A DNA stretch of 64,000 nucleotides from Bdellovibrionota bacterium. Its GTDB lineage: Bacteria; Bdellovibrionota_C; UBA2361; CALJRW01. Location: positions 188,936 through 252,935 of the forward strand of contig JBGSMD010000016.1 of NCBI GenBank assembly GCA_041740355.1. Direction: 5' to 3'. The notes beneath the pieces are model-generated. The model did not search any database and was not told where the DNA came from. It saw only the letters and a program-made list of their open reading frames with translations. Both the position numbers and the translations under genes were made by a program. This document shows, piece after piece, positions 1 through 64,000 of the stretch (position 1 is its first letter; every line of letters begins with the position of its first letter).

Positions 1-1271
1 AGACGCTTAAAGTTCTTAGACTGAGAAAAAACTGCAAGTTTCCAGGCAGGTGAGGTATACTGATTATTTGGTTTATCTAGAAAAAATGCATTCGCTGCAG
101 CAATAGTTGAAATGCTTTGATATATTTTCCTAATTTGCTCTAAGCGCTTAAGCTGTCCATCAAGTTGGTTAATTTCAGTTTCTAAGTCATTCGCTAATAA
201 ACCATATTCTATTGCGACGTTGTAACGGCCACGCTTAATCTCTAAGTCAATTTTATTTTGTAAATCTGCGTAGATATTATATTTAGTACCTCGGCAAGAC
301 TTCCAACTACTCAGTAAGCCCGGCCATGAAATCCCATCTTCATCACGAAAACCACCAAAAAGATCATCAATGTCTTTTGGAGAAGACTTTAAGTTTGGTT
401 GCTGTCCTGTTCTGGTAGAGCTCCATTTACTTACATTATAATCTGGCTTTGTTAGTAAGGTAGTTACCCAATTTTTAGTATACTCGACTAATATATCATT
501 TTGTTCTTTAAGATTTGAAAAATATGGTGTTCCACTTTCACAAAGGTTGGATAAATTCCCTTTGGTATTATCTAAGTCTGCTCCGGAGTCTAATCTAGAA
601 ACATCATGTAAGATTTCTTCCTGATTTGAAAGCAAGGCAATTTTTAAATTTAAGAAATGATCAAAACCAAGGACTGTAAGTGTTGAACTCGGATTAGTGA
701 TCGCAACTTTTAAATCTTTGGAGTGCTTCTGAATTTTTACTTTGTTTTGAGTAACCAGATCCTTTAAATTAATAATTTCCTGATTCAATTGAGCAATCAT
801 CAAGGAAAGTGCTTTGCGGCGGTTTTGAAAATGCTGTCCATAATTGCCACTCGAAAGTGTTTCCTCACTAAATTCGATTCCTGCCTGCTGACGATAATAA
901 TCAGACATGCTCACAAGTTGATTGCTAAATTCTACTATGTTTGGATAAATATCCAGCTGAGCTTTTACTGAATAAAGGTCAAGTAATTTTTGCTCTAACT
1001 TTGTCTCTACTTCATTTAAGACTTGTTCTTTACTGTTATTATCTTGTTTTAAGTCAGCTTCGTAAGAGGATAAATAATCTAGTTTACTATCGATTTGAGA
1101 TTGATTTTTTTGGTAATAACTACTTAGCTTGTTTTGACTTTCAATCAAAAGGTTTGCCGCGTTATCAAGGGTATAACGCGCCTGAGGAGTTAGAGATGAA
1201 CTCTGCGCCAGACAGACAGAATGACCAACTATTAAGATAACTAAACTTAGTGAGGATATTATTTTCAACAT
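1..1271 (-). CDS. Secreted hypothetical protein, >420 aa, runs off the left edge (not in ORF track)
   Basis: Manual minus-strand translation from ATG at 1271 (MLKIISSLSLVILIVGHSVCLAQ..., signal-peptide-like) stays open to position 1. Confidence 0.8.
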   Translation of the reverse strand, partial: MLKIISSLSLVILIVGHSVCLAQSSSLTPQARYTLDNAANLLIESQNKLSSYYQKNQSQIDSKLDYLSSYEADLKQDNNSKEQVLNEVETKLEQKLLDLYSVKAQLDIYPNIVEFSNQLVSMSDYYRQQAGIEFSEETLSSGNYGQHFQNRRKALSLMIAQLNQEIINLKDLVTQNKVKIQKHSKDLKVAITNPSSTLTVLGFDHFLNLKIALLSNQEEILHDVSRLDSGADLDNTKGNLSNLCESGTPYFSNLKEQNDILVEYTKNWVTTLLTKPDYNVSKWSSTRTGQQPNLKSSPKDIDDLFGGFRDEDGISWPGLLSSWKSCRGTKYNIYADLQNKIDLEIKRGRYNVAIEYGLLANDLETEINQLDGQLKRLEQIRKIYQSISTIAAANAFFLDKPNNQYTSPAWKLAVFSQSKNFKR

Positions 1272-1526
1272 ACAACCTTTAGAAACAAAACCTATGTCTT
1301 AGCTAATCTGTCCAAAAACTTAATCTGCTTCTATCGATTTTTTTAGAATTTAAAGGCCTCCATTTTATATAGTTACAAAAACTGATTAATATTATTATCC
1401 TGTGTAATTCTAAGTAGTTACAACTCGCAATCTTAATAAATATACTTAATTTAACTTCAGTTTACTAATACACCACTTGGGTAATAAGTGCCCTTTACTA
1501 TGAAATACTATGGCAAATAGGTGAAA

Positions 1527-1838
1527 TTAAAATACAAAATCAACCAGTGCTCCGACAGCACGAAATGGCAAGGCAATCACATCTCCCACAAAACCTACAG
1601 TACAACTTAATACCCCACCACAGCCATCATCTTCCGCTACTTCCAATTCACCAGAACTGACAGTTCGAGTGACTGTTCTTTCCTGCTCTCCGGTATTGGA
1701 ATCAATCATGACAGTTTCGCTTGATTGACTAGTGGTGGTTCGATCTTGAGAACTACAGGCAACTAAAGTCATAAAAAATGATAATGCTAGTATAAAAACA
1801 ATTCTTCGATAAATATTTAATTTCATTTTAGTCTGCAA
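1527..1838 (-). CDS. Small lipoprotein
   Basis: Lipobox LVAC after a hydrophobic stretch; likely start ATG at 1826. Confidence 0.7.
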   Translation of the reverse strand: MQTKMKLNIYRRIVFILALSFFMTLVACSSQDRTTTSQSSETVMIDSNTGEQERTVTRTVSSGELEVAEDDGCGGVLSCTVGFVGDVIALPFRAVGALVDFVF

Positions 1839-2148
1839 TTTAAAGTAATAGCATATAATGCCAAAATAAATCTCTTTCGCGTATGATAAAGATCAGACGA
1901 AGTGGCTGTCTTTGGTTAACTTCTCTTACAAAATCCAGAATTTGGAATATTACATTATAAAGCTTAAGCAGTGAGGTTGATAAAGAATGATTAAATTTGA
2001 CAGAGCCGTGATCTTTATCTTTTTTTTGTATTAACTATTATCAGGATTACTACTAAAATATTGAATTAGAATTTACTTGATACTCGAGAAACACCGAATA
2101 ATTCAAATTTTAGTTTAATCCAAGCCTTTTTAATATAAATAGATTAGT

Positions 2149-2850
2149 ATGCTATCCATGAAACAGTCATTGGAACATCGCCCGCTTGCGGAAGAAAGAA
2201 TGGACTCTCTTGTTCTCTCTAAAAATGAAATGCTTGGCGTAGAGCAGGCTTTAAACCGCATAAATTATCTCAGTGGCAACTTCTTTCGGATTGCGCACTG
2301 GTTACGTGACGAATACCGGAAGAAAAACTCAGCAGAGTTTTCCTTTGCTGATATTGGTTGTGGTGGAGGTGGTTTGCTTCGATATTTAGAAAGTTATGCC
2401 CGTAGAAATAATTTCAAAGTAAAGTTTTATGGGATAGATTTAAATGAAACTTTAATCTCGATCGCTAACTCTTATAATACGAAAGAAGAAAGCATTAATT
2501 ATTCCAGAAATTGCTTAGAGCAAACAGACAGTACTTACTCACTTATCAATACTAATCTAGTTTTACATCACTTGTTACCTGAAGAAATTCAAGCATTTCT
2601 TAAATTAACTAAAGAAAGAGCTACAGTTGGAACCCGCCATGAAGATTTACTGCGTTCTCGAAGAGGCTTATATTTGGCAAGTATTTTCCCAAAACTTGTT
2701 ACAAAAAGTGCGGTTGTTCATCATGACGCCAAAGTTTCTGTTTATCGTTCCTACTCACGAGAACAGTGGAAACTGATGGCAAATGAATCTGGTTATGAAT
2801 TTAAAGCAATCTTTCCGGAAAGAGCATTATTAACAACGAAAGTTAAATGA
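2149..2850 (+). CDS. Class I SAM-dependent methyltransferase
   Basis: DIGCGGG motif I, GIDLN, LVLHHL; E-x-MD N-terminal motif of the type III PKS-associated family. Confidence 0.85.
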   Translation: MLSMKQSLEHRPLAEERMDSLVLSKNEMLGVEQALNRINYLSGNFFRIAHWLRDEYRKKNSAEFSFADIGCGGGGLLRYLESYARRNNFKVKFYGIDLNETLISIANSYNTKEESINYSRNCLEQTDSTYSLINTNLVLHHLLPEEIQAFLKLTKERATVGTRHEDLLRSRRGLYLASIFPKLVTKSAVVHHDAKVSVYRSYSREQWKLMANESGYEFKAIFPERALLTTKVK

Positions 2851-3905
2851 AATCTGCTTCGCCAAAAATAGCCATTATTGGTGCGGGGATTGCCGGAAGT
2901 TTTTTATCCTGCCTATTAGCAAAAAAGGGGTTTCAGAAAATTTCATTATTTGAAAAAAAATCACTTGTAGTTGATCATCTGCTAGGTAAAGTTTGTGGTG
3001 GATGTCTACATAAATCAGCTGTCAAAATTCTCAAAAAATACGATCTTGGTGAATTTATTCAGCCGGAGATGAAAATTAATTTTGTGACTCTAGTTTCTCC
3101 GGAGCAAAAGATCTCCTTTAATTATAATCATGGTGTATGGATTAATCGCAAAGCTTTGGATGATGGATTAAGGAATCATGCCGTAAACTTAGGTGTCGAA
3201 TTAATTAACCATCAAGCAAAGATTCTTGATCTAAATGGCACGATTGCATTTGAAAACACGGAGCAGAGCTTTGATTTGATTATTGACGCTGGTGGTATTG
3301 GCGGCAAAGCACTTCCCGCATGGGAAGAATCAGAAAGAAAAGAAAGTGGATTTGGTTTTCAGGGATATATTCCGGCAGAAAGCTTAAAAGCTTTAAACTC
3401 AATAAATTTAGAAACTGGTGAAGTTAGATTTTATTTAGATGATACCGGTTATCATGGAGTGGTAAGAGCTGAAGGTTTAAAACCTTATCTGCATGTGGCA
3501 TCCTATCTTAAAGGTAAAAAACTTCAGACATCCCCTTTTCTTAAACAATTCTTCTCCCTTGAAGAGCTTTTAGAAAAGTCAGCAACAGAAACTCTTTATC
3601 GGAAAAGACTTCCGGCCAAGGGAAGGGTTTTGCTCTGTGGTGATTCGCTTGGGTATCCCGAACCCTTTACCGGTGAAGGGATGTACTTTGCGATTAATAC
3701 TGCTGAGAGATTAGCGAACTTGATTGATCAGCAAATAACTATGGATCAGATGGTAAGCAAGTGGCAAGACCAAGTGATTAGTATTCAGCAGAGACAATGG
3801 CGGCGATGCCAAATGGCGACCTGGATGATTAATAGTTCCCTAAAAAGAAAACTTATCTTTCCACTTATTCCCTACTTAGCACCGGTGGTCACAAAACTTT
3901 GGTAA
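2847..3905 (+). CDS. FAD-dependent oxidoreductase, geranylgeranyl reductase-like
   Basis: GAGIAG Rossmann motif, KVCGG, GD..G..EPFTGEGM; ATGA overlap with upstream gene. Confidence 0.85.
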   Translation: MKSASPKIAIIGAGIAGSFLSCLLAKKGFQKISLFEKKSLVVDHLLGKVCGGCLHKSAVKILKKYDLGEFIQPEMKINFVTLVSPEQKISFNYNHGVWINRKALDDGLRNHAVNLGVELINHQAKILDLNGTIAFENTEQSFDLIIDAGGIGGKALPAWEESERKESGFGFQGYIPAESLKALNSINLETGEVRFYLDDTGYHGVVRAEGLKPYLHVASYLKGKKLQTSPFLKQFFSLEELLEKSATETLYRKRLPAKGRVLLCGDSLGYPEPFTGEGMYFAINTAERLANLIDQQITMDQMVSKWQDQVISIQQRQWRRCQMATWMINSSLKRKLIFPLIPYLAPVVTKLW

Positions 3906-4000
3906 AAAATGAAAATCTAATAACCTTATTCCATTTTATTCTATTTATTTTGAAAAAAGTATTGCCTTTATGATCCCTAGCATTACATAGACACGATCAT

Positions 4001-4369
4001 TTAAGTAATAAACTTACAGGAAATCCCCAGCGACTGCGATTCGATCAGGTTTTTAATCTTTTCCAAATCAAAATTTGGCATTACATGTCTAACTCTCAAT
4101 TGAATCTCTGTTGCATTACCTTTGGAAAAACCAATCCCAAGGTAATGGCTTTCAGGATCATATTCAACACCGATCGCCTCTAATTCATTCTCTAAATTTA
4201 ACATGATTAAGGCATGAGAACTACTACTGAATCGAATAAAAGTGATCCCTTTAACTTCACTAATTAAAAATGCCTGTGTTTGATCAAATTGATAGTGTCC
4301 AAGAACCGGAAGGCTTTTAAGTTGATTAAGGATAATTTCATCTTTTCTTTTTTCAGAAAACATATTCAT
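4001..4369 (-). CDS. Hypothetical protein
   Basis: 122-aa ORF, no recognised motif. Confidence 0.6.
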   Translation of the reverse strand: MNMFSEKRKDEIILNQLKSLPVLGHYQFDQTQAFLISEVKGITFIRFSSSSHALIMLNLENELEAIGVEYDPESHYLGIGFSKGNATEIQLRVRHVMPNFDLEKIKNLIESQSLGISCKFIT

Positions 4370-4504
4370 ATTTTATCCTACAGTTGTCAGATTCGAGCTG
4401 CCTCAATTAAACGTCAATCATAAATAATCAAACTTGGAAATTTTCTTTTATTTAGTAATTAAATTGCTCTTAAGAAAATTTGAAATTTAGTAAAAGTAAA
4501 AAAT

Positions 4505-5431
4505 TTAAATATTCTCTGGGCGGACTAACTTTTCCTCATTATCCACTTGGTCAATAAAACCAATAATGTCCTTTGGTTTAATCCTTAAAAAAGCTGTATT
4601 AACTCCAACCATATCTCGAATAGTATCAATTAAATCTTCTGCTGTTGGGTTCTGATGAAGCCGAATCGCATTATATACAAATGCAACTGCAGGCGGAATA
4701 TCGTCCTTTCTATAGTGTTGATAATCTTCCACGAAATCTAGAGCCCCGCCACCAATCTTAATAACCACTGGAGCATGTTCTTTTGCGAGAGGTTCCAAAC
4801 TTGTCTGAATATTTTCTAGAATACTTCTTGATTTTTCTGGTAGATCACTTCTTTCTAATAATCCCGGAATAGTTAGTAACATCCGGTGTCCTGCCTCTCC
4901 AACTGTCCTCATTGCATAGCTAGCAGCAGTCCAAAATTGACCTGTTCCAAAGACTCTCTCTCCTGTTCGATCTTTTATGTCTAGATCCAGTCCCGGAACC
5001 TCATATGATTTATCCCCTAGCACCTCATGACAAATACGCCGAAACTCTGGCCAATTGCTTTCATTGACTGGGGCTGACTCGCGGTTGATTCCTCGTTCTA
5101 AAATACTATCCAAATGCTGTTTATTTGTTCCATGAAAAATTATGGGCTGAGTTTTAATGTATTCAATGAACTGGCCAATATTTTTAAGTGTGATGATTGT
5201 CTCTGCTTGGATCTCTTGGGTATTAACAGTTGGATTTTCAGACCGCGACTCTCCCCTTTGAAAAATAGCAGGCTTAGTAATACCCACAAACTCATCCCTA
5301 GAATTTCCTAAGACATTTTCCGACCCAAGCGCAACTGAAGATGATGCATCTGGCGCTGGTTCGACGGCAAGGGAGCAAGGGGGTTTATTCTGATACATAT
5401 TCATTTGTAGAATATCTGCAAAAACATGCAA
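4505..5431 (-). CDS. Hypothetical protein with ADP-ribosyltransferase-like motifs
   Basis: IIFHGT...ILERGI and F-x-T...A-x-x-YA resemble the His-type ART NAD-binding core. Confidence 0.5.
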   Translation of the reverse strand: MHVFADILQMNMYQNKPPCSLAVEPAPDASSSVALGSENVLGNSRDEFVGITKPAIFQRGESRSENPTVNTQEIQAETIITLKNIGQFIEYIKTQPIIFHGTNKQHLDSILERGINRESAPVNESNWPEFRRICHEVLGDKSYEVPGLDLDIKDRTGERVFGTGQFWTAASYAMRTVGEAGHRMLLTIPGLLERSDLPEKSRSILENIQTSLEPLAKEHAPVVIKIGGGALDFVEDYQHYRKDDIPPAVAFVYNAIRLHQNPTAEDLIDTIRDMVGVNTAFLRIKPKDIIGFIDQVDNEEKLVRPENI

Positions 5432-5540
5432 TCTGCTCCAATTAATAAAATTAGCTATTTTAAGGTAACGCTAACAAAGAATTACGTGGTTAAAATTACT
5501 TATGAGCTATGCTGAGAGTATAAGCAATTCTAGAGCTAGG

Positions 5541-6572
5541 CTAATCAAGATGCTCAAAACCCTGCGTCGTGATAACTTTTAAAGTCGCAGGCAAAGTGAA
5601 GTCGTTTTTTCCTGTAGCACTGTAAGTTCCATTAGCACCTTTAAAATCTTTAACAGTGTGCAGATACTTATTTAAATCTCCACTATTAAAACCTTCAATA
5701 ATCATTTTTGAAATATCAAAAGCGTTAATTGCACCACTTGCAGGCAGAGTATGATACTTTTCTTCATAAAGATCATAAAATTCTTGCCCTTCACGATCGT
5801 TTCCAGTTACATAGTAAGAATTTAGCAAGGCTCCATTTGAAACTTTTACTTCATTAGGATCTTCCAAATTAGGAGCTCCGAAGATGTCTCCTTGATATCC
5901 AGCCTTTCGAAGTTCTTTTGACAGAAGACTTGTTTGCGGTGCCCACAAAAGATTATAGGTAGCAGTAGGATTTAACTGTTTGATTTTACTTGCAACTGCT
6001 TTAAAATCAGTTTCTTCAGGATTAAACTCCTTCTGATAAACAATATTTTTTTGACTCTTAGAAAATAGTTCTTTTAATTTCAGCATCGAGTCATTTGTTG
6101 TGGCTACTACAGCGTATGAGCTGTACTGCTTAATTTCCAGATATTGCCGCAATGCTTCGTCGATAGCATCAGCGGTCACAAAATGCTTAACTACAAACTC
6201 TTTGTCTTTTACTACGGAATCAAGCATTGAAATTGCAATCATCGGAATTTTTTTTCCTTCTGCAATTGGAGCCACAGCTAAAGAAGTCGGCGTGCCAAAA
6301 ACGATTAAAGCAGTAACTTTATCTACCTGAATCAGTTTCATTACTGCATTAACAGTATTTTTTGGTTTTAATTGATCATCTTCAAAAATAAATTCAATCT
6401 TTTGATCTGGATCAAATTTTTCACTGCTTAAAGTAACCGCATTCTTAATACTAAGCCCATTAGAGCTGGCTCCTCCCGTTAAGGGCACAACTACTCCAAC
6501 TTTAGTAATAGTATTCTCAGCTAATATAGGAAAAGAGACTAATAATAATAAAACTATTTTTATTAAATTCAT
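5541..6572 (-). CDS. ABC transporter substrate-binding protein, LivJ/LivK-like (orphan)
   Basis: Signal peptide, KVGVVVPLTG, FEDDQ, TDFK, FKGANG. Confidence 0.85.
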   Translation of the reverse strand: MNLIKIVLLLLVSFPILAENTITKVGVVVPLTGGASSNGLSIKNAVTLSSEKFDPDQKIEFIFEDDQLKPKNTVNAVMKLIQVDKVTALIVFGTPTSLAVAPIAEGKKIPMIAISMLDSVVKDKEFVVKHFVTADAIDEALRQYLEIKQYSSYAVVATTNDSMLKLKELFSKSQKNIVYQKEFNPEETDFKAVASKIKQLNPTATYNLLWAPQTSLLSKELRKAGYQGDIFGAPNLEDPNEVKVSNGALLNSYYVTGNDREGQEFYDLYEEKYHTLPASGAINAFDISKMIIEGFNSGDLNKYLHTVKDFKGANGTYSATGKNDFTLPATLKVITTQGFEHLD

Positions 6573-6984
6573 TTAATTTCTAAACTGTAACAATAATCTT
6601 GGAGGAAGCATTTGTTTATTACTTTAAGAAAATGCCTGACTAAATACTCTTACCATAATTGAAATATTATAAAACTCATTTTATTATTATGAACATTTAC
6701 CACTCAAAGTATCGACGGTCCCTAACTCTGACTCGATAGTCATTCTTATCCCATTATTAAGGATCTCACTACCGATTAGCTACGTGATTAGAATTTGAAG
6801 TGTGAATTAACTCCCTGATTTCCCATCGATTAGGCAGACAAATCTGAAAAAGTTAAGCTAGGATTGACATAAATTAGTTTGAAGCATTACTGTTCTACCA
6901 GCTGATATATTCTAGCGAAAGATTATTTGCCTGTATCAACTCAGCAATCGTACTATTTCGCAAAGCGCAATATTTATAGGCTTA

Positions 6985-9276
6985 TTAAATAGTAGAGTTG
7001 CACCTTACCCATTCAATTAGGTCATGCCTAGTAACTCCCGGAATCTGACTAATAAGCCTTGCGAAGCCCTGATTAGAATCAAAAGACTGTCCATTAGTTT
7101 TCTGAACTGCAGGATTAGATTCATTTGGAAAATGAAGGTGATATTGTCTTAACACTTTATTGCGAGTCTCCATTACTCTTTCTATGCTATTGGGTTTTTG
7201 AGGTTTGTTGTAAGTATAGTATTTGGAAGCCAAATTTATTAAACTTTTTCTGATATCAGAATTTCCCCTTTTCTCCATTTCGCAACACCAGGACTCGATT
7301 ACAGCTGACATTAAAGAGTGCTGACCTGATAAAGTAATGAAAATAGCGACAGGCTCTTCTGGTGAAATCGATCCTAATTTAAAAATTTTATCTAATCCTT
7401 CCTGTGCTGCTGGTAATGACGTTCGCTCTTCTGATTTCCAAGCAGCATGATAACGAATCAGCGTATGAGCTTTAATTACATCTGCCCTCCCTTGATAATT
7501 ATTTCTCCAAAATCCTGAAAGCTTCTCTGATTTAGAACTAATGTAAGTATCAACTGCCCTAAAGATCAAGTTGTTTTGTTGCGCCACTTTTTCTGCATAA
7601 TCTAAATGCCAGTTAACAAACATGTCTTCAGTTAAAATTAATTTATTTTCATAAAGTAATTTTTTAACCCACGGTAAAGGTATAGTAACTTTACCAGCGA
7701 CATAATCGTTTACATTCTGTATACTAAGACCCGCACGACTGGTAGCAGCAGCAATCCCATCTCCTAAAGCTTTTTGGGAAGTCGCTTTAAAAGTATTTGC
7801 TAATACGTCACAACTTCTAATATCAAAAAGTTTAATCCAAGAGTTAACAACATCAATCGATTTTTTATCGCCAACTCTTGTAATGGTATCAAGCAAATCT
7901 CGAGATTCAATTACTTCACTCATCTTCGGAAATTTTATAACTGGAAATTTTTTGCTTATAGATTTTGGCAAGTCAGAAAGCTGCAATCCATATTGCAACA
8001 TGAGTTGATAGGCATATCCTAATTCTTTTCCCTGCTGTTCTGAGGTTCTTTCTCTAGCTGAAAGAACTTGCTCCATAAGATCTTCGACTTGTCCAATTTC
8101 TTTACAAGCTAGACAGAGTAAAGCATGAAATGAAAACTGCGCATTCCCGAGTCTGAGGTTATTAATAATTGGAAAAATTTCACTTGGCTTAATAGAAGTG
8201 TTAAAAATAACTGCTAGTGTATTAGTTGTAATGGAATTATTGGTAAGTGCCTCCCTAATTTTCTCGACTACCTTGATACTTTCATTAACTGCTGGAAGTG
8301 ATTCAATTAGTAAAGATCTATTGTTTAGATATGTTGCAGTAACTTCAGAAGTCACCTTTGCTTCAACAAGCCCTCGAGTTATTTTTTGCGTGGCTTCAGC
8401 ATTTAGTTCAAGTCTCATTAAGGATCTAATTGCAGTATGGCCAATCTGATATCGCTCGGCCATTTTATCTCTAGCTGCTTCTCCTTCGATCGAAGCTAAA
8501 GATTTAAATATTAAAGCTAACTGTTCAGCATTCGTTAGCTTTTTTCCTTTTGCTTCCCAGGCTACTTTTTCATCACTAATCCAAGCTTCAAATAACTCTT
8601 CGACAAATGGATGCTCCATTAAAGAATCTCTTGCCTGATGATACAAGCCAAACTCATTTTTTATATCAAATTCAATGATTTTCTTAACTAAATTAATATT
8701 ATCAATTAGTTTCCCAGCATAACCTTCCCGATCTCTATGTCGAATAGTATCAATTGTTATTCCTGCTACTTGATTTATTGTTTCTTCCCCATAGAAGTAA
8801 ATTAGCCTCGCAATAAAACGGTTGGTGAATGATTTAAAAGGTGTTACTTGAGTTAAGAGATTGCTTGCTTCCAATCTAAATGCTTGAATTAATCCAAAAA
8901 TTTCTGAATCGTCTCTAGAAAAAATCTTAGGCCATTCGTTAACTAATTTTGAATAAGTAATGGTTCGAGCCTTACCATCTTCTGCATTCTTTATAGCTTG
9001 GTGACTATTAAGCTCAGAAACTTGACCATATTGTTTTTTAGATAAATCTAAGATTAAGGTTCTTACCACCACACAAAGATACCCAAGTTGACCTAATGGA
9101 TTTTTTTCATTTTCTATCCAAGCCTTTTCTAAGTCTTTATTATGTCGTTCGTGGTGACTTTTTATTCGAACCCAATGAGTAGATATCTGATAGAGAGCAC
9201 CCATCACGGGACATTTTTTTATTACTTGAATGTTTAAATCGGGATTTGCAGGTTTTAATTGGGGAATGAAATACAT
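6985..9276 (-). CDS. Large hypothetical protein, possibly with several degenerate HTH-like segments
   Basis: 763-aa ORF; segments such as AAATSRAGLSIQNVNDYVAGKVTIP resemble Cro/XRE HTH. Confidence 0.6.
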   Translation of the reverse strand: MYFIPQLKPANPDLNIQVIKKCPVMGALYQISTHWVRIKSHHERHNKDLEKAWIENEKNPLGQLGYLCVVVRTLILDLSKKQYGQVSELNSHQAIKNAEDGKARTITYSKLVNEWPKIFSRDDSEIFGLIQAFRLEASNLLTQVTPFKSFTNRFIARLIYFYGEETINQVAGITIDTIRHRDREGYAGKLIDNINLVKKIIEFDIKNEFGLYHQARDSLMEHPFVEELFEAWISDEKVAWEAKGKKLTNAEQLALIFKSLASIEGEAARDKMAERYQIGHTAIRSLMRLELNAEATQKITRGLVEAKVTSEVTATYLNNRSLLIESLPAVNESIKVVEKIREALTNNSITTNTLAVIFNTSIKPSEIFPIINNLRLGNAQFSFHALLCLACKEIGQVEDLMEQVLSARERTSEQQGKELGYAYQLMLQYGLQLSDLPKSISKKFPVIKFPKMSEVIESRDLLDTITRVGDKKSIDVVNSWIKLFDIRSCDVLANTFKATSQKALGDGIAAATSRAGLSIQNVNDYVAGKVTIPLPWVKKLLYENKLILTEDMFVNWHLDYAEKVAQQNNLIFRAVDTYISSKSEKLSGFWRNNYQGRADVIKAHTLIRYHAAWKSEERTSLPAAQEGLDKIFKLGSISPEEPVAIFITLSGQHSLMSAVIESWCCEMEKRGNSDIRKSLINLASKYYTYNKPQKPNSIERVMETRNKVLRQYHLHFPNESNPAVQKTNGQSFDSNQGFARLISQIPGVTRHDLIEWVRCNSTI

Positions 9277-9610
9277 ACTGACTTACTACTTAAGTTAGTA
9301 ATATTAATACCTTATTAATCTTAGTCAATAAAATTAATTTAAATTTTAACAAACCTTATATTTAGTTTGTTAAATCATGGGCGCCTGGCTTCTGCAATAA
9401 TCACATACTTTAGATGCAGAAAATAAAGGTTGATAAGATTATAGGCAGAATTGTAATCTTTACCACAGAACTTAATAGAACATAGTAAAAATAATACTCT
9501 AAAGCTTAGTTTAGTGTCATAGATTCCCATTGACCACTACAATAAAATCTAAGATAGTATAGCTGCTTGTATCTTCCAAATAACAATTTCTAATTTAGGC
9601 GAAACTCAAC

Positions 9611-10030
9611 ATGAAAAAACTCTTATTCTTACTTTCATTATTGTTATCAACTAATATCGTTCTAGCCGAAACTATTTGCGAGCAACGCTATAATAACTAT
9701 TTATTAACTAATGATTATAATTATTCTCAATTAGCTAGTGAATGTGATCCTGATTCAGCTGTTAGCGATTCCGAATTTGTACTAAGTTTAGATTGCCAAG
9801 AAAAATATGATCAGTTAGGAATTTCTTCTTCTCAGGAGTTAGCTTTAATTACGGATGATTGTCCGGAGATCTCTCAAATCTTGGAAACTTTTCAGTTTGA
9901 TCTCAATTCTGAAGATAGTCCAAGCCTACAAAGCTTAACTAAGCGTCAATTGATTAAGAAAGTAAAAAAACTTCGGGAAAAAAATAAAAACTTAAAGAAT
10001 CGATTACAAGAAAGATGTGCCAATAATTAG
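9611..10030 (+). CDS. Secreted hypothetical protein
   Basis: Signal peptide; basic coiled-coil C-terminus. Confidence 0.7.
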   Translation: MKKLLFLLSLLLSTNIVLAETICEQRYNNYLLTNDYNYSQLASECDPDSAVSDSEFVLSLDCQEKYDQLGISSSQELALITDDCPEISQILETFQFDLNSEDSPSLQSLTKRQLIKKVKKLREKNKNLKNRLQERCANN

Positions 10031-10349
10031 CTTGATTACATATTTGAGTATTAATTTTCCGGACTGTTTGCTTAGCCTTAAGCTTAGCGTGAAGACATAA
10101 CAGGCTACAAAAGAGTTTAAACAACCCAAGGGATTTCTACCACTTGGCTTAATAGTTGATCAGTTTTAAACCTTTAATACTGCAGCAAAAAGTCGCCAGG
10201 CAATTGGTAAAATACACTTTAGCGCAGTCACTTCAATCACTTACAGCTATGCAGATATAGATATGAAACTAATTTAATTCGGATACTGCTTCCCCCACTT
10301 AAAGCAAATGATAACCAAGGTTTTCTTCGATGCTTTTGTTTTCAATTAA

Positions 10350-11405
10350 TTAGTTTGATTTAATTTTGATAGCTAGCTCAGGTGGATCCACAATGATTAC
10401 ATTCATTTCTTGCTCAAGCATAAACTCCTGTAAAGGCTTCATGTCATCAGCGCTGTATTTTAAAGTATGCCTTGCTCCAAAAATAATTGCTGCATTTTTA
10501 AATCCAGTTTCCGTTCTAAGCTGACTTAATCTGTCGATGCTGTTCTGATTACGCTCTTCTAAAATTTCCGGACTTACTACATCGCGAAACTTCTTATACC
10601 ATTCTGCCAGATCCTTAAATAAACTTTTTTCAATAACTGCCATTTCAGTCTGATTGCCATTAAGTTTGGCTGCTGCAGTTGTAATTGATTTAGGTAGAGG
10701 AATTTCCGGATAATTAGCTCCTAACCAATCTAATGCCGTAGTGAGATATACCGAATGCTTTGTCGATTTACCCCCAACTGACATTACACAATGCCCTTTA
10801 GTTGCAATCTCTTCTTCTATAAAATCCAAACTGTGAATCACAATACCTATAACCTGTTGCTTAAGAGCCTTTTTTTTATCCAGTGTCTCCAGACCTGTGA
10901 CAGTGCATTCAAGTCTTGATTCTTCAATATGTTTGTTGAGAGAAAAGCCAGAAGTATCTATCGGAGTATAGACTTGTACTAAACTCCCAATTTTTAAGGT
11001 GTTTGGAATTGCATCAGCTACGGCGAATATTTTTTTGTATTCAGCAAGCACTTCTTTATCAAAGGGATGCTGGGTAGTGTATGAGTTACCCTCTAGTCCG
11101 ATGATATCTAACTTGAAAACCTCATTTAATCGGAGAACGCTTTCTGCTATCTTCTTCTCTACTTCCGATTTGTGGATTGAACTAAATATTACCACAGTAC
11201 AATCACTATTGTTAAAGTAATGCTCTCTGACATTCATTAAACCAGAAATCTTTGCTAAGTTTTGTTCAAATAATTTTTGATTAGGATCTAATGTAGCTTT
11301 TGGCTTGCATCCTGTACTTAATAGAAAAGCACTAGCAATAAGTGACAATTTAGCTCCAAATGATTTAGACAGTGATTGGCTTTGATTGCTAGGAAGATTA
11401 TCCAT
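10350..11405 (-). CDS. Putative lipoprotein, possible EreA/ChaN/TraB-like fold
   Basis: Lipobox STGC; H...GLEG...RN...IFGARH pattern. Confidence 0.5.
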   Translation of the reverse strand: MDNLPSNQSQSLSKSFGAKLSLIASAFLLSTGCKPKATLDPNQKLFEQNLAKISGLMNVREHYFNNSDCTVVIFSSIHKSEVEKKIAESVLRLNEVFKLDIIGLEGNSYTTQHPFDKEVLAEYKKIFAVADAIPNTLKIGSLVQVYTPIDTSGFSLNKHIEESRLECTVTGLETLDKKKALKQQVIGIVIHSLDFIEEEIATKGHCVMSVGGKSTKHSVYLTTALDWLGANYPEIPLPKSITTAAAKLNGNQTEMAVIEKSLFKDLAEWYKKFRDVVSPEILEERNQNSIDRLSQLRTETGFKNAAIIFGARHTLKYSADDMKPLQEFMLEQEMNVIIVDPPELAIKIKSN

Positions 11406-11998
11406 GTATTTTTTATGAATTAAAAATAGTATTCCAAAAGTTCCACTAGTTCTAATGATAAATTAAGTAATAACCTGAATGCTTGGGAAAATGTCTTGCA
11501 CATTTTAAGCTTATTTAGGTTTTAGTATATTTATTTCTCTCAATTATTAACCTCATCTTATAATGTTAATCGAGGCTATACCCTAGGGTCGAGTGAACTT
11601 GATATAATAGAGAACTAGTTTTTATTACGATAGTTTTTATATCTCCCAGTATATTATGCAAAAACAGGATCTTAGTAAAACTAGCTGCACGTATTTACAA
11701 AGGAATAAGAAGTTTGCTTAAAAAATAAAGAATGTTGACTTCTCAAATCCTAAGCTATCAACTTTAGTTCTACCCCAAAAATTGATAGTGCATTACAACT
11801 GAGAAGCGATCTTATGCACTCCATATCCAATATTTTGACTTTAGGTTTTAAGTATCTAATTCCTGCGGCATATCGTTTGATTTTTCAATCTTGGCATCTT
11901 CAGATTGATTGATAAAGACCACTATCAAGGATCTTAAGCTGGGTGCTAAAAAAGGTTTAAAATTTGCTTAACATCTAATTATCTGTAATCTTTTACTA

Positions 11999-14479
11999 AT
12001 GAAAGCGGAGCTAATCAGTCAAATTATTACACCCGAGCAAGTCAAGGTAAGATTAATCCAACAACTTGCGGATAATGGTGCTGAACTTGCAAAAGTATGC
12101 GATTCGTTAATTTTAGACGCTTTTAATCAGAGTTTTCCAATTAAGCTGCAAGAAGATTTAGGATTAATCTTAGTGGCTGGAGGGAGCTATGGACGCAGGC
12201 AACAAATCAAAAATGTCTCTGATGCCGAAATCCAGATTATCTGGACCAAAGCTGATCCTGATAATCAAGGTCAAGTCCTAATAGATGCCTACGAATCAGC
12301 ACTAGTGCTTTTTCAAAAAAAAGCTCAAAGAGAACTTCCCCCGATTGGAATTGAATGTGAATTAAGATTTATTACAAGTCACTTCAGCGATCTTAAACGT
12401 GATCTGGAAGGTTACCAAAAAAGCCTAGCTTCCGAATATCAAAGTAAGCAAAAGGAAAAATTATATAATTTTTTAATTAACCTGAATAATCTTTTATTTG
12501 GTAGAGCACTAAATGTTCCTTCAGATTCAGTTCCTCAAGAGATTATTAAAGATTTATTACAAGACCAAAATCGTTTTAATCAAGTTACGGAAGCTATAAT
12601 TCGAGGGATCAATATTTCCTTAGGTAATTACGGCACACTAGCGATGGCTGACATCCAAATTAAAAATCAAGTGCAAAGAACTGCTCATTTAGGAGTAAGC
12701 TTAATCGAATGTTTAAGATTAGCCAGTAGTAATTTTCCCGAAGAATTAGATCCCTTGCAAGAATCATTTAAAAAGCACCAATTGGAATTTACTTTCTTTC
12801 GTTACCTACACCAACTAACAGACGTACCCCGAACAACGCAGGCTAGTCATACCCCCGAGAACTTTAGCTACTTTGATCGTGAAATACTTCAAAGAAACTT
12901 TGAAATAAAGTATCCACAATATAAAAACTTAGATGTCGTTACATGGCTCTTCACCGAAATTGAAGCTCTTGATTATAATATTAAAAGATTAGTCACTTGG
13001 GTTAGTGAAGAAGTGCCGCTAACGGCGAAACCGATAGAGAAAAGCTTAGCAAGTGATCCCTTCAATGCTTTTGGCAATGTTGCCCAATTGCTACGCGAAT
13101 ATCTGACTAACGATCCTGAATACTTACCTGCTGTTCAAAAACTTCGCGGGATTGTAGATCCCAATACTTATCAAACTTTCACTCTCTTTGAGCATGCGAT
13201 GCAAGCAGTTAGTGCTATTGATCAAGTTTATCGTGGAGAAAAAAAGGACGATCGTTTTACAAAACTTCTGCATAGCTTAAGTCCTAAAGATATTAAAATT
13301 CTTTATCTAGCAACGCCACATCACGACTGTGCTAAACCTGAAGAAATTAAACGTGGGATTAAAGACTCTTATTGGCATGCGGAGCATGGAGCTTCAGTCG
13401 CCTTAGAAGAATTTAACAATCTAGACTTAACTGTGGAGGATAAAGCTGTCATTGCGCGTTTAATTGCTAATCACTTATGGCTTAAGGATGTTTCAAAATT
13501 TTCTTTACACACAATTCATCAGGCAGTATCGGGCTTACCAGTCGAGATTAGAAATGAAACCTTCATAACTCAACTTTCATTATTAACTTATGCCGATGGT
13601 CTCAGTACTAATCCTAAAAATTGGGATGTTTTTCGATCTAATCACTTGTACGATGCCACTCTCTCGGCATTTAGACAAATCAAAGGAGATCCGACCATTA
13701 TGCCAATTTCAAACTTCACAAACCATCTTTTCGATTTTTATGAACTCTATCTTTTTGGGCAAAATCATCAGGAAGTGACTGATTTTTTACAACTATTACC
13801 AGATAGTTTTCGAACTCTCCCGATATTAAGCGTTTGTAATTTTATAAAAATTTACAAAAAGTTTGATGGAGCTCCACAAATTCATTTTGCGATTCATAAA
13901 GAGTTACCTAGCGATCTAGAAGAACAGTCTTTTAAAGCGGATCTACTATTAGTAGCAGCTGATCGTAATTTCTTAGCTAGTAATATAGTTGCTGAAATAA
14001 CAAAACGTGGTTTCAATATCCAATCCGCCGATTTTTTTACTAGTAGCACTGGCGTAGTTTTTAACAGGCTAACCTTGCATCACCATGCCGATCGCCAAGA
14101 CGATCTACCTCGTTTAAAAACATCTTTAATGGAATTGCTTCAGAATAATGATTTATTAATTCCAAAAGCAGATCCTACTTTCAAGCTTGATGCTCATTCA
14201 ACTTTAGTTTCCTTAGTTAGTCCGCAATTTCCACCAAGTGATCATACGTTTATGATTAAAATTAAGACTGAGGATCGCAAAGGACTTCTACTTAATATTT
14301 TACAATGTTTTAACTCTACTCAACTGGCACTTCAATCATGTTGTGTTAACTCTGAGGGTAATAACGTTGAGAATTTTTTTGAATTAAGTTTTAATCGCCG
14401 TGGAAGTGGAACAGAACTCTCTAGTAATCATCTTGAGGTACTAAAAGCCAGAATCGAGAAAGAATTATTTGCCTTATAA
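11999..14479 (+). CDS. glnD: Divergent GlnD-like protein (nucleotidyltransferase + HD + 2 ACT)
   Basis: GGSYGR...SD NT motif; TLFEH, HHDCAK, HAEHGA, LTYAD HD domain; ADRNFL and EDRKGLL ACT starts. Confidence 0.7.
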   Translation: MKAELISQIITPEQVKVRLIQQLADNGAELAKVCDSLILDAFNQSFPIKLQEDLGLILVAGGSYGRRQQIKNVSDAEIQIIWTKADPDNQGQVLIDAYESALVLFQKKAQRELPPIGIECELRFITSHFSDLKRDLEGYQKSLASEYQSKQKEKLYNFLINLNNLLFGRALNVPSDSVPQEIIKDLLQDQNRFNQVTEAIIRGINISLGNYGTLAMADIQIKNQVQRTAHLGVSLIECLRLASSNFPEELDPLQESFKKHQLEFTFFRYLHQLTDVPRTTQASHTPENFSYFDREILQRNFEIKYPQYKNLDVVTWLFTEIEALDYNIKRLVTWVSEEVPLTAKPIEKSLASDPFNAFGNVAQLLREYLTNDPEYLPAVQKLRGIVDPNTYQTFTLFEHAMQAVSAIDQVYRGEKKDDRFTKLLHSLSPKDIKILYLATPHHDCAKPEEIKRGIKDSYWHAEHGASVALEEFNNLDLTVEDKAVIARLIANHLWLKDVSKFSLHTIHQAVSGLPVEIRNETFITQLSLLTYADGLSTNPKNWDVFRSNHLYDATLSAFRQIKGDPTIMPISNFTNHLFDFYELYLFGQNHQEVTDFLQLLPDSFRTLPILSVCNFIKIYKKFDGAPQIHFAIHKELPSDLEEQSFKADLLLVAADRNFLASNIVAEITKRGFNIQSADFFTSSTGVVFNRLTLHHHADRQDDLPRLKTSLMELLQNNDLLIPKADPTFKLDAHSTLVSLVSPQFPPSDHTFMIKIKTEDRKGLLLNILQCFNSTQLALQSCCVNSEGNNVENFFELSFNRRGSGTELSSNHLEVLKARIEKELFAL

Positions 14480-14535
14480 TAATTAAATACGAAGGTAAAC
14501 AATTGTTATGGACCTATAACTTAGCCTAGTCTATT

Positions 14536-14683
14536 TATATAGTGATGACAAAAAATAAATTACGTAAAAGTATATAGATTAATTTGCTTTTTTGTCATAA
14601 CCGTATGATTTTATAACGCTTGCGGGAGATAGAACGCCCCAAAAAGTAATTTACGTAAGAAAATTACTTTTTGGACTTTCTAT
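14536..14683 (+). repeat. ~150-bp element with terminal 55-bp hairpin, copy 1
   Basis: Aligns to reverse complement of 22899-23047; hairpin ATAGAACGCCCCAAAAAGTAATTT...AAATTACTTTTTGGACTTTCTAT at 14629-14683. Confidence 0.85.
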
Positions 14684-14773
14684 ATTAAAACAGATTTTGC
14701 TTTTGAATAGCAAAATAAAGCAGGCTCTGTTGCCTGATATTAAGTATAAAACTCCAGTAAAACTGAATAATAT

Positions 14774-15526
14774 TTATTTTTTTCTGGCAAAACCACCATC
14801 ATTTAAATCAACTTTCAACATAACAGAGCTAACGGGATCGTTCCTTGTTTGTCTTGGTTCTGACTGATAAAAGATTAAACCGAATTTTTGTTGAATCTGA
14901 GCATGTGCCATGTTAATCCAGTTTAAACCGACCAGGCCAGAATATTGACGTTTAGCATTGTTATAGATTGAATTAACTTCAATCGTCGGATCGATGCTGG
15001 CAGAATTGCCCAAAAGGATGGAGATTGGATCTGTAAATGCTAAAGGAGTTTTAGGAGTTTTGTACATCATTAAGAAACTACCATCTGGAGCCCCTAAAAT
15101 TGAAATGCGTTCCATTCCACACTTAAGAAAAGTAATTACATCTGTTTGAGAAAATGCAAGTGCCGCTTTAGCTCCATGTGCTTCCTGATACGGATGGGTA
15201 TGAAATACACCAATATCTTTAATACCTGGCTCATTAAATGGCTTTACCAAAACAGAGGTACTATTACCGATTGACCAACGCTTCTCATCGGGAAGCATTA
15301 ATTGATTTTGGTCATTAGCTAATAAAGTAAATCCACGTTCCCTGCCATCACTATTAGTTTGGGAAATTGCCAGACCCGCTTTACGCATAAATGCATCTGG
15401 TAGCGTTATCACCTCCGGACTAGGTGAGTTATTTGCTAACATATTTTTGACTAAAAGAGATAAGCTTTGAGAAGACTTCGGATTATCCAATCCAGATTTC
15501 ATAAAAGCACTTAGTGGATCCATCAT
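14774..15526 (-). CDS. JAB/MPN-like metalloprotease motif protein (DUF4329-like)
   Basis: E (RERG)...FHTHP...FSQTD = E...HxH...SxxD. Confidence 0.65.
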   Translation of the reverse strand: MMDPLSAFMKSGLDNPKSSQSLSLLVKNMLANNSPSPEVITLPDAFMRKAGLAISQTNSDGRERGFTLLANDQNQLMLPDEKRWSIGNSTSVLVKPFNEPGIKDIGVFHTHPYQEAHGAKAALAFSQTDVITFLKCGMERISILGAPDGSFLMMYKTPKTPLAFTDPISILLGNSASIDPTIEVNSIYNNAKRQYSGLVGLNWINMAHAQIQQKFGLIFYQSEPRQTRNDPVSSVMLKVDLNDGGFARKK

Positions 15527-15807
15527 TTACCGTAATCTGCAAAAAAGTTTGAAATGCTTCTATTGATTTAATAAAACTCAAGATAGCAGAGCAAAGAATC
15601 TGCCAGAATGTCAGCAAAGCCAAGCGCGAAACGCCTTGCTTCCCAATAAGTCGCTATTATTTGCTTTGAGAATGCGCATCCAAACTCTGGACTGCTAATT
15701 TTCTCACTTCTGCTGATCAGACCTCTGAAGAACACAGCTATGAAAGAAGCTAGGCCTTAAACTATCTTAGATGGCTGATTAAACAATCTTCAGAGCCTTG
15801 CACTTGG

Positions 15808-16482
15808 TTAAATTTGAGTCCTAACAAGTCTCAAATTCAATGCCTTTTGGTACAATTCCATATCAACTTGATGAAATGATTCTATTTGATTCCTCAAAGA
15901 TTTATTTATGGAATAGTTACCATTTTTACAAACATTTAAATTTTCTCTAAAAGATGGAATATCTTTATTTAGATATTTATTTGTGAAGTATTTAAAGTCA
16001 TCTTCATAATGTTCGGTTATACCAATAAAATCAAAATTATTTAGAGGAAAGCCCCATAAAAACTGATTATATAAATCTCTCATTTCATCACTTAGACAAA
16101 ACTTTGACAAAGTCCATTTTTCTTCAATTACACGCTTGTGAAGTGCTGGAGCTTCGGGACTGTATCTTCTTTGCCAGAAATAATAATGAGAAATAATTCT
16201 TTCCACCGGATGACGCATCCACGTCACAAACTTCAATGATTTGATGCTGTTTAATAGTAAGTATTTTATTGGCATGAAATGTCCATGAATACATTCTACT
16301 TCTCCAAAATCGTATTCAGTAATAGATAAACTTGAAATTAATGCATTCCTGTTTCGCTGAAAAAGAGGCGTATTGATCGGTAGATCAGTATAATCGAGTA
16401 ATAATTTTTGTTCAAAATATTGCTCCAAGGAAACTTTAAAACTAGATCCAGCAGTTTTTGGAAGATGAAGTGAGATTATCAT
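15808..16482 (-). CDS. Sulfotransferase family protein
   Basis: HLPKTAGSS (5'-PSB) and RHPVERIISHY (3'-PB). Confidence 0.85.
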   Translation of the reverse strand: MIISLHLPKTAGSSFKVSLEQYFEQKLLLDYTDLPINTPLFQRNRNALISSLSITEYDFGEVECIHGHFMPIKYLLLNSIKSLKFVTWMRHPVERIISHYYFWQRRYSPEAPALHKRVIEEKWTLSKFCLSDEMRDLYNQFLWGFPLNNFDFIGITEHYEDDFKYFTNKYLNKDIPSFRENLNVCKNGNYSINKSLRNQIESFHQVDMELYQKALNLRLVRTQI

Positions 16483-16744
16483 ACTTTGTAGTTATAAATC
16501 TTAAACCTTAATTTTTTGTTGATTAATAAGTTATACCGTCATGAAACAATTATGGCGTGTAAGGCAAAAGCATATACCCAATAATCATAGTATAAATAAA
16601 GCTAATTAGTTTTTAAATCATCAACATCCCCTACAACCCAAATATGCTAAAAATGTGATAGACTTTTTTCCAAGCAATCAAGTCAATACTTAATTAATTT
16701 TTAGTATATTTTACACTCATTAAAATTGTAAAACTTTTTACTCA

Positions 16745-18148
16745 TTACTTTGTAGATATCCTTGGCCCTACAGGGCGAGAGCGCTTTCCCGACTCAGCCA
16801 ACTCACCCCAAGCTTCCGCTGCAACTATGCGTCGAGGGATCGCGTGGGGTTCAACATGCTTAGCGCAAAGTTCCCTAAGAGAATTAAGATCGAAAGATAC
16901 CTCTGGCGCAAGGACTACTTCCGCAACAGGCACAAGACCAAGTAGTGGATGGCTTTCTGGATAGCAGACAGCATCGCGAATATTTGGATGCGAGGCAAGT
17001 ATCCGCTCTACTGCCTCTGGATTTACAAGCTTTCCGCCGCTTCTAAATATTCGGTCAAGTCGACCACGAAAATGTAGTCGTCCATTCTTTTCAATACTCA
17101 GCAAATCGTTACTATGGAAGAAACCCTCAGCATCGAGCCCTTCATAGCAACCACTGGGATTTATATAACCCAGAAATACTGATGAACCGCGGATCACAAA
17201 TCGCCCCGCGTCATTACCAGCTACTGGATCGAGTCGCCATTCAAAATGAGAATAGGGAAGACCAATACAGGCATCGACGCCGCCGCCATCGTTAATCGCC
17301 AAATCTGAAATCCTTGGTCCTGCTTCTGTCATCCCGTAAAGAAAAAGTTTTTGAGCAGAAGGGAAGGCTTGATCGAAGTCGCGTACCAGATCATCCCCAA
17401 GAGGTTCCCCTCCCGTAGTCACCATCCGTACTCCAGAAAACGGGGTCTTATTCCAGTAAGCAAAGAACATGCGAAAAAGCGAAGGAGGTCCTTGCACGAC
17501 AGTGATCCCCTCTCGCCGAATTGCGGCTTGTAGTTGCGTAAGTGGTTCGCGAGGTGAGAAAAGATAGCAGGTTGCTCCCGCCAAAAGAGCTGAAAGGCAA
17601 CCACCTATTAAACCATACATAAAACCTAGCGGAGTGTTAACCGCAATTCGATCGCTAGTGTTAAGTGCTAAGGCCTTCTTAATTGCTTCCGCTGTGATCA
17701 CTAGCGACTCGGCAGGTAATGCTACTAATTTTGGCTGACCTGTAGTTCCGGAGGTGCAAATCACTAGCCCTTCATCGCGTAAATCTAGTGAGATAGTTAT
17801 GTTTGTATATGTGTAATCTATTTTTGTGTCTGGTATTGGCATGTCAAGCGTTGCAATTGGTCGCAACCAAGTGCTAATCTCGTTGACCTGCAAATTAGTC
17901 ATCCCTTCACGAATCACAACTGGCACTATGCCGCGATTCCAACAGGCCAAAACGCTGATCAGAATATCAACAGGATCTTTCTGCCGCACTAAAACTCGCC
18001 CGGGCTTCTCAGTCACCTCTGGCAATGTTGAGGCGACAGATGAGGCAAGTGCTGCCAGTCTATTAAACGAAATTCGACGATCGTTATACACAATAGCTTC
18101 ATGGTCACTTCTACTTGTGACCTGTTCAATAAATTGTTTCCAAATCAT
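16745..18148 (-). CDS. AMP-dependent synthetase/acyl ligase
   Basis: TSGTTGQPK, YGMTE, GRLDRIFRSGG. Confidence 0.9.
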   Translation of the reverse strand: MIWKQFIEQVTSRSDHEAIVYNDRRISFNRLAALASSVASTLPEVTEKPGRVLVRQKDPVDILISVLACWNRGIVPVVIREGMTNLQVNEISTWLRPIATLDMPIPDTKIDYTYTNITISLDLRDEGLVICTSGTTGQPKLVALPAESLVITAEAIKKALALNTSDRIAVNTPLGFMYGLIGGCLSALLAGATCYLFSPREPLTQLQAAIRREGITVVQGPPSLFRMFFAYWNKTPFSGVRMVTTGGEPLGDDLVRDFDQAFPSAQKLFLYGMTEAGPRISDLAINDGGGVDACIGLPYSHFEWRLDPVAGNDAGRFVIRGSSVFLGYINPSGCYEGLDAEGFFHSNDLLSIEKNGRLHFRGRLDRIFRSGGKLVNPEAVERILASHPNIRDAVCYPESHPLLGLVPVAEVVLAPEVSFDLNSLRELCAKHVEPHAIPRRIVAAEAWGELAESGKRSRPVGPRISTK

Positions 18149-18990
18149 AATCCCAGATCCTGTAAAAAGCGACCATCATCAATGTTACGAAGAAACCGAA
18201 GATTTTCAGGCCTTGAAGTTATGAGCTTCTCTAGTTCGCTCCAATACCGATCTAGCCAGGCCTGCTGCCATTGCTCATCCGTCATTTCATTATATGATAC
18301 TTCCATCCGCTGACATTTAATTCGTATGCGATTACCATGCCATTGAGCTAGAACGAAAAAAGTAGGAACGTTAAGCTTAAAGGCAAGTGCAGGAAGACCA
18401 GGTGATAGATGCCAACAGTGATCAAATTTAATTACCTCCCTGCTGTGACCACTAATCTTCGTATCAGCCGCCCCCAAAAGTATTCCACCACGTCTTAGGT
18501 GTAGGGCCGACTTTACTAATAACACACCACGTTCTGCTGGAGGGAGCGGATCAAGGAAGGTTGCGTTTGGACTTTGGGAAAGCCATGCCGGAAAGTCTCC
18601 CAAATTTGTCCAAACAAGTAGAGGCATCTGCCTTTCCAGCATAACATTCATCAGAAATTTGGGAGGCCCGAGATGCGCTGTGGCAACAATCACGCCACCT
18701 TCGGCCAGAGCCGAATCGAGTTCGCTCCAGTCGGTCGGCTCAAGTAGTGCCAGCGCTTCAGGCTTAAGACTTGGATTATTCAGGAACCGGCGAACAATAC
18801 ACCCTGCAACCACACCCCACCATGCCTGCGAGCACCAGTTTGAATCAATCGCGATCTTTGGATGGTTTTTTGCCCAGTGTTGAATCCGAGACTTTCGCCA
18901 AGCAATTAAAGCTACAACTCGTAGTAGTCTTAGCTGAAACTTAAGGGATAGTCTCGAGTTAGCAATTGCCAAGATTAACAGCTTCAACAT
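18145..18990 (-). CDS. Lipid A/LPLAT-like acyltransferase (divergent)
   Basis: VIVATAHLG, LRRGGILLGAAD, C-terminal LEKLI..RPE as in LpxL-like proteins; lies between ACP and ligase. Confidence 0.6.
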   Translation of the reverse strand: MLKLLILAIANSRLSLKFQLRLLRVVALIAWRKSRIQHWAKNHPKIAIDSNWCSQAWWGVVAGCIVRRFLNNPSLKPEALALLEPTDWSELDSALAEGGVIVATAHLGPPKFLMNVMLERQMPLLVWTNLGDFPAWLSQSPNATFLDPLPPAERGVLLVKSALHLRRGGILLGAADTKISGHSREVIKFDHCWHLSPGLPALAFKLNVPTFFVLAQWHGNRIRIKCQRMEVSYNEMTDEQWQQAWLDRYWSELEKLITSRPENLRFLRNIDDGRFLQDLGL

Positions 18991-19232
18991 GATTTCTCTA
19001 ATAAGCGAATAATATTACCAGCCGTTGCCAGCGTATCCGCCGTAAGTTGTTCATCGCGGATTGTAATACCAGTGCGGCGCTCGAGTTCAAGCACAATCTC
19101 TAAAAAATCAACCGAATCAATGCCAAGTCCTTCTGCCCCCAATTGAGTGTCGGCCTGAATCAAAGTATCAGATTTATTAGCTATATTTTGGATCACTTCG
19201 TAGACCATCAGCTTAAGTTCTTCATGAGTCAT
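18984..19232 (-). CDS. Acyl carrier protein
   Basis: LGIDSVD phosphopantetheine motif, 82 aa, acidic. Confidence 0.9.
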   Translation of the reverse strand: MTHEELKLMVYEVIQNIANKSDTLIQADTQLGAEGLGIDSVDFLEIVLELERRTGITIRDEQLTADTLATAGNIIRLLEKSC

Positions 19233-19461
19233 GAATGGTCTCCATTTATATTTGACTAAAATTTACTTTGTTTACAATTGTACAGTAGAAAAAATATACC
19301 AGTAAAGTAAAATTTATCAACATTAAACCCAATAACTAGATGAAAGCCAAACGCAGTGTGTAGAGTTTGTCAACTAATTACTAGTTGAGACAAGCTATAC
19401 AAAAGTTTTCTGGATCTTGGTAAAAGAGCTAAGCAAATTTGGGAGTCTAATTTTGTAAAAC

Positions 19462-20727
19462 TTAACCTAGTTCCTCGAACTTCGCTTTCATTGTCGGATT
19501 ACCATGAGTTAACTTCTTAATAGTTAAATCCTCTGTCTTTTCATTGGCAAGTCGAAGATTGTTCTCAGATGCTAATAATGCATCTTTAGTTTTTTGCAAT
19601 TCTTTGATTGTTTTATCTATTCCGTCTATCGCGTCTTTAAATTTACGGCTAGCCAAATCATAGTTCCTGGCAAAACCATCTTTAAACTTATTCATTTTTT
19701 CTTCAAAATTAGTAATGTCAATGTTTTGACTTTTAACTAAGGCAAGTTCTGATCTATATTGCATAGAGTTCATAGCGGCATTTCGAAGTAATGTAATAAT
19801 GGGAATAAAAAATTGAGGCCGCACCACATACATTTTACTGTGTTTGTGTGACACATCAACAATGCCTGTATTATAAAATTCACTGTCAATTTCTAATAAG
19901 GAAACAAGAACAGCATATTCGCATTTTTTTTCAGTACGATCTTTGTCTAATTCCTTTAAAAAATCTTCGTTTCTTTTTTTTGTTGCTGTTTCATCTCCCT
20001 CATTCTTCATTTCAAACATTATCGAAATGATTTCATTGCCTGCTTCATCACTCTCCCTATATATGAAGTCCCCTTTACTACCTGATTTGGAATCATTATC
20101 TTTTTCAAAATAAGCTTTTTGAAAAGCCGTGGCGCGAAGTTTATTAAATTCAGTTTCGCAGTGTTGCTCCAGAGTTTCTCCTAACATTTTCGTGGAAAGT
20201 TTTAGTTTCATATCTTTGACGCGAGCAATTTCGTCGTCTTTATACTTAATGATTGCATCTTTACTCTGCAATTCCGTGGAAAATTTTTGCTTTAAAGAAT
20301 TTTCCAGATTTTGTTTTTCTAACTCCTTGGTCTTCACATCATTTGCTAAACTGTCTCGTTCTTTTTCAACTTTTTGGACAGCCTCGTTAACAGCAAGTTT
20401 TTTGGCAACTTCTGAATTATCAATTTTCGCTTTTAGTTGGTTTATTTCCGATTCTTTTTTATTTAGCTTTTCAGATAATGTTAGGTCGTTTTGAGCTTTA
20501 AGCTCGGTTAGTTCGTGATCTTTTTTTGTTAATTGTTCTTGCAAGGAATTTTTAACAATTGCTTCCGCTAATTTTACGGCGCTTTCTTTTTCTTTCTCAG
20601 CTAGATTTAGTCGTTTTTGCAATTCATCTTCAAATTGGTGGTCACGAACTTGTTTCACAATGTCTGCAAATCCAGTTTCATCAATTTTAAATGCTTTATT
20701 ACAATTGGGGCAAATAATTTCATTCAT
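19462..20727 (-). CDS. DUF2130 family protein
   Basis: ICPNC start, coiled coil, [25 protein letters not shown]. Confidence 0.85.
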
Positions 20728-20924
20728 ATCTTATTGTGTAATTGAATATCTTTAAAATTAGTACTAATGGTATAAAAATGAAAGAGCTGAGATTTCTCTC
20801 CATCCCTAGTACCGCGTATGCATTATCTGAGTATTTTGGCTTGTGCCAGGCAACTTTTTCTTCCCACACGACAACTTTCACTTACTACTTATTACCTACG
20901 ATAAGAATACAAAAAAGTATTCCC

Positions 20925-21234
20925 ATGCCTCGCTTAAGAAAAGCCATTTTCCATAACTACCTCCACTTCGTCACTATCATCGTGGAAAAATGAACTCTGC
21001 TTCCTGCTAATCCTTTAGTTAAATTCTTAATATAAGTAGCTTTAGTCCATACGTTTTAACCACATCAGTTTAAAACTAGTCACCGGTCGCTATGGCACTT
21101 ATATTCAAGGGATCTTTAGAATTTAGGATTACTAAGAATTACCAAAATTTATGGAACGATTTAAAACTAAATCTGTAAATTATTTAAGCAGAATTTTTGG
21201 TGGACAAAAAATAATCTAGTATGAATGATATAAC
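20925..21234 (+). pseudogene. Degraded 5' fragment of RAYT-like Y1 transposase
   Basis: MPRLRKAIFHNY...LLPANPLVKF...PKFMERFKTKSVNYL aligns to 60455-61480, with stops and frameshifts. Confidence 0.8.
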
Positions 21235-21417
21235 TCTCAATCTTCTGTCAGAATTTCTGATTCTAAGAAAGAATGCCGCAAGGTTCAAGAGTATCGCACA
21301 AAGGGTCTGATTGCTTTTACTACTAGTTAAACTTACATTTAGACTATAGTTTAGTTATTTGGGACTCGATTTACCAATCTTGATTAGTTATAATATACCT
21401 ACTTTTATTCTACCATT

Positions 21418-22686
21418 ATGGATTCTAATCATACCTTACTAACTGAGAATAAATTTATTAAAACAATCTTAATATTTATTTTGATTTTTACTGGAATTGC
21501 ATTAAAAGTTGGTGCCATTCATCTAATACCTAAAAGTCTAACTCCCGATGAAACGACTTATTTAAGACATGCCTCTGAAATTCAAGGCTTAGGACTTATT
21601 GCTGGAGTTCAGAAATCTATTGCCGATTACAATAATAACCTGGAGGAAAGATTATATCCAATTCCGCTAAGATTCGGGGTGACTGGGCCTTTAGCCTTAT
21701 CGAATCATTTTTTTGGGCAGAACTTAAATGCTAGTAGTTCTCCTTTCCTCTTCGCATCTGCTTCATCATTTATAATTTTAATAATAATTTCCTATTTTCT
21801 GGTGGGTATTTATGGAGCTTACTGCCTAGCTTTAATCTCAGTCTTTTTTTTACCTGAAATTGAGATTACTAGAAGAATTTGGACAGAGTCATTTACTGAG
21901 CTGTTTTATTTACTAATTGTTCTTTCCGGAATGCTGATTATTAAAAGTAAAAAAGCATTTTCTTTTTATTCATTGCCTTACATAATATTTGGAATTTATG
22001 TATTTTTCATTAAAGAGACTGCTTTCTTAATTCTCTTTGCTGGATCATTAATTCCATTTGGCTACTTTTTATCTAAGAAGAAGTATTTAGAGGCAGTAAA
22101 ATTATTTATTCTAGGACTATTAATGATATTATTTTCATTATCTGTCCTAGTTTATATGGTCGGTAGTTATGAATTATTGATTGAAACTTATCAAAATCAT
22201 TTTTTAGCTCATGAAAATAATAACTATGCCCAAAATTATCAAGATGGCAATTGGTATGATTTACTAATTAGTTTATTTATCCTTTCTCCCGGTTCAATAT
22301 TTTTACTTTTATCGGCAATTGTTATGCTGGGTTTTAGTAAGAAGTGTTTGCCAGCAAAACTAAATTTTAATCTCAAGTTTTTTATTAGTTATAGTTTATT
22401 AATTTGTTTCTTATTTATATTTGCTTGTAGTGTAACGAAGTATAATTTAAATCTGAGACAGCTTGCGCCTATTTACCCCTTGATTTTACTTTTGGCATCT
22501 ACTCCCATAGCTCTCTGTTTAAAACATCTAGCAAACTCTGGTAACTACAAAACATTTATTATAGTAAATATCTTATTACTCACAGCAATAGGATATAACG
22601 CACAAGTCGCTTGGCTTTACCTTAATACACCAAGCTGTCAAGATTTCTCTTTACGTTTAATCATGGAGTGCTTAAATTTAAGATAG
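21418..22686 (+). CDS. GT-C (ArnT/PMT-like) membrane glycosyltransferase
   Basis: TPDE after first TM helix, many TM segments, WTE, KET. Confidence 0.7.
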   Translation: MDSNHTLLTENKFIKTILIFILIFTGIALKVGAIHLIPKSLTPDETTYLRHASEIQGLGLIAGVQKSIADYNNNLEERLYPIPLRFGVTGPLALSNHFFGQNLNASSSPFLFASASSFIILIIISYFLVGIYGAYCLALISVFFLPEIEITRRIWTESFTELFYLLIVLSGMLIIKSKKAFSFYSLPYIIFGIYVFFIKETAFLILFAGSLIPFGYFLSKKKYLEAVKLFILGLLMILFSLSVLVYMVGSYELLIETYQNHFLAHENNNYAQNYQDGNWYDLLISLFILSPGSIFLLLSAIVMLGFSKKCLPAKLNFNLKFFISYSLLICFLFIFACSVTKYNLNLRQLAPIYPLILLLASTPIALCLKHLANSGNYKTFIIVNILLLTAIGYNAQVAWLYLNTPSCQDFSLRLIMECLNLR

Positions 22687-22898
22687 GTTGTTTTGTACCA
22701 AGCTATTAGGAGAGAAGTTATACTCGCACAAGATCGGGCAAGAAGAACTGGTTTTGCGGTACGAAAAGAAATCTCAGTAAATCAATTATATCAAAAAGTT
22801 AAGAAAGGTAACGTGGTAGGTGTTCAAAGGCGAAAATGAAGCTTGTTTAGTTAACTTAGAATTATATAATATTCTCATGCCAGAAACTAGATTGCATA

Positions 22899-23047
22899 GA
22901 TAGAAAGTCCAAAAAGTAATTTACTTAAGGAAACTACTTTTTGGGGCTTTCTATCCCCCGCAAGCGTAGTCAAATCATATAGTTATTACAAAAAACAAGC
23001 TGCGCTATTTTATTTATACGTAATTTATTTTTTGGAATAACTATATA
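22899..23047 (-). repeat. ~150-bp element with terminal hairpin, copy 2 (inverted relative to copy 1)
   Basis: Hairpin 22899-22955; remainder aligns to 14536-14628. Confidence 0.85.
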
Positions 23048-23096
23048 CTTACCGTTAGAGTAATACTGAGAGAATTTTACACAGCCCTAGCTAGAA

Positions 23097-23978
23097 TTAT
23101 TTCTTCTCAAGATCTAAAAAAGGCACAGCATTAACACCGTTGTAATGCGGCAACTGGCCAGACCATTTTTCAATTGTTCTTAATTGAATTAACTCTGGAT
23201 TATCTTTTAATGCTTTAGCTTCACGTGCAATAGCATCAGCACTAGCCTTGGAAGCCATTTCAATTGAATAAGCATTGGCATCTGCTTCCAGATTTTTTTC
23301 TGCCGCAGCAGCTTCTGCTTGAGTAACTCGGCGGATTTTTTCATTCTTAGCTTGTAATGCTTCTTGCTCCGCCCGGACTTTTAATTCAATTGCCCGGTTA
23401 AATTCATCGGAGAAATTAAAGTCAGTAATTGCAAAGTTAGCAATGTTTATTGCTCCTGTTAAATCTTTTTCATCAAGCGTAACATTAATAAAGCGATGAA
23501 TTGCTTCCTGAATCTGGAGCTTCACTTCTGCTCTTTTAGTGACCAGTTGCTCTGCCGTATACTGCGCTGTTACTGCTTTAACTGATTCGTGAATCGCAGG
23601 ACTGACGACAGTCGTAGCCACTGCCGCTTTGTTCCCAATCCCCTGAAGTACTTTCGGAGCAATCGCCCCATTAACAGCAAATTGCAAAGAAACTGCTGTT
23701 TGCACAGTCTGCAAATCTTTTGATGCTGCTGCGGCTTGAGCTTCGGAATTTGTCAGTCGGATATCTACATTTTCAAAGTGATCCAAAAAAGGAAATTTCA
23801 AATGGAATCCTTCAGGATATGATTCCGCCTGAATTGCACCAAGTCTTTTTTTAACTCCTACGTGTCCAACGTCTACCATGTGATAGCAGGTGGAAGAGAA
23901 TGTAAATATAATGAGCAGTACTATCCCCATAAGTACGACTGGGTTAAAGCTCTTATTGTAGTCAATTTGTGCGTTCAT
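23097..23978 (-). CDS. Prohibitin/SPFH domain protein
   Basis: GHVGV, EGFHLKFP, SKDLQ, AIE-K-AEQ. Confidence 0.9.
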   Translation of the reverse strand: MNAQIDYNKSFNPVVLMGIVLLIIFTFSSTCYHMVDVGHVGVKKRLGAIQAESYPEGFHLKFPFLDHFENVDIRLTNSEAQAAAASKDLQTVQTAVSLQFAVNGAIAPKVLQGIGNKAAVATTVVSPAIHESVKAVTAQYTAEQLVTKRAEVKLQIQEAIHRFINVTLDEKDLTGAINIANFAITDFNFSDEFNRAIELKVRAEQEALQAKNEKIRRVTQAEAAAAEKNLEADANAYSIEMASKASADAIAREAKALKDNPELIQLRTIEKWSGQLPHYNGVNAVPFLDLEKK

Positions 23979-24082
23979 ATTATTTCCGAATTATTTATTG
24001 AATTAGTAAGGGTAGCAACAATCATCACATTCGTAAACCATTAAGGCGTAAGAGCCTGGCGCTAGGTAAATCTAGGCAAAAG

Positions 24083-24565
24083 TTATTTGCCGATTAGGGT
24101 TAATTTTTTCTGAACTATCTCAAAACACTTTTTCACCTTAGTTCGTGTTTCTTTCTTTACTGCGTTAATTGAAACATAGGCAAGTCCAGCAATAGCAGTT
24201 TCATTCATTTGCTCTACTGGTAATTCATCACAGGCATCAGGTAATTGCATAGCAATCGCATCAGGATAGGCATGAGTTACTATATCAGCATATTTCTGAA
24301 GTTGGTCTGCACTCATAGAAGAAAATTTTAGTTTTGCTAGATCTGAAAAAGTATAAGCCAGTCCAAATTGATCAAATGGAAGCCCTTCGATATTCTTTGG
24401 ATTAATCGCTCGAGCTGAATCAATTACTTCAGGATAAGACCATGAGGCTGGAGAAGCTATATTTTCTTCAGCAGTAACTAAAGCGCTACTAAACAAAAAA
24501 ATGCAGCTGATAATTACCAATAAATTCATTTTCATTAAAAATATCCAGTTTATAAATAAGATCAT
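24083..24565 (-). CDS. Secreted hypothetical protein
   Basis: Signal peptide; likely start at MKMNL. Confidence 0.65.
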   Translation of the reverse strand: MILFINWIFLMKMNLLVIISCIFLFSSALVTAEENIASPASWSYPEVIDSARAINPKNIEGLPFDQFGLAYTFSDLAKLKFSSMSADQLQKYADIVTHAYPDAIAMQLPDACDELPVEQMNETAIAGLAYVSINAVKKETRTKVKKCFEIVQKKLTLIGK

Positions 24566-24729
24566 AGTAAAGAAAGGAAAAAGATAAAATACTTACAGAT
24601 TTGAATTCTCCATAGTATCAACAACTTGAATATTACCGCATGTTCTCTTTGGTACTATACTACTTTTGTAATTTGATTTGTTCTAAACTACTTTATTCAA
24701 ATCAAACGCAAGATACTGCCGTGTGCCAC

Positions 24730-25338
24730 TTAGAGTGGGCAGCATAAGACGAGCAGTTGCGCTGAATATAATCCAAGTCCGGCTGAGACGATTCTATTCA
24801 TTGTATACTCAACAAAGTAATCACGATTATCGCCATTATTACTGTCGATAGAACGACTTTGGACAACAACCTTTGTACCCACCGAGTTATTAAAGATGCT
24901 TACGTTGTACTCATCATCATAAATAAACTCCACACCTGGGACACAGCTAGCGGAAATAGTCAGTTTGTCAACGCTACCATTCGTATTGTCCTCTGCTGGC
25001 GGAGAATATTTCCTACATCCAGTGAAATCAATAAGCCCCTTCTCTCCCTTTACGCCTGCGTTTCCTGCTTGACCCTTAGCTCCCAAAGGACCGACCGGTC
25101 CAATTGGCCCAACTTGTTCACTACTAACTTCGATCATACTTTCTTTAAGTTTTTGGTCGAGAGCCGAACCTGTCAAAATGGTCTCTCCCTTCTTACATCT
25201 AGCTCTGACGTTTAATTCGTTAGTCTCGTTAACGCAAATCTTCATTGGCTTCTTGGCGACTTGCGCAACAAGGTCTGCCGGAAAATTAAGCAGCACTGCA
25301 AGCGCTGAAACAATGAATAGCTTTAGCGTGGGCAACAT
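24730..25338 (-). CDS. Secreted short collagen-like protein
   Basis: Signal peptide, Gly-X-Y run, C-terminal CCP. Confidence 0.75.
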   Translation of the reverse strand: MLPTLKLFIVSALAVLLNFPADLVAQVAKKPMKICVNETNELNVRARCKKGETILTGSALDQKLKESMIEVSSEQVGPIGPVGPLGAKGQAGNAGVKGEKGLIDFTGCRKYSPPAEDNTNGSVDKLTISASCVPGVEFIYDDEYNVSIFNNSVGTKVVVQSRSIDSNNGDNRDYFVEYTMNRIVSAGLGLYSAQLLVLCCPL

Positions 25339-25928
25339 ACGATCGATAATCCTAATTGATGACCTACAGCGCCGATAATTACTGCCTGACGGGACGAATA
25401 AGAGACGCCAACCGGATAAGAATCCGTCGCATCAAAAAGCAAGGATTTTGAATAAACGAAAGGTTTAGTTTGGTTGGTAGGAGGAAGTGTAAGATAAGAC
25501 GAACTAAGCATGAAATCTTGCTGGCCACTGCTATAATTACAGCTCAGCTGCCTCGTGCCTATGGAGTCTGCAGCGAAATCAAAAATTTGAGAAGGCGAGT
25601 TCCGATAGTAGCAGCCCCCAACATCAAAGCCAGCAGGATTTCCAGCTGCCCCCACCGCACCAGTATCGCCTTTTGGACCTGTTGATCCTTTAGGACCTTG
25701 CGGACCTTGTGGACCTTTAAGACCTTGGTCCGTTGCTAACGAAACTGCGTTACTTGCTAAACTAGCAAGTGAGAGCTTGGACTCTTTTTTTTTGCATTTA
25801 CTGACGCGAACACTGATCTTTCCTTTCGAGTTTAAGCAGACGACTTGTTTTTTAGTTGCGGCTATTGCTTCCGGCATCCATGCAATCGTGGAAATCACTG
25901 TTAAGAAAAGCATTGAAATTATTCGCAT
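25323..25928 (-). CDS. Secreted short collagen-like protein (paralog of neighbour)
   Basis: Signal peptide, GPQGPQGPKG run, C-terminal CCP. Confidence 0.75.
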   Translation of the reverse strand: MRIISMLFLTVISTIAWMPEAIAATKKQVVCLNSKGKISVRVSKCKKKESKLSLASLASNAVSLATDQGLKGPQGPQGPKGSTGPKGDTGAVGAAGNPAGFDVGGCYYRNSPSQIFDFAADSIGTRQLSCNYSSGQQDFMLSSSYLTLPPTNQTKPFVYSKSLLFDATDSYPVGVSYSSRQAVIIGAVGHQLGLSIVCCPR

Positions 25929-26114
25929 ATTAAATAAGTAGCCAATGTTGTAGAGCGAGTCAAGTTAAATTTCACAAGTCTGGCATTGGGTTAAGACTTG
26001 AATTTATAGAAACGATTGAGTAATGTTTTGGATAACTTCTTTCATAATTTCTATTCTACCCAACTATTTCGGTGTAAAGCACTTAAGTAATCGCATATTC
26101 TTTAATGAAATATT

Positions 26115-26900
26115 ATGAAGTTACAATATTTTGAAGTGAATGCATTTACAGCCCCTGGATTACTGGGTAATCCTGCAGGAGTTTGTCCGTTGTCTAAGTG
26201 GCTTCCTGATTCATTAATGCAGAAAATCGCGGCACAGAACAATTTATCAGAGACAGCATTTTTCGTTCCAACTGAAACAGGATTTCATTTGCGTTGGTTC
26301 ACTACCCGAAGTGAAGTAGATTTGTGCGGACATGCCACTATGGCTACAGCTCATGTAATCATTAACGAATTGCGGCAACATAATAATGAAATCTTATTTC
26401 TAACTAAAAGCGGAGAACTGAAGGTCTCATGTCATAATCAACTTTATATTCTTAACTTTCCGGCAAGACCGGGAATAACAAAGATCCCTGATGGATTAGA
26501 TCTAAAGTTGGCTCAGGGAAATTCGATAGTTGCCTTGCACAGTAGTAGAGATCTAATGATGATTTTTGAAGATCAAGATTTAGTTAATAATTATCAGCCT
26601 GACTTTTCAGAAATAGTAAAAATTTCCGAATATGGATTTATTATTTCAGCTCCAGGAAAAGATTGTGATTTTGTTTCTCGTTTCTTTCTGCCTAAAGATG
26701 ATTTACCGGAAGATCCAGTAACAGGTTCTACTCACTGTACCCTAATTCCCTATTGGGCAAAGATGACGGGGAAAAACAGCTTAATTGCACGGCAGTCTTC
26801 TACTCGTGGTGGTGAATTGAAATGTGAACTTCAAGGTAATCGAGTTTTAATAGGTGGACATGCCGCAACTTACTTACGCGGGGAAATTGAGATTAATTAG
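26115..26900 (+). CDS. PhzF family isomerase
   Basis: GNPAGV, LSETAF, EVDLCGHAT, EDPVTGS. Confidence 0.92.
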   Translation: MKLQYFEVNAFTAPGLLGNPAGVCPLSKWLPDSLMQKIAAQNNLSETAFFVPTETGFHLRWFTTRSEVDLCGHATMATAHVIINELRQHNNEILFLTKSGELKVSCHNQLYILNFPARPGITKIPDGLDLKLAQGNSIVALHSSRDLMMIFEDQDLVNNYQPDFSEIVKISEYGFIISAPGKDCDFVSRFFLPKDDLPEDPVTGSTHCTLIPYWAKMTGKNSLIARQSSTRGGELKCELQGNRVLIGGHAATYLRGEIEIN

Positions 26901-26998
26901 TTAAAATAATACAGACAATTTTTTTAAAACTCGTCCCAGTCAATTTTTATTTGCTTCAGCGTATTCTATAATACTGAAGTGATATTCAGCGGAGCAAA

Positions 26999-27030
26999 TA
27001 TCCCCTCCTAATGAAATTACGGAGGGGATA
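26999..27030. terminator. Hairpin between convergent phzF-like and deaD genes, likely terminator
   Basis: TATCCCCTCC-TAATGAAATTAC-GGAGGGGATA. Confidence 0.7.
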
Positions 27031-27066
27031 ATGATCCTGTTACTAACAAAAACTTAGAATTATTTA

Positions 27067-28911
27067 TTAATTCCCAGCTCTAGCTCTTCCACTAGATTTT
27101 TTTGATCTAGGACTGTCACGATGATTCTTATTTTCAGTAAACTTATTACCATTACTTTCAGGTCTACTACCTCTATGCCCTCTTTTTCCACCAGCTACTC
27201 GGGCAGCACCGCCACTCAATTTTTCTCGAGTTCTACCACTATCTTCTCTTCTCGGCATAGGCATATCAGATCCTACAGCTATAGCTTGATAGTTTTCGTT
27301 ATTAATCCAAATCTGACTTAACTTAAAAACCATTTCACTGCTTAAGTCCTGTGGTAATTCAACTGTAGTATGATCATCTGATAAAGAGATCCTTCCAATA
27401 TTACTTCCACTCATACCTGTTGCACTAGCAACACCACTAACAATACTAGCAGGACGAACTCCGTCTCTTCTACCGGTTTCAATCCGATAACGAATAAATC
27501 CAGCTTCAACTTCTCTTGGCGCCGCATTTCGAGATCCACGACTATCTCGATCTTCACGTCCTCTTCCACGAGATTCTTCTTCTCTCATTTCTGGCATTGG
27601 AGCTGATTTTTTTTCATGCACGATGTAATGCAGAGCGGCAACGATATCTTTTAATTCTAAAGATCCATCCTCTAAAAATTTAGCTATGATCTTATGCTCC
27701 TTCCCTAACATCTTAGTAGATATAGTTTCTTTTAACTTTTCTTTAAAACGCTCATCACGCATGTCTTCTAACTCTGCTTTACTAGGAAGAGCTATTTGAG
27801 TCATTCGTTGTCTAGTTGCTCTTTCGATATTACTTAGTAAACGAGTCTCTCGCGGTCCAACAAAAAGAATCGCACGTCCACTTCTACCAGCTCGTCCTGT
27901 CCGACCAATTCTATGAACATAAGACTCTGTGTCGCGTGGCGCATCATAATTGACTACATGACTAATCCGTTCCACATCCAAACCACGAGCCGCGACATCT
28001 GTCGCCACAACAATATTTAAACGTCCATTTTTTAATGATTTAATAGTTTGTTCTCTGGCAGATTGGTTCATATCACCATTAAGTGCGGAACAAGAATATC
28101 CTTGCGTTTGTAAACACTCAACCAGATCAACAGTAGCAGCTTTAGTTTTAACAAAAATTAAACAAGCATCGACTTCTTCAACTTCTAAAATGGTATTAAG
28201 AATCGAAAATTTCTCTTTACCAGTAGCAACACAAAATACTTGCTCAATATTTTCTACGGTTTGTGTTTTACTTTCGATTGTCACTTCAGCTTGATCAGTT
28301 AAATGCTCCTGAGCAATTTTTTTAATTCTAGGAGGCATCGTTGCTGAGAATAAAGCAATTTGTGTCTCTTCTGGTGTTTCACTTAAAATCCAATCGATAT
28401 CTTCAATGAATCCCATCTTCAGCATTTCATCGGCTTCATCAAGAACAACTGCTTTGATATTATCAAGCTTTAATGTTTTTCTTTTTAAATGATCAATTAC
28501 TCTACCAGGAGTTCCAACAATAACATGTGTCGCGCGCTTTAAATCTGAAAGTTGCTGACCCATCGACTGTCCACCATAAATAGGTAGAACCTTAAAGCCT
28601 TTTAAGTCCTTCGCGTAATCTTTGAATGCTTCAGCTACTTGAATACCAAGTTCACGTGTTGGTGTTAAAACCAATACTTGGGGATTATTATTACCGATAT
28701 CAATGTTCTGTAGTAAGGGCAGAGCAAATGCTCCTGTTTTACCTGTTCCAGTTTGTGCCTGCGCTAATAGATCGCGACCTTCCATTAAGAGTGGAATGCT
28801 TTGAGCCTGAATTGGAGTTGGCGTATCGTAACTCATGTTAGATAGCGCACTTAATAGTTCTTTTTTTAATCCTAAATCCGCAAAGGATAAAGGTGTAGCC
28901 TTAGTTGTCAT
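27067..28911 (-). CDS. deaD: DEAD-box RNA helicase DeaD/CsdA
   Basis: Q motif, AQTGTGKT, PTREL, DEAD, SAT, HRIGRTGR; DbpA-type C-terminal domain. Confidence 0.92.
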   Translation of the reverse strand: MTTKATPLSFADLGLKKELLSALSNMSYDTPTPIQAQSIPLLMEGRDLLAQAQTGTGKTGAFALPLLQNIDIGNNNPQVLVLTPTRELGIQVAEAFKDYAKDLKGFKVLPIYGGQSMGQQLSDLKRATHVIVGTPGRVIDHLKRKTLKLDNIKAVVLDEADEMLKMGFIEDIDWILSETPEETQIALFSATMPPRIKKIAQEHLTDQAEVTIESKTQTVENIEQVFCVATGKEKFSILNTILEVEEVDACLIFVKTKAATVDLVECLQTQGYSCSALNGDMNQSAREQTIKSLKNGRLNIVVATDVAARGLDVERISHVVNYDAPRDTESYVHRIGRTGRAGRSGRAILFVGPRETRLLSNIERATRQRMTQIALPSKAELEDMRDERFKEKLKETISTKMLGKEHKIIAKFLEDGSLELKDIVAALHYIVHEKKSAPMPEMREEESRGRGREDRDSRGSRNAAPREVEAGFIRYRIETGRRDGVRPASIVSGVASATGMSGSNIGRISLSDDHTTVELPQDLSSEMVFKLSQIWINNENYQAIAVGSDMPMPRREDSGRTREKLSGGAARVAGGKRGHRGSRPESNGNKFTENKNHRDSPRSKKSSGRARAGN

Positions 28912-29236
28912 TTTAATTTGCTTTATATAAGTTTTTGAATGATTTTATCCTAAGAGTAAAATCATCGTTTGAGGCGAAATCCTCAAACTTAAATGGTTAG
29001 AAAACCTGACTAACGGCAAATAGACTAAGCAAACTTAGTTATAATTGCGGTTAGTACTATACAAAGCGAGAGCTCGAAAATGCCAATAAGAACTATGTGG
29101 CTTTGGGTACCTTCCAGCGCGAGACTATATAGGAATCAAGGAGTTATGCAAGTATTCTATTATTCCACAGAACTTGTGCTAGGCTCATATCTTGTTGAAT
29201 GAGGTAGCAATAAATACTTATCTTGTTTTTTAGGTT

Positions 29237-29587
29237 TTAGAAACCTCTACACATACGCTCCATCTTCTCTCTTTGCGTTTCTTCGCCATAGTAAAATGAG
29301 ACCTCCAAACGATTAAATGAGGTTAACAGAAATAAAACCAATAATAAAAGAAAACCCCGATACCAAAGTTTGTTTTTGAATAATATGAGGCTGGCAAGTA
29401 TTATAAAAAGAGTAGCTACAGGACGTGCCAAATGCCAGCTATCTGAGAACAACGCCTTGACAATCGAACAAGCAACCCACGGAAAAGGAAAAAACCGGCC
29501 ATTATCATTTGATACTGAAATAGCTATTCCTGAACTCAGGATAGCAACTATGATTATTGTGGTTTCTATATACTGTCTAATTTTCAT
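29237..29587 (-). CDS. Small membrane protein
   Basis: Three hydrophobic segments. Confidence 0.55.
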   Translation of the reverse strand: MKIRQYIETTIIIVAILSSGIAISVSNDNGRFFPFPWVACSIVKALFSDSWHLARPVATLFIILASLILFKNKLWYRGFLLLLVLFLLTSFNRLEVSFYYGEETQREKMERMCRGF

Positions 29588-29748
29588 GAAATAATTATGT
29601 TTCCAAGGGGTTTTTAAAGGTTATGTACTTTTGCCAGGCTATGATGTCACACTTTTGTAAAATTATTTAATAAAACTATATAAGTCTTTAATTCGTTAGA
29701 TCAACGAGCGAGACAAATTAATAGGTTTTTCCAACTACTTAGGTTTTT

Positions 29749-32700
29749 ATACAAATTAAAACGAAGGTTATCCTCCTATCCTTTCTCACTTTTATCTTAA
29801 TACTTTCTATCGGATTGCCAAGCGGAGTCGAGTACGTCTCCAATCAACAAATTCGTTCTCTCAATAAGCTCACTCCTCTGGATCAGACTTTCAGCGTTAT
29901 ATATGAGAATAAAGCATTTGACTGCGTATATCTAAAAAAAGCAGAGTTTGGACAAATTAAAGAGATTGATGGTGAGTTAATATTTAAATCATTTAGCAAA
30001 GTATATAGAGCAAAAATTAAGAAGCTTACTGATACCGGAAATGTTGTAAAAGCTAATAAGCTTAAACTAAAAAAGAAAAACATTGAGCAACTTTGCCAAA
30101 AAACCTTGACCAGTAGCCTGCCCCTAGAAAACTCAATTTTCGATCTAATCGATGCCTCAACTGAAAAAGTCATTACATCTTTAAGTAATGGTTCGATAGT
30201 TGATCTTTCTAAGATTAACACTAGCGAATTTAACATCGTAGTTCGTTATCCGGAAACAGTAGGTAGCTTCAAAATAGTTTTAAACTCTGATACTCAAATT
30301 GATAATGCTAAACCATATTCACTCTATGGTGATGATGATCAAAGAGATTTTTATAGTGGTCAGCTAACATCAGGGGATTACACCCTGACAGCAACTCCTT
30401 ATTCTAAATCGAATGCGAAGGGTACGCCCGGAGAATCTTTTACAATTCAATTTATAGTCGCTAATGCTATTATTATTTCCCCGTCAGCTAATAGTAACAG
30501 CGCATTAGAAGTAAATAATTCAACCAATCTAAGTACATCAACAGTATCTACGCCAAATACGGAGACTACTAAAGCAGCTACGACTCCTCTGATTACAGCT
30601 GCTGCAGTGGTTTCTAAAACTTGCCCATCTATCACTCAGTACGGTATCACCTGGACTTTCTTGAACCCTCCTGTTTGTGGTCAATTTGCAACTGGAGATT
30701 GGTGGGTGATAGGACCAGTTACGATTACTAATATTAGTCCTAAAGGCACTACTTCTAGTGGAAGTATGATTGGTCCAGATGCGCCAGGTTCATGGAATAT
30801 AAATCATGGGTTTGATAGTAGGATTGAGGATAATGTTTTTGTGCAAAATTTAAATATTGCGACAAAACTTCCTTACCAAATGGCGGCTAATAAATCTCTA
30901 ATATCTTCTATAAGTAGCACAGCAAATACTCCACGCTATCAGCTATCAGATCAGGCCATCCTAACAACTCTTTCATCTATACCAGATGAAGGTAGTTTTC
31001 GACCTACGTATTTTGGAAGTGATAAAACTATCAAATGGAATAAAAGTCAGATTAATTATTCAAAATTAAGTAAGTCAATCAAATCGAGTTTGTTTAATCT
31101 ATCTGACGTAGAAGGTGGCAATATAAGACCTCTTGTGATGTTAGGCATGAAAGATTCATACAAAGGTACTCATCTAATTGCATCAAATAACCAAGCATAC
31201 TATGGAGGAGATGTTTCAAAAACTAATGCGTACGCAGCACTCGCCTTGAATTCAGATCTTACAGATGCACAAAAAGAAAAATTGGCGATCGGTTTTATCC
31301 AAAAAGGAATTGATATCTATGAAGGTGTTGTAAGAGGTAATTACACTGTTCCAGGGGGTGGTTATCCATATGGATATAAAACACCACTATTCTTTGCTGC
31401 AGTGTTACTCAATGATCCAAATATTATTAAATATGCAAATTCCAAAGCAATTGCGGCTGATGGTAAACCTGGAATTTTTGCCGAGGACAGGGCCTATTAT
31501 TATGTAGATAATATCGATCTAGGGGCACGAGCAGATGCAAATAAGTATGGCCTAAGTGGTGGCGTTGGTTGTTCATTAACTAATAGTGCTAAAACAGCAT
31601 GTGAGCCAGGAAGAACAATTGTGCCATACACCTCAAACATGACCGGTATGCCAGAATGGGGCAATGAAGGTCATGATTGGTTTGCTAGTTCAGAATGGGG
31701 AACTATCTATCGAGATGTTACAGGTCCTAACTTTATCGGCGTTGCTCTCGCAGTTCAACTTATGGGTGCAGAAAGTGTTTGGAATAATCAAGCGTTCTTT
31801 GACTACATGAATCAAAGAGCCTGGCCCTTCTGGTCTTCTTATTACCAAGCAGGCGAAAAAGAGAATTGGGCAATTAAACCTACGACAACTGATTCAAACG
31901 GTAATTATATAAACAGAGTTGATGATTTTATCGATAAAGCGTGGATTTCAACTCGCTCTCCTATTGGGACTATTCCTAATTCTCACAAACCTCTAAATCC
32001 AGTTAGCTCTGCTTGGCCAAAAGGACCATACCCATCTAACTATCCTACTTATGGTGGACCAGGTTCGGTGACCCCTCCTGTATCAACTACAACTTATACT
32101 TTGACTGCTAACAAAGCAGGAACAGGTGCTGGAAACATTACAGGAAATAACTCGCCGTATACAAGTGGTGCAACTGCAACACTTACAGCAACTGCTTCTG
32201 GCGGTTCAACATTTACTTCTTGGTCGGGATGTACTTCTACTTCTGGAGCAACATGTAATGTATCAATGACTGCTGCAAAAACAGTAACTGCAACTTTCAC
32301 ACTTGTTACAACGTCAACACCTGTTCCTACAGCGACTCCAACATCTATTAACTACACTTTGACTGCTAACAAAGCAGGAACTGGTGCTGGAACTATTACT
32401 GGGAATAACTCGCCGTATACAAGTGGAGCAACTGCAACACTTACAGCGACTGCTTCCAGCGGTTCAACATTTACTTCTTGGTCGGGATGTACTTCTACTT
32501 CCGGAACAACATGTTCAGTGTCAATGACTGCTGCAAAAACAGTGACTGCCACTTTCACACTAAGTCCTGTAACCAACACAACTAGGCCAACAATCCCTGG
32601 GAAAATAGAAGCTGAAAACTACACTGCTTTCTATGACACAACTGCAGCTCCTGGAGTTGAAACCACAACTGATGTTGGTGGGGGTAAAAATGTAGGCTAT

Positions 32701-34737
32701 ATTTCTGCTGGAGAATGGCTTTCATATGATGTTAATGTGACATCTTCCGGTAACTACGTGTTCAAAGCTCGAGTAGCTACTATTGCGACTACAGGTCAAT
32801 TAATAAGTTTATATGTTGATAATGTTAGTCAAGGTCAACTAACTGTTCCTCCAACTGGGGCATGGCAAACATACACAACTATTTCTAAGAACATCGCACT
32901 GACTTCTGGAAATCATACTATAAAAATAGTATTTGATAATCCACTTGTGAACCTAAACTGGTTTGAAATAACAACTGCGACAACTACACCAACGACCTAC
33001 GCTTTAACAGCTAACAAAGCAGGAACTGGTGCTGGGACTATTACAGGTAATAATTCCCCATACACAAGCGGAGCAACTGCCACACTTACAGCAACTGCTT
33101 CTAGTGGTTCAACATTTACTTCTTGGTCAGGATGTACTTCTATTTCTGGTGCGACATGTTCAGTGTCAATGACTGCTGCAAAAACAGTGACTGCCACTTT
33201 CACACTTGTTCCAACACCAACACCTACTCCAACACCAGTTAAGTACACTTTAACTGCTAACAAAGCTGGAACAGGTGCAGGAACAATTACAGGTAATAAC
33301 TCGCCGTATACAAGTGGTGCAACTGCCACACTTACAGCAACTGCTTCTAGTGGTTCAACATTTACTTCTTGGTCGGGATGTACTTCTACTTCTGGAGCAA
33401 CATGTAATGTGTCAATGAATGCTGCTAAAACAGTTACTGCAACTTTCACTCTTAACCCTGTAACACCACCTCCTAGTGGGTCAGGAATGTTGTTAATTGT
33501 TCACCCAGATAATCCAAGATATTTTAAAAGTGCCAGTGGTAAGACTGTCTATCTGACAGGAGCAGGATCGTATGCCAACGGTACTGATGAAGTTAACTTT
33601 GATAATTATCTAGCTAGTTTTGTTGCCGCAAAAACAAACCTGATCAGATTATGGAGAGTTGAAGAATGGTATCCTGGACAAGGACAAGGGCCTTATTCAA
33701 AAGTAAATAACAAATGGGATTTAAATTCATTTAATCAAAGTTATTTTAATGAAATGCGGGAGCAAGTTATAAAAGCTCAGGGGAAAAACATCTATGTGAA
33801 TATTATGATGTTTGATGGTTGGGCATATCATCAAGAGCCAAATGATGTTTGGCCAACTAGTATCTGGAACGGGAACAATAACAATGCTTGGGCTGCAAAT
33901 TACATGGCCGTGACTGATGTTCATACACGAAACAAATCACTATATGAAGCTGTTCAAAAAAAATATGTAACAAAAGTACTAGAAACCTTAAAAGATTTAG
34001 ACAATGTTATCTATGAAATTGCTAACGAAGCTAATAAAGACTCGCAAACATTTACAACAGAAATGTTGAGCTACACAATTGCAGAGGAGAAAAGACTTGG
34101 AGGAATGCAACATCTAGTTGGAATTTCATCCTCTGGTGGAGGAGTTGCTGATTATGCAGGTATAACCAACGACTTCATGAAAAATAGCAGTGCTAGTTGG
34201 GTTAGTCTTGGACAGCGAGATGGTATGGATTTGTTAACTAATCCAGCTCTCTACACAGTAACCACCGGCAAACCGGCGTTTGCTGACACTGATCATATTA
34301 AACCTGGACTTAATTCTGTTGATTGGCCTTGGCAAGTATTTATGAGAGGCTATAACACACTCTTATTAGATGATGGTTGGACAAATTTAAGTAACTTATC
34401 AAGTTACTATACTGCATTTGGTCAAACTTTAGCTTTAGCTAATAAAATAAACTTAGCTAATTCAATTCCTAATAATACCAGAAATGATTGTTCAACCGAA
34501 TACTGTTTAATGAACACAACAGATGGACAGTATGTTGTGTACGACACAGGCTCTTCAAACGTAACTGTAAGAATTGCCAAACCAGGAATATATTCCTATA
34601 CAATCTATGATTCGCAAAATGTAAATCAATCTAAAGGAACAGGTACAATTACAACAACATCAACAAATGAAACAAAAACAATAAATAGTGTTGCTGGAAC
34701 TTCAAATGGTATGGTTGTTTTGATTACAAAAAATTAA
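29749..34737 (+). CDS. Large secreted multidomain carbohydrate-binding protein (4 Ig-like InlB-B/Flg_new-like repeats, CBM6, C-terminal GH-like domain)
   Basis: YTLTANKAGTGAG...VTATF x4; IPGKIEAENY...GEWLSY CBM6; YEIANE; frame open upstream of 29815 into a signal peptide from ATA 29749. Confidence 0.8.
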   Translation: MQIKTKVILLSFLTFILILSIGLPSGVEYVSNQQIRSLNKLTPLDQTFSVIYENKAFDCVYLKKAEFGQIKEIDGELIFKSFSKVYRAKIKKLTDTGNVVKANKLKLKKKNIEQLCQKTLTSSLPLENSIFDLIDASTEKVITSLSNGSIVDLSKINTSEFNIVVRYPETVGSFKIVLNSDTQIDNAKPYSLYGDDDQRDFYSGQLTSGDYTLTATPYSKSNAKGTPGESFTIQFIVANAIIISPSANSNSALEVNNSTNLSTSTVSTPNTETTKAATTPLITAAAVVSKTCPSITQYGITWTFLNPPVCGQFATGDWWVIGPVTITNISPKGTTSSGSMIGPDAPGSWNINHGFDSRIEDNVFVQNLNIATKLPYQMAANKSLISSISSTANTPRYQLSDQAILTTLSSIPDEGSFRPTYFGSDKTIKWNKSQINYSKLSKSIKSSLFNLSDVEGGNIRPLVMLGMKDSYKGTHLIASNNQAYYGGDVSKTNAYAALALNSDLTDAQKEKLAIGFIQKGIDIYEGVVRGNYTVPGGGYPYGYKTPLFFAAVLLNDPNIIKYANSKAIAADGKPGIFAEDRAYYYVDNIDLGARADANKYGLSGGVGCSLTNSAKTACEPGRTIVPYTSNMTGMPEWGNEGHDWFASSEWGTIYRDVTGPNFIGVALAVQLMGAESVWNNQAFFDYMNQRAWPFWSSYYQAGEKENWAIKPTTTDSNGNYINRVDDFIDKAWISTRSPIGTIPNSHKPLNPVSSAWPKGPYPSNYPTYGGPGSVTPPVSTTTYTLTANKAGTGAGNITGNNSPYTSGATATLTATASGGSTFTSWSGCTSTSGATCNVSMTAAKTVTATFTLVTTSTPVPTATPTSINYTLTANKAGTGAGTITGNNSPYTSGATATLTATASSGSTFTSWSGCTSTSGTTCSVSMTAAKTVTATFTLSPVTNTTRPTIPGKIEAENYTAFYDTTAAPGVETTTDVGGGKNVGYISAGEWLSYDVNVTSSGNYVFKARVATIATTGQLISLYVDNVSQGQLTVPPTGAWQTYTTISKNIALTSGNHTIKIVFDNPLVNLNWFEITTATTTPTTYALTANKAGTGAGTITGNNSPYTSGATATLTATASSGSTFTSWSGCTSISGATCSVSMTAAKTVTATFTLVPTPTPTPTPVKYTLTANKAGTGAGTITGNNSPYTSGATATLTATASSGSTFTSWSGCTSTSGATCNVSMNAAKTVTATFTLNPVTPPPSGSGMLLIVHPDNPRYFKSASGKTVYLTGAGSYANGTDEVNFDNYLASFVAAKTNLIRLWRVEEWYPGQGQGPYSKVNNKWDLNSFNQSYFNEMREQVIKAQGKNIYVNIMMFDGWAYHQEPNDVWPTSIWNGNNNNAWAANYMAVTDVHTRNKSLYEAVQKKYVTKVLETLKDLDNVIYEIANEANKDSQTFTTEMLSYTIAEEKRLGGMQHLVGISSSGGGVADYAGITNDFMKNSSASWVSLGQRDGMDLLTNPALYTVTTGKPAFADTDHIKPGLNSVDWPWQVFMRGYNTLLLDDGWTNLSNLSSYYTAFGQTLALANKINLANSIPNNTRNDCSTEYCLMNTTDGQYVVYDTGSSNVTVRIAKPGIYSYTIYDSQNVNQSKGTGTITTTSTNETKTINSVAGTSNGMVVLITKN
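32095..33453 (+). repeat. Four ~210-bp intragenic repeats (approx. 32095-32305, 32352-32562, 32998-33207, 33244-33453)
   Basis: Near-identical DNA and protein units. Confidence 0.9.
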
Positions 34738-34827
34738 GACAACTTTTGGCTCAGCTTTGTTATGGATTCATCCTCTCGTGCCAGGCTCACAGCCATTGAT
34801 TTAAGGCTGTAATTTATTGAAATAAGT

Positions 34828-35408
34828 ATGATAAGATATCTTATCATTCAATCAACTGGAAGATTTAAAATTTTCTTCAGAAATGGAAGTACCCGAGAAT
34901 TTTCACTCCTTAACCGTCTTGATACCTCAAACCTTAAGTATCTCGTAGTGCATTATTCTGAAAATGATTACAATGAGAACAAATACTCTTTCGATCACAA
35001 CAACAAACTTGCGATCAGTAGCCAAGTAAAGTATCAGACGACAGTTAAAAATTATTTTCAGAATATGCGTTTGCTGTACTAAAAATATTTTATAACAATC
35101 TAAGAGGCCAAGAAAAGCTTCCCGATCAAACCTCGAATAATGATAAATATTTTATCAATGCAATGACAACGGCAACTTCTGTTAACTTAGAAAATATTAA
35201 AATTATCGTAACAAGTGCCAGCCGTCAATTTTTGTTAAATCTTTCGCAAGAAATAAAAAAATAGGGTTATCCAGAGTATCTTAGTAAGATAATAATAATT
35301 CCAGCTGGAAATATGGGGCCAGGCACTACTTACCCGGTAGATGGTCATACAAATGCTCGTGGACATACTGTAATAGCAAAAAGACTACTAGAAGTTATCT
35401 CCCACTAG
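34828..35408 (+). pseudogene. Degraded SGNH/AlgX-like hydrolase
   Basis: YSEND block and C-terminal YPVDGHTNARGHTVIA separated by stops/frameshifts. Confidence 0.6.
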
Positions 35409-35801
35409 ATAAGTCCTTAATTCTTAGTTAGAGAAAGATTTATATCATTAGGAATTTGCCATTAATTATTGCTAAACTACTAGCTAGGATTGCTAATTAA
35501 TTATAAAAACAAAATTAGAAATTATTAAGGTTTAAATAAAATCCTTGATTTCACAAATAAACAATGGTACTTGATCTCTTGGTAGGTAAAATCTTTGCTA
35601 ACGCCTATCAAAAAAGAAGATCAAATTATTTCATGCTCAAAATCAACTTGTCTCGCCATAGCGCTGTTAGTGCGATGGTGAATAGGCTACCTTCAATTTA
35701 CTTATAAATTGACTCCCTTTAGGAGATTTGTACATTCAAGATTAGACTACGTGAACGCTTACAAATAATGATTATAGTCTAGAAATCTAATAGAAAAATT
35801 A

Positions 35802-37619
35802 ATGAAAATTCTTGGTATTTCTGCCTACTTTCATGATAGTGCAGCCGCCTTAGTGATTGATGGCAAGATAGTCGCAGCCGCACAGGAGGAACGCTTTACT
35901 AGAAAAAAACATGATGCTGGCTTTCCTAAGCAGGCAATCGAATATTGTCTAACAGAGGCAGGTATAACTGTTGAGAGCCTTGATTATGTAGCTTTTTATG
36001 ACAAGCCATTATTAAAATTTGAAAGGCTGCTAGAGACCTATTTAGCATTCGCCCCTCAAGGATTTAATTCTTTTATTAAAGCAATTCCCATCTGGATTAA
36101 GCAGAAGCTTTGGGTTCATGAATTAATTTCTAAGGAATTGGGATTTAAAAAAGAAATTATATTTACAGAACATCATGAAAGCCATGCGGCAAGCGCTTTT
36201 TTCCCTTCGCCATTTGCAAATGCCGCCATCCTAACAATTGATGGAGTTGGGGAATGGGCCACTACCAGCTATGGAGTTGGAATAGACAATAAGTTAAATC
36301 TTTTAAAAGAAATTCATTTTCCACATTCACTCGGCCTACTATATTCAGCATTCACTTATTACACTGGCTTTAAAGTGAATTCAGGAGAGTACAAAGTAAT
36401 GGGACTTGCTCCCTATGGAGAACCAAAATATACCCAGCAGATTTATGATCATATAATTGATCTAAAAGCAGACGGCTCCTTTCAGTTAGATATGCAATAT
36501 TTTAATTACTGTGCTGGCCTAACAATGACCAGTCAAAAGTTTCATGATTTGTTTGGTGCTGAACCCCGCCAACCAGAATCACCTCTTAGGCAAAGAGATA
36601 TGGACTTAGCAGCTTCGATTCAAGTTGTTTGTGAGGAAGTGATCTTGCGTATGGCACGGCATATTCAAATAACAACTGGCGAGAAGAACCTCTGTCTGGC
36701 AGGGGGCGTGGCATTAAATTGCGTTGCTAATGGTAAAATTCTATCAGAAAAAATCTTTGATAATATTTGGATCCAGCCAGCAAGTGGAGATGCTGGTGGA
36801 GCATTGGGTGCAGCATTGTTTACTTGGTATGATTATCTTGGTAATCCTAGATCTAACTTACCTGATACAGATTATATGGAAGGTTCGTTCTTGGGGCCTG
36901 CATATTCAGATGACGAAGTTGAGAAATATCTAAAGTCTAAAAGTATCCCCTATCAACGTTTAGAGACTGAGACTCTGATAAAAAAAGTTGTGGATGTTTT
37001 AGAAGTCGAAAAAGTAGTTGGTTGGTTTCAAGGACGAATGGAGTTTGGTCCACGGGCCTTAGGTGCCAGAAGTATAATTGGAGATGCTCGTTCTCCAAAA
37101 ATGCAGTTCATAATGAATTTAAAAATCAAGTTCAGAGAATCTTTTAGGCCGTTTGCACCAATTGTTTTAGACAGTGCTACGAAAAAGTTCTTTGAGCTAG
37201 AGGTGGAAAGTCCCTATATGTTAATCGTTGCTCCAGTACAGAGCCATCTTAGAATCGCTAATAGTACCCATGAGAATCATTTATTTGGCATTGAAAGATT
37301 AAATCTGCCTAGATCGACAGTGCCAGCAATTACACACGTAGATTATTCGGCAAGGATTCAAACAGTTGATTCAATTCGCAATAAGCGCCTTCACGATTTG
37401 TTGTCAGAATTTGAAAGAAGAACCAATCATGGTATTTTAGTAAATACATCTTTTAATGTGCGTGGTGAACCAATTGTTTGCACACCAGAAGATGCAATTC
37501 GTTGTTTTATGAGAACAGAGATGGATTTTCTAGTACTAGGAAATATTATACTTGATAAGCTTGATCAAGAAAAACTAGATCAACACTTCGAACCAAAAAA
37601 TGTATTGGAATTAGATTAA
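35802..37619 (+). CDS. Carbamoyltransferase, NodU/CmcH (SxtI-like) family
   Basis: FHDSAA, EERF, HHESHA, GEYKVMGLAPYG, GPRALG, NTSFN. Confidence 0.95.
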   Translation: MKILGISAYFHDSAAALVIDGKIVAAAQEERFTRKKHDAGFPKQAIEYCLTEAGITVESLDYVAFYDKPLLKFERLLETYLAFAPQGFNSFIKAIPIWIKQKLWVHELISKELGFKKEIIFTEHHESHAASAFFPSPFANAAILTIDGVGEWATTSYGVGIDNKLNLLKEIHFPHSLGLLYSAFTYYTGFKVNSGEYKVMGLAPYGEPKYTQQIYDHIIDLKADGSFQLDMQYFNYCAGLTMTSQKFHDLFGAEPRQPESPLRQRDMDLAASIQVVCEEVILRMARHIQITTGEKNLCLAGGVALNCVANGKILSEKIFDNIWIQPASGDAGGALGAALFTWYDYLGNPRSNLPDTDYMEGSFLGPAYSDDEVEKYLKSKSIPYQRLETETLIKKVVDVLEVEKVVGWFQGRMEFGPRALGARSIIGDARSPKMQFIMNLKIKFRESFRPFAPIVLDSATKKFFELEVESPYMLIVAPVQSHLRIANSTHENHLFGIERLNLPRSTVPAITHVDYSARIQTVDSIRNKRLHDLLSEFERRTNHGILVNTSFNVRGEPIVCTPEDAIRCFMRTEMDFLVLGNIILDKLDQEKLDQHFEPKNVLELD

Positions 37620-38053
37620 TGATGTTTGAACATAATAAAAGTAAATTTTTAGTTGAAGCGCTTCCTGATTCAGATAAAAATCTACGCACTTTTGGGATTG
37701 GTACTTCTATAATCTTATCAGTCATTTGGTTAATTGGAATTTTTATTTTTGCTAGACAGACTAGCTATTACTTACCTATATTCGCAGTATTTTTTTTACT
37801 GACAGGACTTTTTTTCCATAGTCTCATTCGCCCAGTTTATAATACTTGGATGTATGTAGCTATTAGGATTGGGCATTTTGTGACATTTCTAATTCTATTT
37901 ATCATGTTTAGTTTTGTGTTTACGCCGATTGGACTATTTCGCAGAATGCTGGGCACTGATACTCTAGGATTAAAATTTGATCGGACAAAAAATACACACT
38001 GGAAAGACAAAGAGTCAATTATAGATAGATCTAGATACCTCAAGGAGTTCTAA
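37619..38053 (+). CDS. SxtJ family membrane protein
   Basis: LRTFG, WM, FTPIG motifs; directly after carbamoyltransferase. Confidence 0.85.
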   Translation: MMFEHNKSKFLVEALPDSDKNLRTFGIGTSIILSVIWLIGIFIFARQTSYYLPIFAVFFLLTGLFFHSLIRPVYNTWMYVAIRIGHFVTFLILFIMFSFVFTPIGLFRRMLGTDTLGLKFDRTKNTHWKDKESIIDRSRYLKEF

Positions 38054-38054
38054 A

Positions 38055-38213
38055 ATGGCGACAACAAGAATGATTGGTATTCTCTGGGACTTTATGAAAG
38101 TCAGAAAAAAATATTGGTTATTGCCGATTATTCTAGTAATGATACTACTTGGAGCTCTGTTGATTTTTACTCAATCTTCAGCAATTGCACCATTTATATA
38201 TACTTTATTTTAA
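38055..38213 (+). CDS. DUF5989/SxtK-like small membrane protein (52 aa, not in ORF track)
   Basis: MATTRMIGILWDFMKVRKKYWLLP...SAIAPFIYTLF; AGGAG RBS. Confidence 0.9.
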   Translation: MATTRMIGILWDFMKVRKKYWLLPIILVMILLGALLIFTQSSAIAPFIYTLF

Positions 38214-38285
38214 AATGTTTTTAGACAGCCCTGACTGAGGGTGCTAAAGTTGCACGCCCAGCATCATTCATTTTTCCCCTTTCCC

Positions 38286-38531
38286 CTTGAGCCAAGCAAC
38301 TGACATCTCAAATAAAAAACAAAGAAAAAGACTCTAAAAACTCAGCAGTCTAAAAGCTAATCAAAGCAATTATTAATATATTCTTAAATCTAAGGTACCA
38401 CGAACGTACCCCAGTCCCAGACTAGAATTTAGATTGCATAATAGTAATTATTGTTGTTGAGTCAGAATATTAAAAGCTTTTTAACAATTTTTAGATTGAT
38501 TTTCGTTAAATAAATATTTGGTTGGCTCAAG
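38286..38531. mobile_element. MITE-like derivative of the RAYT-like element
   Basis: Inverted ends CTTGAGCCAAGCAA / TTGGTTGGCTCAAG; left part matches 58001-58050, right part matches 61499-61637. Confidence 0.65.
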
Positions 38532-38824
38532 CTGAAGAGCTGAAGCTGAAATCTTTTGATGAAGTATTTGAGAAATATGAGAATTAATTGTGTAAAAATT
38601 TAGCTTGGCTCAAGAAAAAAAGAAAAAAAGGTATCAAGAGCCTGCCGCTAGGTATAAAAATAGGATGAATATTGCTAGAGTATTTTCTATCTGTATAATT
38701 AAGATCTAAGAGAATTAGAAGAAATGAGAAAGAGCCGAGCTCTAGTTAAAAAATTCAAGCTGCAGATTATCATGCCGTAAAAAACTCCATTTCGCAAAAT
38801 GTCCGTGGGGAGTTAGACTAAATT

Positions 38825-41299
38825 TTGAAAATAAAATACATGAAGTTGCTACCAAAAGATTTATACACCTTCGGACGAAATAATTTAGATCTAATATTCG
38901 CCACTTTCTTAATGGCGATAATCTTCAATCTCTCCCCTTACCTGCACACCTTTCAAAATAATCCTGATGAAGGATTAAATTTAGCTAAGGCGATGCTTCA
39001 TGCTCGTGGGCATCAGCTCTATCAAGAGATTTGGAATGACCAACCTCCTTTTTTTACAATTCTCCTCAATTATACAATGCAAATTTTTGGTGAAAATATT
39101 GAAGTAGCTAGAAATTTGATTTATGCACTTTCGGTATTATTAATTTTCTCTGTTAGTAGGATTTTAAATATTCTCTATGGAAATCTTACCGCAGTTATTG
39201 GTGCTACGATCCTAGTTCTGTCTCCCTATTATATTTTTCTAAGTTCGTCTGTCATGATAGGCTTACCAGCAATTTCTTTACTAGCGACATCACAATTACT
39301 ATTACTCTATTGGCATCGATATAACAAACTAGCTTTCCTAATCTTAGCTGTAATAACTTTTACACTTGCCAGCTTAACCAAGCTCTTTTGTCTGATTTTA
39401 CTTCCCGTATTTTTAATTGGAATTATTTTAACTACTGCCAAAACAAACCCTGGCTCATTAGTAAAACCTCTTAAAGTGATTCTAATCTTTCTAGTAACTA
39501 CTATTATTACCGTAATCGCAATTAATTCGAGATATATTCAGACTGAAACTATTTCTCAGTTACTTGCTCCCCATTTATTGGCTAGAACAGCAGAAGTATA
39601 TTTAGAAAAAACAAACCTTGGATTTAAGGGACATTATTCAGAATATTGGATCTTCTTACTTGGTGGATTTCTAGGTGGAATAATTTCCTTGATTAAAAAA
39701 AATAGCCTAGGGACTTATCTATTTAGCTGCTTTCTAATAATTTTTATCGCAATTATCTTTCACTACCCTGTCTGGTTTCACCACTTACTACTTCTAGCTG
39801 TCCCAGCGAGCATGTTAACAGCGATCAGCATGACATACTTAAGCAAATGGATCGCAGTGAGATTGGTAAATAAAAGATATCAAGCAATGCTCAGTCTTGG
39901 ATTCACTATCACCTTAACCATTATTATCACTACATCACACAAAGGTGCTTTTACTTTTCTTAATCTCTCCCATCCACAAGGTGATGTGCTTGAAACTATC
40001 GAGAATAAAATAGTGCGATATTTAACATTACCAAAGAGTAATAATCCAAATATTTTTACTGATTTACCAATATTTGCCTTTCGTTCCAAAATCAGTCCAC
40101 TTCCAGAATTTGCTGTGATATCGGAGAAAAGACAGAATACTGGATTTTTAACTACTGACCAAATCCTAAAAGGTCTGCAAAAATCTAACGCCGATTATAT
40201 TTTACTTGGTCGCTTTGATTTTCCAGAATTAAAAGATTACCTTAAAGCTAACTATCTAAAACTACGGAACACGAAACCATATCGCCTTTATATTCGGAAA
40301 GAACCGCTTCAAAATTCTACCTGCCAAAAGTTAATCGATTGTTTAGATTTACCACCTAATTGGTATGCTTCAAAAACAGCCTTAAGATTAGCTAATCGAA
40401 TTGTTAAACATCAGAATCTAGATGGTGGTTGGCGAAAAAATATTGATTTATCTTTAAAACCCAAAAAATTTGATAGAACCCAAACACATAATATTAAATC
40501 TACAATTGATAATAATGCAACGACTCAAGAGATTCGTTTCTTAGCAAAAGTTGGACAGCTTGTTCCCAAAAAGTCCTTCCAAGATGCAATCAATCGAGGT
40601 ATCAATTTCTTAATTAATAATCAATATCCTAATGGTGGCTGGGCACAAGTTTATCCTATCAAAAAAAAGAACTATACCACGGCAATTACTTTTAATGACA
40701 ATGCAATGGTTAATGTCCTGCGACTTTTGCAAGACATCAATAAAAATCTTGAATTTCAGATTATTACCGAACCTCAGCAAATCATAATTAAGCAAGCAAT
40801 CTCGCGAGGGATTCAATTAATTCTAAAAACTCAATTAACTGTTGCTGGTAAACCGACTGCTTGGGCGATGCAGTACCATCCTGTCACTTTACAGCCAGTT
40901 CAGGGCAGAAGTTATGAACCTCCCTCAATTAGCGGAAAAGAATCAGTAGAAATTATTAGATTTTTAATGGGCCAACCGGAACAAACAGAAGACATTATTA
41001 TCGCTATTGATAATGCAGTTAATTGGTTTAAAGATGTTGCCATTCCTAACTTAGAAGTAACTCAAAACTCAGCTGGTAAATATCATATTGCCCTTAAAAA
41101 GGATTCTCCACCAATCTGGGCAAGATTTTATGATTTAAAAACAAACCGACCAATTTTCCAAGATCGAGATGGGACATTAAGCGAGGATTTTTCGCAACTA
41201 TCTAAAGAGCGTTCAGAGAATTATGAATATTTTACTTACCTGCCGGATAAATTAATTAACAAAGAATATAGCGATTGGAAGAAAGGGATTTCTGATTAG
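38825..41299 (+). CDS. GT-C glycosyltransferase fused to PL10 (PelA-type) pectate lyase
   Basis: N-terminal PDEG and DQPP with many TMs; C-terminal DGGW, TIDNNAT, NGGWAQ, ITFNDNAM, R-YE, WARFY. Confidence 0.8.
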   Translation: MKIKYMKLLPKDLYTFGRNNLDLIFATFLMAIIFNLSPYLHTFQNNPDEGLNLAKAMLHARGHQLYQEIWNDQPPFFTILLNYTMQIFGENIEVARNLIYALSVLLIFSVSRILNILYGNLTAVIGATILVLSPYYIFLSSSVMIGLPAISLLATSQLLLLYWHRYNKLAFLILAVITFTLASLTKLFCLILLPVFLIGIILTTAKTNPGSLVKPLKVILIFLVTTIITVIAINSRYIQTETISQLLAPHLLARTAEVYLEKTNLGFKGHYSEYWIFLLGGFLGGIISLIKKNSLGTYLFSCFLIIFIAIIFHYPVWFHHLLLLAVPASMLTAISMTYLSKWIAVRLVNKRYQAMLSLGFTITLTIIITTSHKGAFTFLNLSHPQGDVLETIENKIVRYLTLPKSNNPNIFTDLPIFAFRSKISPLPEFAVISEKRQNTGFLTTDQILKGLQKSNADYILLGRFDFPELKDYLKANYLKLRNTKPYRLYIRKEPLQNSTCQKLIDCLDLPPNWYASKTALRLANRIVKHQNLDGGWRKNIDLSLKPKKFDRTQTHNIKSTIDNNATTQEIRFLAKVGQLVPKKSFQDAINRGINFLINNQYPNGGWAQVYPIKKKNYTTAITFNDNAMVNVLRLLQDINKNLEFQIITEPQQIIIKQAISRGIQLILKTQLTVAGKPTAWAMQYHPVTLQPVQGRSYEPPSISGKESVEIIRFLMGQPEQTEDIIIAIDNAVNWFKDVAIPNLEVTQNSAGKYHIALKKDSPPIWARFYDLKTNRPIFQDRDGTLSEDFSQLSKERSENYEYFTYLPDKLINKEYSDWKKGISD

Positions 41300-41469
41300 T
41301 TGATAATTAGACTGGTGTAAATCTCAAAAACATAAATTAAAATTAATTTGATATGTCTAACAAAGCTTCTAAAGCATTTCTGGAATTTGAATAGATAACA
41401 AATCAAAATATTTCCAGAGAAAAAAGATATCTTCTCGCCAAGAAGTCAAAACATTAATATGATATTAAA

Positions 41470-41877
41470 ATGTTATTTCGAGCGATTGTCATCTCCACCT
41501 TATTACTCTTTTCAAGTCTTTCTTTATTAGCGAAAGAAAATTACCCATTATCAGACTTTCCAATGTATTCTAACCCAAGTTCAAATAGATATTTATACTG
41601 GCTAGCGACAGATCAAGGTGAAGCATTACCAATTAAGACTTTCACTAAATATTCAGCTGCCCAATTTGGCAAGATAGTTAGAACTTATATTGCGAATGAT
41701 CAAAAAATTACAATCCCTTCCGATGAAATTAATAAACGTGTAGGCCAGCAGGTCTTGTCATATTTGCGACAAAATCAAAAGCAAACGCTGCCATTAAAAA
41801 TGGCAATTATGCGAACAGATTTCTCTTATCAAGATAATAAAATAGTCGAGAAGTCATTTATTTACTATTCTGAATAG
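41470..41877 (+). CDS. Hypothetical exported protein, partner of downstream membrane protein
   Basis: YPLSDFPMYS motif after hydrophobic N-terminus. Confidence 0.65.
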   Translation: MLFRAIVISTLLLFSSLSLLAKENYPLSDFPMYSNPSSNRYLYWLATDQGEALPIKTFTKYSAAQFGKIVRTYIANDQKITIPSDEINKRVGQQVLSYLRQNQKQTLPLKMAIMRTDFSYQDNKIVEKSFIYYSE

Positions 41878-41878
41878 C

Positions 41879-42982
41879 ATGTCGAGATTTAAATCTTATT
41901 TTCAACTACCAACAGTCAAAAGAATAGAGGCCTTTTGTTTAAGAATCTTACTAGCATTCACACTACTTTACTTCTTTCCAGATAAACTAGATTTGAAATA
42001 TCAATTACATCCAGTTGGTCTTGCTAAGTGGTTTGATTTGACTTGGCTATCAGACCCCTTAGGATTCGCAATAATTAAATTTGTTTTTCTATTTTTTATA
42101 TTTGCTTATGTTAGTGGTTTTAAGCTTCGCATCGTGCTTCCATTTTTAACATTAATCCAAATACTTCCATATACCTTGATGAACTCACAAGGCTATTTTG
42201 GACATAGCTACCAAATACTGTCGATCGTATTAATCTGGATCAGCATTTCCGCAGTTATCACAGAATCAATCAATAAAAAAAATAATCTGGCTGATTGTAA
42301 TTTCTTTCAATTAACTATCCCAATATTAGCAATCTTGATAACAACAATTTTTTTTACCCAATCCCAACGAGTATTTATTCTAATGACAAGCTTATTTCAA
42401 ATATCATTAGATCATAAGCAATTATTATTATCTTATTTTCCTATCTTTCTCATTTTAGCAATAAGTTTAAATAGATTTATTACAATTAAAATAAAAACTT
42501 CAGAGCCATCAGAATTGACAAACTCATGGCAACTGATTGCAGGACAAACTGCAGTAGCGTCCGTCTATTTCATTTCAGTAATTAGTAAAATATATATTAG
42601 TAACTGGCTCTGGCTTGCGAATAGCCCTTTCCTAGCTTTAGATTTTATTAAATCTAATCGGCAAAGCTTTTATTCCTTACTTGATCCAAAATATTTGGAA
42701 GTACCCATTGGTACTTTGTATTTGCTTGAAAATCAAAATATAGCTAGAATTTTTTTTGGTAGTGGTTTACTTCTGGAATTTTCTGTCTTTATTGCTATTG
42801 GGTGTAGAAAACTCTCATTATTATTTGGCATTTTGCTAATTACGATGCATCAGCTAATTAAATATTTAATGACAGTTAATTTTCAAACTAATGAAATCAT
42901 GCTTTTAATCTTCTTTGTGAATCTTCCTTATTGGATACTTCACATTAATCTCGTCAAACCAATTCTTGCAATTAAAAAGTAA
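41879..42982 (+). CDS. Polytopic membrane protein, possibly HTTM-like
   Basis: Many TMs; GH, Y..S..SK...W, E, H pattern. Confidence 0.55.
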   Translation: MSRFKSYFQLPTVKRIEAFCLRILLAFTLLYFFPDKLDLKYQLHPVGLAKWFDLTWLSDPLGFAIIKFVFLFFIFAYVSGFKLRIVLPFLTLIQILPYTLMNSQGYFGHSYQILSIVLIWISISAVITESINKKNNLADCNFFQLTIPILAILITTIFFTQSQRVFILMTSLFQISLDHKQLLLSYFPIFLILAISLNRFITIKIKTSEPSELTNSWQLIAGQTAVASVYFISVISKIYISNWLWLANSPFLALDFIKSNRQSFYSLLDPKYLEVPIGTLYLLENQNIARIFFGSGLLLEFSVFIAIGCRKLSLLFGILLITMHQLIKYLMTVNFQTNEIMLLIFFVNLPYWILHINLVKPILAIKK

Positions 42983-43028
42983 CTAGTTGAAATTCTGGAA
43001 TTAGATCTTATGTCAGAAGATTTTCCCC

Positions 43029-43488
43029 TTCACCTTGTGTTACGCCTCGTGCCAGGCTCACAGCCATTAACTTAAGGGTGTAAATATTAGAAGTGTTTGG
43101 AAAGTTCCAGGCACTTGGTTAAAGCGTTAAAGTCTGGAATATCTTGTGGATTAATGACTCAGAGAAGAAAGTGAATATGATCTCCATTTACGAGAAAGTG
43201 GCTTATTTTTACTTGGTGATGAAGATGAGCTTTAAGTAATGCAGAAGTTATGATGTATTTAACTAGTGGATTAGCAGTTAGCATTATTCCACTCTCTACG
43301 TTTGTAGTTAACATATAGAATAATTATGGAAGATTGTTCTTCTTAGTCTCCCGCAGTTGCTTTTAGGTTCTGCAGGCATTGCTACACTATTAACTATTTC
43401 CATTTATTCGAATTTTAATCTTTTGATTAAGTTTTCGAGGAATGTGAAAATTAGTTGTGTAAAAAGTTAGGGTGACTCCAGAAAAAAA
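43029..43488 (-). repeat. ~460-bp direct repeat copy 1: truncated RAYT 5' end with upstream end site
   Basis: Near-identical to 47359-47819; 1-bp deletion near 43320; encodes the MEIVNS...CGRLRRTIFHN start. Confidence 0.9.
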
Positions 43489-43505
43489 ATTTCAAGAAAA
43501 AAACG

Positions 43506-46500
43506 TTAATCAAAATTAGTTTCAGGTAATTTTAAATCTTTAATAATCTTTAAGAAAGCAGAGATTACTAGTTTCTCTTTGGTGTTGAGCCCATTTTGAA
43601 TTAGGGGATTGGAGATATATTCAGCTAACCTTTGTCTGCCGCTTTGGCTTCGTTCGCTAAAAATTTCCTGAAAATATTCTCCAATACTTAAATTTTTATT
43701 ATCCATCTTTGTGCTGATAATTCGATCTTCTTTTAATTGTACTTTTAGCTTTTCAGGATCTGGAAAACTACCAGAATAAGAAAGGCTAACAACCCTTTCA
43801 AAAACAGCGATAAATGGTTTAACAGCAGGCAGGTTTATAGGTAAATGAAATAATCCTTCAGGATTGAAAGTATTATTATCAAGGTTTAAGGTAGGCTTAT
43901 GACTTTCCACCGAAGCTAATAAATTATCAAACTGGTCTGTCGCACTTTTAATTTTGACATATTTATTATGATTTAACTCTTCCGCGAGAGCTGGTTTTTT
44001 TAGGAATTCGGGCAAGTTACTTGTCTTTACTCCTAAAGTAAAAACTGCACCATTTGGCCAGACAACGAATGTTTCGGCATGTCCATTAACTGAGTGTAAT
44101 ACTCCTGCTTCTGACATAATTCCTGTGGCAACTCCTGCTACCATTCCAAGCTCGCGTAACATCGCACATTGTAATTCAGCAAAATCAATGCACACGCCAG
44201 CAAACATTTTTCCTTTCATTCCAGCGACTTTTTCTGCTCGAAGTTCAATCGCCCGGATCGTTGAGAATTGAAATTTGTTATCGGCACCAAACATTTCTCT
44301 TCTTTCAAATGTTTCACCATTTTTATAATCGTAAAAACATATATCCTCCAGATATTTTTGAACTAAAATTAGATTATCTAGTGGATCACGTCCCGCTTTT
44401 TTCAATTCACTAATAAATATTTTTATCTCTACAGGTAGTTTGACTGACATGGCTAGATAGTTTTCTCGCTCAATTTCAAATCCAGCTAACTGTTGATTTA
44501 AGAAATTATCTGCTTCCTCTTTAGTAATATGATTGGGCACGGGCTTTGCCACCGGAAGATTAATTTTAAAGTTTAACTGCGCGCTATTGGAAATTTGGTA
44601 CTGGATTGAGCCGTTAGGAAGGGGACTTTCGGAAAAGTTTACCTTTGCTTGTCGGGCTGTTGGTACCTTTTTCCCAGTAATTGGATTGGTAGGTATTCGG
44701 GGCTTTGCAACGAGAGAATTCTTTTCGACATAGGCTCCAACTGGCACAGGAATATCAAGTATGGGGTGAAAACCTTTCATCTCAGCTTTTACGCTTTGAA
44801 ATGAACCCTGCGGATTAATCACACTGGGAAGAGTAACTTCTCCCCATCGCCCTTGTGCCAAATGTAAATAATAATTTTGAATATAGAAATCATTTGATTT
44901 GATATTAACACTCATTAAAGGCTTAGCTTCTTTTATAGCTAATGGATCACCGCCCCACATTTTAACACTATGTTCTTTTTTTAGAATCACTTGACCATGG
45001 CGATTAACATGACGAATTTCCTCCTTTGCATATAGCAGTGTTGCCAAAGCTTCAACGTTTTTAGGGCCGCCATTATCCTTGGCAGGCAAATATTCTAACC
45101 AGAGCTCAGCTTCTGAAGGTAAGCTTCGATTAATACGATCAACTAAATGTTCTTGACTGGAACGTAATTCCCTATCGGCTAATCTAGAATCTCCATGATA
45201 GACATTATTAAGTACGTCTTTTACTGATTCCGGAGTAGGATTTGCGAGTACATCCAAAACTTCTAGCTTACCTAAAAGCTCTTGGTCTAGTTTAGATAAT
45301 TTTGAAAAACAAAATGAATGTTTGGTAAGCTTTTTGCCATGTAAAGCAATTATTTCCAGACAATCAGTATCTAAATTATAATTAAAAGAGTTACTTTCTA
45401 AGATATTATTACGATTAATTTCAGCTGGTAGAGGTAAAAGCTGGTTGTTAAATAAAACGCTAAGTTCACACCCAGCGCCTTGAACTATGGCAGCTAATTG
45501 TCCACAACAGCTAAAAATCTCAACAACATGTTTGAAGGCAAGAAGAGATTCAGACACTAATTTTCCATCACAGACTATTTTGGATCCAGTCTGATCAAGT
45601 AAGCTGTAGGCAATTTTACCACCTATATCTGTAAGGTGAGAAATACTATGCTTTCCTTCTGATTTCACAGGAACTTCAATAATTTCATCCCCATGAACAA
45701 TTTTAGAATTTTCATAGAATGGTATTGACTTCTGTGGCATACTACTAAATATCCCTGTTAATTTACCATTTACAATTGTTAATAGTCTCACACTATAAAA
45801 ATACGGCTCGATCGCTTTTGGAATTGCTTGCATTTGGCCATCAACAAATAAAAACGGTTTTTGACGATACATGCCACTGGCAAAAGCTTTACCATTTAGA
45901 AATCCATAATCCATTATTTGGTGGGATTGTTGATCAAGATATGGCAGTTGAAAAGACTGGGTATTTTTAATTAATCTTGTAATTGTGGAAAATGGATCAT
46001 ATAAATGATATAGAACATCTACCCCATTAAAGAGAGTAACATAAGCATTACGTTCCGTTGATTGCAAATCTGCCAGAATATTTTCCTTGCCATCTAGAAA
46101 GTACTTTCCAGGTGAAGTAAAGACCACTATCTTACCTTGATAGTAATTAATAGTTGCAGTACTAAAATGTTTAATTTTACCTTGCAAAGGAAGATTTTCT
46201 TCAGAAACTTTTTGTAGTTCATATTTAAAATTACCATCTGGAGTAAGTATAAAATCATATCCTGTTAAATCTTCTGGTAAACGTTCTCTTTCTCTCTCGC
46301 TCAAGGAATTAATGCGTTCAGCCCTTAAAGTTTGATTGCCAATAACTCTTTCTTTTAGGACATAATTATCAACTTCTGTCCTAATAAGCTCATAACAACT
46401 AGCAGCTAATTCGCTGTGAATCTCGCCCAAGAGTTCAATCATTGCTCCTTGTTTCCATGCTTTAGACACTAGTGGATCTAATTTAGCTTGAATCATATGT

Positions 46501-47147
46501 CCTGCCGATGCAGATTCATTTTGTTGATAAGAGGCATCTAATCTTCTTAGGAATTTCTCTGCATTACTTTGTTCTTGTAGTGTAAGATTTGTATCTGCTA
46601 ATTGGAACTCACGTTTTGCAAGAAAAACTTTATAATAATCACAAATTAGTTTACTAGCTTGCTTGCCAAGAGTAGAAGCTTTTTGTTCATATTCAGCTCC
46701 ATCTTTGATCCATTGAGCTAAATCTACATAATTAATCAAAGCTATATATACTTTAGATTTCACATCACGAATGAAATTGCTGGAGTTACTGCGATTTGTT
46801 TCAAATATTCTCCGGGATAATTGAAGATGACTTTCGGGATCTCGACTAATTACTTCTGGAGCGGTCAGTGCTAACACAATTTCTTCAGAAGTTAATTTAA
46901 AAGTATAAAGTCCTAATGCGATAGCATCAGCTAGAGAATGTTTAGCTACCTCTGTCACTATTTGCGAGGAAGCTTTGCTGCTTTTAGCGAGTGATTTTAA
47001 ACCGACACTCAAAGCTTCAAAAGTTGGTAGTGCAACATGATCAGTTGCTAACTTAGCTGGTGAAATATGAGAACTGGATAACAAATCCATGCCAACTGTA
47101 GAAGTCTCCTGGGCATTCCGATTTGCAATGATTATTCCACCTTTCAT
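43506..47147 (-). CDS. 1213-aa protein with C-terminal transglutaminase-like domain
   Basis: GVCIDFA...LRELG...ATG...HA; central beta-rich repeats. Confidence 0.65.
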   Translation of the reverse strand: MKGGIIIANRNAQETSTVGMDLLSSSHISPAKLATDHVALPTFEALSVGLKSLAKSSKASSQIVTEVAKHSLADAIALGLYTFKLTSEEIVLALTAPEVISRDPESHLQLSRRIFETNRSNSSNFIRDVKSKVYIALINYVDLAQWIKDGAEYEQKASTLGKQASKLICDYYKVFLAKREFQLADTNLTLQEQSNAEKFLRRLDASYQQNESASAGHMIQAKLDPLVSKAWKQGAMIELLGEIHSELAASCYELIRTEVDNYVLKERVIGNQTLRAERINSLSERERERLPEDLTGYDFILTPDGNFKYELQKVSEENLPLQGKIKHFSTATINYYQGKIVVFTSPGKYFLDGKENILADLQSTERNAYVTLFNGVDVLYHLYDPFSTITRLIKNTQSFQLPYLDQQSHQIMDYGFLNGKAFASGMYRQKPFLFVDGQMQAIPKAIEPYFYSVRLLTIVNGKLTGIFSSMPQKSIPFYENSKIVHGDEIIEVPVKSEGKHSISHLTDIGGKIAYSLLDQTGSKIVCDGKLVSESLLAFKHVVEIFSCCGQLAAIVQGAGCELSVLFNNQLLPLPAEINRNNILESNSFNYNLDTDCLEIIALHGKKLTKHSFCFSKLSKLDQELLGKLEVLDVLANPTPESVKDVLNNVYHGDSRLADRELRSSQEHLVDRINRSLPSEAELWLEYLPAKDNGGPKNVEALATLLYAKEEIRHVNRHGQVILKKEHSVKMWGGDPLAIKEAKPLMSVNIKSNDFYIQNYYLHLAQGRWGEVTLPSVINPQGSFQSVKAEMKGFHPILDIPVPVGAYVEKNSLVAKPRIPTNPITGKKVPTARQAKVNFSESPLPNGSIQYQISNSAQLNFKINLPVAKPVPNHITKEEADNFLNQQLAGFEIERENYLAMSVKLPVEIKIFISELKKAGRDPLDNLILVQKYLEDICFYDYKNGETFERREMFGADNKFQFSTIRAIELRAEKVAGMKGKMFAGVCIDFAELQCAMLRELGMVAGVATGIMSEAGVLHSVNGHAETFVVWPNGAVFTLGVKTSNLPEFLKKPALAEELNHNKYVKIKSATDQFDNLLASVESHKPTLNLDNNTFNPEGLFHLPINLPAVKPFIAVFERVVSLSYSGSFPDPEKLKVQLKEDRIISTKMDNKNLSIGEYFQEIFSERSQSGRQRLAEYISNPLIQNGLNTKEKLVISAFLKIIKDLKLPETNFD

Positions 47148-47358
47148 TATTAATTAATCGTTTGATTGATGGAAATTCATAAGTTAAATTTTGGGTCTAT
47201 AAGGAGGAAAAAGCTTGTTTTTCTTGGATTGCTACTATGAGGCATAGAAATAAAGTACTTTCCTATCGTTTAACTTGACTATGAGCGTTTAGTTGAGAGG
47301 AAGTTCATCTTGTGCCAGGCAACTTTTTCTAGGTCTAGTTTACTCCGAGTCAATATTA

Positions 47359-47819
47359 TTCACCTTGCGTTACGCCTCATGACAGGCTCACAGCCATTGA
47401 CTTAAGGGTGTAAATATTAGAAGTGTTTGGAAAGTTCCAGGCACTTGGTTAAAGCGTTAAAGTCTGGAATATCTTGTGGATTAATGACTCAGAGAAGAAA
47501 GTGCATATGAGCTCCATTTACGAGAAAGTGGCTTATTTTTACTTGGTGATGAAGATGAGCTTTAAGTAATGCAGAAGTTATGATGTATTTAACTAGTGGA
47601 TTAGCAGTTAGCATTATTCCACTCTCTACGTTTGTAGTTAGCATATAGACATAATTATGGAAGATTGTTCTTCTTAGTCTACCGCAGTTGCTTTTAGGTT
47701 CTGCAGGCATTGCTACACTATTAACTATTTCCATTTATTCGAATTTTAATCTTTTGATTAAGTTTTCGAGGAATGTGAAAATTAGTTGTGTAAAATGTTA
47801 GCTTGGCTCAAGAAAAAAG
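47359..47819 (-). repeat. ~460-bp direct repeat copy 2: truncated RAYT pseudogene (ORF 47489-47734)
   Basis: Aligns to N-terminus of 60455-61480 including HxH (AHMH); premature TGA. Confidence 0.9.
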
Positions 47820-47824
47820 AAAAA

Positions 47825-47872
47825 AATACAGGAATTTAATCTAATTTTGTTTAAGTTCTCTACATAGCAACT
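47825..47872 (-). mobile_element. IS110 left-end stub
   Basis: One mismatch to 63045-63092. Confidence 0.9.
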
Positions 47873-47889
47873 CAAGAAAAAGAATTAAA

Positions 47890-48480
47890 TTAGTGTGCTG
47901 TTACTGCCCAAGTTCCACGGCTAATGGAGAACCCGCCGTTGTTGCTCTGAAAAACGTAACCAAATCCATATTTATTCCCAGTTGCAGATCCAGTTAGAGG
48001 TGAAAAAATTTCGGCATTGATTCGACCAACCCCGGCTGCCTCATAAAGACATAAATTTCCTGGAAGTGCTGATGGTGCTGTTGCGGATCCGGGACATTGA
48101 GATGGTGCATTAGATCCACTAAGAATTAAGTGTATTGCAGGTGCAGAGCTAAGTGCTGCTCCGAAGGAATAAGTACTAGCTATATAAGCTCCGTTGTCAT
48201 CTAATACATATTCACCAAAGGTACCAGTAAGTGTTTGACCGGAAGGTAGAATAGAAGAAAAACCACCTGGTGCACCTGCAGGACCTTGAGGGCCGCTCAG
48301 AGATGCCGTATCTACAATTGCCTTAAAACCCCTAGGGCAATTTTGACCAGTCAAAACTGTTTTCACGGTCTGAGCAATTTTACCATTTTTTTTAAGGACA
48401 GACTTTAAGCAAACAATGTCTGCTTTAACTATGTTGGTTGAAAGAAGGCAAATAAGGAATAGCAGTTTATAAATACGCAT
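47890..48480 (-). CDS. Secreted protein with short collagen-like linker
   Basis: Likely start MRIYK (48480); signal peptide, GPQGPAGAPGG. Confidence 0.75.
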   Translation of the reverse strand: MRIYKLLFLICLLSTNIVKADIVCLKSVLKKNGKIAQTVKTVLTGQNCPRGFKAIVDTASLSGPQGPAGAPGGFSSILPSGQTLTGTFGEYVLDDNGAYIASTYSFGAALSSAPAIHLILSGSNAPSQCPGSATAPSALPGNLCLYEAAGVGRINAEIFSPLTGSATGNKYGFGYVFQSNNGGFSISRGTWAVTAH

Positions 48481-48626
48481 TTTTATTTTATCAATTAAAT
48501 TTACAAGTGAAGTGAAATTATTGAGTATGTCCCATATTGCGCTAGAATTTGGTGAACCCTGTGTTAATATACTCATGAAGCAGCCAAAGTTTCAATCGTT
48601 ATTTTTCCCTTTCCCCTTTTCCCTTG

Positions 48627-48657
48627 AGTGCTATCTGGAGAACGTAAACAAAATTAA
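48627..48657 (+). mobile_element. Degenerate IS110 left-end stub
   Basis: AGT-GCTATCTGGAGAACGTAAACAAAATTA vs AGTTGCTATGTAGAGAACTTAAACAAAA; preceded by CCCTTG. Confidence 0.7.
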
Positions 48658-48925
48658 GGTTAATGAGTCGGTATCAGGGGGCATTTGAATTTTATCATTT
48701 CGTAATGCTTAATAGCTCTAGAGACATAATTGAGGATTTGTTTGATTTGTTGCTAGGTTTATAAATTTTTTTGATTAAGACATCTGCATATTTTTTTGGT
48801 TACAACAGCTTAAAGGACATGTTTGTTTAGCAATCATAATTAATATAAAATCCAAATTAGCTTTAATACTTTAAGCATCTTAGCAAGATTTTCTTCTAAC
48901 AATATCTCTATTTCACTAAACCACT

Positions 48926-49921
48926 ATGTTAGCATTAGCCCCTAAGCCTCAAACATCTTTTGCAAAGATTGAAAACATTGTTTCATTAAACCGCGCATTT
49001 GATGACACTAGGTATTCTCCTAATAAACACAACTCCATTTTACTCCTACCACCTGAGGGAGCCTGTAAGTTTATTTATGCAAAAGATATTTATGATAATC
49101 ATTATGTGTGTGCCTTGCCGAGAGAGCTTGCTAACTTTCATAGAAATATTAAAAATTGGTTAGAACATAGATTACTTAGAGGGTTAAAGGTTGAGGGAGG
49201 GGGCTATGTTGAGGTTACAGCCGATGGTAAAGTTACTTTATCTGGAAGTTCAAAAGATTATGGACAAGCTAATTTCTCTAATGTAATTCACACCCTACAC
49301 ACAACTCACCCCACTCTTGTAATTACTAACTCTCAGCATCCAAAGATCGAACAATCTGCTTCTGACTCTAATGTCCTACCAGTGATGACATATTTACCTC
49401 CAAGACATCAATATAAGACTATTACAATTAGTAATGACTTTTTAGCTAAAGCTATTCTTCGAGCAGAAAGATTTTTTAAATCCAACCATAGTGGACTAGA
49501 TTGGATTAAAGAAGATATGGGAGAGTTACAAGAGTTAAATCGAATGATGAAAATTTCTCATCTTCAAAACTTATCTGGCTTAGATTTACAAGCTGAAGCT
49601 GACCGAAGATATCTATCAATTGATCGTAAAATCGCAGAATTGTCCTCCTATGAAAATGATTCTGTAAGTGCGCGTCAAGGTATACTACCTAAAGTGGTTG
49701 GCTTCACCCATATTGGGGAAGGGTTTGTCGAATCTCAGATAGATAAACTTCGCATTAAATCAGGAGTGTGGTTTGGAATTAGCCATGATGCAAAGCAACA
49801 TCCAGAAGCTCCTTTGCGTCTTCTTGTTGCGAAAAGAATTGTAGCTTTAAAAAATGAATTAAAACATGAAGCAAGCGCCTCTTTGGAAATCTTAAGGGAT
49901 CGGCTTTGGGGAGAGTCTTAA
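48926..49921 (+). CDS. Protein with N-terminal Janus/Ocnus (PHPT1)-like domain
   Basis: G..KFI...FHRNI...GGGYV...LSGSSKDYGQA. Confidence 0.55.
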   Translation: MLALAPKPQTSFAKIENIVSLNRAFDDTRYSPNKHNSILLLPPEGACKFIYAKDIYDNHYVCALPRELANFHRNIKNWLEHRLLRGLKVEGGGYVEVTADGKVTLSGSSKDYGQANFSNVIHTLHTTHPTLVITNSQHPKIEQSASDSNVLPVMTYLPPRHQYKTITISNDFLAKAILRAERFFKSNHSGLDWIKEDMGELQELNRMMKISHLQNLSGLDLQAEADRRYLSIDRKIAELSSYENDSVSARQGILPKVVGFTHIGEGFVESQIDKLRIKSGVWFGISHDAKQHPEAPLRLLVAKRIVALKNELKHEASASLEILRDRLWGES

Positions 49922-50291
49922 AATAAGCTAAACTTCTTAATCTTGTGACACCCAAGTTTATTCTCTCACCCCCCGATACTAATCTAAACTACTTTTAGAT
50001 TACTTTTAGCGCCAGCTAACTTTTCTTTGCGCAAGTTGATCAAACTTTCTACACTCCTGCTGAATATTTCTACAGAGCATGATAAATCATAACTTTAAAA
50101 GCTTTCTTTTTAGTTAGAAAGTTGCCTGGCTATAGATAAAACTTAAAGTTTAAAATAGCGCTGATGAGTTTGAGCTGATTGCTGACATGAAGTAATACTT
50201 AAAACTGAGTTCGACTTAAATTAAGACAGTTATTAGGCTAAACTTTTTTGAAATTCCCTAATTAAAAGTATTGTTTTATTACTATTATCTT

Positions 50292-51257
50292 ATGAAAAAA
50301 ATATTAGTTGCTGGGGCTGGCGGTTTTATCGGGGGACACTTAGTAAATGCTTTAATTAAAAAAGGACTTACTGTTGTTGCCGTTGATATCAAGCCAATTG
50401 AGAAATGGTATCAGTTGGACCCAAAAGTTGAAAATCTTGTGCTAGACTTAAGAGATGAAAGAAATTGTTTTAATGTTACTAAAGAGATTGATGAGGTTTA
50501 TAATCTAGCATGTGATATGGGAGGCATGGGTTTTATTGAAAATAATAAATCTCTTTGTATGCTCTCAGTCTTAATAAATACTAATTTACTTAGAGCATGT
50601 AAGGAATATGAAATTAAAGATTATTTTTTTGCCTCTTCTGCTTGTGTATATCCTATATCTCAACAGAACAACTCAGATGTAACAGCACTGAAAGAAGCTG
50701 ATGCATACCCGGCAAATCCAGAAGATGGCTATGGTTGGGAAAAACTTTTTAGTGAGAGGATGTGTAAGAATTTTAATCAAGACTTCGGAATAAGAACTAG
50801 AGTCGCTAGGTTTCATAATGTTTATGGACCTAATGGAACCTACGAAGGTGGAAGAGAAAAAGCTCCTGCTGCATTAATACGGAAAGTTCTAGAAGCAATA
50901 AGAAATGACGTAGATGAAATCAAAGTTTGGGGTGATGGCGAGCAGACTAGAAGTTTTATGTATATAGATGACTGTATCGATGGGATCTTAAAGCTAAGAG
51001 ATTCAAAATTCTATGACCCAATTAACCTAGGTAGAAGTGATCTTGTTTCTATTAACGAGTTACTAAGTCTGATTGAAGATATTGCTGGAGTAAGTTTAAA
51101 GAGAAGTTATAAATTAGATGCACCGCTTGGAGTTCGTGGTAGAAACAGCGATAATACTTTAATTAAAGAAGTACTATCTTGGGAACCTTCTATTTCTTTA
51201 AAAGATGGGATCAGCAAAACATATCTTTGGATAAAAGAACAGATGGACAAACAATAG
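50292..51257 (+). CDS. NAD-dependent epimerase, GDP-mannose 3,5-epimerase-like
   Basis: GAGGFIG, LACDMGGMGFI, YGWEK, GGREKAPAA, GVRGRNSDN. Confidence 0.9.
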   Translation: MKKILVAGAGGFIGGHLVNALIKKGLTVVAVDIKPIEKWYQLDPKVENLVLDLRDERNCFNVTKEIDEVYNLACDMGGMGFIENNKSLCMLSVLINTNLLRACKEYEIKDYFFASSACVYPISQQNNSDVTALKEADAYPANPEDGYGWEKLFSERMCKNFNQDFGIRTRVARFHNVYGPNGTYEGGREKAPAALIRKVLEAIRNDVDEIKVWGDGEQTRSFMYIDDCIDGILKLRDSKFYDPINLGRSDLVSINELLSLIEDIAGVSLKRSYKLDAPLGVRGRNSDNTLIKEVLSWEPSISLKDGISKTYLWIKEQMDKQ

Positions 51258-51382
51258 GAAGGTGCAAATTCTTTAAATAGTAAGCAAAAATTTAATGGAA
51301 GCAAAAGAGCCAATTCCTTAATTAAGAAAAATAACATGATATCTAAAAGGACTTTAGGTTTAGAAATTCTCGTTGAGATCAT

Positions 51383-52963
51383 ATGAATATATTAGAATTA
51401 GAACAGCCTGATTGTGAAATTCCCGCGAATACTTTTATTCTTGCAAAAAACTGGGATCGGCTTGGGGGGCGTGTTCATGCAATCTTAAATGGATATCTAA
51501 TTTCAAAAATATTAGATTTGGAATTTCGGTTTATCTGGCCATACGAGGAACGTTGCCCAGAGGTCTTTGATCAGATTAAGATATTTTCTACAAAATTTGT
51601 CCAAGAACACAGAGTTTACGAGAATCAATTGCAAGATTGGGAGCAAGAGTTCTTACCAATAGCTTGCAAACAAAGTAGCCAAGAATATAGAGTCCTTGTT
51701 TCCAACTCAGTAAACAGGCACTACTTGCGTTACTCAGATTTTTTTAAAGTTCCACAATTCTCTGACATTGATACATATGCCTTGTTTATGCAATGTTCAT
51801 CAGAAATATTTTCAAAAGAGTTTTTAGAAATAGATCGACAAGTTTGTAATAGCTTGCAAGAACTGGATATTCAAACTGTCTTTCATCTTAGGTATGGTGA
51901 TATTTTAAATGGTTCTTTTCGACATTATCCAGATCCATCTAAATACTTACCTTACTGTGTAGTCTTTAAGATGTTATCTCAAATGGAATCTAATAAAAAA
52001 GTTGTACTGATTTCCGATACTTCTGAGATTTCTAGATGCTTAAGTAATTTAGATAATCGATATTATACCTCAGATGAAATTGGAATTCCTAAAGATAGTG
52101 ATGAATTTCAATCGACAATTCGTGATTTATTAATCATGAAGCATTGCCAGAGTATCTTTGCCGTTTCATTAAGTGCATTCTCGCAGTTAGGAACTCATCT
52201 TGGGGGGCAAGAAGTTAAAACTATTTCAATAGCTAAGGAGATACAAAATATTAATGAATTTTTAGGATGGATGGAAAGTAAGAACTTCTATGAAAATATT
52301 CCAACAGACTTAGTCGGAAATTTATTCGCACGGGACATTACACAACTTATGAATACGCATTCAAAGTTTCTAAGTCTTAATAAATGGTTTAAAATTGCCT
52401 CCAAGTCTGTTTTAGCTGATCCCGAATACGTTATTGGTGCTGCGCAACTTGCCCTGGTCTATTCATTTAAAGGGCAATTTTCCATTGCTATTAGTAAATT
52501 AACTCAAGTAAAAAAATATGCAGAAGAAGCTAGAAGAACTCATGAAGACCCACTGGTATATTTAGGAGTTATAGAATTCTTTTGTTTATATATGGAAATT
52601 ATTAAAGGAATTAAAAAGGGAAATCCGAGTTCTAGTAGATTATTATTTACTAAATGTGTTTCTTTAATAGCTTCTTTAAAGAAGCTTGACCCATTTCAAA
52701 TTCAACTATCAGATTTGATTGTTCCATTAGAGGAAAGCTTGGTTGTTTTAGACTCAGAGTTAGCCTTTCTGGAATCCAAAACTAATTTTGAATTAAGGGT
52801 ATTCTCTCTAAAACATAATCAAATAATCAGAACAATTTTTCAAAAGAAAATAAAGTATTTATCTGCCGATAAAGTGTTTTCACTTTATTATTCTAAAAGT
52901 AGAAAAGAGGACCTGTTATCAATTTTAACAGATACATTAACTAGATTAAGTAAATCTTTTTAG
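51383..52963 (+). CDS. Putative fucosyltransferase-like (GT-B) protein
   Basis: DRLGGR, HLRYGD, ISD, SAFS motifs; next to GDP-sugar epimerase. Confidence 0.55.
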   Translation: MNILELEQPDCEIPANTFILAKNWDRLGGRVHAILNGYLISKILDLEFRFIWPYEERCPEVFDQIKIFSTKFVQEHRVYENQLQDWEQEFLPIACKQSSQEYRVLVSNSVNRHYLRYSDFFKVPQFSDIDTYALFMQCSSEIFSKEFLEIDRQVCNSLQELDIQTVFHLRYGDILNGSFRHYPDPSKYLPYCVVFKMLSQMESNKKVVLISDTSEISRCLSNLDNRYYTSDEIGIPKDSDEFQSTIRDLLIMKHCQSIFAVSLSAFSQLGTHLGGQEVKTISIAKEIQNINEFLGWMESKNFYENIPTDLVGNLFARDITQLMNTHSKFLSLNKWFKIASKSVLADPEYVIGAAQLALVYSFKGQFSIAISKLTQVKKYAEEARRTHEDPLVYLGVIEFFCLYMEIIKGIKKGNPSSSRLLFTKCVSLIASLKKLDPFQIQLSDLIVPLEESLVVLDSELAFLESKTNFELRVFSLKHNQIIRTIFQKKIKYLSADKVFSLYYSKSRKEDLLSILTDTLTRLSKSF

Positions 52964-53223
52964 TTTTTTCTTTTTTTCTTTTTTTTGGCTCAAGATGAAG
53001 ATGAAAAATCGGTCTTGCCCCTTAAATTTATGATTTGAGTCTATGGATCTCAGTTTAGAGATCTATCCACCCTTCCACATATTTATCATTCCGATCAATT
53101 TAAAGAATTCGCGACGAAAGACTCGCGAGCCTGATTAGCGGAACAGCTAGTATTAAAGTCACTTCTTTAACAGGGTAACCCCCTGATTATATAAGAGTTT
53201 ATATCAAATGATTTTATGAACAT

Positions 53224-53315
53224 TTTATTATTCACTTTTTAATGCAAAATTGCTATATTTAATAATAATATCAGTAATATACTATGTAATTTATTATTCA
53301 TTTTTAATGCAAAAT
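53224..53315 (+). promoter_or_regulatory. Paired 26-bp direct repeats at promoter/start of yjjJ, candidate operators
   Basis: TTTATTATTCA(C)TTTTTAATGCAAAAT at 53224-53250 and 53290-53315. Confidence 0.5.
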
Positions 53316-54620
53316 AAACTCCGCCAGCTATTATTAAGAGGACCGGCTACTGGTAAAGAGCTATACACCGCAATGGGAATTTCTCAAGCAAAATTTTCTC
53401 GCCTACTATCAAAATCATCAGAAGACATTGTAGTAATTGGAAATCATCGTAACACTAGATATGCCTTATTACGTCCTATTAGAAACTTACCAAAACAAAT
53501 ACCAATCTATTCTATCACGAGAGACGGTCAAATTGTTTTATTGGCTAAGCTTACGGGAATCTATCCTCACGGCTTTTATTTGGAGTCGAATCATCCAGAA
53601 GTTTTTACAACAACTTATGAAGACTTGCCGTATTGGTTAGTTAATATGATCCCCGCAGGATTTCTAGGCAGATTAATTCCTAAAAAATACCCAGAGTTAC
53701 TCTATCCAGAAGATATTCAGCTATGGGGGAACGATGATATTATTCATTATTGGTATACTCTTGGCTGGGATTTAATTGGTAATCTCATTATAGGAGACTT
53801 AGCTCTTAAAACCTATCAGCAAAATTTAGCTAATCCAAAATTTATTGAATCTAACAACCGAGCAAAAGCTTATGAACAAAAGGCAGACGATGTTATTAAT
53901 CTTGGCGATGCAGGATCGTCCGCCGGTGGAGAACAACCAAAATTTTTAAGTATTATAAAGTCTGAAGATTATCGGCCAGTAATAGTTAAATTTATTATTA
54001 ATTCACAAAGTGAAGTTTCAAATCGCTGGCGAGATCTATTAATCTGCGAGGATCTTTCGCTTAAGCTCTTAGCTAAAAACAATATCTTAGCGGCTAATTC
54101 CGAGTTAATTAACTCAGAAAAAAGAACTTTTCTAGAAGTTACTCGCTTTGATCGACTTGGCTTAAATGGACGATTAGGCATTATGTCGCTTGCAGTTATT
54201 ATTCAACAATTTTCTGGAAAAACTGGAAGCTGGTTACAGATCACCAAGGATTTGCTTGATTTAAAAATCATCACCAATGAAATCTATCAAAAAATAGCAA
54301 TACTTTATTACTATGGAATGTTAATTAGGAATTCTGATATGCATCAAGGTAATCTTTCGTTCATAGTAAATGGCGAAATGATTTTAGATATTTCTCCAGT
54401 CTATGACATGCTGCCAATGGAATATGCTCCGAATGGGCAAGAGTTATCTACTCCTAAGTACTCAAGAGTTATCCTACCTCCACAAGATCGATCATACTGG
54501 GAAAAATCCCTAGAACTTGCCAAAAAATTTTGGATATCTGCTAGCGAAAATGTAGCAATTTCTCCAGATTTTCAAAAAATTATTAATATCGAAAAAAATC
54601 AATTAATGAAATTAGCTTGA
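53307..54620 (+). CDS. yjjJ: HipA-family kinase toxin YjjJ/HipH with N-terminal HTH
   Basis: GISQAKFSR HTH, SSAGGEQPKF, RFDR, NSDMHQGNLS, PVYDMLPM; likely start MQNK. Confidence 0.88.
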   Translation: MQNKLRQLLLRGPATGKELYTAMGISQAKFSRLLSKSSEDIVVIGNHRNTRYALLRPIRNLPKQIPIYSITRDGQIVLLAKLTGIYPHGFYLESNHPEVFTTTYEDLPYWLVNMIPAGFLGRLIPKKYPELLYPEDIQLWGNDDIIHYWYTLGWDLIGNLIIGDLALKTYQQNLANPKFIESNNRAKAYEQKADDVINLGDAGSSAGGEQPKFLSIIKSEDYRPVIVKFIINSQSEVSNRWRDLLICEDLSLKLLAKNNILAANSELINSEKRTFLEVTRFDRLGLNGRLGIMSLAVIIQQFSGKTGSWLQITKDLLDLKIITNEIYQKIAILYYYGMLIRNSDMHQGNLSFIVNGEMILDISPVYDMLPMEYAPNGQELSTPKYSRVILPPQDRSYWEKSLELAKKFWISASENVAISPDFQKIINIEKNQLMKLA

Positions 54621-54820
54621 ACTTTTGTTGCCTTTTTTGCTCCAAGGATACCAGTACAGGGGAATCTCCCTCCTCTCTTGTGCCAGGCTACTTTTTTCGG
54701 CTCAAGCTGAAAGTTTAGAGTTGAACAAAGAGATTCGGTATGTGAATCTATAATTAATACTGGATGTTGAAACTAGCGGTATTCATTAGCCCTTAAACTT
54801 AAAGTCATTGAACAAAGAAG

Positions 54821-55354
54821 ATGAATGAAAAGAACAAGAAGATTCTAGGGGCACTCATAGTTTTTTTATTATTCTGGGTAGTTGACATAACTGCGGAGAA
54901 CCATTCTGTTGTTAATGGCTTTAAAGTCTCTCTAGATAAGAAGTTTCAGCCAGTCCCTCCTCAGGGCTTCTTAAAATTTGTTTTTAGTACTCCACAGGAT
55001 TCAAATGTTGTGAGGAGTATCTCCATAGGACATGTAAGCAATAAGCTTGAAGCGGAAGGATCGTCTATAAATATTGAAAGCTTTGAACAACTATATTCCA
55101 TATATAAAGAGCCAATGCTTGAAGTTATTAAAGATACAATAAAAAAAGTTGACACAAATTTTCAAACACAAGAGCACTTATGGAAAATAAGTACTGTTTA
55201 TAGAAAAGAATTATTTATGAGTATGGCAGGAACGCCTACAAAAGACGGGGCATTACTTGTTATATTTTCTTATCTTGATATCCCAAAAGAAATTGATACT
55301 GAAAAAGCCGAAGCAGAATTTAAAAGTATTCTTCAGACAATTACTAAAGAATAG
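54821..55354 (+). CDS. Exported hypothetical protein
   Basis: N-terminal hydrophobic segment. Confidence 0.6.
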   Translation: MNEKNKKILGALIVFLLFWVVDITAENHSVVNGFKVSLDKKFQPVPPQGFLKFVFSTPQDSNVVRSISIGHVSNKLEAEGSSINIESFEQLYSIYKEPMLEVIKDTIKKVDTNFQTQEHLWKISTVYRKELFMSMAGTPTKDGALLVIFSYLDIPKEIDTEKAEAEFKSILQTITKE

Positions 55355-55433
55355 ATTCAGACTTAGATCCATTTCTTTATTAGCTTGGCTCAAGAAAAAA
55401 TATCTATGACAAATAGTTACTCATGCCTTTCTA

Positions 55434-57425
55434 TTATCGCGCTTCAATTACAACAGTGTTAGAGCGGATAGTGTCTTCCTCATTCCTTATCACAACTGCT
55501 GTCCGCTTCCCAGTCTCACGTCCCCAAGACCATGTACCATCTTTTCCCACCGGGATCCTAGCAGTACCTTGTTGAAAACCAACTTGGCCTGGGAATCTAA
55601 TCCATGGTACCAAGACATCACCCTCATTGAAGCCTTGGCTCGTACCAAAAACTTCGATTCTCTTATCCACGCGGGTTCCATCAAGGATGAAGATTGACTG
55701 CACTATTGCGATTGGGCATTTTGCTGCTTCATTTAATTTCCCCCTAGCATCTGCCAAAAGGTCTTTGGCTGCTTTATTAACACGATCTGCCCGCCGTACT
55801 TTTCTGATTGCCCGATTAATTTTTCCAATTGCCTGTTTAATATTCTTATCCTGACATTCTGTACCAGCATCGCTAATAAATGCTATCTGTAATTCTGATA
55901 TAAGCGCCTCTGCATCAATTATAAATTGCTCCGCATCAGATTTATTTATTAATTTGATGTTATTTCTTCCACTTGTTATTGACTCCGATACCGCGGTCGC
56001 TGTATTTGGCACTTCACATTCCTCACCCTCATAACCAGCAGCACAGGTGCAAGTTCCATTACCACTTACTCCAGCACTGCAGGTTCCATTTTCTCCGCAG
56101 TCTGGGCATTCAATATTACAACTTGACCCCGCGAAGTTTGCGACACATTCATTGCAGCTCATTCCAGTGAATCCCGTAGCGCATGTGCAAGTTCCGCTAC
56201 CTGAAACGCCTGCATCACAAGTTCCATTTTCTCCACAATTTGGACATTCGATATCGCAACTTACTCCCGCTAAATTTGTGGCACATATACTACAGTCATT
56301 TCCTGTGAAGCCTGTCACGCAAGTGCAGTTACCACTACCTGCAACACCATCATCACAGCTTCCATTTCCACTACAGGCTAAAGCTCCTGAGCCTCCAGGA
56401 CAGTTCGAGCAGGAAATACCAAATTGGCCAGCAGGACATTCAAAGGGAGCTGGTTCACCATAAAACCAGATGTCATCAAGAACGCCAGAATTTCCAACAC
56501 CACCAAAAATAATGGCATTGTCGCTTGAGGAGTTAAAAACCATCCTGGCATTTCCTCGGGCAGCTGGGCTTGCTGCAGGTGAGAGTTGAGTCCAGTTTGT
56601 ACCATCATAGCTCCAAGTATCTCCAAGAGGAGATCCACTTGTTCCACCAAAAAGAAATACTCTGTCATTCAACGTATCGTATGTCATGCTCGGAGCGAAT
56701 CGAGTAGAAGGTGAAGCTGCTGTGTTGATTTCACTCCAACTAGTACCATTAAATTCCCAGGTATCGTTTAAATTCTCGGAAGCACCTACCCCACCAAAAA
56801 TAACAAGCACATCACGATCTGGATCGTAAGCAATTCCTGCGTCTGCCCGAGCGGGAGGGTTTGTTCCAGGAGTAATGTCGGTCCAGTCAACACCGTTCCA
56901 ACTCCAAAGGTCACTCAAATATGTACCATTCTGGAGTTGCCCCCCAAACATGAGCGTCCGATTATTTGTCGAATCATAGACCATGGAGTGAAATCGTCTC
57001 CCACTAGGTGATGTCACTGGACTTTTCTGGGTCCATGTTGATCCACTTAATGTCCAAGTCTGATTGCTTAATCCAACTCCCACGCGGCCACCAAACATGA
57101 CATTGTTTAAATTAGCAGAATCATAGACCATGCTAAATCCATCCCTCGCCGAAGGAGTCCCTGTTGTAGCTAACTGAGTCCAACTTGTTCCATTAAAGGT
57201 CCAAGTATCATTGATTGCATTAGCACCATTGTCACCACCAAAAATAATCACTGAGTTATTGGTCGAATTAAAACTCATTCCGAAATCAAGCCGCCCAGAA
57301 GGTTTTGTGCCAGGGCTCTTATCTGTCCAGTTGGGTACAGCATAAACCTGTGCAGGAATAAATCCTAACAACAAGAATAAAATAGTAATCTGAGAGGAAA
57401 GAAAAGCTGTGATTAAATTTTTCAT
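55434..57425 (-). CDS. Secreted Kelch-repeat + EGF-like repeat protein
   Basis: Six FGG...DTW Kelch blades; three C..NG.C..G..G.G.C.C..G..G..C units. Confidence 0.85.
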   Translation of the reverse strand: MKNLITAFLSSQITILFLLLGFIPAQVYAVPNWTDKSPGTKPSGRLDFGMSFNSTNNSVIIFGGDNGANAINDTWTFNGTSWTQLATTGTPSARDGFSMVYDSANLNNVMFGGRVGVGLSNQTWTLSGSTWTQKSPVTSPSGRRFHSMVYDSTNNRTLMFGGQLQNGTYLSDLWSWNGVDWTDITPGTNPPARADAGIAYDPDRDVLVIFGGVGASENLNDTWEFNGTSWSEINTAASPSTRFAPSMTYDTLNDRVFLFGGTSGSPLGDTWSYDGTNWTQLSPAASPAARGNARMVFNSSSDNAIIFGGVGNSGVLDDIWFYGEPAPFECPAGQFGISCSNCPGGSGALACSGNGSCDDGVAGSGNCTCVTGFTGNDCSICATNLAGVSCDIECPNCGENGTCDAGVSGSGTCTCATGFTGMSCNECVANFAGSSCNIECPDCGENGTCSAGVSGNGTCTCAAGYEGEECEVPNTATAVSESITSGRNNIKLINKSDAEQFIIDAEALISELQIAFISDAGTECQDKNIKQAIGKINRAIRKVRRADRVNKAAKDLLADARGKLNEAAKCPIAIVQSIFILDGTRVDKRIEVFGTSQGFNEGDVLVPWIRFPGQVGFQQGTARIPVGKDGTWSWGRETGKRTAVVIRNEEDTIRSNTVVIEAR

Positions 57426-57618
57426 CTGTATGAGTAGTAACTAAATATTTATCTGTTTAAGCTTCCCCTAAAATTAGTGAACAAACTTTGCAGGCCGCAT
57501 TGGCTTCAAATTGAGCAGGCGACATGAAGTTGTACGAGGAATTGTTTCAATTTCTATAATAAAAGCTTTCCCCCTTTCCTGCTAGACTATTTTTTTCCTT
57601 CTCCCCTTATTCCCCTTG

Positions 57619-57639
57619 AGTTGATATGTAGAGAACTTA
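57619..57639 (+). mobile_element. IS110 left-end stub
   Basis: AGTTGATATGTAGAGAACTTA preceded by TCCCCTTG. Confidence 0.75.
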
Positions 57640-57762
57640 TGTTTTAAAACCAGACTTTAAGATCGAAATGAATCTCTCTAAATAAGAAGAATAATTGTTT
57701 TAGATTTTGATTAAAAACGAAGATGAGACGTCTAAACTTTGATTTTAATATGAAGACAAAGA

Positions 57763-57978
57763 ATGACAAAAACTAAAGATGATTCGAATACTTTAATTGG
57801 TATGGGCGCAGGCGTTGGTGTCTTAGGAGCAATAGGAGCATTTGCGACTGGTGCGATCTGTCCATTATGTATTTTCGCCGTTCCCGCTCTAGTTGGGACT
57901 GGAATCTACCAAAAATTTAAAGCTCCAAAAGAATCTCAAATTATTATCGAAGAAAATCCAGCAATAGCGGAAGACTGA
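57763..57978 (+). CDS. Small membrane protein with CxxC
   Basis: Gly-rich TM, CPLC. Confidence 0.65.
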   Translation: MTKTKDDSNTLIGMGAGVGVLGAIGAFATGAICPLCIFAVPALVGTGIYQKFKAPKESQIIIEENPAIAED

Positions 57979-58068
57979 TTGATCCATCCAAAGTTTCCCC
58001 CTTGAGCCGACCAACTGACGTCTCAACTGAAAAAACAGTGAAAAAGACTCTTCCCGATGAAAAGTATT

Positions 58069-58361
58069 TTGAAGTATTTGAAATAAAAAGTATCCTGTCA
58101 CTGGGTAAAAATTGTATTCATGAGCCACTAATGTATTTGTGCAAAAAGCTGTTGCCAAATTGACCCTTTGATCTTGCCCCTAACATTTTCCCCCTTGAGC
58201 CGACCAACTTTTTCCTTCAAAAAATAGTTGGTTGGATAAAGTTGAAGTATTTGAAATAAAAGTATCATGTCACTGGGTAAAAACTGAAGTGATGAGCCAC
58301 CAATGTATTTGTGCAAATAGCTTTTGCCAAATTGACTCTTTGATCTTGCCCCTAACATTTT
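58069..58361 (+). repeat. Two ~120-bp direct repeats (58069-58189, 58242-58361) separated by an end-site hairpin
   Basis: TTGAAGTATTTGAAATAAAA...GATCTTGCCCCTAACATTTT twice. Confidence 0.9.
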
Positions 58362-58369
58362 AAAGGAAC

Positions 58370-59566
58370 TCACTTTCCCCCTCTCTCTCCAATCCTTTCT
58401 TCTATAACCTTAATCTCTCGTTCAATCTCCGCCTTAAGTTCTTCCTCGCTTGGAAGCACTGCACTATACTTACTAGCAAACAACTGTTCACTCCCCTTTA
58501 GCACAGAATACTTAGCAACCACTGAATCACTTTCTGAACAAAGGACAATTCCAATAGTTGGATTGTCAGACTCCTTCCGCTTTAATTCATCATACATCCG
58601 AACATACATATCCATTTGCCCAATATCTTGATGAGTAAGTTTAGTAGTTTTGAGATCGATTAAAACAAAACATTTAAGTTCAAAGTTATAAAAAACTAGA
58701 TCAATAAAAAAATCGGAATGTTCAGTTCTAATATGTTGTTGGCGAGCAACAAAAGCAAAACCCTTCCCAAGTTCTAATAGGAAACTTTGCAAATGAGCAA
58801 TTAACCCATTTTCTAAATCTTTCTCCTTGTAGCTGGAATTTGTTGGTAAATCCAAGAATTCCAGAACAAAAGGATCCTTGATAAAATCTCGAATCTTGGA
58901 TTTTTGATTATTAACTTCTTCACTAAGTCTTGATTCATCATTAGCTGCAGATATAACTACTTGCTGGTCTTTAGAAGATAGAATTCTTTCATAATAGAAA
59001 GACTGAATATTTCGCTCTAGGTTTCTTGAACTCCACCCCTGATTAGCACATTCATTAATGTAATATTCCCTCGCTTTTGGATTTTGTACGCGCATGATCA
59101 TTCGATAATGCGTCCAAGTAAGTTCACTTCTAATGATACTCGGCAATTCGTCACTCACTGCGTGACGAATTCCAACTAATTGATTTTCCTTGTTTTTTTG
59201 CAAACCCAATTCGTCACACACTGTGTGACGAATTGCAACTACTTGATTTTCCTTATTTTTCTGTAAACTCAATTCATCACACACTGTGTGATGAATTGGG
59301 AAAGTCAGATAAAACTGCCTAAAATATTTTAAATTAGTAGCCGAGAAACCACCCCCAAATTCCTTAATCAACTCACCTGCTAGTGAATCTATTAACATTT
59401 TACCATAGCCTGCTTTAGATTCTCCTAGTTGTTCTTCCTCTACAATTCTACGCCCAATATTGTAATAAGCCTGAACCATGTAAAAGTTAACTGCTGAATA
59501 TGCCTGTTTACGACTACTATTAATGATCGTTTTTATTTCATTAATTAATAAACTATTAAGTTCCAT
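58370..59566 (-). CDS. YhcG/DUF1016 PD-(D/E)XK nuclease family protein
   Basis: IKDPFVLEFL, LLELGKGFAFVARQ, FIDLVFY, GQMDMY, DNPTIGI. Confidence 0.92.
   Translation of the reverse strand: MELNSLLINEIKTIINSSRKQAYSAVNFYMVQAYYNIGRRIVEEEQLGESKAGYGKMLIDSLAGELIKEFGGGFSATNLKYFRQFYLTFPIHHTVCDELSLQKNKENQVVAIRHTVCDELGLQKNKENQLVGIRHAVSDELPSIIRSELTWTHYRMIMRVQNPKAREYYINECANQGWSSRNLERNIQSFYYERILSSKDQQVVISAANDESRLSEEVNNQKSKIRDFIKDPFVLEFLDLPTNSSYKEKDLENGLIAHLQSFLLELGKGFAFVARQQHIRTEHSDFFIDLVFYNFELKCFVLIDLKTTKLTHQDIGQMDMYVRMYDELKRKESDNPTIGIVLCSESDSVVAKYSVLKGSEQLFASKYSAVLPSEEELKAEIEREIKVIEERIGERGGK
59145..59297. repeat. Three 27-bp intragenic palindromes at 63-bp period
   Basis: AATTCGTCACACA-C-TGTGTGACGAATT variants at 59145, 59208, 59271. 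Confidence 0.9.
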
Positions 59567-59746
59567 TTTAATCCTCCAAATCTTTCGGTAATTTAATCCT
59601 GCAAAGATTATCGAGAATTCTTTGGTTAAGTATTACTTTAGTCTTCTGTCTAACACTTTTCTTTTTAGATCAAGAAACTTTGATATTTTGAGGTTCAATA
59701 GTCTGGCTCTTTTTTAAGAAATGGGATTATTCAGCCTATTAAGTTA

Positions 59747-60058
59747 TTATGTGCCATATCGCTCAGCAACTCTTTTTGCAATGAAATCAAAAACCTCGAT
59801 TGGAGTTGAACGAATACCTAAAGAATTATCTAAATCAGGTTCCCAGACTGGAATCGAATTGCTGTTACTAAATTGGGCTTGGGTTACACCTAGATAGGAT
59901 TCTTTGCCATCCCAACTAAAGCGCATTCGATCATGTGGCTTACCTACAATTACATGCCAACTCCCAAATACTTGGTAATAGTATGCATGTTCGTAAAGTG
60001 TAAGACCTATGATCTCGAGCTGAGTAGCTAATTTGTTGAGTAGTTCAGTATGTTCCAT
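59747..60058 (-). CDS. Hypothetical protein, integron-cassette-like
   Basis: 103 aa; GTTACGT just upstream of ATG and ACATAA at the stop. Confidence 0.65.
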   Translation of the reverse strand: MEHTELLNKLATQLEIIGLTLYEHAYYYQVFGSWHVIVGKPHDRMRFSWDGKESYLGVTQAQFSNSNSIPVWEPDLDNSLGIRSTPIEVFDFIAKRVAERYGT

Positions 60059-60264
60059 CTTTACACGTAACGAGGCAGAACTAAAAAACTAAACTTACTG
60101 GCTCCCTTGGTCAATATATCTTTTAATATTTAGGGACTGGATTGATTTCAAAGTAGCCGGTCTCTAGTTGTAATTTGTTTGTAAAACTTTAACCTTCTTG
60201 GACTCATAATTTTCGCAAGTAAAGTCTCTTGATGGAACTAACTAATGGACCCATTTTTTTCTGG

Positions 60265-60288
60265 AGTTGCTATGTAGAGAACTTAAAC
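60265..60288 (+). mobile_element. IS110 left-end stub
   Basis: AGTTGCTATGTAGAGAACTTAAAC, exact reverse complement of 63069-63092. Confidence 0.85.
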
Positions 60289-60454
60289 CTTTTCAACCTT
60301 CAATCTTAACCAATGATCACATTTTGAACATTTTCTCCTCATATTTTGCCCTTCTTCCCCTTTCCCCTCTTTTCCCCTTGAGCCACGCCAAAATTTTACA
60401 CAACTAATTGTCTTTTTTATCGAATAATTAATCAACAGATTAAACTTTCGATAA

Positions 60455-61480
60455 ATGGAAATAACAGATAATACAGAACTGCAGTCAGAACCTGAATTTA
60501 AAAAGAAATGTGGCAGACTAAGACGTGCCATCTTTCACAATCATGTCTACATGCTAACTACCAGCGTAGAAAGTGGCATAATGCTTCCAGCTAATCCCCT
60601 AGTTAAATATGTAATATCTTCAGCACTACTAAAAGCACAGCTCCATCACCAAATAAAAATAAGCCATCTTCTGGTAAATGCCACCCATATTCACTTTCTT
60701 GTCAGAGTGATTAACCCACAAGACATCCCAGACTTTATGGAACGATTTAAGACAGAATCAGCACATTACCTAAATAGATTACTAGGAAGAAAGAAAAGAA
60801 CAATTTGGTGTGACAGGTATGACATGTCAGCAGCACTGGAAGCTTCTGATGTTATAGATAGAATTATCTACATTTATACTAATCCTGTAAAAGATGGCTT
60901 AGTCTCTAGTATAGATTTATACCCAGGACTAAGTAGTTGGAATAGATTTAATTCTAGTAAGAGCTACCTTAAGGGAAGTCTAATTTCCAGAAGAGATATT
61001 AAACCAGTTGAACAAGTAGCAAGTGAAGAACATTTTGAAAGAGCAAGAAAACAGCTAGCCGTAAAGAAAAAACTCAGGACTCTAGTAATTGATCCTAACG
61101 ACTGGATGAAGGCTTTTAAAATTACTAATAAAGATGAAATAGAAGAAATCAATAAAACTATCAAGGAAGGTATTATTGAAAGAACCAAAGTAATTCATGA
61201 GAGAAGACTTGAGGCTGGTAAAAAGCAATTCTTAGGATCTCATAAGTTAAGAAATCAAGAAATTAACTTAGAGTATCAATCTAAAAGATCTGGCAGAAAG
61301 ATGTGGTGTTACTGCAGGAATATTGAAAGAAGAAAGCAATATATCTCTTGGGTTAAAGAGCTAGCAGCAGAAGCTAGAGAAGTTTATAGAGCGTGGCAGA
61401 GTGGAGACACAAGTAGAGCTATGCCAATTGGAATGTTTGCTCCAAGGATGCCAGTTCAGGGTAATTTAATTTTTTGTTAG
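60455..61480 (+). CDS. REP-associated (RAYT-like) HUH Y1 tyrosine transposase, intact
   Basis: THIH HUH motif, W.DRY, YIYTNPVKDGLV catalytic Tyr helix, LSSW. Confidence 0.88.
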   Translation: MEITDNTELQSEPEFKKKCGRLRRAIFHNHVYMLTTSVESGIMLPANPLVKYVISSALLKAQLHHQIKISHLLVNATHIHFLVRVINPQDIPDFMERFKTESAHYLNRLLGRKKRTIWCDRYDMSAALEASDVIDRIIYIYTNPVKDGLVSSIDLYPGLSSWNRFNSSKSYLKGSLISRRDIKPVEQVASEEHFERARKQLAVKKKLRTLVIDPNDWMKAFKITNKDEIEEINKTIKEGIIERTKVIHERRLEAGKKQFLGSHKLRNQEINLEYQSKRSGRKMWCYCRNIERRKQYISWVKELAAEAREVYRAWQSGDTSRAMPIGMFAPRMPVQGNLIFC

Positions 61481-61744
61481 AAATACATTAACAGCTTTTT
61501 CTAGTCTGGGACTGGGGTACGTTTGTGCTGCCCAAAATTTAGGTCTCGTATGATTAATTATTGTAGGTGGATAAGGATAAGAACACCTTTTGCTGACTTT
61601 TTCGATTGATTTTCGCTCAATAAATAGTTGGTTGGCTGTTATGAGAGAAGTCAATAAAAAAATTGATTCTGCTTAATACCATTTAGGCGTTTTATATTGA
61701 CTACTTAAACAGTAGCAAATATCTGGAAAATTTGCGTTCTTTTT

Positions 61745-61916
61745 GGTATCTTGTAACACAAGCTGTTATCCGTGGTAATCACCTCGGTAGTTCCACAAGT
61801 TGCAAAATTCGTGATAAAAGAAGCTGTGCCTCAAACTAAAGCAGGTGGTTACTTAAAAAGTACCACAGCCTGGCACACGAGGTCACAGCAAAATCTGTTG
61901 TTACAATGATGATACC
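61745..61916 (-). ncRNA. Predicted bridge/seek RNA of the IS110 element
   Basis: Outer stem GGTATC..TTGTAAC / GTTACAA..GATACC; two GTGG..CCAC hairpins each flanked by segments matching target (AGGCT, CTTTAGTTTGAG) or donor (GCAACT, ATAACAG). Confidence 0.75.
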
Positions 61917-61944
61917 TTGCAGCTTAGCAAATTTGCGAAATTTA

Positions 61945-63011
61945 CTAAGCTGCCTTTTCTATTTTGGTATCAGAATAATTTATTTCATAATTAGTTTGTT
62001 TTCTAAAAAGAGCTCTTGCTCGTCCACTAAGTTTTCTGGCGATAGCAACAATTGCTTTCTTGCCATTTTTTCCCGCAGCAATTCTTGAATAAGTTTGTTT
62101 TAGAATTGGATCCTTTCCAATTGTAATCCAAGCTGATTCGGTTAGCAGTTCTCTAATTCTAGAATTACCTTGCCGAGATATTCTTCCTCTTCTAATACTT
62201 TCACCACTTGAGAATTCACAAGGTGTTAATCCTAAGAAGTTAAATAATGCTTTCTCGTTTCTAAACTGAGACATATCACCTAGCTCAGTTGCTAAAACAG
62301 TAGCTGTTTGAATTCCAATACCTGGGATTTGTAAGTAAGTTTGAACAATACTGGAAACTTTAGCTTCTTCTAAAAACTGCTGATTTAATTGTTTTATTTG
62401 CAGTTCTAGTTCTTTCCAAATAGATAGTAGTGGATACAAACTAAGCCTTACTTTCTCAGGAACAACGTTACTCATAATTAAGTTTGTGGCAGATTTATAA
62501 GTTAAAACTATTTTTAAATTTTCTGGAAACAAACCAAAGTGAATTAGCCTCATCCTGATCCTTGCGATTATTCGTACTCTGTCTTGTACTAACTGTCTTC
62601 TAGTCCTGTGTGCTAATCGACTTTGCTCTTGTTCTGGGGTTGGTAGATTCCTTTTAGTAATCCTAAACTTAAATGCTTTGCCATTTTTGTGGCATCTCTT
62701 TTGTCTGTCTTTACCCGATCTTTGGATTCAACTGCAATGGAAGACGAATTAACTATGATATTATCAATACCTGCTTCTGTTAATTCTCGGTGCAGAACAA
62801 AACCACTAAATCCTGCTTCGTAAACAGTTCTAAGGTTTGCTTTTGGATAATTACTTTTTAAATACTTGATTAGCCTTTCAGGACTTCCAGGCATTCTGGT
62901 TTTCTTTACTACTTCCGATTCTATTAATTCAACTACTGTGTAGCTTGTACGGGGAACATCAATACCGACAAATACTTCGCCTTCGTACTGCTGATTCTTT
63001 AATGTTGAAAT
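61945..63011 (-). pseudogene. IS110 DEDD recombinase, frameshifted
   Basis: VGIDV, YEAG, KTDKRDA, IPGIG, LGLTP..FSSG, AIARKL; ATT after AGGAG where ATG is expected; frameshift near 62645. Confidence 0.9.
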
Positions 63012-63137
63012 GGCAGACTCCTAAACTTAAATTAATTTCCAGATAATACAGGAATTTAATCTATTTTTGTTTAAGTTCTCTACATAGCAACTCCAAATAA
63101 AACTAAAAAAAACTAACTGAATTATTTATTCTGTTTG

Positions 63138-63818
63138 TCATTTATTACTATTTTCTAATTCTTCTAATAAATCCTCTATCTTAGCTCTTTTTTTATAATC
63201 AACTTCAATAAAAGAATAGGTAATTTTTTTATCTTTATCGACAATAAAAGTTGCCGCTAAAGGTAGCTCCCAAGAATGATTACCCTGATTCTTATCAAGA
63301 TCAATGCCAAACTGTCCGTAGAGTTCTTTTAATTCTTCATTGATTTTAAAAACAATCCCTAAATTTTTAGCGTATTTATTATCAACATCACTTAAAATAC
63401 TAAACTTTAGATCCCCCTTTTTAATAGTTACAGAAGAACTTTCTGGTAGTTCTGGGGAAATAGCAATCAAATTTGCACCTAGTTCATTTATCTCTTTAAT
63501 TTTGCTTGAATATGATTGTAGTTGTACATTGCAATACGGACACCACTCTCCTCTATAAAAGGTTATAATAGCTGGTTTATCTCCAAGTAATTTATATAAA
63601 GTAGTTTCTTCTGTGAGATTTAAAAATTGTCCATCAGGTAATGTGTCTCCAAGCTTTGGAGCCTTAGCCATAATGTTAGTGGCTTTTAATTCCTGAAGCG
63701 CCTCAGCCATAATTTGATCTTTATTAGCTAGTATCTTAGCATTTTTCTTTGGTGCATCCTCTGCAATCAAATGAGTACTTAGGAACAAGCTAAATAATAG
63801 TATAAGAACATTTTTCAT
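63138..63818 (-). CDS. AhpC/TSA peroxiredoxin-like protein
   Basis: FYRGEWCPYC, AISPE, WELPLAATF; likely start MKNVL at 63818. Confidence 0.9.
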   Translation of the reverse strand: MKNVLILLFSLFLSTHLIAEDAPKKNAKILANKDQIMAEALQELKATNIMAKAPKLGDTLPDGQFLNLTEETTLYKLLGDKPAIITFYRGEWCPYCNVQLQSYSSKIKEINELGANLIAISPELPESSSVTIKKGDLKFSILSDVDNKYAKNLGIVFKINEELKELYGQFGIDLDKNQGNHSWELPLAATFIVDKDKKITYSFIEVDYKKRAKIEDLLEELENSNK

Positions 63819-63881
63819 GTGGTTAATTTTAATTAAATTGTAGTAGATCATAACAACAATATATACAGTAATATAGTAAAC

Positions 63882-64000
63882 TGAGCTTCGCCAAAATCTT
63901 GGACACCAATCCCTATAAACTTTCCTTGTGAATTTCTTCAAATTCATCAGGACTACAATACCCTAGAGAAGAATGCATTCTCTTTGGATTGTAGAAATTC
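63882..64000 (-). mobile_element. IS3-family element right end with transposase C-terminus (partial, stop at 63913)
   Basis: Minus strand FYNPKRMHSSLGYCSPDEFEE* then IR-like GTGTCCAAGATTTTGGCGAAGCTCA ending in CA. Confidence 0.85.

Follow-up and report, generated by a model that had tools for sequence, protein, structure and literature searches.

A recurrent intergenic motif in a Bdellovibrionota genome very probably derives from the ends of a Y1 HUH transposase element

The window (the whole stretch of DNA analysed, 64 kb) contains an intact transposase gene with inverted ends, an insertion sequence abutting it, and exact copies of the motif GGCTCAAG (strand given after each position where several are listed):

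60455..61480 (+), intact gene for a class-2 Y1 HUH (RAYT/TnpA-REP-like) transposase of 341 aa, recognised by Pfam Y1_Tnp, motifs and fold
60371..61637 (+), 1.26-kb element of autonomous type; left end TTTCCC-CTTGAGCC-ACGCC, right end ...TAGTTGGTTGGCT
61638..63090 (-), 1453-bp IS1111-like element (IS110 family) whose insertion point is the CT of the right-end motif
38286-, 38524+, 38607+, 47805+, 52987+, 54699+, 55387+, 58001-, 58194-, 60377-, exact GGCTCAAG or its complement
18737 (+), eleventh exact GGCTCAAG, inside a 281-aa ORF and without a purine-rich flank

The ten copies listed by the initial annotation are all present and, as it described, lie between long ORFs encoding unrelated accessory functions, with the stop codons where it placed them; its statement that the first 34 kb lacks the motif overlooks the copy at 18737, which is most likely a chance occurrence. 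The small ORFs (81-89 aa) overlapped by the sites at 58001 and 58194 are probably not genes. Counting both strands, exact copies in the window number 11, where 1.62 +/- 1.43 would be expected, and 0 of 100 shuffles reached 11. A genome-wide motif scan bears out the clustering: the 94 copies in 3.27 Mb correspond to the chance rate, yet 22.1 kb of the window holds ten of them against 0.54 expected (Poisson P = 3e-10), and the excess over chance is limited to this cluster and another on contig C51, where six more copies have the same context (C51:4281-23293). Across sixteen sites conservation extends beyond the 8-mer, with the consensus K-T-n-G-S-T-T-GGCTCAAG-n-n-G-A-A-A; of the 13 genomic occurrences of the extended word GGCTCAAGNNRAAA, 11 fall in the two clusters, which are also those that hold full elements. 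There are about 30 sites in total, confined to accessory regions, and most of the genome has none; both orientations are present, often with several sites, up to four, in one spacer.

The motif coincides with the boundaries of the 1.26-kb element. Two full copies on C51 match the one in the window (C51:14054-15258, 92.9% identity over 1206 nt; C51:22036-23296, 88.7% over 1262 nt); both start with CTTGAGCC or CTGGAGCC and terminate in GGCTCAAG-CTGAAA. All three have their boundaries at the motif, in inverted orientation, with differing flanks, and their proteins are 93-100% identical; the window copy has its right end interrupted after GGCT, where the IS1111-like element has inserted. The conserved core of the element's terminal inverted repeats, which are about 19 bp long and read inwards as TTTC-nn-CTTGAGCC-A-nnCC, is GGCTCAAG, or CTTGAGCC when read on the opposite strand. 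Some 40 nt in from the left end is a subterminal hairpin (z = -3.5); the end core of the full copies forms no hairpin, the right end folding no better than shuffles (z about 0), in contrast to REPs and IS200/IS605 ends, to which detailed biochemistry on Y1 substrates is limited. We infer mobility solely from the multiple near-identical copies, since the sequences show neither a duplicated target nor an empty site, circle junction or polymorphic insertion.

The 341-aa protein reaches 34.7 bits against Pfam Y1_Tnp (cut-off 23), and its motifs H78-I-H80 and Y139-x3-N143-P144 are invariant across 33 homologues. Among solved structures, both sequence (E = 0.0011) and fold (TMt 0.73, rmsd 2.7, from a predicted model with pLDDT 87.9) point to E. 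coli TnpA-REP (4ER8) as the best relative. Counting against a RAYT assignment, NCBIfam REP_Tyr_transpos gives 59 bits, under its cut-off of 80; NCBIfam IS200 gives 21.7 bits against a cut-off of 55. Decayed members of the family occur elsewhere in the genome (window 20840, C13, C26, C39, C63), and the paralogues on C63 (49% identical) and C26 (50%) likewise terminate in ..CCTGGCTCAAG and carry CTTGTGCCACGC / CTAGTGCCACGC, respectively. Of 41 genomes of the order, 37 carry the gene family; in 8 of the 14 loci inspected, the inverted repeats on either side of the gene have cores (CTGGTGCC, CTGGAGCC, CTGTAGCC, CTGTACCG) that are CT-GTAG-like and related to the GGCTCAAG ends. Six related genomes have 356, 39, 17, 7, 4 and 4 core copies (controls, 0), arranged in arrays adjoining the transposase gene and in inverted doublets with a spacing of 84-145 nt.

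Apart from half-sites joined to IS ends, the remaining sites are shorter derivatives of the element or solo ends; beside them lies a sister end family with the core CTYGTGCCAGSC, which the initial annotation did not list (34775, 43046, 47309, 54677 and 20840, with a variant at 49942):

34746..34821 (no strand assigned), variant core GGCTCAGC (34748), then sister-family CTCGTGCCAGGC (34775)
38280..38539 (no strand assigned), 246-nt miniature derivative that has both ends but lacks a gene, from CTTGAGCC at 38286 to GGCTCAAG at 38531
38550..38629 (-), solo left-end fragment, motif terminus at 38607-38614
43029..43487 (-), deletion derivative of about 440-460 nt, copy 1, delimited by CTCGTGCCAGGC (43046) on one side and by the variant core GACTCCAG (43474) on the other
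47304..47355 (+), sister-family end (CTTGTGCCAGGCAACTTTTTC), 94% identical to C13:97136-97187
47359..47818 (-), deletion derivative of about 440-460 nt, copy 2, terminus GGCTCAAG at 47805
52987..52994 (+), solo core between a T-run and ATGAAG
54636..54712 (+), right-end fragment: last transposase codons, then the inverted pair CTTGTGCCAGGC (54677) and GGCTCAAG (54699)
55380..55394 (+), short terminus of left-end type (TTAGCTTGGCTCAAG), flanked by two convergent genes
57995..58051 (-), solo third end type (CTTGAGCCGACCAACTGACGTCTC), 86% identical to 38280-38335
58188..58245 (no strand assigned), inverted doublet of 52 nt, the smallest derivative, CTTGAGCCGACCAAC ... GTTGGTTGGATAAAG
20840..21090 (+), decayed sister-family element outside the cluster, with the same CTTGTGCCAGGC end, then a transposase pseudogene (match at 20928-21086, 3 stops)

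In the miniature, 38280-38335 resembles the third end type at 57995-58051 (86%), and 38426-38527 resembles the right end at 61536-61637 (75%) as well as those on C51. The fragment at 38550..38629 shares 78-90% identity with three other left ends (43417-43495, 47748-47826 and C51:4224-4293). The two deletion derivatives, 97% identical to each other and 76-77% to the full elements, are direct repeats on either side of a 1213-aa gene; the first comprises the left end and about 80 transposase codons, and reads as a transposase fragment with a stop. The segment 34775-34812 shares 89-92% identity with 43046-43083 and 47376-47413, and 54636-54665 matches the 3' end of the transposase gene at 93-97%. 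The 52-nt doublet forms a hairpin (z = -3.8) matched by 0 of 200 shuffles. Altogether, 15 of the 17 sites have element-derived sequence on their inner side, or an IS end. The termini at 52987 and 55387 stand alone, with no further element sequence; at 52987..52994 no element interior is recognisable, and BLAST against both reference elements gives no match.

The IS1111-like element, the sole full copy in the genome, has a broken transposase (pieces 62613-62894 and 61945-62553, both matched by NCBIfam transpos_IS110; there is also a Pfam Transposase_20 match), a subterminal inverted repeat (61644-61661 / 63064-63081) and a 307-nt non-coding region downstream of the gene. No guide RNA matching the target could be identified for it. 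Its position in the motif is the same at 11 of 11 junctions, splitting it as GGCT | IS | CTC..., and half-sites of the form CTCAAG, CTCCAG or CTCCAA adjoin an IS end at 47871, 48623, 57615, 60261 and 63091. The first four of these accompany remnants:

47825..47881 (+), left-end remnant, 98% identical to IS positions 1405-1453, then the half-site CTCAAG-AAAAAG
48616..48656 (-), left-end remnant and half-site (CTTGAG at 48623), in inverted repeat with 47842-47882
57615..57639 (-), left-end remnant and half-site
60255..60288 (-), left-end remnant and variant half-site (CTGGAG)

With these, all seven variant or IS-occupied sites of the initial annotation (34748, 43474, 47871, 48623, 57615, 60261 and 63091) prove real.

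It is thus highly probable that the motif represents the ends of a 1.26-kb Y1 HUH element of the RAYT/TnpA-REP type, whose copies, derivatives and solo ends, together with IS insertions, occupy the spacers of accessory regions. The initial annotation, which had viewed the sites as recombination or insertion ends, was right in so far as they are ends of mobile DNA, the motif bounding the element, and are entered by an IS1111-like element at a fixed position; its further proposal, that they assemble or shuffle single-gene modules without an integron integrase, taken here as an integron-like capture system, lacks support and appears very improbable. At least one site does lie in 13 of the 16 intergenic spacers between 34.7 and 63.1 kb (12 without the weak site at 49942; our own tally), the genes between sites are functionally unrelated, the 1213-aa gene is enclosed by directly repeated derivatives and a 228-aa gene by inverted half-sites, and TnpA-REP enzymes can cut and rejoin their own sites in vitro (in the parts of PMC8266576 and PMC6006769 drawn on here). 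Against this, site orientation is mixed, one spacer can hold up to four sites and genes lie on both strands, transposon interior borders one side of every well-preserved site, and a genome search finds no between-site gene that recurs, only element sequence being repeated. The nearest genome has only 2.4 kb in common, at 70% identity. Among the 40 ORFs scanned (22 + 18) no integron integrase was seen, as the annotation held, nor an attC-like structure, and no cassettes sharing one orientation were found; the annotation overlooked that the sites have an enzyme of their own, the RAYT-type gene at 60455-61480, bounded by the motif in inverted orientation, as are the two C51 copies. In relatives, the repeat arrays adjoin the transposase gene and not cargo.

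A more plausible alternative, although still an unlikely one, retains the same elements and attributes their clustering to import of the accessory region from a repeat-rich donor genome instead of local transposition. The absence of sites from most of the genome fits this, as do the relative with 356 copies genome-wide, the accessory and eukaryote-like genes of the region, and the end of synteny with a same-genus genome about 70 bp before the first site; however, the GC content of the region (0.32-0.37) is like that of the rest of the window, identities of 89-97% among copies, whether in one cluster or across both, point to recent in-place copying, and decayed family members lie elsewhere. That the motif belongs to the IS1111-like element, as its ends or footprints, is suggested by the five window sites that are half-sites joined to IS ends, but can hardly be correct: three Y1-element copies and several derivatives are delimited by the full motif without IS sequence nearby, only one full IS copy exists, and the motif, being split by the IS, behaves as a target. 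Equally remote is a regulatory word (promoter, terminator or transcription-factor site) common to co-regulated accessory genes; the sites are intergenic and many directly follow stop codons, but neither their orientation nor their distance to genes is fixed, they sit at repeat boundaries, and Rfam gives no match at E <= 0.1 between 34 and 64 kb.

On the Y1-element reading, the punctuation of the spacers comprises one full copy, internally deleted miniatures of 52, 246 and about 440 nt, solo or truncated ends, and the sister family. By analogy with characterised TnpA-REP enzymes, for which CT is the cutting site and GTAG the guide (in the portion of PMC8266576 used here), the 341-aa protein would bind the end on single-stranded DNA, cut at the CT beside the GTAG-like TGAG, and rejoin the cut ends; this would yield element copying, miniatures and tandem end units, and could occasionally recombine two sites. 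In a later step, the IS1111-like, RNA-guided DEDD element entered the motif at CT; what it left is a single full copy, broken, plus several left-end remnants, all of them adjoining CTCAAG and a purine run. Besides the non-hairpin end core and the NCBIfam score, further observations sit less easily with the model: the confinement to accessory regions, unlike classical REPs, which are spread genome-wide; the bare termini at 52987 and 55387, explained only as extreme truncations; and the asymmetry of the IS remnants (ten left-end, zero right-end), for which it does not account.

Among the closest known systems are TIRtrons / TIRYT (Di Nocera et al. 2013, PMC3733652; subclass 2.1 of Quentin et al. 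2018, PMC6006769), in which, according to the sections consulted, a RAYT-like Y1 gene for a long protein with a C-terminal extension is bounded by inverted repeats other than classical REPs, whose copies form moderately abundant families, single, paired and clustered. The GGGGWSAS motif given there is absent from the ends described here, a search of the protein's C-terminal 182 aa detected no DnaA-C/HTH domain, and class 2 genes are described as low-copy and diverged, whereas this one is multi-copy at 93-100% protein identity. REPtrons (REP, BIME and REPIN of E. coli, Pseudomonas and Stenotrophomonas) have in common with the element the enzyme class (HUH, Y-x3-NP, 4ER8-like fold), inverted repeat units flanking the gene, non-autonomous inverted doublets and a conserved CT adjoining a GTAG-like tetranucleotide, and same-order relatives of the host have true GTAG palindromes (CTGTAGCC...) and up to 356 repeat copies; REPtrons differ in having GTAG in place of the TGAG core, which is non-hairpin in full copies, in not being restricted to some 30 sites in accessory regions, and, according to the part of PMC6006769 used, in not copying the whole gene-bearing unit, as apparently happens here. 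IS200/IS605 elements (IS608, ISDra2) share the Y1 HUH fold, the subterminal left-end hairpin and the lack of a visible target duplication, but lack terminal inverted repeats and encode a transposase about 130-150 aa long, and the Y motif here is of the class-2 type. IS1111-family members target REPs (ISPa11) and attC sites (ISPst6, ISKpn4), in the portion of Siddiquee et al. 2024 (PMC11187229) used, and the 1453-bp element resembles them in its subterminal inverted repeats, its long non-coding region downstream of the gene and its entry at one fixed position of a repeated site, the target here being a Y1-element end and the transposase broken. Integron cassette arrays likewise have short recurring sites among unrelated accessory genes, with attC also an IS1111-family target; the sites here come without integrase, attC architecture or common orientation, and bound a transposase gene and its deletion derivatives instead. 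The element is thus of a known kind (REPtron/TIRtron) and not a new gene-cassette system; what is unusual is that it is multi-copy and confined to accessory regions.

The word GGCTCAAG or its complement occurs 11 times in the window, against 1.62 +/- 1.43 times in shuffled sequence, with none of 100 shuffles reaching 11. The ten exact places named by the initial annotation are all among these copies; they fall within 22.1 kb, where 0.54 would be expected (P = 3e-10). The eleventh, at 18737 on the plus strand, lies inside a 281-aa ORF and lacks the shared flanks; we take it for a chance occurrence, so that the statement that the first 34 kb hold no site is wrong for the exact word, but only through a copy that is probably accidental. 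Scanned genome-wide, as had been suggested, the motif clusters in two places, the 22.1 kb of the window and a second contig of the host genome, C51 (six additional copies at C51:4281-23293, in the same surroundings as those of the window), while its overall number, 94 exact copies in the 3.27-Mb assembly, is the chance rate; the word is thus not enriched genome-wide. Alignment of 16 sites from the window and C51 gives the extended site K-T-n-G-S-T-T GGCTCAAG n-n-G-A-A-A, and of 13 genomic occurrences of the extended word GGCTCAAGNNRAAA, 11 lie in the two clusters. The motif sites are confined to a few regions of the genome.

BLAST of the window at 34-64 kb against the genome returned only repeats common to both, never the genes between sites. 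The largest repeat is a unit of 1.26 kb (60371-61637), of which two further copies lie at C51:14054-15258 (92.9% identity over 1206 nt) and C51:22036-23296 (88.7% over 1262 nt). The unit starts with a pyrimidine run followed by CTTGAGCC-ACGCC (CTGGAGCC-ACCC in the third copy) and ends in ...GGGCT/GGGTT-GGCTCAAG-CTGAAA; the DNA beyond these ends differs between the full copies. Since the units share their motif-bearing ends while the flanks differ, GGCTCAAG is the core of a ~19-bp terminal inverted repeat: the left end, TTTCCCCTTGAGCCACGCC, and the right end, TTTCAGCTTGAGCCAGCCC in inward reading, form inverted repeats bounding a RAYT-like gene. The outer GAAA is part of the terminal repeat, and CTGAA is present in all six right-end-type sites; the full copy in the window lacks the last four letters of its right end because an IS1111-like element has inserted after GGCT. 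No target duplication is visible at the two full copies on C51. The genes and elements concerned are:

60455-61480, class-2 Y1 transposase ORF, 341 aa, Pfam Y1_Tnp above cut-off
61638-63090, IS1111-like element, 1453 bp, with a broken IS110-family transposase, its gene in two pieces

The 341-aa protein scores 34.7 bits with Pfam Y1_Tnp (cut-off 23), 59 bits with the equivalog model for REP-associated tyrosine transposases (NCBIfam NF047646, REP_Tyr_transpos), which is below its cut-off of 80, and poorly with the IS200 model NF033573 (21.7 bits, cut-off 55). Residues H78-I-H80, Y139, N143 and P144 are invariant across an alignment of 33 homologues; the HUH and Y-x3-NP residues, which make up the class-2 signature as given by Quentin et al. 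(PMC6006769), align with HMH and YIYINP of E. coli TnpA-REP (4ER8), the closest solved relative by sequence (E 0.0011). The structure model (pLDDT 87.9) likewise has 4ER8_A as its top Foldseek match (E 1.4e-7, TMt 0.73), followed by the TnpA proteins of IS608 and ISDra2. These matches span the N-terminal core only; the C-terminal 180 residues are confidently folded in the model and matched no solved chain, and a Pfam search of residues 160-341 gave no family at E < 0.05, thus none of the HTH, DnaA-C-like or other domains specific to subclasses 2.1 and 2.3 of Quentin et al. The genome holds three copies of the transposase whose proteins are 93-100% identical; with paralogues and fragments the matches total 19.

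Inside the left end, 20-33 nt from the terminus, the block TTACACAACTAATT (60397-60410, and in the homologous left ends) is near-invariant across eight copies that are otherwise ~77% identical, one copy deviating at 2 of the 14 positions; also on the left side of the element, a hairpin lies directly 5' of the transposase start codon. The block could be a binding site or a promoter element, and block and hairpin alike may be binding or regulatory sites. A hairpin in the end core itself was rejected as a general feature: the cores of the full copies show no pairing, shuffled versions of the right end fold just as well, and the short palindrome CTTG-GCT-CAAG is present only in some left-end copies.

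Compared with two reference elements and with the whole genome, the remaining sites resolve into copies of the terminal repeat that form a family, single, paired (as in the doublets 38286/38524 and 58194/58245) or clustered:

38286-38531, miniature element of 246 nt, both ends present
38550-38614, solo left end
43029-43487 and 47359-47818, two ~440-nt deletion derivatives, 97% identical, with the left end and ~80 codons
54636-54706, right-end fragment
57995-58051, third end type, common to 38280-38335
58194-58245, inverted doublet of 52 nt, folds as a hairpin
52987 and 55387, bare termini

The two ~440-nt derivatives are direct repeats either side of a 1213-aa gene, each bounded on its far side by the sister core CTCGTGCCAGGC. 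The sister core CTYGTGCCAGSC is similar to the ends of a 50%-identical paralogue on contig C26 and adds sites at 34775, 43046, 47309 and 54677, and weakly at 49942; at 20840 it adjoins a transposase pseudogene. All seven variant sites of the initial annotation proved real, as repeat copy, IS half-sites or variant core, and the stop codons it quoted agree with the ORF ends. Its impression of punctuation is also fair: from 34.7 to 63.1 kb, in a tally of exact sites, ORF ends, IS junctions and sister cores, 13 of the 16 spacers between genes contain at least one site.

The IS1111-like element, whose DEDD/Transposase_20 transposase is identified by Pfam and NCBIfam, has subterminal inverted repeats, set 6 and 9 nt inside its two ends, and non-coding stretches of 307 nt downstream of the gene and, by coordinate arithmetic, ~196 nt upstream. 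It shares with the IS1111 family the transposase type, the subterminal repeats and the downstream non-coding region, the latter two being among the IS1111-group features described by Siddiquee et al. (PMC11187229). Its junctions, TTGGTTGG-CT | IS | CT-CCAAAT, place it at the CT of the right-end motif. Apart from this one full copy, the genome contains ten short remnants of the transposase-proximal end, five of them in the window; they measure 19-199 nt and all keep the terminus (e.g. 47825-47881, 48616-48656, 57615-57639 and 60255-60288). No remnant of the other end exists genome-wide, an asymmetry for which the transposon reading has no explanation. At all 11 junctions the IS end ...GCAA is followed by CTC, extended to the full CTCAAG in five and to CTC plus CAG, TAG, AAT, CAA or TAA in the others, and then by a purine run. 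Given these fixed junctions, the IS1111-like element targeted this family of sites, much as ISPa11 targets REPs. A search for its guide RNA yielded matches of 6-7 nt only, on the variable part of the site, and an Rfam scan of 34-64 kb (E <= 0.1) gave no match.

Several genes near the sites deserve a record of their own. Adjoining the motif cluster on C51, four adjacent minus-strand genes at C51:24188-31755 (4188-11755 of the extracted locus L029) resemble a type I Zorya anti-phage system and encode a 716-aa protein, one OmpA-like and one EH_Signature protein, and an SNF2-helicase/Mrr protein; elsewhere on C51 (L028:4526-7732) a 1068-aa protein encoded between two motif sites of the cluster combines a PAAR motif with carboxypeptidase-regulatory-like domains. 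In the window, 38825-41299 (plus strand) encodes an 824-aa protein in which a PMT_2-type membrane glycosyltransferase is fused to a pectic acid lyase domain; 55434-57425 (minus) a 663-aa protein of eukaryote-like architecture, Kelch repeats followed by teneurin/laminin-type EGF repeats, with an internal 138-nt tandem repeat at 56035-56310; and 58370-59566 (minus) a YhcG/DUF1016 PDDEXK nuclease with a 63-nt tandem duplication at 59144-59269, each unit of which carries the near-perfect palindrome AATTCGTCAC...GTGACGAATT within the coding sequence. The last 119 nt of the contig (63882-64000) match the ends of contigs C11 and C13 at 100% and that of C20 at 98% identity, and G001, a genome of the same genus, also has similar sequence at contig ends; these matches point to a further high-copy element that breaks assemblies.

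Of 41 genomes sampled from the same order, 37 carry the transposase family, often in several copies. In G016, a related genome, six gene-bearing copies are 95-98.5% identical over ~1.5 kb, each with tandem ~85-nt units to its left that begin with the 12-nt core (L013-L018). Inverted repeats flank the gene in 8 of the 14 loci examined, while the de novo search for flanking repeats returned nothing at four and spurious pairs only at two; the rigid pattern CTnGnGCCA missed most of the distant relatives. The cores are variants of one theme:

CTGGTGCCACCC
CTGGAGCCGGGCTCCAGG
CTGTAGCCCGGCT
CTGTACCGGGGCTAC
TTGTAGCCGGGCTACT

Several of the relatives' cores are GTAG-type palindromes, i.e. ordinary REPs, so that within one order some element ends are true GTAG palindromes and others inverted repeats without a palindrome; CTTGAGCC is the local version of these cores, CT plus a GTAG-like TGAG. 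Core copies number 356 in the 2.6-Mb genome of G016 and 39, 17, 7, 4 and 4 in five other genomes, against 0 for reversed-pattern controls. They form arrays adjoining the gene and inverted doublets 84-145 nt apart, which in the related genome G022 (contig C101) recur every 1.4-2.4 kb and give the same punctuated look as the window.

Characterised TnpA-REP enzymes are described as cutting single-stranded DNA at a CT selected with the help of GTAG, and as rejoining the ends (PMC8266576). By analogy, the 341-aa protein would recognise the element end, Y139 would nick at the adjacent CT, and strand transfer would then copy the unit, giving rise to deletion derivatives, tandem right-end units (as at C51:15333-15557) and solo ends. 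The weakest step of this argument is recognition, which may differ from that of REPs because the core of the full copies has no hairpin and the right end does not fold.

The initial annotation had read the sites as recombination ends that assemble or shuffle single-gene modules without an integrase. The evidence does not support this: orientations are mixed, several sites may share a spacer, the genes are found on either strand, nearly every site is adjoined by element interior, and no gene between sites is duplicated elsewhere. An integron-like cassette system is very unlikely, as neither integrase nor attC-like structure was found; Pfam detected no IntI tyrosine recombinase in 22 ORFs of the window, from beyond its first 29 kb, and 18 of C51, and the site sequences and orientations show neither attC architecture (an imperfect palindrome RYYYAAC ... 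GTTRRRY) nor co-oriented cassettes. The DNA between two sites might nevertheless be moved by recombination, either enzymatic or, in the case of the 97%-identical derivatives, homologous. That the Y1 enzyme itself cuts and rejoins sites in pairs, and thereby excises, inverts or moves single accessory or defence genes between the ends, strikes us as improbable; if true, gene turnover in accessory islands would be driven by a REP-type transposase, a single-strand HUH counterpart of integron cassette exchange, and the 3.9-kb gene between the derivatives and the 228-aa gene between inverted half-sites would be modules of this sort.

Comparisons bearing on such movement are limited in reach. G001 matches the window's 34-64 kb only at 35802-38215 (70% DNA identity) and in repeat pieces, and in the 17.5 kb around that match three of its 17 ORFs map to the window's contig. 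The matching part holds a carbamoyltransferase and an SxtJ-like membrane protein (35802-38053); within 34-64 kb nothing but this pair is conserved in G001 (74% and 52% protein identity). The pair is also kept in a same-family genome, and synteny ends ~70 bp before the first motif site. Four public runs of one study contain the stretch, as contigs, which are blind to rare circles or excisions; all five joints listed, and likewise the loose ends (47817 and 60371), correspond to copies of the repeats elsewhere in the genome (C13:3315, C51:4293, C51:14054), and none is a rearrangement.

The motif sites are a real finding but an ordinary one, closest to TIRtrons/TIRYTs and REPtrons. In TIRtrons/TIRYTs, as described (PMC3733652), inverted repeats enclose a RAYT-like gene, and copies of the repeats make up clustered families of moderate abundance; here, too, a RAYT-like gene is bounded by terminal repeats other than REP hairpins, with copies single, paired or clustered, but the ends lack the GGGGWSAS of most, not all, published TIRs. 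REPtrons likewise have inverted flanking repeats, but theirs are GTAG-tagged palindromic REPs, whereas the core here is CT-TGAG-CC without a hairpin in the full copies, and they combine a single-copy gene with many dispersed REPs, as opposed to three near-identical gene copies and regional sites. The present case differs from both kinds in having several near-identical copies with the gene and a non-palindromic core lacking GGGGWSAS, in sites confined to accessory regions, of which the one on C51 also carries the Zorya-like operon, and in serving as target for an IS1111-type element. From IS200/IS605 elements, which lack terminal inverted repeats and carry subterminal hairpins at both ends, the element differs in having such repeats and a hairpin near the left end only.

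With the recurring site ordinarily explained, an apparent integrase-less cassette system is removed from the candidates, and the known targets of IS1111-type RNA-guided elements gain the end of a Y1 element. In the published surveys drawn on here, class-2 genes are low-copy and REPtrons do not move as units; in this order, with three near-identical gene-bearing copies in the host genome and six in G016, and with miniature derivatives, class-2 Y1 genes look like active insertion sequences. Whether class-2 Y1 enzymes mobilise DNA, and in what way, could be tested on natural material from this clade, an uncultured hot-spring lineage.

What the first reader, a model, noticed from the sequence alone, without database searches (positions are those of the whole stretch)
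61636..63092. IS1111-type element with a readable bridge RNA programmed against a site repeated across this window
Seen: the IS sits between two CT cores, giving target GTTGG-CT-CCAAATAAAA and circle junction CATAGCAA-CT-GTTATGAG. In the 3' non-coding RNA (minus strand, 61916 to 61745), one GTGG..CCAC hairpin is flanked by AGGCU (61867-71) and CUUUAGUUUGAG (61830-41), and a second by GCAACU (61798-803) and AUAACAG (61763-69). The second pair matches the donor junction. The first predicts target GG-CT-CAAACTAAAG, and with G-U wobble pairs 12/12 with CTCAAGCTGAAG at 38526. The junction also creates TTGACT-17 bp-TATGTA. Known: IS110/IS1111 recombinases use such two-loop RNAs. Inferred: a new specificity with a U-rich, wobble-tolerant guide.
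Basis: partly seen in the sequence, partly recalled or inferred. Interest (0 to 1): 0.85.

Follow-up and report, generated by a model that had tools for sequence, protein, structure and literature searches.

The report
Dead IS1111-type element with bridge RNA
This is a broken copy of a known kind of jumping gene that uses its own small RNA to choose where it lands; it is an ordinary new member of that kind, although the genome also holds about a dozen odd one-ended leftovers of it.

Summary
Window 61636-63092 is one IS1111-group (IS110-family) insertion sequence on the minus strand, lying between two CT cores. It has a short left end and a long 3' non-coding end, 18-nt subterminal inverted repeats and a circle-junction promoter (TTGACT-17-TATGTA). 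It also carries a two-loop bridge/seek RNA, whose fold is backed by covariation across 16 homologues.

The donor loop matches the element's own ends exactly. The copy is dead: it has ATT where two other copies have ATG, and it lacks 4 nt that a near-identical metagenome variant has.

Its UUUGAG is invariant across the family, and in relatives the guide is the 7 nt plus AG just upstream.

In the family register the guides fit the element's present flanks poorly. However, the left guide plus core (GTGCCAGGCT) occurs exactly three more times in the window (0.07 expected).

Fifteen left-end junctions share CT-CAAG. That is the terminal repeat of a RAYT-like Y1 element, found 7 times in the window. 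No "wobble-tolerant new specificity" is shown.

Verdict: a new member of a known kind. Side finding: 13 left-end-only relics and no right-end relics.

The parts
61636..61637 (+). CT core copy at the right-end (RE) junction; AG on the element's sense strand
   Evidence: Read. The same dinucleotide recurs at 63091-63092.
61638..61661 (-). RE terminus. Holds the subterminal inverted-repeat arm (61644-61661) and the -35-like TTGACT (61654-61649).
   Evidence: Inverted repeat I10 is 18 nt and 78% complementary to 63064-63081. Hexamers and 17-nt spacer. The RE end motif TTGAC...CAT(A/G)(A/G)CAG is shared with relatives.
61745..61916 (-). Bridge (seek) RNA gene. An outer stem encloses a target-binding loop and a donor-binding loop.
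   Evidence: Single-sequence fold, z = -3.57. Alignment A1 of 16 homologues. Consensus fold has 23 pairs, 14 with compensatory changes. 95.9% paired, 0 of 500 shuffles reach this.
61867..61876 (-). Left target guide plus core, GUGCCAGG-CU (family register)
   Evidence: Homologous columns in A1. In relatives this segment complements the RE-side flank: a mean of 5.07 of 8 cognate (n=14) against 2.33 of 8 non-cognate (n=136).
61845..61866 (-). Hairpin 1, the upper stem of the target loop
   Evidence: Helix 2 of the consensus fold. 3 of 5 pairs have changes on both sides.
61836..61844 (-). Right target guide plus core, CUGCUUU-AG (family register). The family-invariant UUUGAGG follows at 61835-61829.
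   Evidence: The guide covaries with the LE flank in relatives: a mean of 4.0 of 7 cognate (n=9) against 1.79 of 7 non-cognate (n=48).
61830..61841 (-).
   Evidence: Read. It fits the consensus of 15 LE junctions but overlaps the conserved, predicted-paired segment.
61798..61803 (-). Left donor guide GCAACU, the complement of the LE start AG-TTGC
   Evidence: 6 of 6 match. Also perfect in relatives L029 and L034.
61771..61797 (-). Hairpin 2, the upper stem of the donor loop
   Evidence: Helix 3 of the consensus fold. 5 of 8 pairs have changes on both sides, 97.7% paired.
61763..61769 (-). Right donor guide AUAACAG, identical to the RE end ATAACAG
   Evidence: In relatives it changes together with the RE end (ATAGCAG, ATGACAG, ATGACTG).
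61919..61953 (-). 16-bp hairpin that spans the transposase stop codon
   Evidence: Inverted repeat I6, 94% complementary. Its role was not tested.
61945..62634 (-). C-terminal part of the transposase reading frame, stop included
   Evidence: Pfam Transposase_20, 88 bits. NCBIfam IS110 family RNA-guided transposase, 140.8 bits against a cut-off of 140. The GLTPCEFSSG motif is present.
62645..62646 (-). Place of the frame break. A close variant in run X4 has four more bases here.
   Evidence: table 4 (one contig, depth 8.46). The two frames overlap here.
62613..63011 (-). N-terminal part of the transposase frame. It begins with ATT (63011-63009) and ends at a premature stop.
   Evidence: Pfam DEDD_Tnp_IS110, 21.2 bits, below the cut-off of 29. 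NCBIfam 47.9 bits. There is ATG at the same place in the C13 partial copy and in G001.
63012..63090 (-). Left end (LE), 79 nt. Holds the -10-like TATGTA (63086-63081) and the subterminal repeat arm (63064-63081).
   Evidence: The LE start AGTTGCTATGTAGA is shared with relatives.
63091..63092 (+). CT core copy at the LE junction
   Evidence: Thirteen further LE termini in the genome end in the same ...GCAA-CT.
60377..61637 (+). RAYT-like Y1 element. Its right terminal repeat (...TTGGTTGG-CT) is the sequence the IS abuts.
   Evidence: Pfam Y1_Tnp, 34.7 bits. NCBIfam REP-associated tyrosine transposase, 59 bits, below the cut-off of 80. Copies and their ends.

Best explanation
Window 61638-63090 (minus strand) is a single, recently inactivated copy of an IS1111-group member of the IS110 family. 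It worked in the way described for that group.

Inferred mechanism, by homology:
1. The element leaves as a circle. Joining the two ends puts the -35 of the right end (TTGACT) 17 nt from the -10 of the left end (TATGTA), which drives the transposase.
2. A folded RNA of about 170 nt, made from the long 3' non-coding end, binds the DEDD/serine recombinase.
3. Its donor loop (GCAACU and AUAACAG) holds the circle junction, and its target loop holds the target.
4. Strands are exchanged at the shared CT.

Shown here: the anatomy, the conserved RNA fold, the donor-loop match, and guide-to-flank covariation in relatives.

The target guides, read in the register that covaries in relatives, are GUGCCAGG-CU and CUGCUUU-AG. 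The sites this IS lineage actually used in this genome carry CT-CAAG. This is the outer part of the terminal inverted repeat TGG-CT-CAAG of a multi-copy RAYT-like Y1 element. So the IS preys on the ends of another mobile element, as REP-targeting IS110 elements do.

The surviving copy cannot move by itself, because it has no start codon and its frame is broken. Its two flanks are not the two halves of one target, most simply because of recombination between former copies (inferred).
For: Family:
- Both transposase halves hit IS110-family models.
- An alignment with 7 intact relatives of 310-353 aa shows the conserved acidic residues and GL-P----SG.

IS1111 anatomy:
- LE is 79 nt and the 3' non-coding end is 307 nt.
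- The subterminal inverted repeat is 18 nt at 78%.
- CT lies at both junctions.
- The junction promoter spacing is 17 nt.

RNA:
- The consensus fold of 16 homologues has 23 pairs, 14 of them with compensatory changes.
- It is 95.9% paired; 0 of 500 shuffles reach this, and slid controls give 22-53%.

Donor loop:
- The left donor guide matches 6 of 6 and the right donor guide 7 of 7 to the element's own ends.
- The right donor guide changes with the RE end in relatives.

Guide-flank covariation in relatives:
- Left target guide: 5.07 of 8 cognate (n=14) against 2.33 of 8 (n=136).
- Right target guide: 4.0 of 7 (n=9) against 1.79 of 7 (n=48).
- Further cases appear in metagenome loci: L055 10 of 10, and L057/L061 TCTCAG-AG.

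Target:
- 15 LE junctions share C at +1 (15 of 15), A at +3 (14 of 15) and G at +4 (10 of 15).
- TGGCTCAAG lies at both ends of the Y1 element, 7 times in the window against 0.57 expected.
- GTGCCAGGCT occurs 3 more times in the window against 0.07 expected.

Defects:
- ATT stands where the C13 copy and G001 have ATG.
- A 4-nt gap relative to the X4 variant.
- Relatives have single frames.

Literature: IS1111 features and the RE-encoded bridge/seek RNA (PMC11187229 sections 6, 9 and 13; PMC11208160 passages).
Against: - In the family register the element's own flanks fit its target loop poorly. The left guide matches 4 of 8, and the right guide 1 of 7, the lowest right-guide score in the set; the left-guide score lies within the relatives' range of 2-8.
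- At +1 after the core, all 15 junctions have C where this guide predicts A.
- No site in the genome matches both guides well in either register.
- The N-terminal Pfam hit is below its cut-off.
- Rfam has no match.
- No expression data exist.
- The RNA of this copy may itself have decayed.
- Pairing of UUUGAGG with ACCYCG rests mostly on invariant pairs, so it is weakly proven.
Confidence: 0.85

Rival explanations
1. The right target guide is CUUUAGUUUGAG with its core at 61831-61830, the left guide is AGGCU, and the element has a U-rich guide that tolerates G-U pairs. Its cognate site is GG-CT-CAAGCTGAAG, the right end of the Y1 element.
For: - Against 15 LE junctions this register scores a mean of 5.73 of 10, with background CT sites at 2.79 and 0 of 5000 shuffled guides as good.
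- It predicts the invariant C at +1 and the T at +6.
- The element's own LE flank scores 7 of 10.
- Y1 right ends score 7-8 of 10 plus 2 wobble pairs, which puts them in the top 0.1-0.75% of genomic CT sites.
Against: - UUUGAGG is near-invariant in 16 homologues whatever their flanks, and it is predicted to pair with ACCYCG.
- Relatives without a second AG (L034, L037, L008, L057) still show guide-flank matches in the other register.
- The 15 flanks are copies of one repeat family, not independent samples.
- The wobble pattern is at chance level genome-wide: 12 found against about 7.6 by my estimate. Window: 1 against 0.17.
- The left guide would be only 3 nt beyond the core.
Confidence: 0.25
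2. The target loop of this copy is programmed for a different site, GTGCCAGG-CT-..., which lies in or beside a 38-bp hairpin repeat and a degraded Y1 right end. The present flanks are secondary: recombination between copies swapped them.
For: - GTGCCAGGCT lies exactly at 34778, 43049 and 54680, all on the + strand, against 0.07 expected.
- Two of these sites are in the 38-bp repeat.
- The third is 11 nt upstream of CGG-CT-CAAGCTGAAAG, in a truncated Y1 right end.
- In relatives the left guide is the more faithful one.
Against: - At these three sites the right half does not fit the right guide in any register. CACAGCC scores 1 of 7 or 4 of 10, and ACTTTTT scores 1 of 7 (my reading of the site sequences printed).
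- Similarity to the repeat runs on into the family-conserved spacer CCUCG and into stem A (CACAGC). That suggests common descent rather than guide-target pairing.
- No IS junction was found at such a site.
Confidence: 0.3
3. The hairpins and matches in the 3' end are chance, and there is no functional RNA.
For: No Rfam match and no RNA data.
Against: - Fold covariation: 14 compensatory pairs, 0 of 500 shuffles.
- The donor guides are exact and covary.
- The published role of this region in IS1111 elements.
Confidence: 0.02

Closest known systems
IS1111-family elements with a seekRNA (ISEc11, ISPa11, ISKpn4; Siddiquee et al. 2024, PMC11187229; sections 6, 9 and 13 read)
   Same: A DEDD transposase of about 350 aa with GL-P----SG. 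The long non-coding region lies downstream of tnp. Subterminal inverted repeats are present. The RNA has a top-strand match 5' of a bottom-strand match. Each lineage has its own target.
   Different: The protein is only about 40-50% identical to the nearest relatives found here, which are all unnamed MAG copies. This copy is dead. Its target loop fits its own flanks poorly. Identity to the named IS was not measured.
IS621 and the IS110-group bridge RNA (Durrant et al. 2024, PMC11208160, passages read; Hiraizumi et al. 2026, PMC13626964, abstract read)
   Same: Two internal loops, each with a left and a right guide that include the CT core. The dinucleotides next to the cores (UU after AG, GU after CU) fit the ends, like the 'handshake guides'. 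There is a junction promoter.
   Different: In IS621 the RNA lies upstream of the recombinase gene, in the left end. Here it lies downstream, in the right end, with long subterminal repeats.
REP-targeting IS110-family elements (ISPpu9, ISPpu10; Pares-Guillen et al. 2025, PMC12288879, abstract read)
   Same: Insertion into repeated palindromic or terminal sequences linked to a Y1 transposase world. Partial modules are scattered in the genome.
   Different: ISPpu9 modules are defined units that move as circles. Here the relics are left ends of 14 to 201 nt with ragged inner borders. The target is the terminal repeat of a multi-copy RAYT-like gene unit.
IS4321/IS5075, which target the terminal repeats of Tn21-type transposons (recalled; seen here only in the reference list of PMC11208160)
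   Same: An IS1111 member that lands in the terminal inverted repeat of another mobile element, in one orientation.
   Different: A different host element (Y1/HUH type rather than Tn3 family) and different sequences.

Membership tests
IS110 family | N-terminal DEDD (RuvC-like) domain | tested here: met
   PF01548 hit at 21.2 bits, below the cut-off of 29, on the 132-aa fragment. NCBIfam transpos_IS110 positions 1-117, 47.9 bits. GIDV, YEAG and TDKRD align with 7 relatives.
IS110 family | C-terminal Transposase_20 domain with the G--P----S/T-G motif | tested here: met
   PF02371, 88 bits against a cut-off of 21.3. NCBIfam 140.8 bits against a cut-off of 140. GLTPCEFSSG is present.
IS1111 group | The longer non-coding region lies downstream of tnp (short LE, long RE) | tested here: met
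   LE is 79 nt (63090-63012). The 3' non-coding end is 307 nt (61944-61638).
IS1111 group | Subterminal inverted repeats (7-17 bp in the literature) | tested here: met
   Arms 61644-61661 and 63064-63081, 18 nt, 78% complementary, set in 6 and 9 nt from the ends.
IS1111 group | No target duplication beyond a shared core dinucleotide; site-specific, oriented insertion | tested here: met
   CT at both junctions. 15 LE junctions all end ...GCAA-CT and are followed by C.
Bridge/seek RNA | A conserved fold with two internal loops | tested here: met
   23 pairs, 14 compensatory, 95.9% paired. There is no Rfam family match.
Bridge/seek RNA | The donor loop is complementary to both element ends | tested here: met
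   GCAACU against AG-TTGC, 6 of 6. AUAACAG against ATAACAG, 7 of 7. Covaries in relatives.
Bridge/seek RNA | The target loop is complementary to both flanks of the same copy | tested here: not met
In the family register, 4 of 8 and 1 of 7. The feature is met in relatives. This copy may be recombinant or decayed.
Bridge/seek RNA | The RNA is made and binds the recombinase | not testable with these tools
   No RNA run holds the stretch.
Active insertion sequence | An intact transposase gene | tested here: not met
   ATT at the start position and a frame break. It is the only copy with a transposase in the assembly.

The most novel reading that the evidence does not exclude
The 13 left-end-only relics are 14-201 nt long. 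Each ends exactly at ...GCAA-CT next to a target-like right half. There are no right-end relics and no internal ones. They may be footprints of aborted RNA-guided integration rather than decayed full copies.

The idea: only the strand carrying the left-end junction is joined to the new target. Replication or repair then copies a variable stretch of the left end before it switches back to the target.

One relic (47825-47872) sits between two copies of the same right half, CAAGAAAAA(A)G, as this model predicts. If true, it would be natural, genomic evidence for the single-strand (top-strand) insertion or direct-transfer pathway proposed for IS110 elements in a 2025 preprint.
Probability: 0.1. 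Interest if true: 0.65.

Novelty: new member of a known kind. Interest (0 to 1): 0.28.

Why it matters
In itself, little. RNA-guided IS110/IS1111 recombinases and their bridge or seek RNAs have been described since 2024 and are predicted in most family members.

Three things may be useful.

1. **A family for guide rules.** This is a small family in Bdellovibrionota-type genomes. At least 16 distinct RNAs and their flanks were gathered, and guide-to-flank covariation can be read directly. This helps to fix guide registers for IS1111-type RNAs, which have been studied less than IS621.
2. **A caution.** In AT-rich elements, a conserved structural segment can pass for a guide.
3. **The genome as a record.** It shows an IS1111 lineage living on the terminal repeats of a RAYT-like element and leaving only left-end relics. 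That asymmetry has no worked-out cause.

Tried and rejected
- **Rfam**, permissive search of 61000-64000: no match.
- **Near-perfect cognate target in the own genome**: none in either register. The top-scoring lists were not enriched in repeats.
- **Empty-site comparison for relics in unique DNA** (C39, C48 and C64 regions, against the same-genus genome G001): only short or 67%-identical matches, or none, so no orthologous empty site was found. The C11 region gave only repeat matches.
- **Close variants with DNA in hand**: genome contigs and metagenome contigs gave relatives of only 39-64% protein identity (best segment). The roughly 90-95% identical variants seen in runs X4 and X7 could be laid but not fetched. 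127 differences were not shown, so their guide sequences stayed unseen.
- **RNA evidence**: no RNA holder was listed.
- **Is the excess of left ends general?** In 5 genomes with intact relatives, the LE pattern gave 23 matches and the RE pattern 9. No conclusion can be drawn.
- **Relic inner borders**: no CT or other shared motif at the breakpoints (my reading). This argues against mini-circles formed at cryptic ends.
- **Literature on one-ended IS1111 relics**: one search (IS1111, truncated, remnants, REP) listed nothing relevant among 10 titles. This does not show that nothing is in print. Supplementary files were not opened.
- **Script or frame errors**, all corrected.
Full report
**What is there**

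The window is the last 64 kb of contig C16 of a 3.27-Mb, 74-contig assembly. Its G+C content is 35.9%.

On the minus strand, between CT at 61636-61637 and CT at 63091-63092, lies a 1,453-bp element. It carries two overlapping reading-frame pieces.
- The piece 63011-62616 (132 codons) hits DEDD_Tnp_IS110, at 21.2 bits, below the cut-off of 29.
- The piece 62634-61948 (229 codons) hits Transposase_20 at 88 bits.
- NCBIfam names both pieces 'IS110 family RNA-guided transposase' (47.9 and 140.8 bits; cut-off 140).
- Aligned with 7 intact relatives of 310-353 aa, the pieces keep the conserved acidic residues and the GLTPCEFSSG motif.

**IS1111 anatomy**

- The left end (LE) is 79 nt and the non-coding stretch after the stop codon is 307 nt.
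- An 18-nt subterminal inverted repeat (78%) lies 6 and 9 nt in from the ends.
- Joining the ends places TTGACT 17 nt from TATGTA.
- The same LE start (AGTTGCTATGTAGA) and right-end (RE) motif (TTGAC...CATAGCAG) recur in relatives.

These are the features that Siddiquee et al. (PMC11187229; sections 6, 9 and 13 read) and Durrant et al. (PMC11208160; passages read) give for the IS1111 group. Both papers place the bridge or seek RNA in the right end.

**The copy is dead**

- The start position reads ATT. A 201-nt partial copy on contig C13 and a 437-nt partial copy in the same-genus genome G001 both read ATG there.
- The frame breaks at 62645/62646. A contig of coded run X4 (a different study, roughly 90-95% alike over the whole element) has four more bases there (table 4). 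By my reading of the sequence, those four bases put the two pieces into one frame. This rests on one contig of depth 8.46.
- BLAST of 61500-63200 against the own genome finds no second copy of the interior or of the right end.
- A protein search finds one match in this genome.

**The RNA**

The region 61916-61745 folds well on its own: -72.5 kcal/mol, z = -3.57, and 0 of 200 shuffles fold as well.

I gathered relatives from several sources.
- 9 loci from genome contigs. By their titles, 6 of the 9 are Bdellovibrionota or Bdellovibrionales MAGs.
- 15 genomes with a match, besides the window's own, of 124 searched in the phylum.
- 18 metagenome loci.

The identity to the C-terminal piece is 39-64% (best segment).

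Sixteen distinct 180-nt RNA regions, this one included, align well. The consensus fold has 23 pairs in three helices, 14 of them with changes on both sides. On my count, 95.9% of cells pair, against 83.5% in shuffles (0 of 500 reach it) and 22-53% when partners are slid by 1-3 columns.

The layout is:
1. Stem A.
2. An internal loop whose two strands flank hairpin 1.
3. A linker.
4. A second loop flanking hairpin 2.

**Donor loop**

GCAACU (61803-61798) complements the LE start AG-TTGC, 6 of 6. AUAACAG (61769-61763) equals the RE end, 7 of 7.

In relatives the second segment changes with the RE end: ATAGCAG, ATGACAG, and ATGACTG in L005 and L030.

**Target loop and its register**

In relatives the 5' strand ends in 7-8 variable bases plus CU. 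These complement the RE-side flank. Examples are L029 8 of 8, L023 8 of 8 and L007 8 of 8. The mean over 14 relatives is 5.07 of 8, against 2.33 of 8 for 136 non-cognate pairs. Some low values come from 1-3-nt offsets that I did not correct. L055 matches 10 of 10.

The 3' strand is 7 variable bases plus AG, followed by UUUGAGG.
- The variable bases equal the LE-side flank. L034 scores 7 of 7 and L031 6 of 7; L057 and L061 read TCTCAG-AG. The mean is 4.0 of 7 (n=9) against 1.79 of 7 (n=48).
- UUUGAGG is nearly invariant and is predicted to pair with the equally conserved ACCYCG. These pairs are mostly invariant, so the pairing itself is weakly proven.

By homology, this element's guides are GUGCCAGG-CU (61876-61867) and CUGCUUU-AG (61844-61836). 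The dinucleotides that follow the cores (UU and GU) fit the first bases of the LE and the last bases of the RE. That is how 'handshake guides' are described in the abstract of PMC13626964; the match is my inference.

It is therefore shifted by 6 nt into the conserved segment.

**Do the guides fit?**

Against the element's own flanks, the family register gives 4 of 8 and 1 of 7. The right-guide score is the lowest of the set; the left-guide score lies within the relatives' range of 2-8. The genome has no near-perfect site in either register. Two non-random signals remain.

*Signal 1.* GTGCCAGGCT (left guide plus core) occurs on the + strand at 34778, 43049 and 54680, as well as in the RNA gene itself. 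That is 4 matches against 0.07 expected, and 0 of 100 shuffles reach it.
- Two of the three lie in a 38-bp hairpin repeat.
- The third lies in a truncated right end of the neighbouring Y1 element, 11 nt before CGG-CT-CAAGCTGAAAG.
- At none of the three does the right half fit the right guide.
- In the repeat, the likeness runs on into the conserved spacer and stem A. Common descent is therefore as likely as targeting.

*Signal 2.* The LE terminus occurs 13 more times in the genome, and once in G001. All 15 junctions read ...GCAA-CT followed by C (15 of 15). They have A at +3 (14 of 15), G at +4 (10 of 15) and an A-rich tail.

CT-CAAG is the outer half of TGG-CT-CAAG. This 9-mer ends both arms of a 1.26-kb element (60377-61637).
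- Its 341-aa protein hits Y1_Tnp (34.7 bits) and, below the cut-off, the REP-associated tyrosine transposase model (59 bits against 80).
- That element has two near-full further copies and many pieces.
- The 9-mer occurs 7 times in the window against 0.57 expected.
- The IS itself abuts the right arm of one copy (...TTGGTTGG-CT).

So this IS lineage used the terminal repeats of the Y1 element. This is the habit known from REP-targeting IS110 members (PMC12288879, abstract).

**Which register explains the junctions?**

|---|---|---|
| Mean match to the 15 junctions | 2.60 of 7 | 5.73 of 10 |
| Background CT sites | 1.80 | 2.79 |
| Shuffled guides as good | 1121 of 5000 | 0 of 5000 |
| Y1 right end CAAGCTGAAA | 5 of 7 | 7 of 10 |
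| Rank of that site among genomic CT sites | top 1.9% | top 0.75% |

The family register also misses the invariant C at +1.

The flanks are copies of one repeat, so the shuffle figure overstates the case. Measured against genomic CT sites, the two registers are of the same order. I keep the family register as more likely, at roughly 55 to 25, with the rest for a decayed or retargeted RNA. The reason is that it is the register that covaries across the family. The question is open.

The 12/12 wobble match at 38526 is real, but its pattern is at chance level. It has 1 match in the window against 0.17 expected. It has 12 in the genome against about 7.6 by my estimate.

**Flanks of the surviving copy**

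The left flank is a Y1 right arm. The right flank (CCAAATAAAACT...) is unique DNA just after an AhpC/TSA-type gene, not the expected CAAGCTGAA. Recombination between two former copies at different sites would give this result. This is inference.

**One-ended relics**

There are 13 relics, 14 to 201 nt long.
- All keep the exact LE terminus.
- None keeps an RE terminus. The RE pattern gave 17 hits at up to 4 mismatches. Only the IS itself is a true copy, and BLAST shows no interior pieces.
- Three lie in the window: 47825-47872 (+ orientation), 57619-57639 and 60265-60288 (both reversed).
- Six of the 13 have Y1 sequence within 400 nt.
- Contigs of runs X2 and X3 from the same study show the same borders (table 7).
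- Inner borders share no motif.

Ordinary deletion does not explain 13 to 0. Two candidate causes follow; neither is tested.
- Deletions that start at the Y1 arm on the RE side.
- Aborted single-strand integration followed by template switching. The second idea leans on the top-strand model of a 2025 preprint (10.1101/2025.10.25.684509; abstract and section 8 read) and on one relic flanked by a duplicated right half.

**Verdict**

This is a real, correctly located, but ordinary and dead IS1111-type element. The bridge RNA is real and family-typical. The claimed new wobble-tolerant specificity is not supported.

No RNA run holds the stretch. Supplementary files of the papers were not opened; they may hold guide maps for IS1111 RNAs that bear on the register.

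Noticed in passing
window 60377-61637; also C51:22036-23296, C51:14054-15258 and fragments at window 38426-38527, 43128-43481 and 47458-47812: A multi-copy 1.26-kb unit that encodes a 341-aa RAYT-like Y1 (HUH) protein. It is bounded by inverted TGGCTCAAG-containing ends. The last 26 kb of the window is a patchwork of its pieces.
   Followed up: partly
window 47825-47872 (+), 57619-57639 (-), 60265-60288 (-); ten more on C11, C13, C39, C46, C48, C51 and C64: Thirteen left-end-only relics of the IS (14-201 nt) with the exact terminus and ragged inner borders. There are no right-end or interior relics. The cause is unknown.
   Followed up: partly
window 34775-34812, 43046-43083, 47376-47413; about a dozen related hairpins elsewhere in the genome: A 38-bp hairpin repeat (inner stem CACAGCC/GGCTGTG, 10-nt loop, variable outer stem). 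Its left arm equals the IS left target guide plus core followed by the stem A sequence. The same motif abuts the IS at 61923 in run X7 and lies about 300 nt from the partial copy in G001.
   Followed up: partly
window 54640-54720: A severely shortened Y1 right end. It reads GTGCCAGG-CT, then 11 nt, then CGG-CT-CAAGCTGAAAG. This is the only place where a perfect left half and a consensus right half lie side by side.
   Followed up: no
L019 (G000:C11:119402-119506) and G001 contig ends (L038-L041, L046-L048): The C11 relic is fused to about 82 nt that resemble the end of a multi-copy element with terminal inverted repeats in the same-genus genome G001. There that element also sits after ...GG-CT, once in a Y1 right end.
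   Followed up: partly
window 61400-63300 as laid on runs X4 and X7: Other metagenomes (compost and freshwater sediment, by their labels) hold 90-95% identical variants of the whole IS. One has the four bases that this copy lacks. Live copies probably exist elsewhere.
   Followed up: partly
window 61919-61953: A 16-bp, 94% hairpin spans the transposase stop codon, just upstream of the RNA. It may mark an RNA end or a terminator.
   Followed up: no
G000:C13:1-141 and L011 (G001:C19) 1042-1425: Two partial IS copies are cut off by IS3-type (rve domain-like) transposase sequences, judged by reading their translations. No family search was run on them.
   Followed up: no
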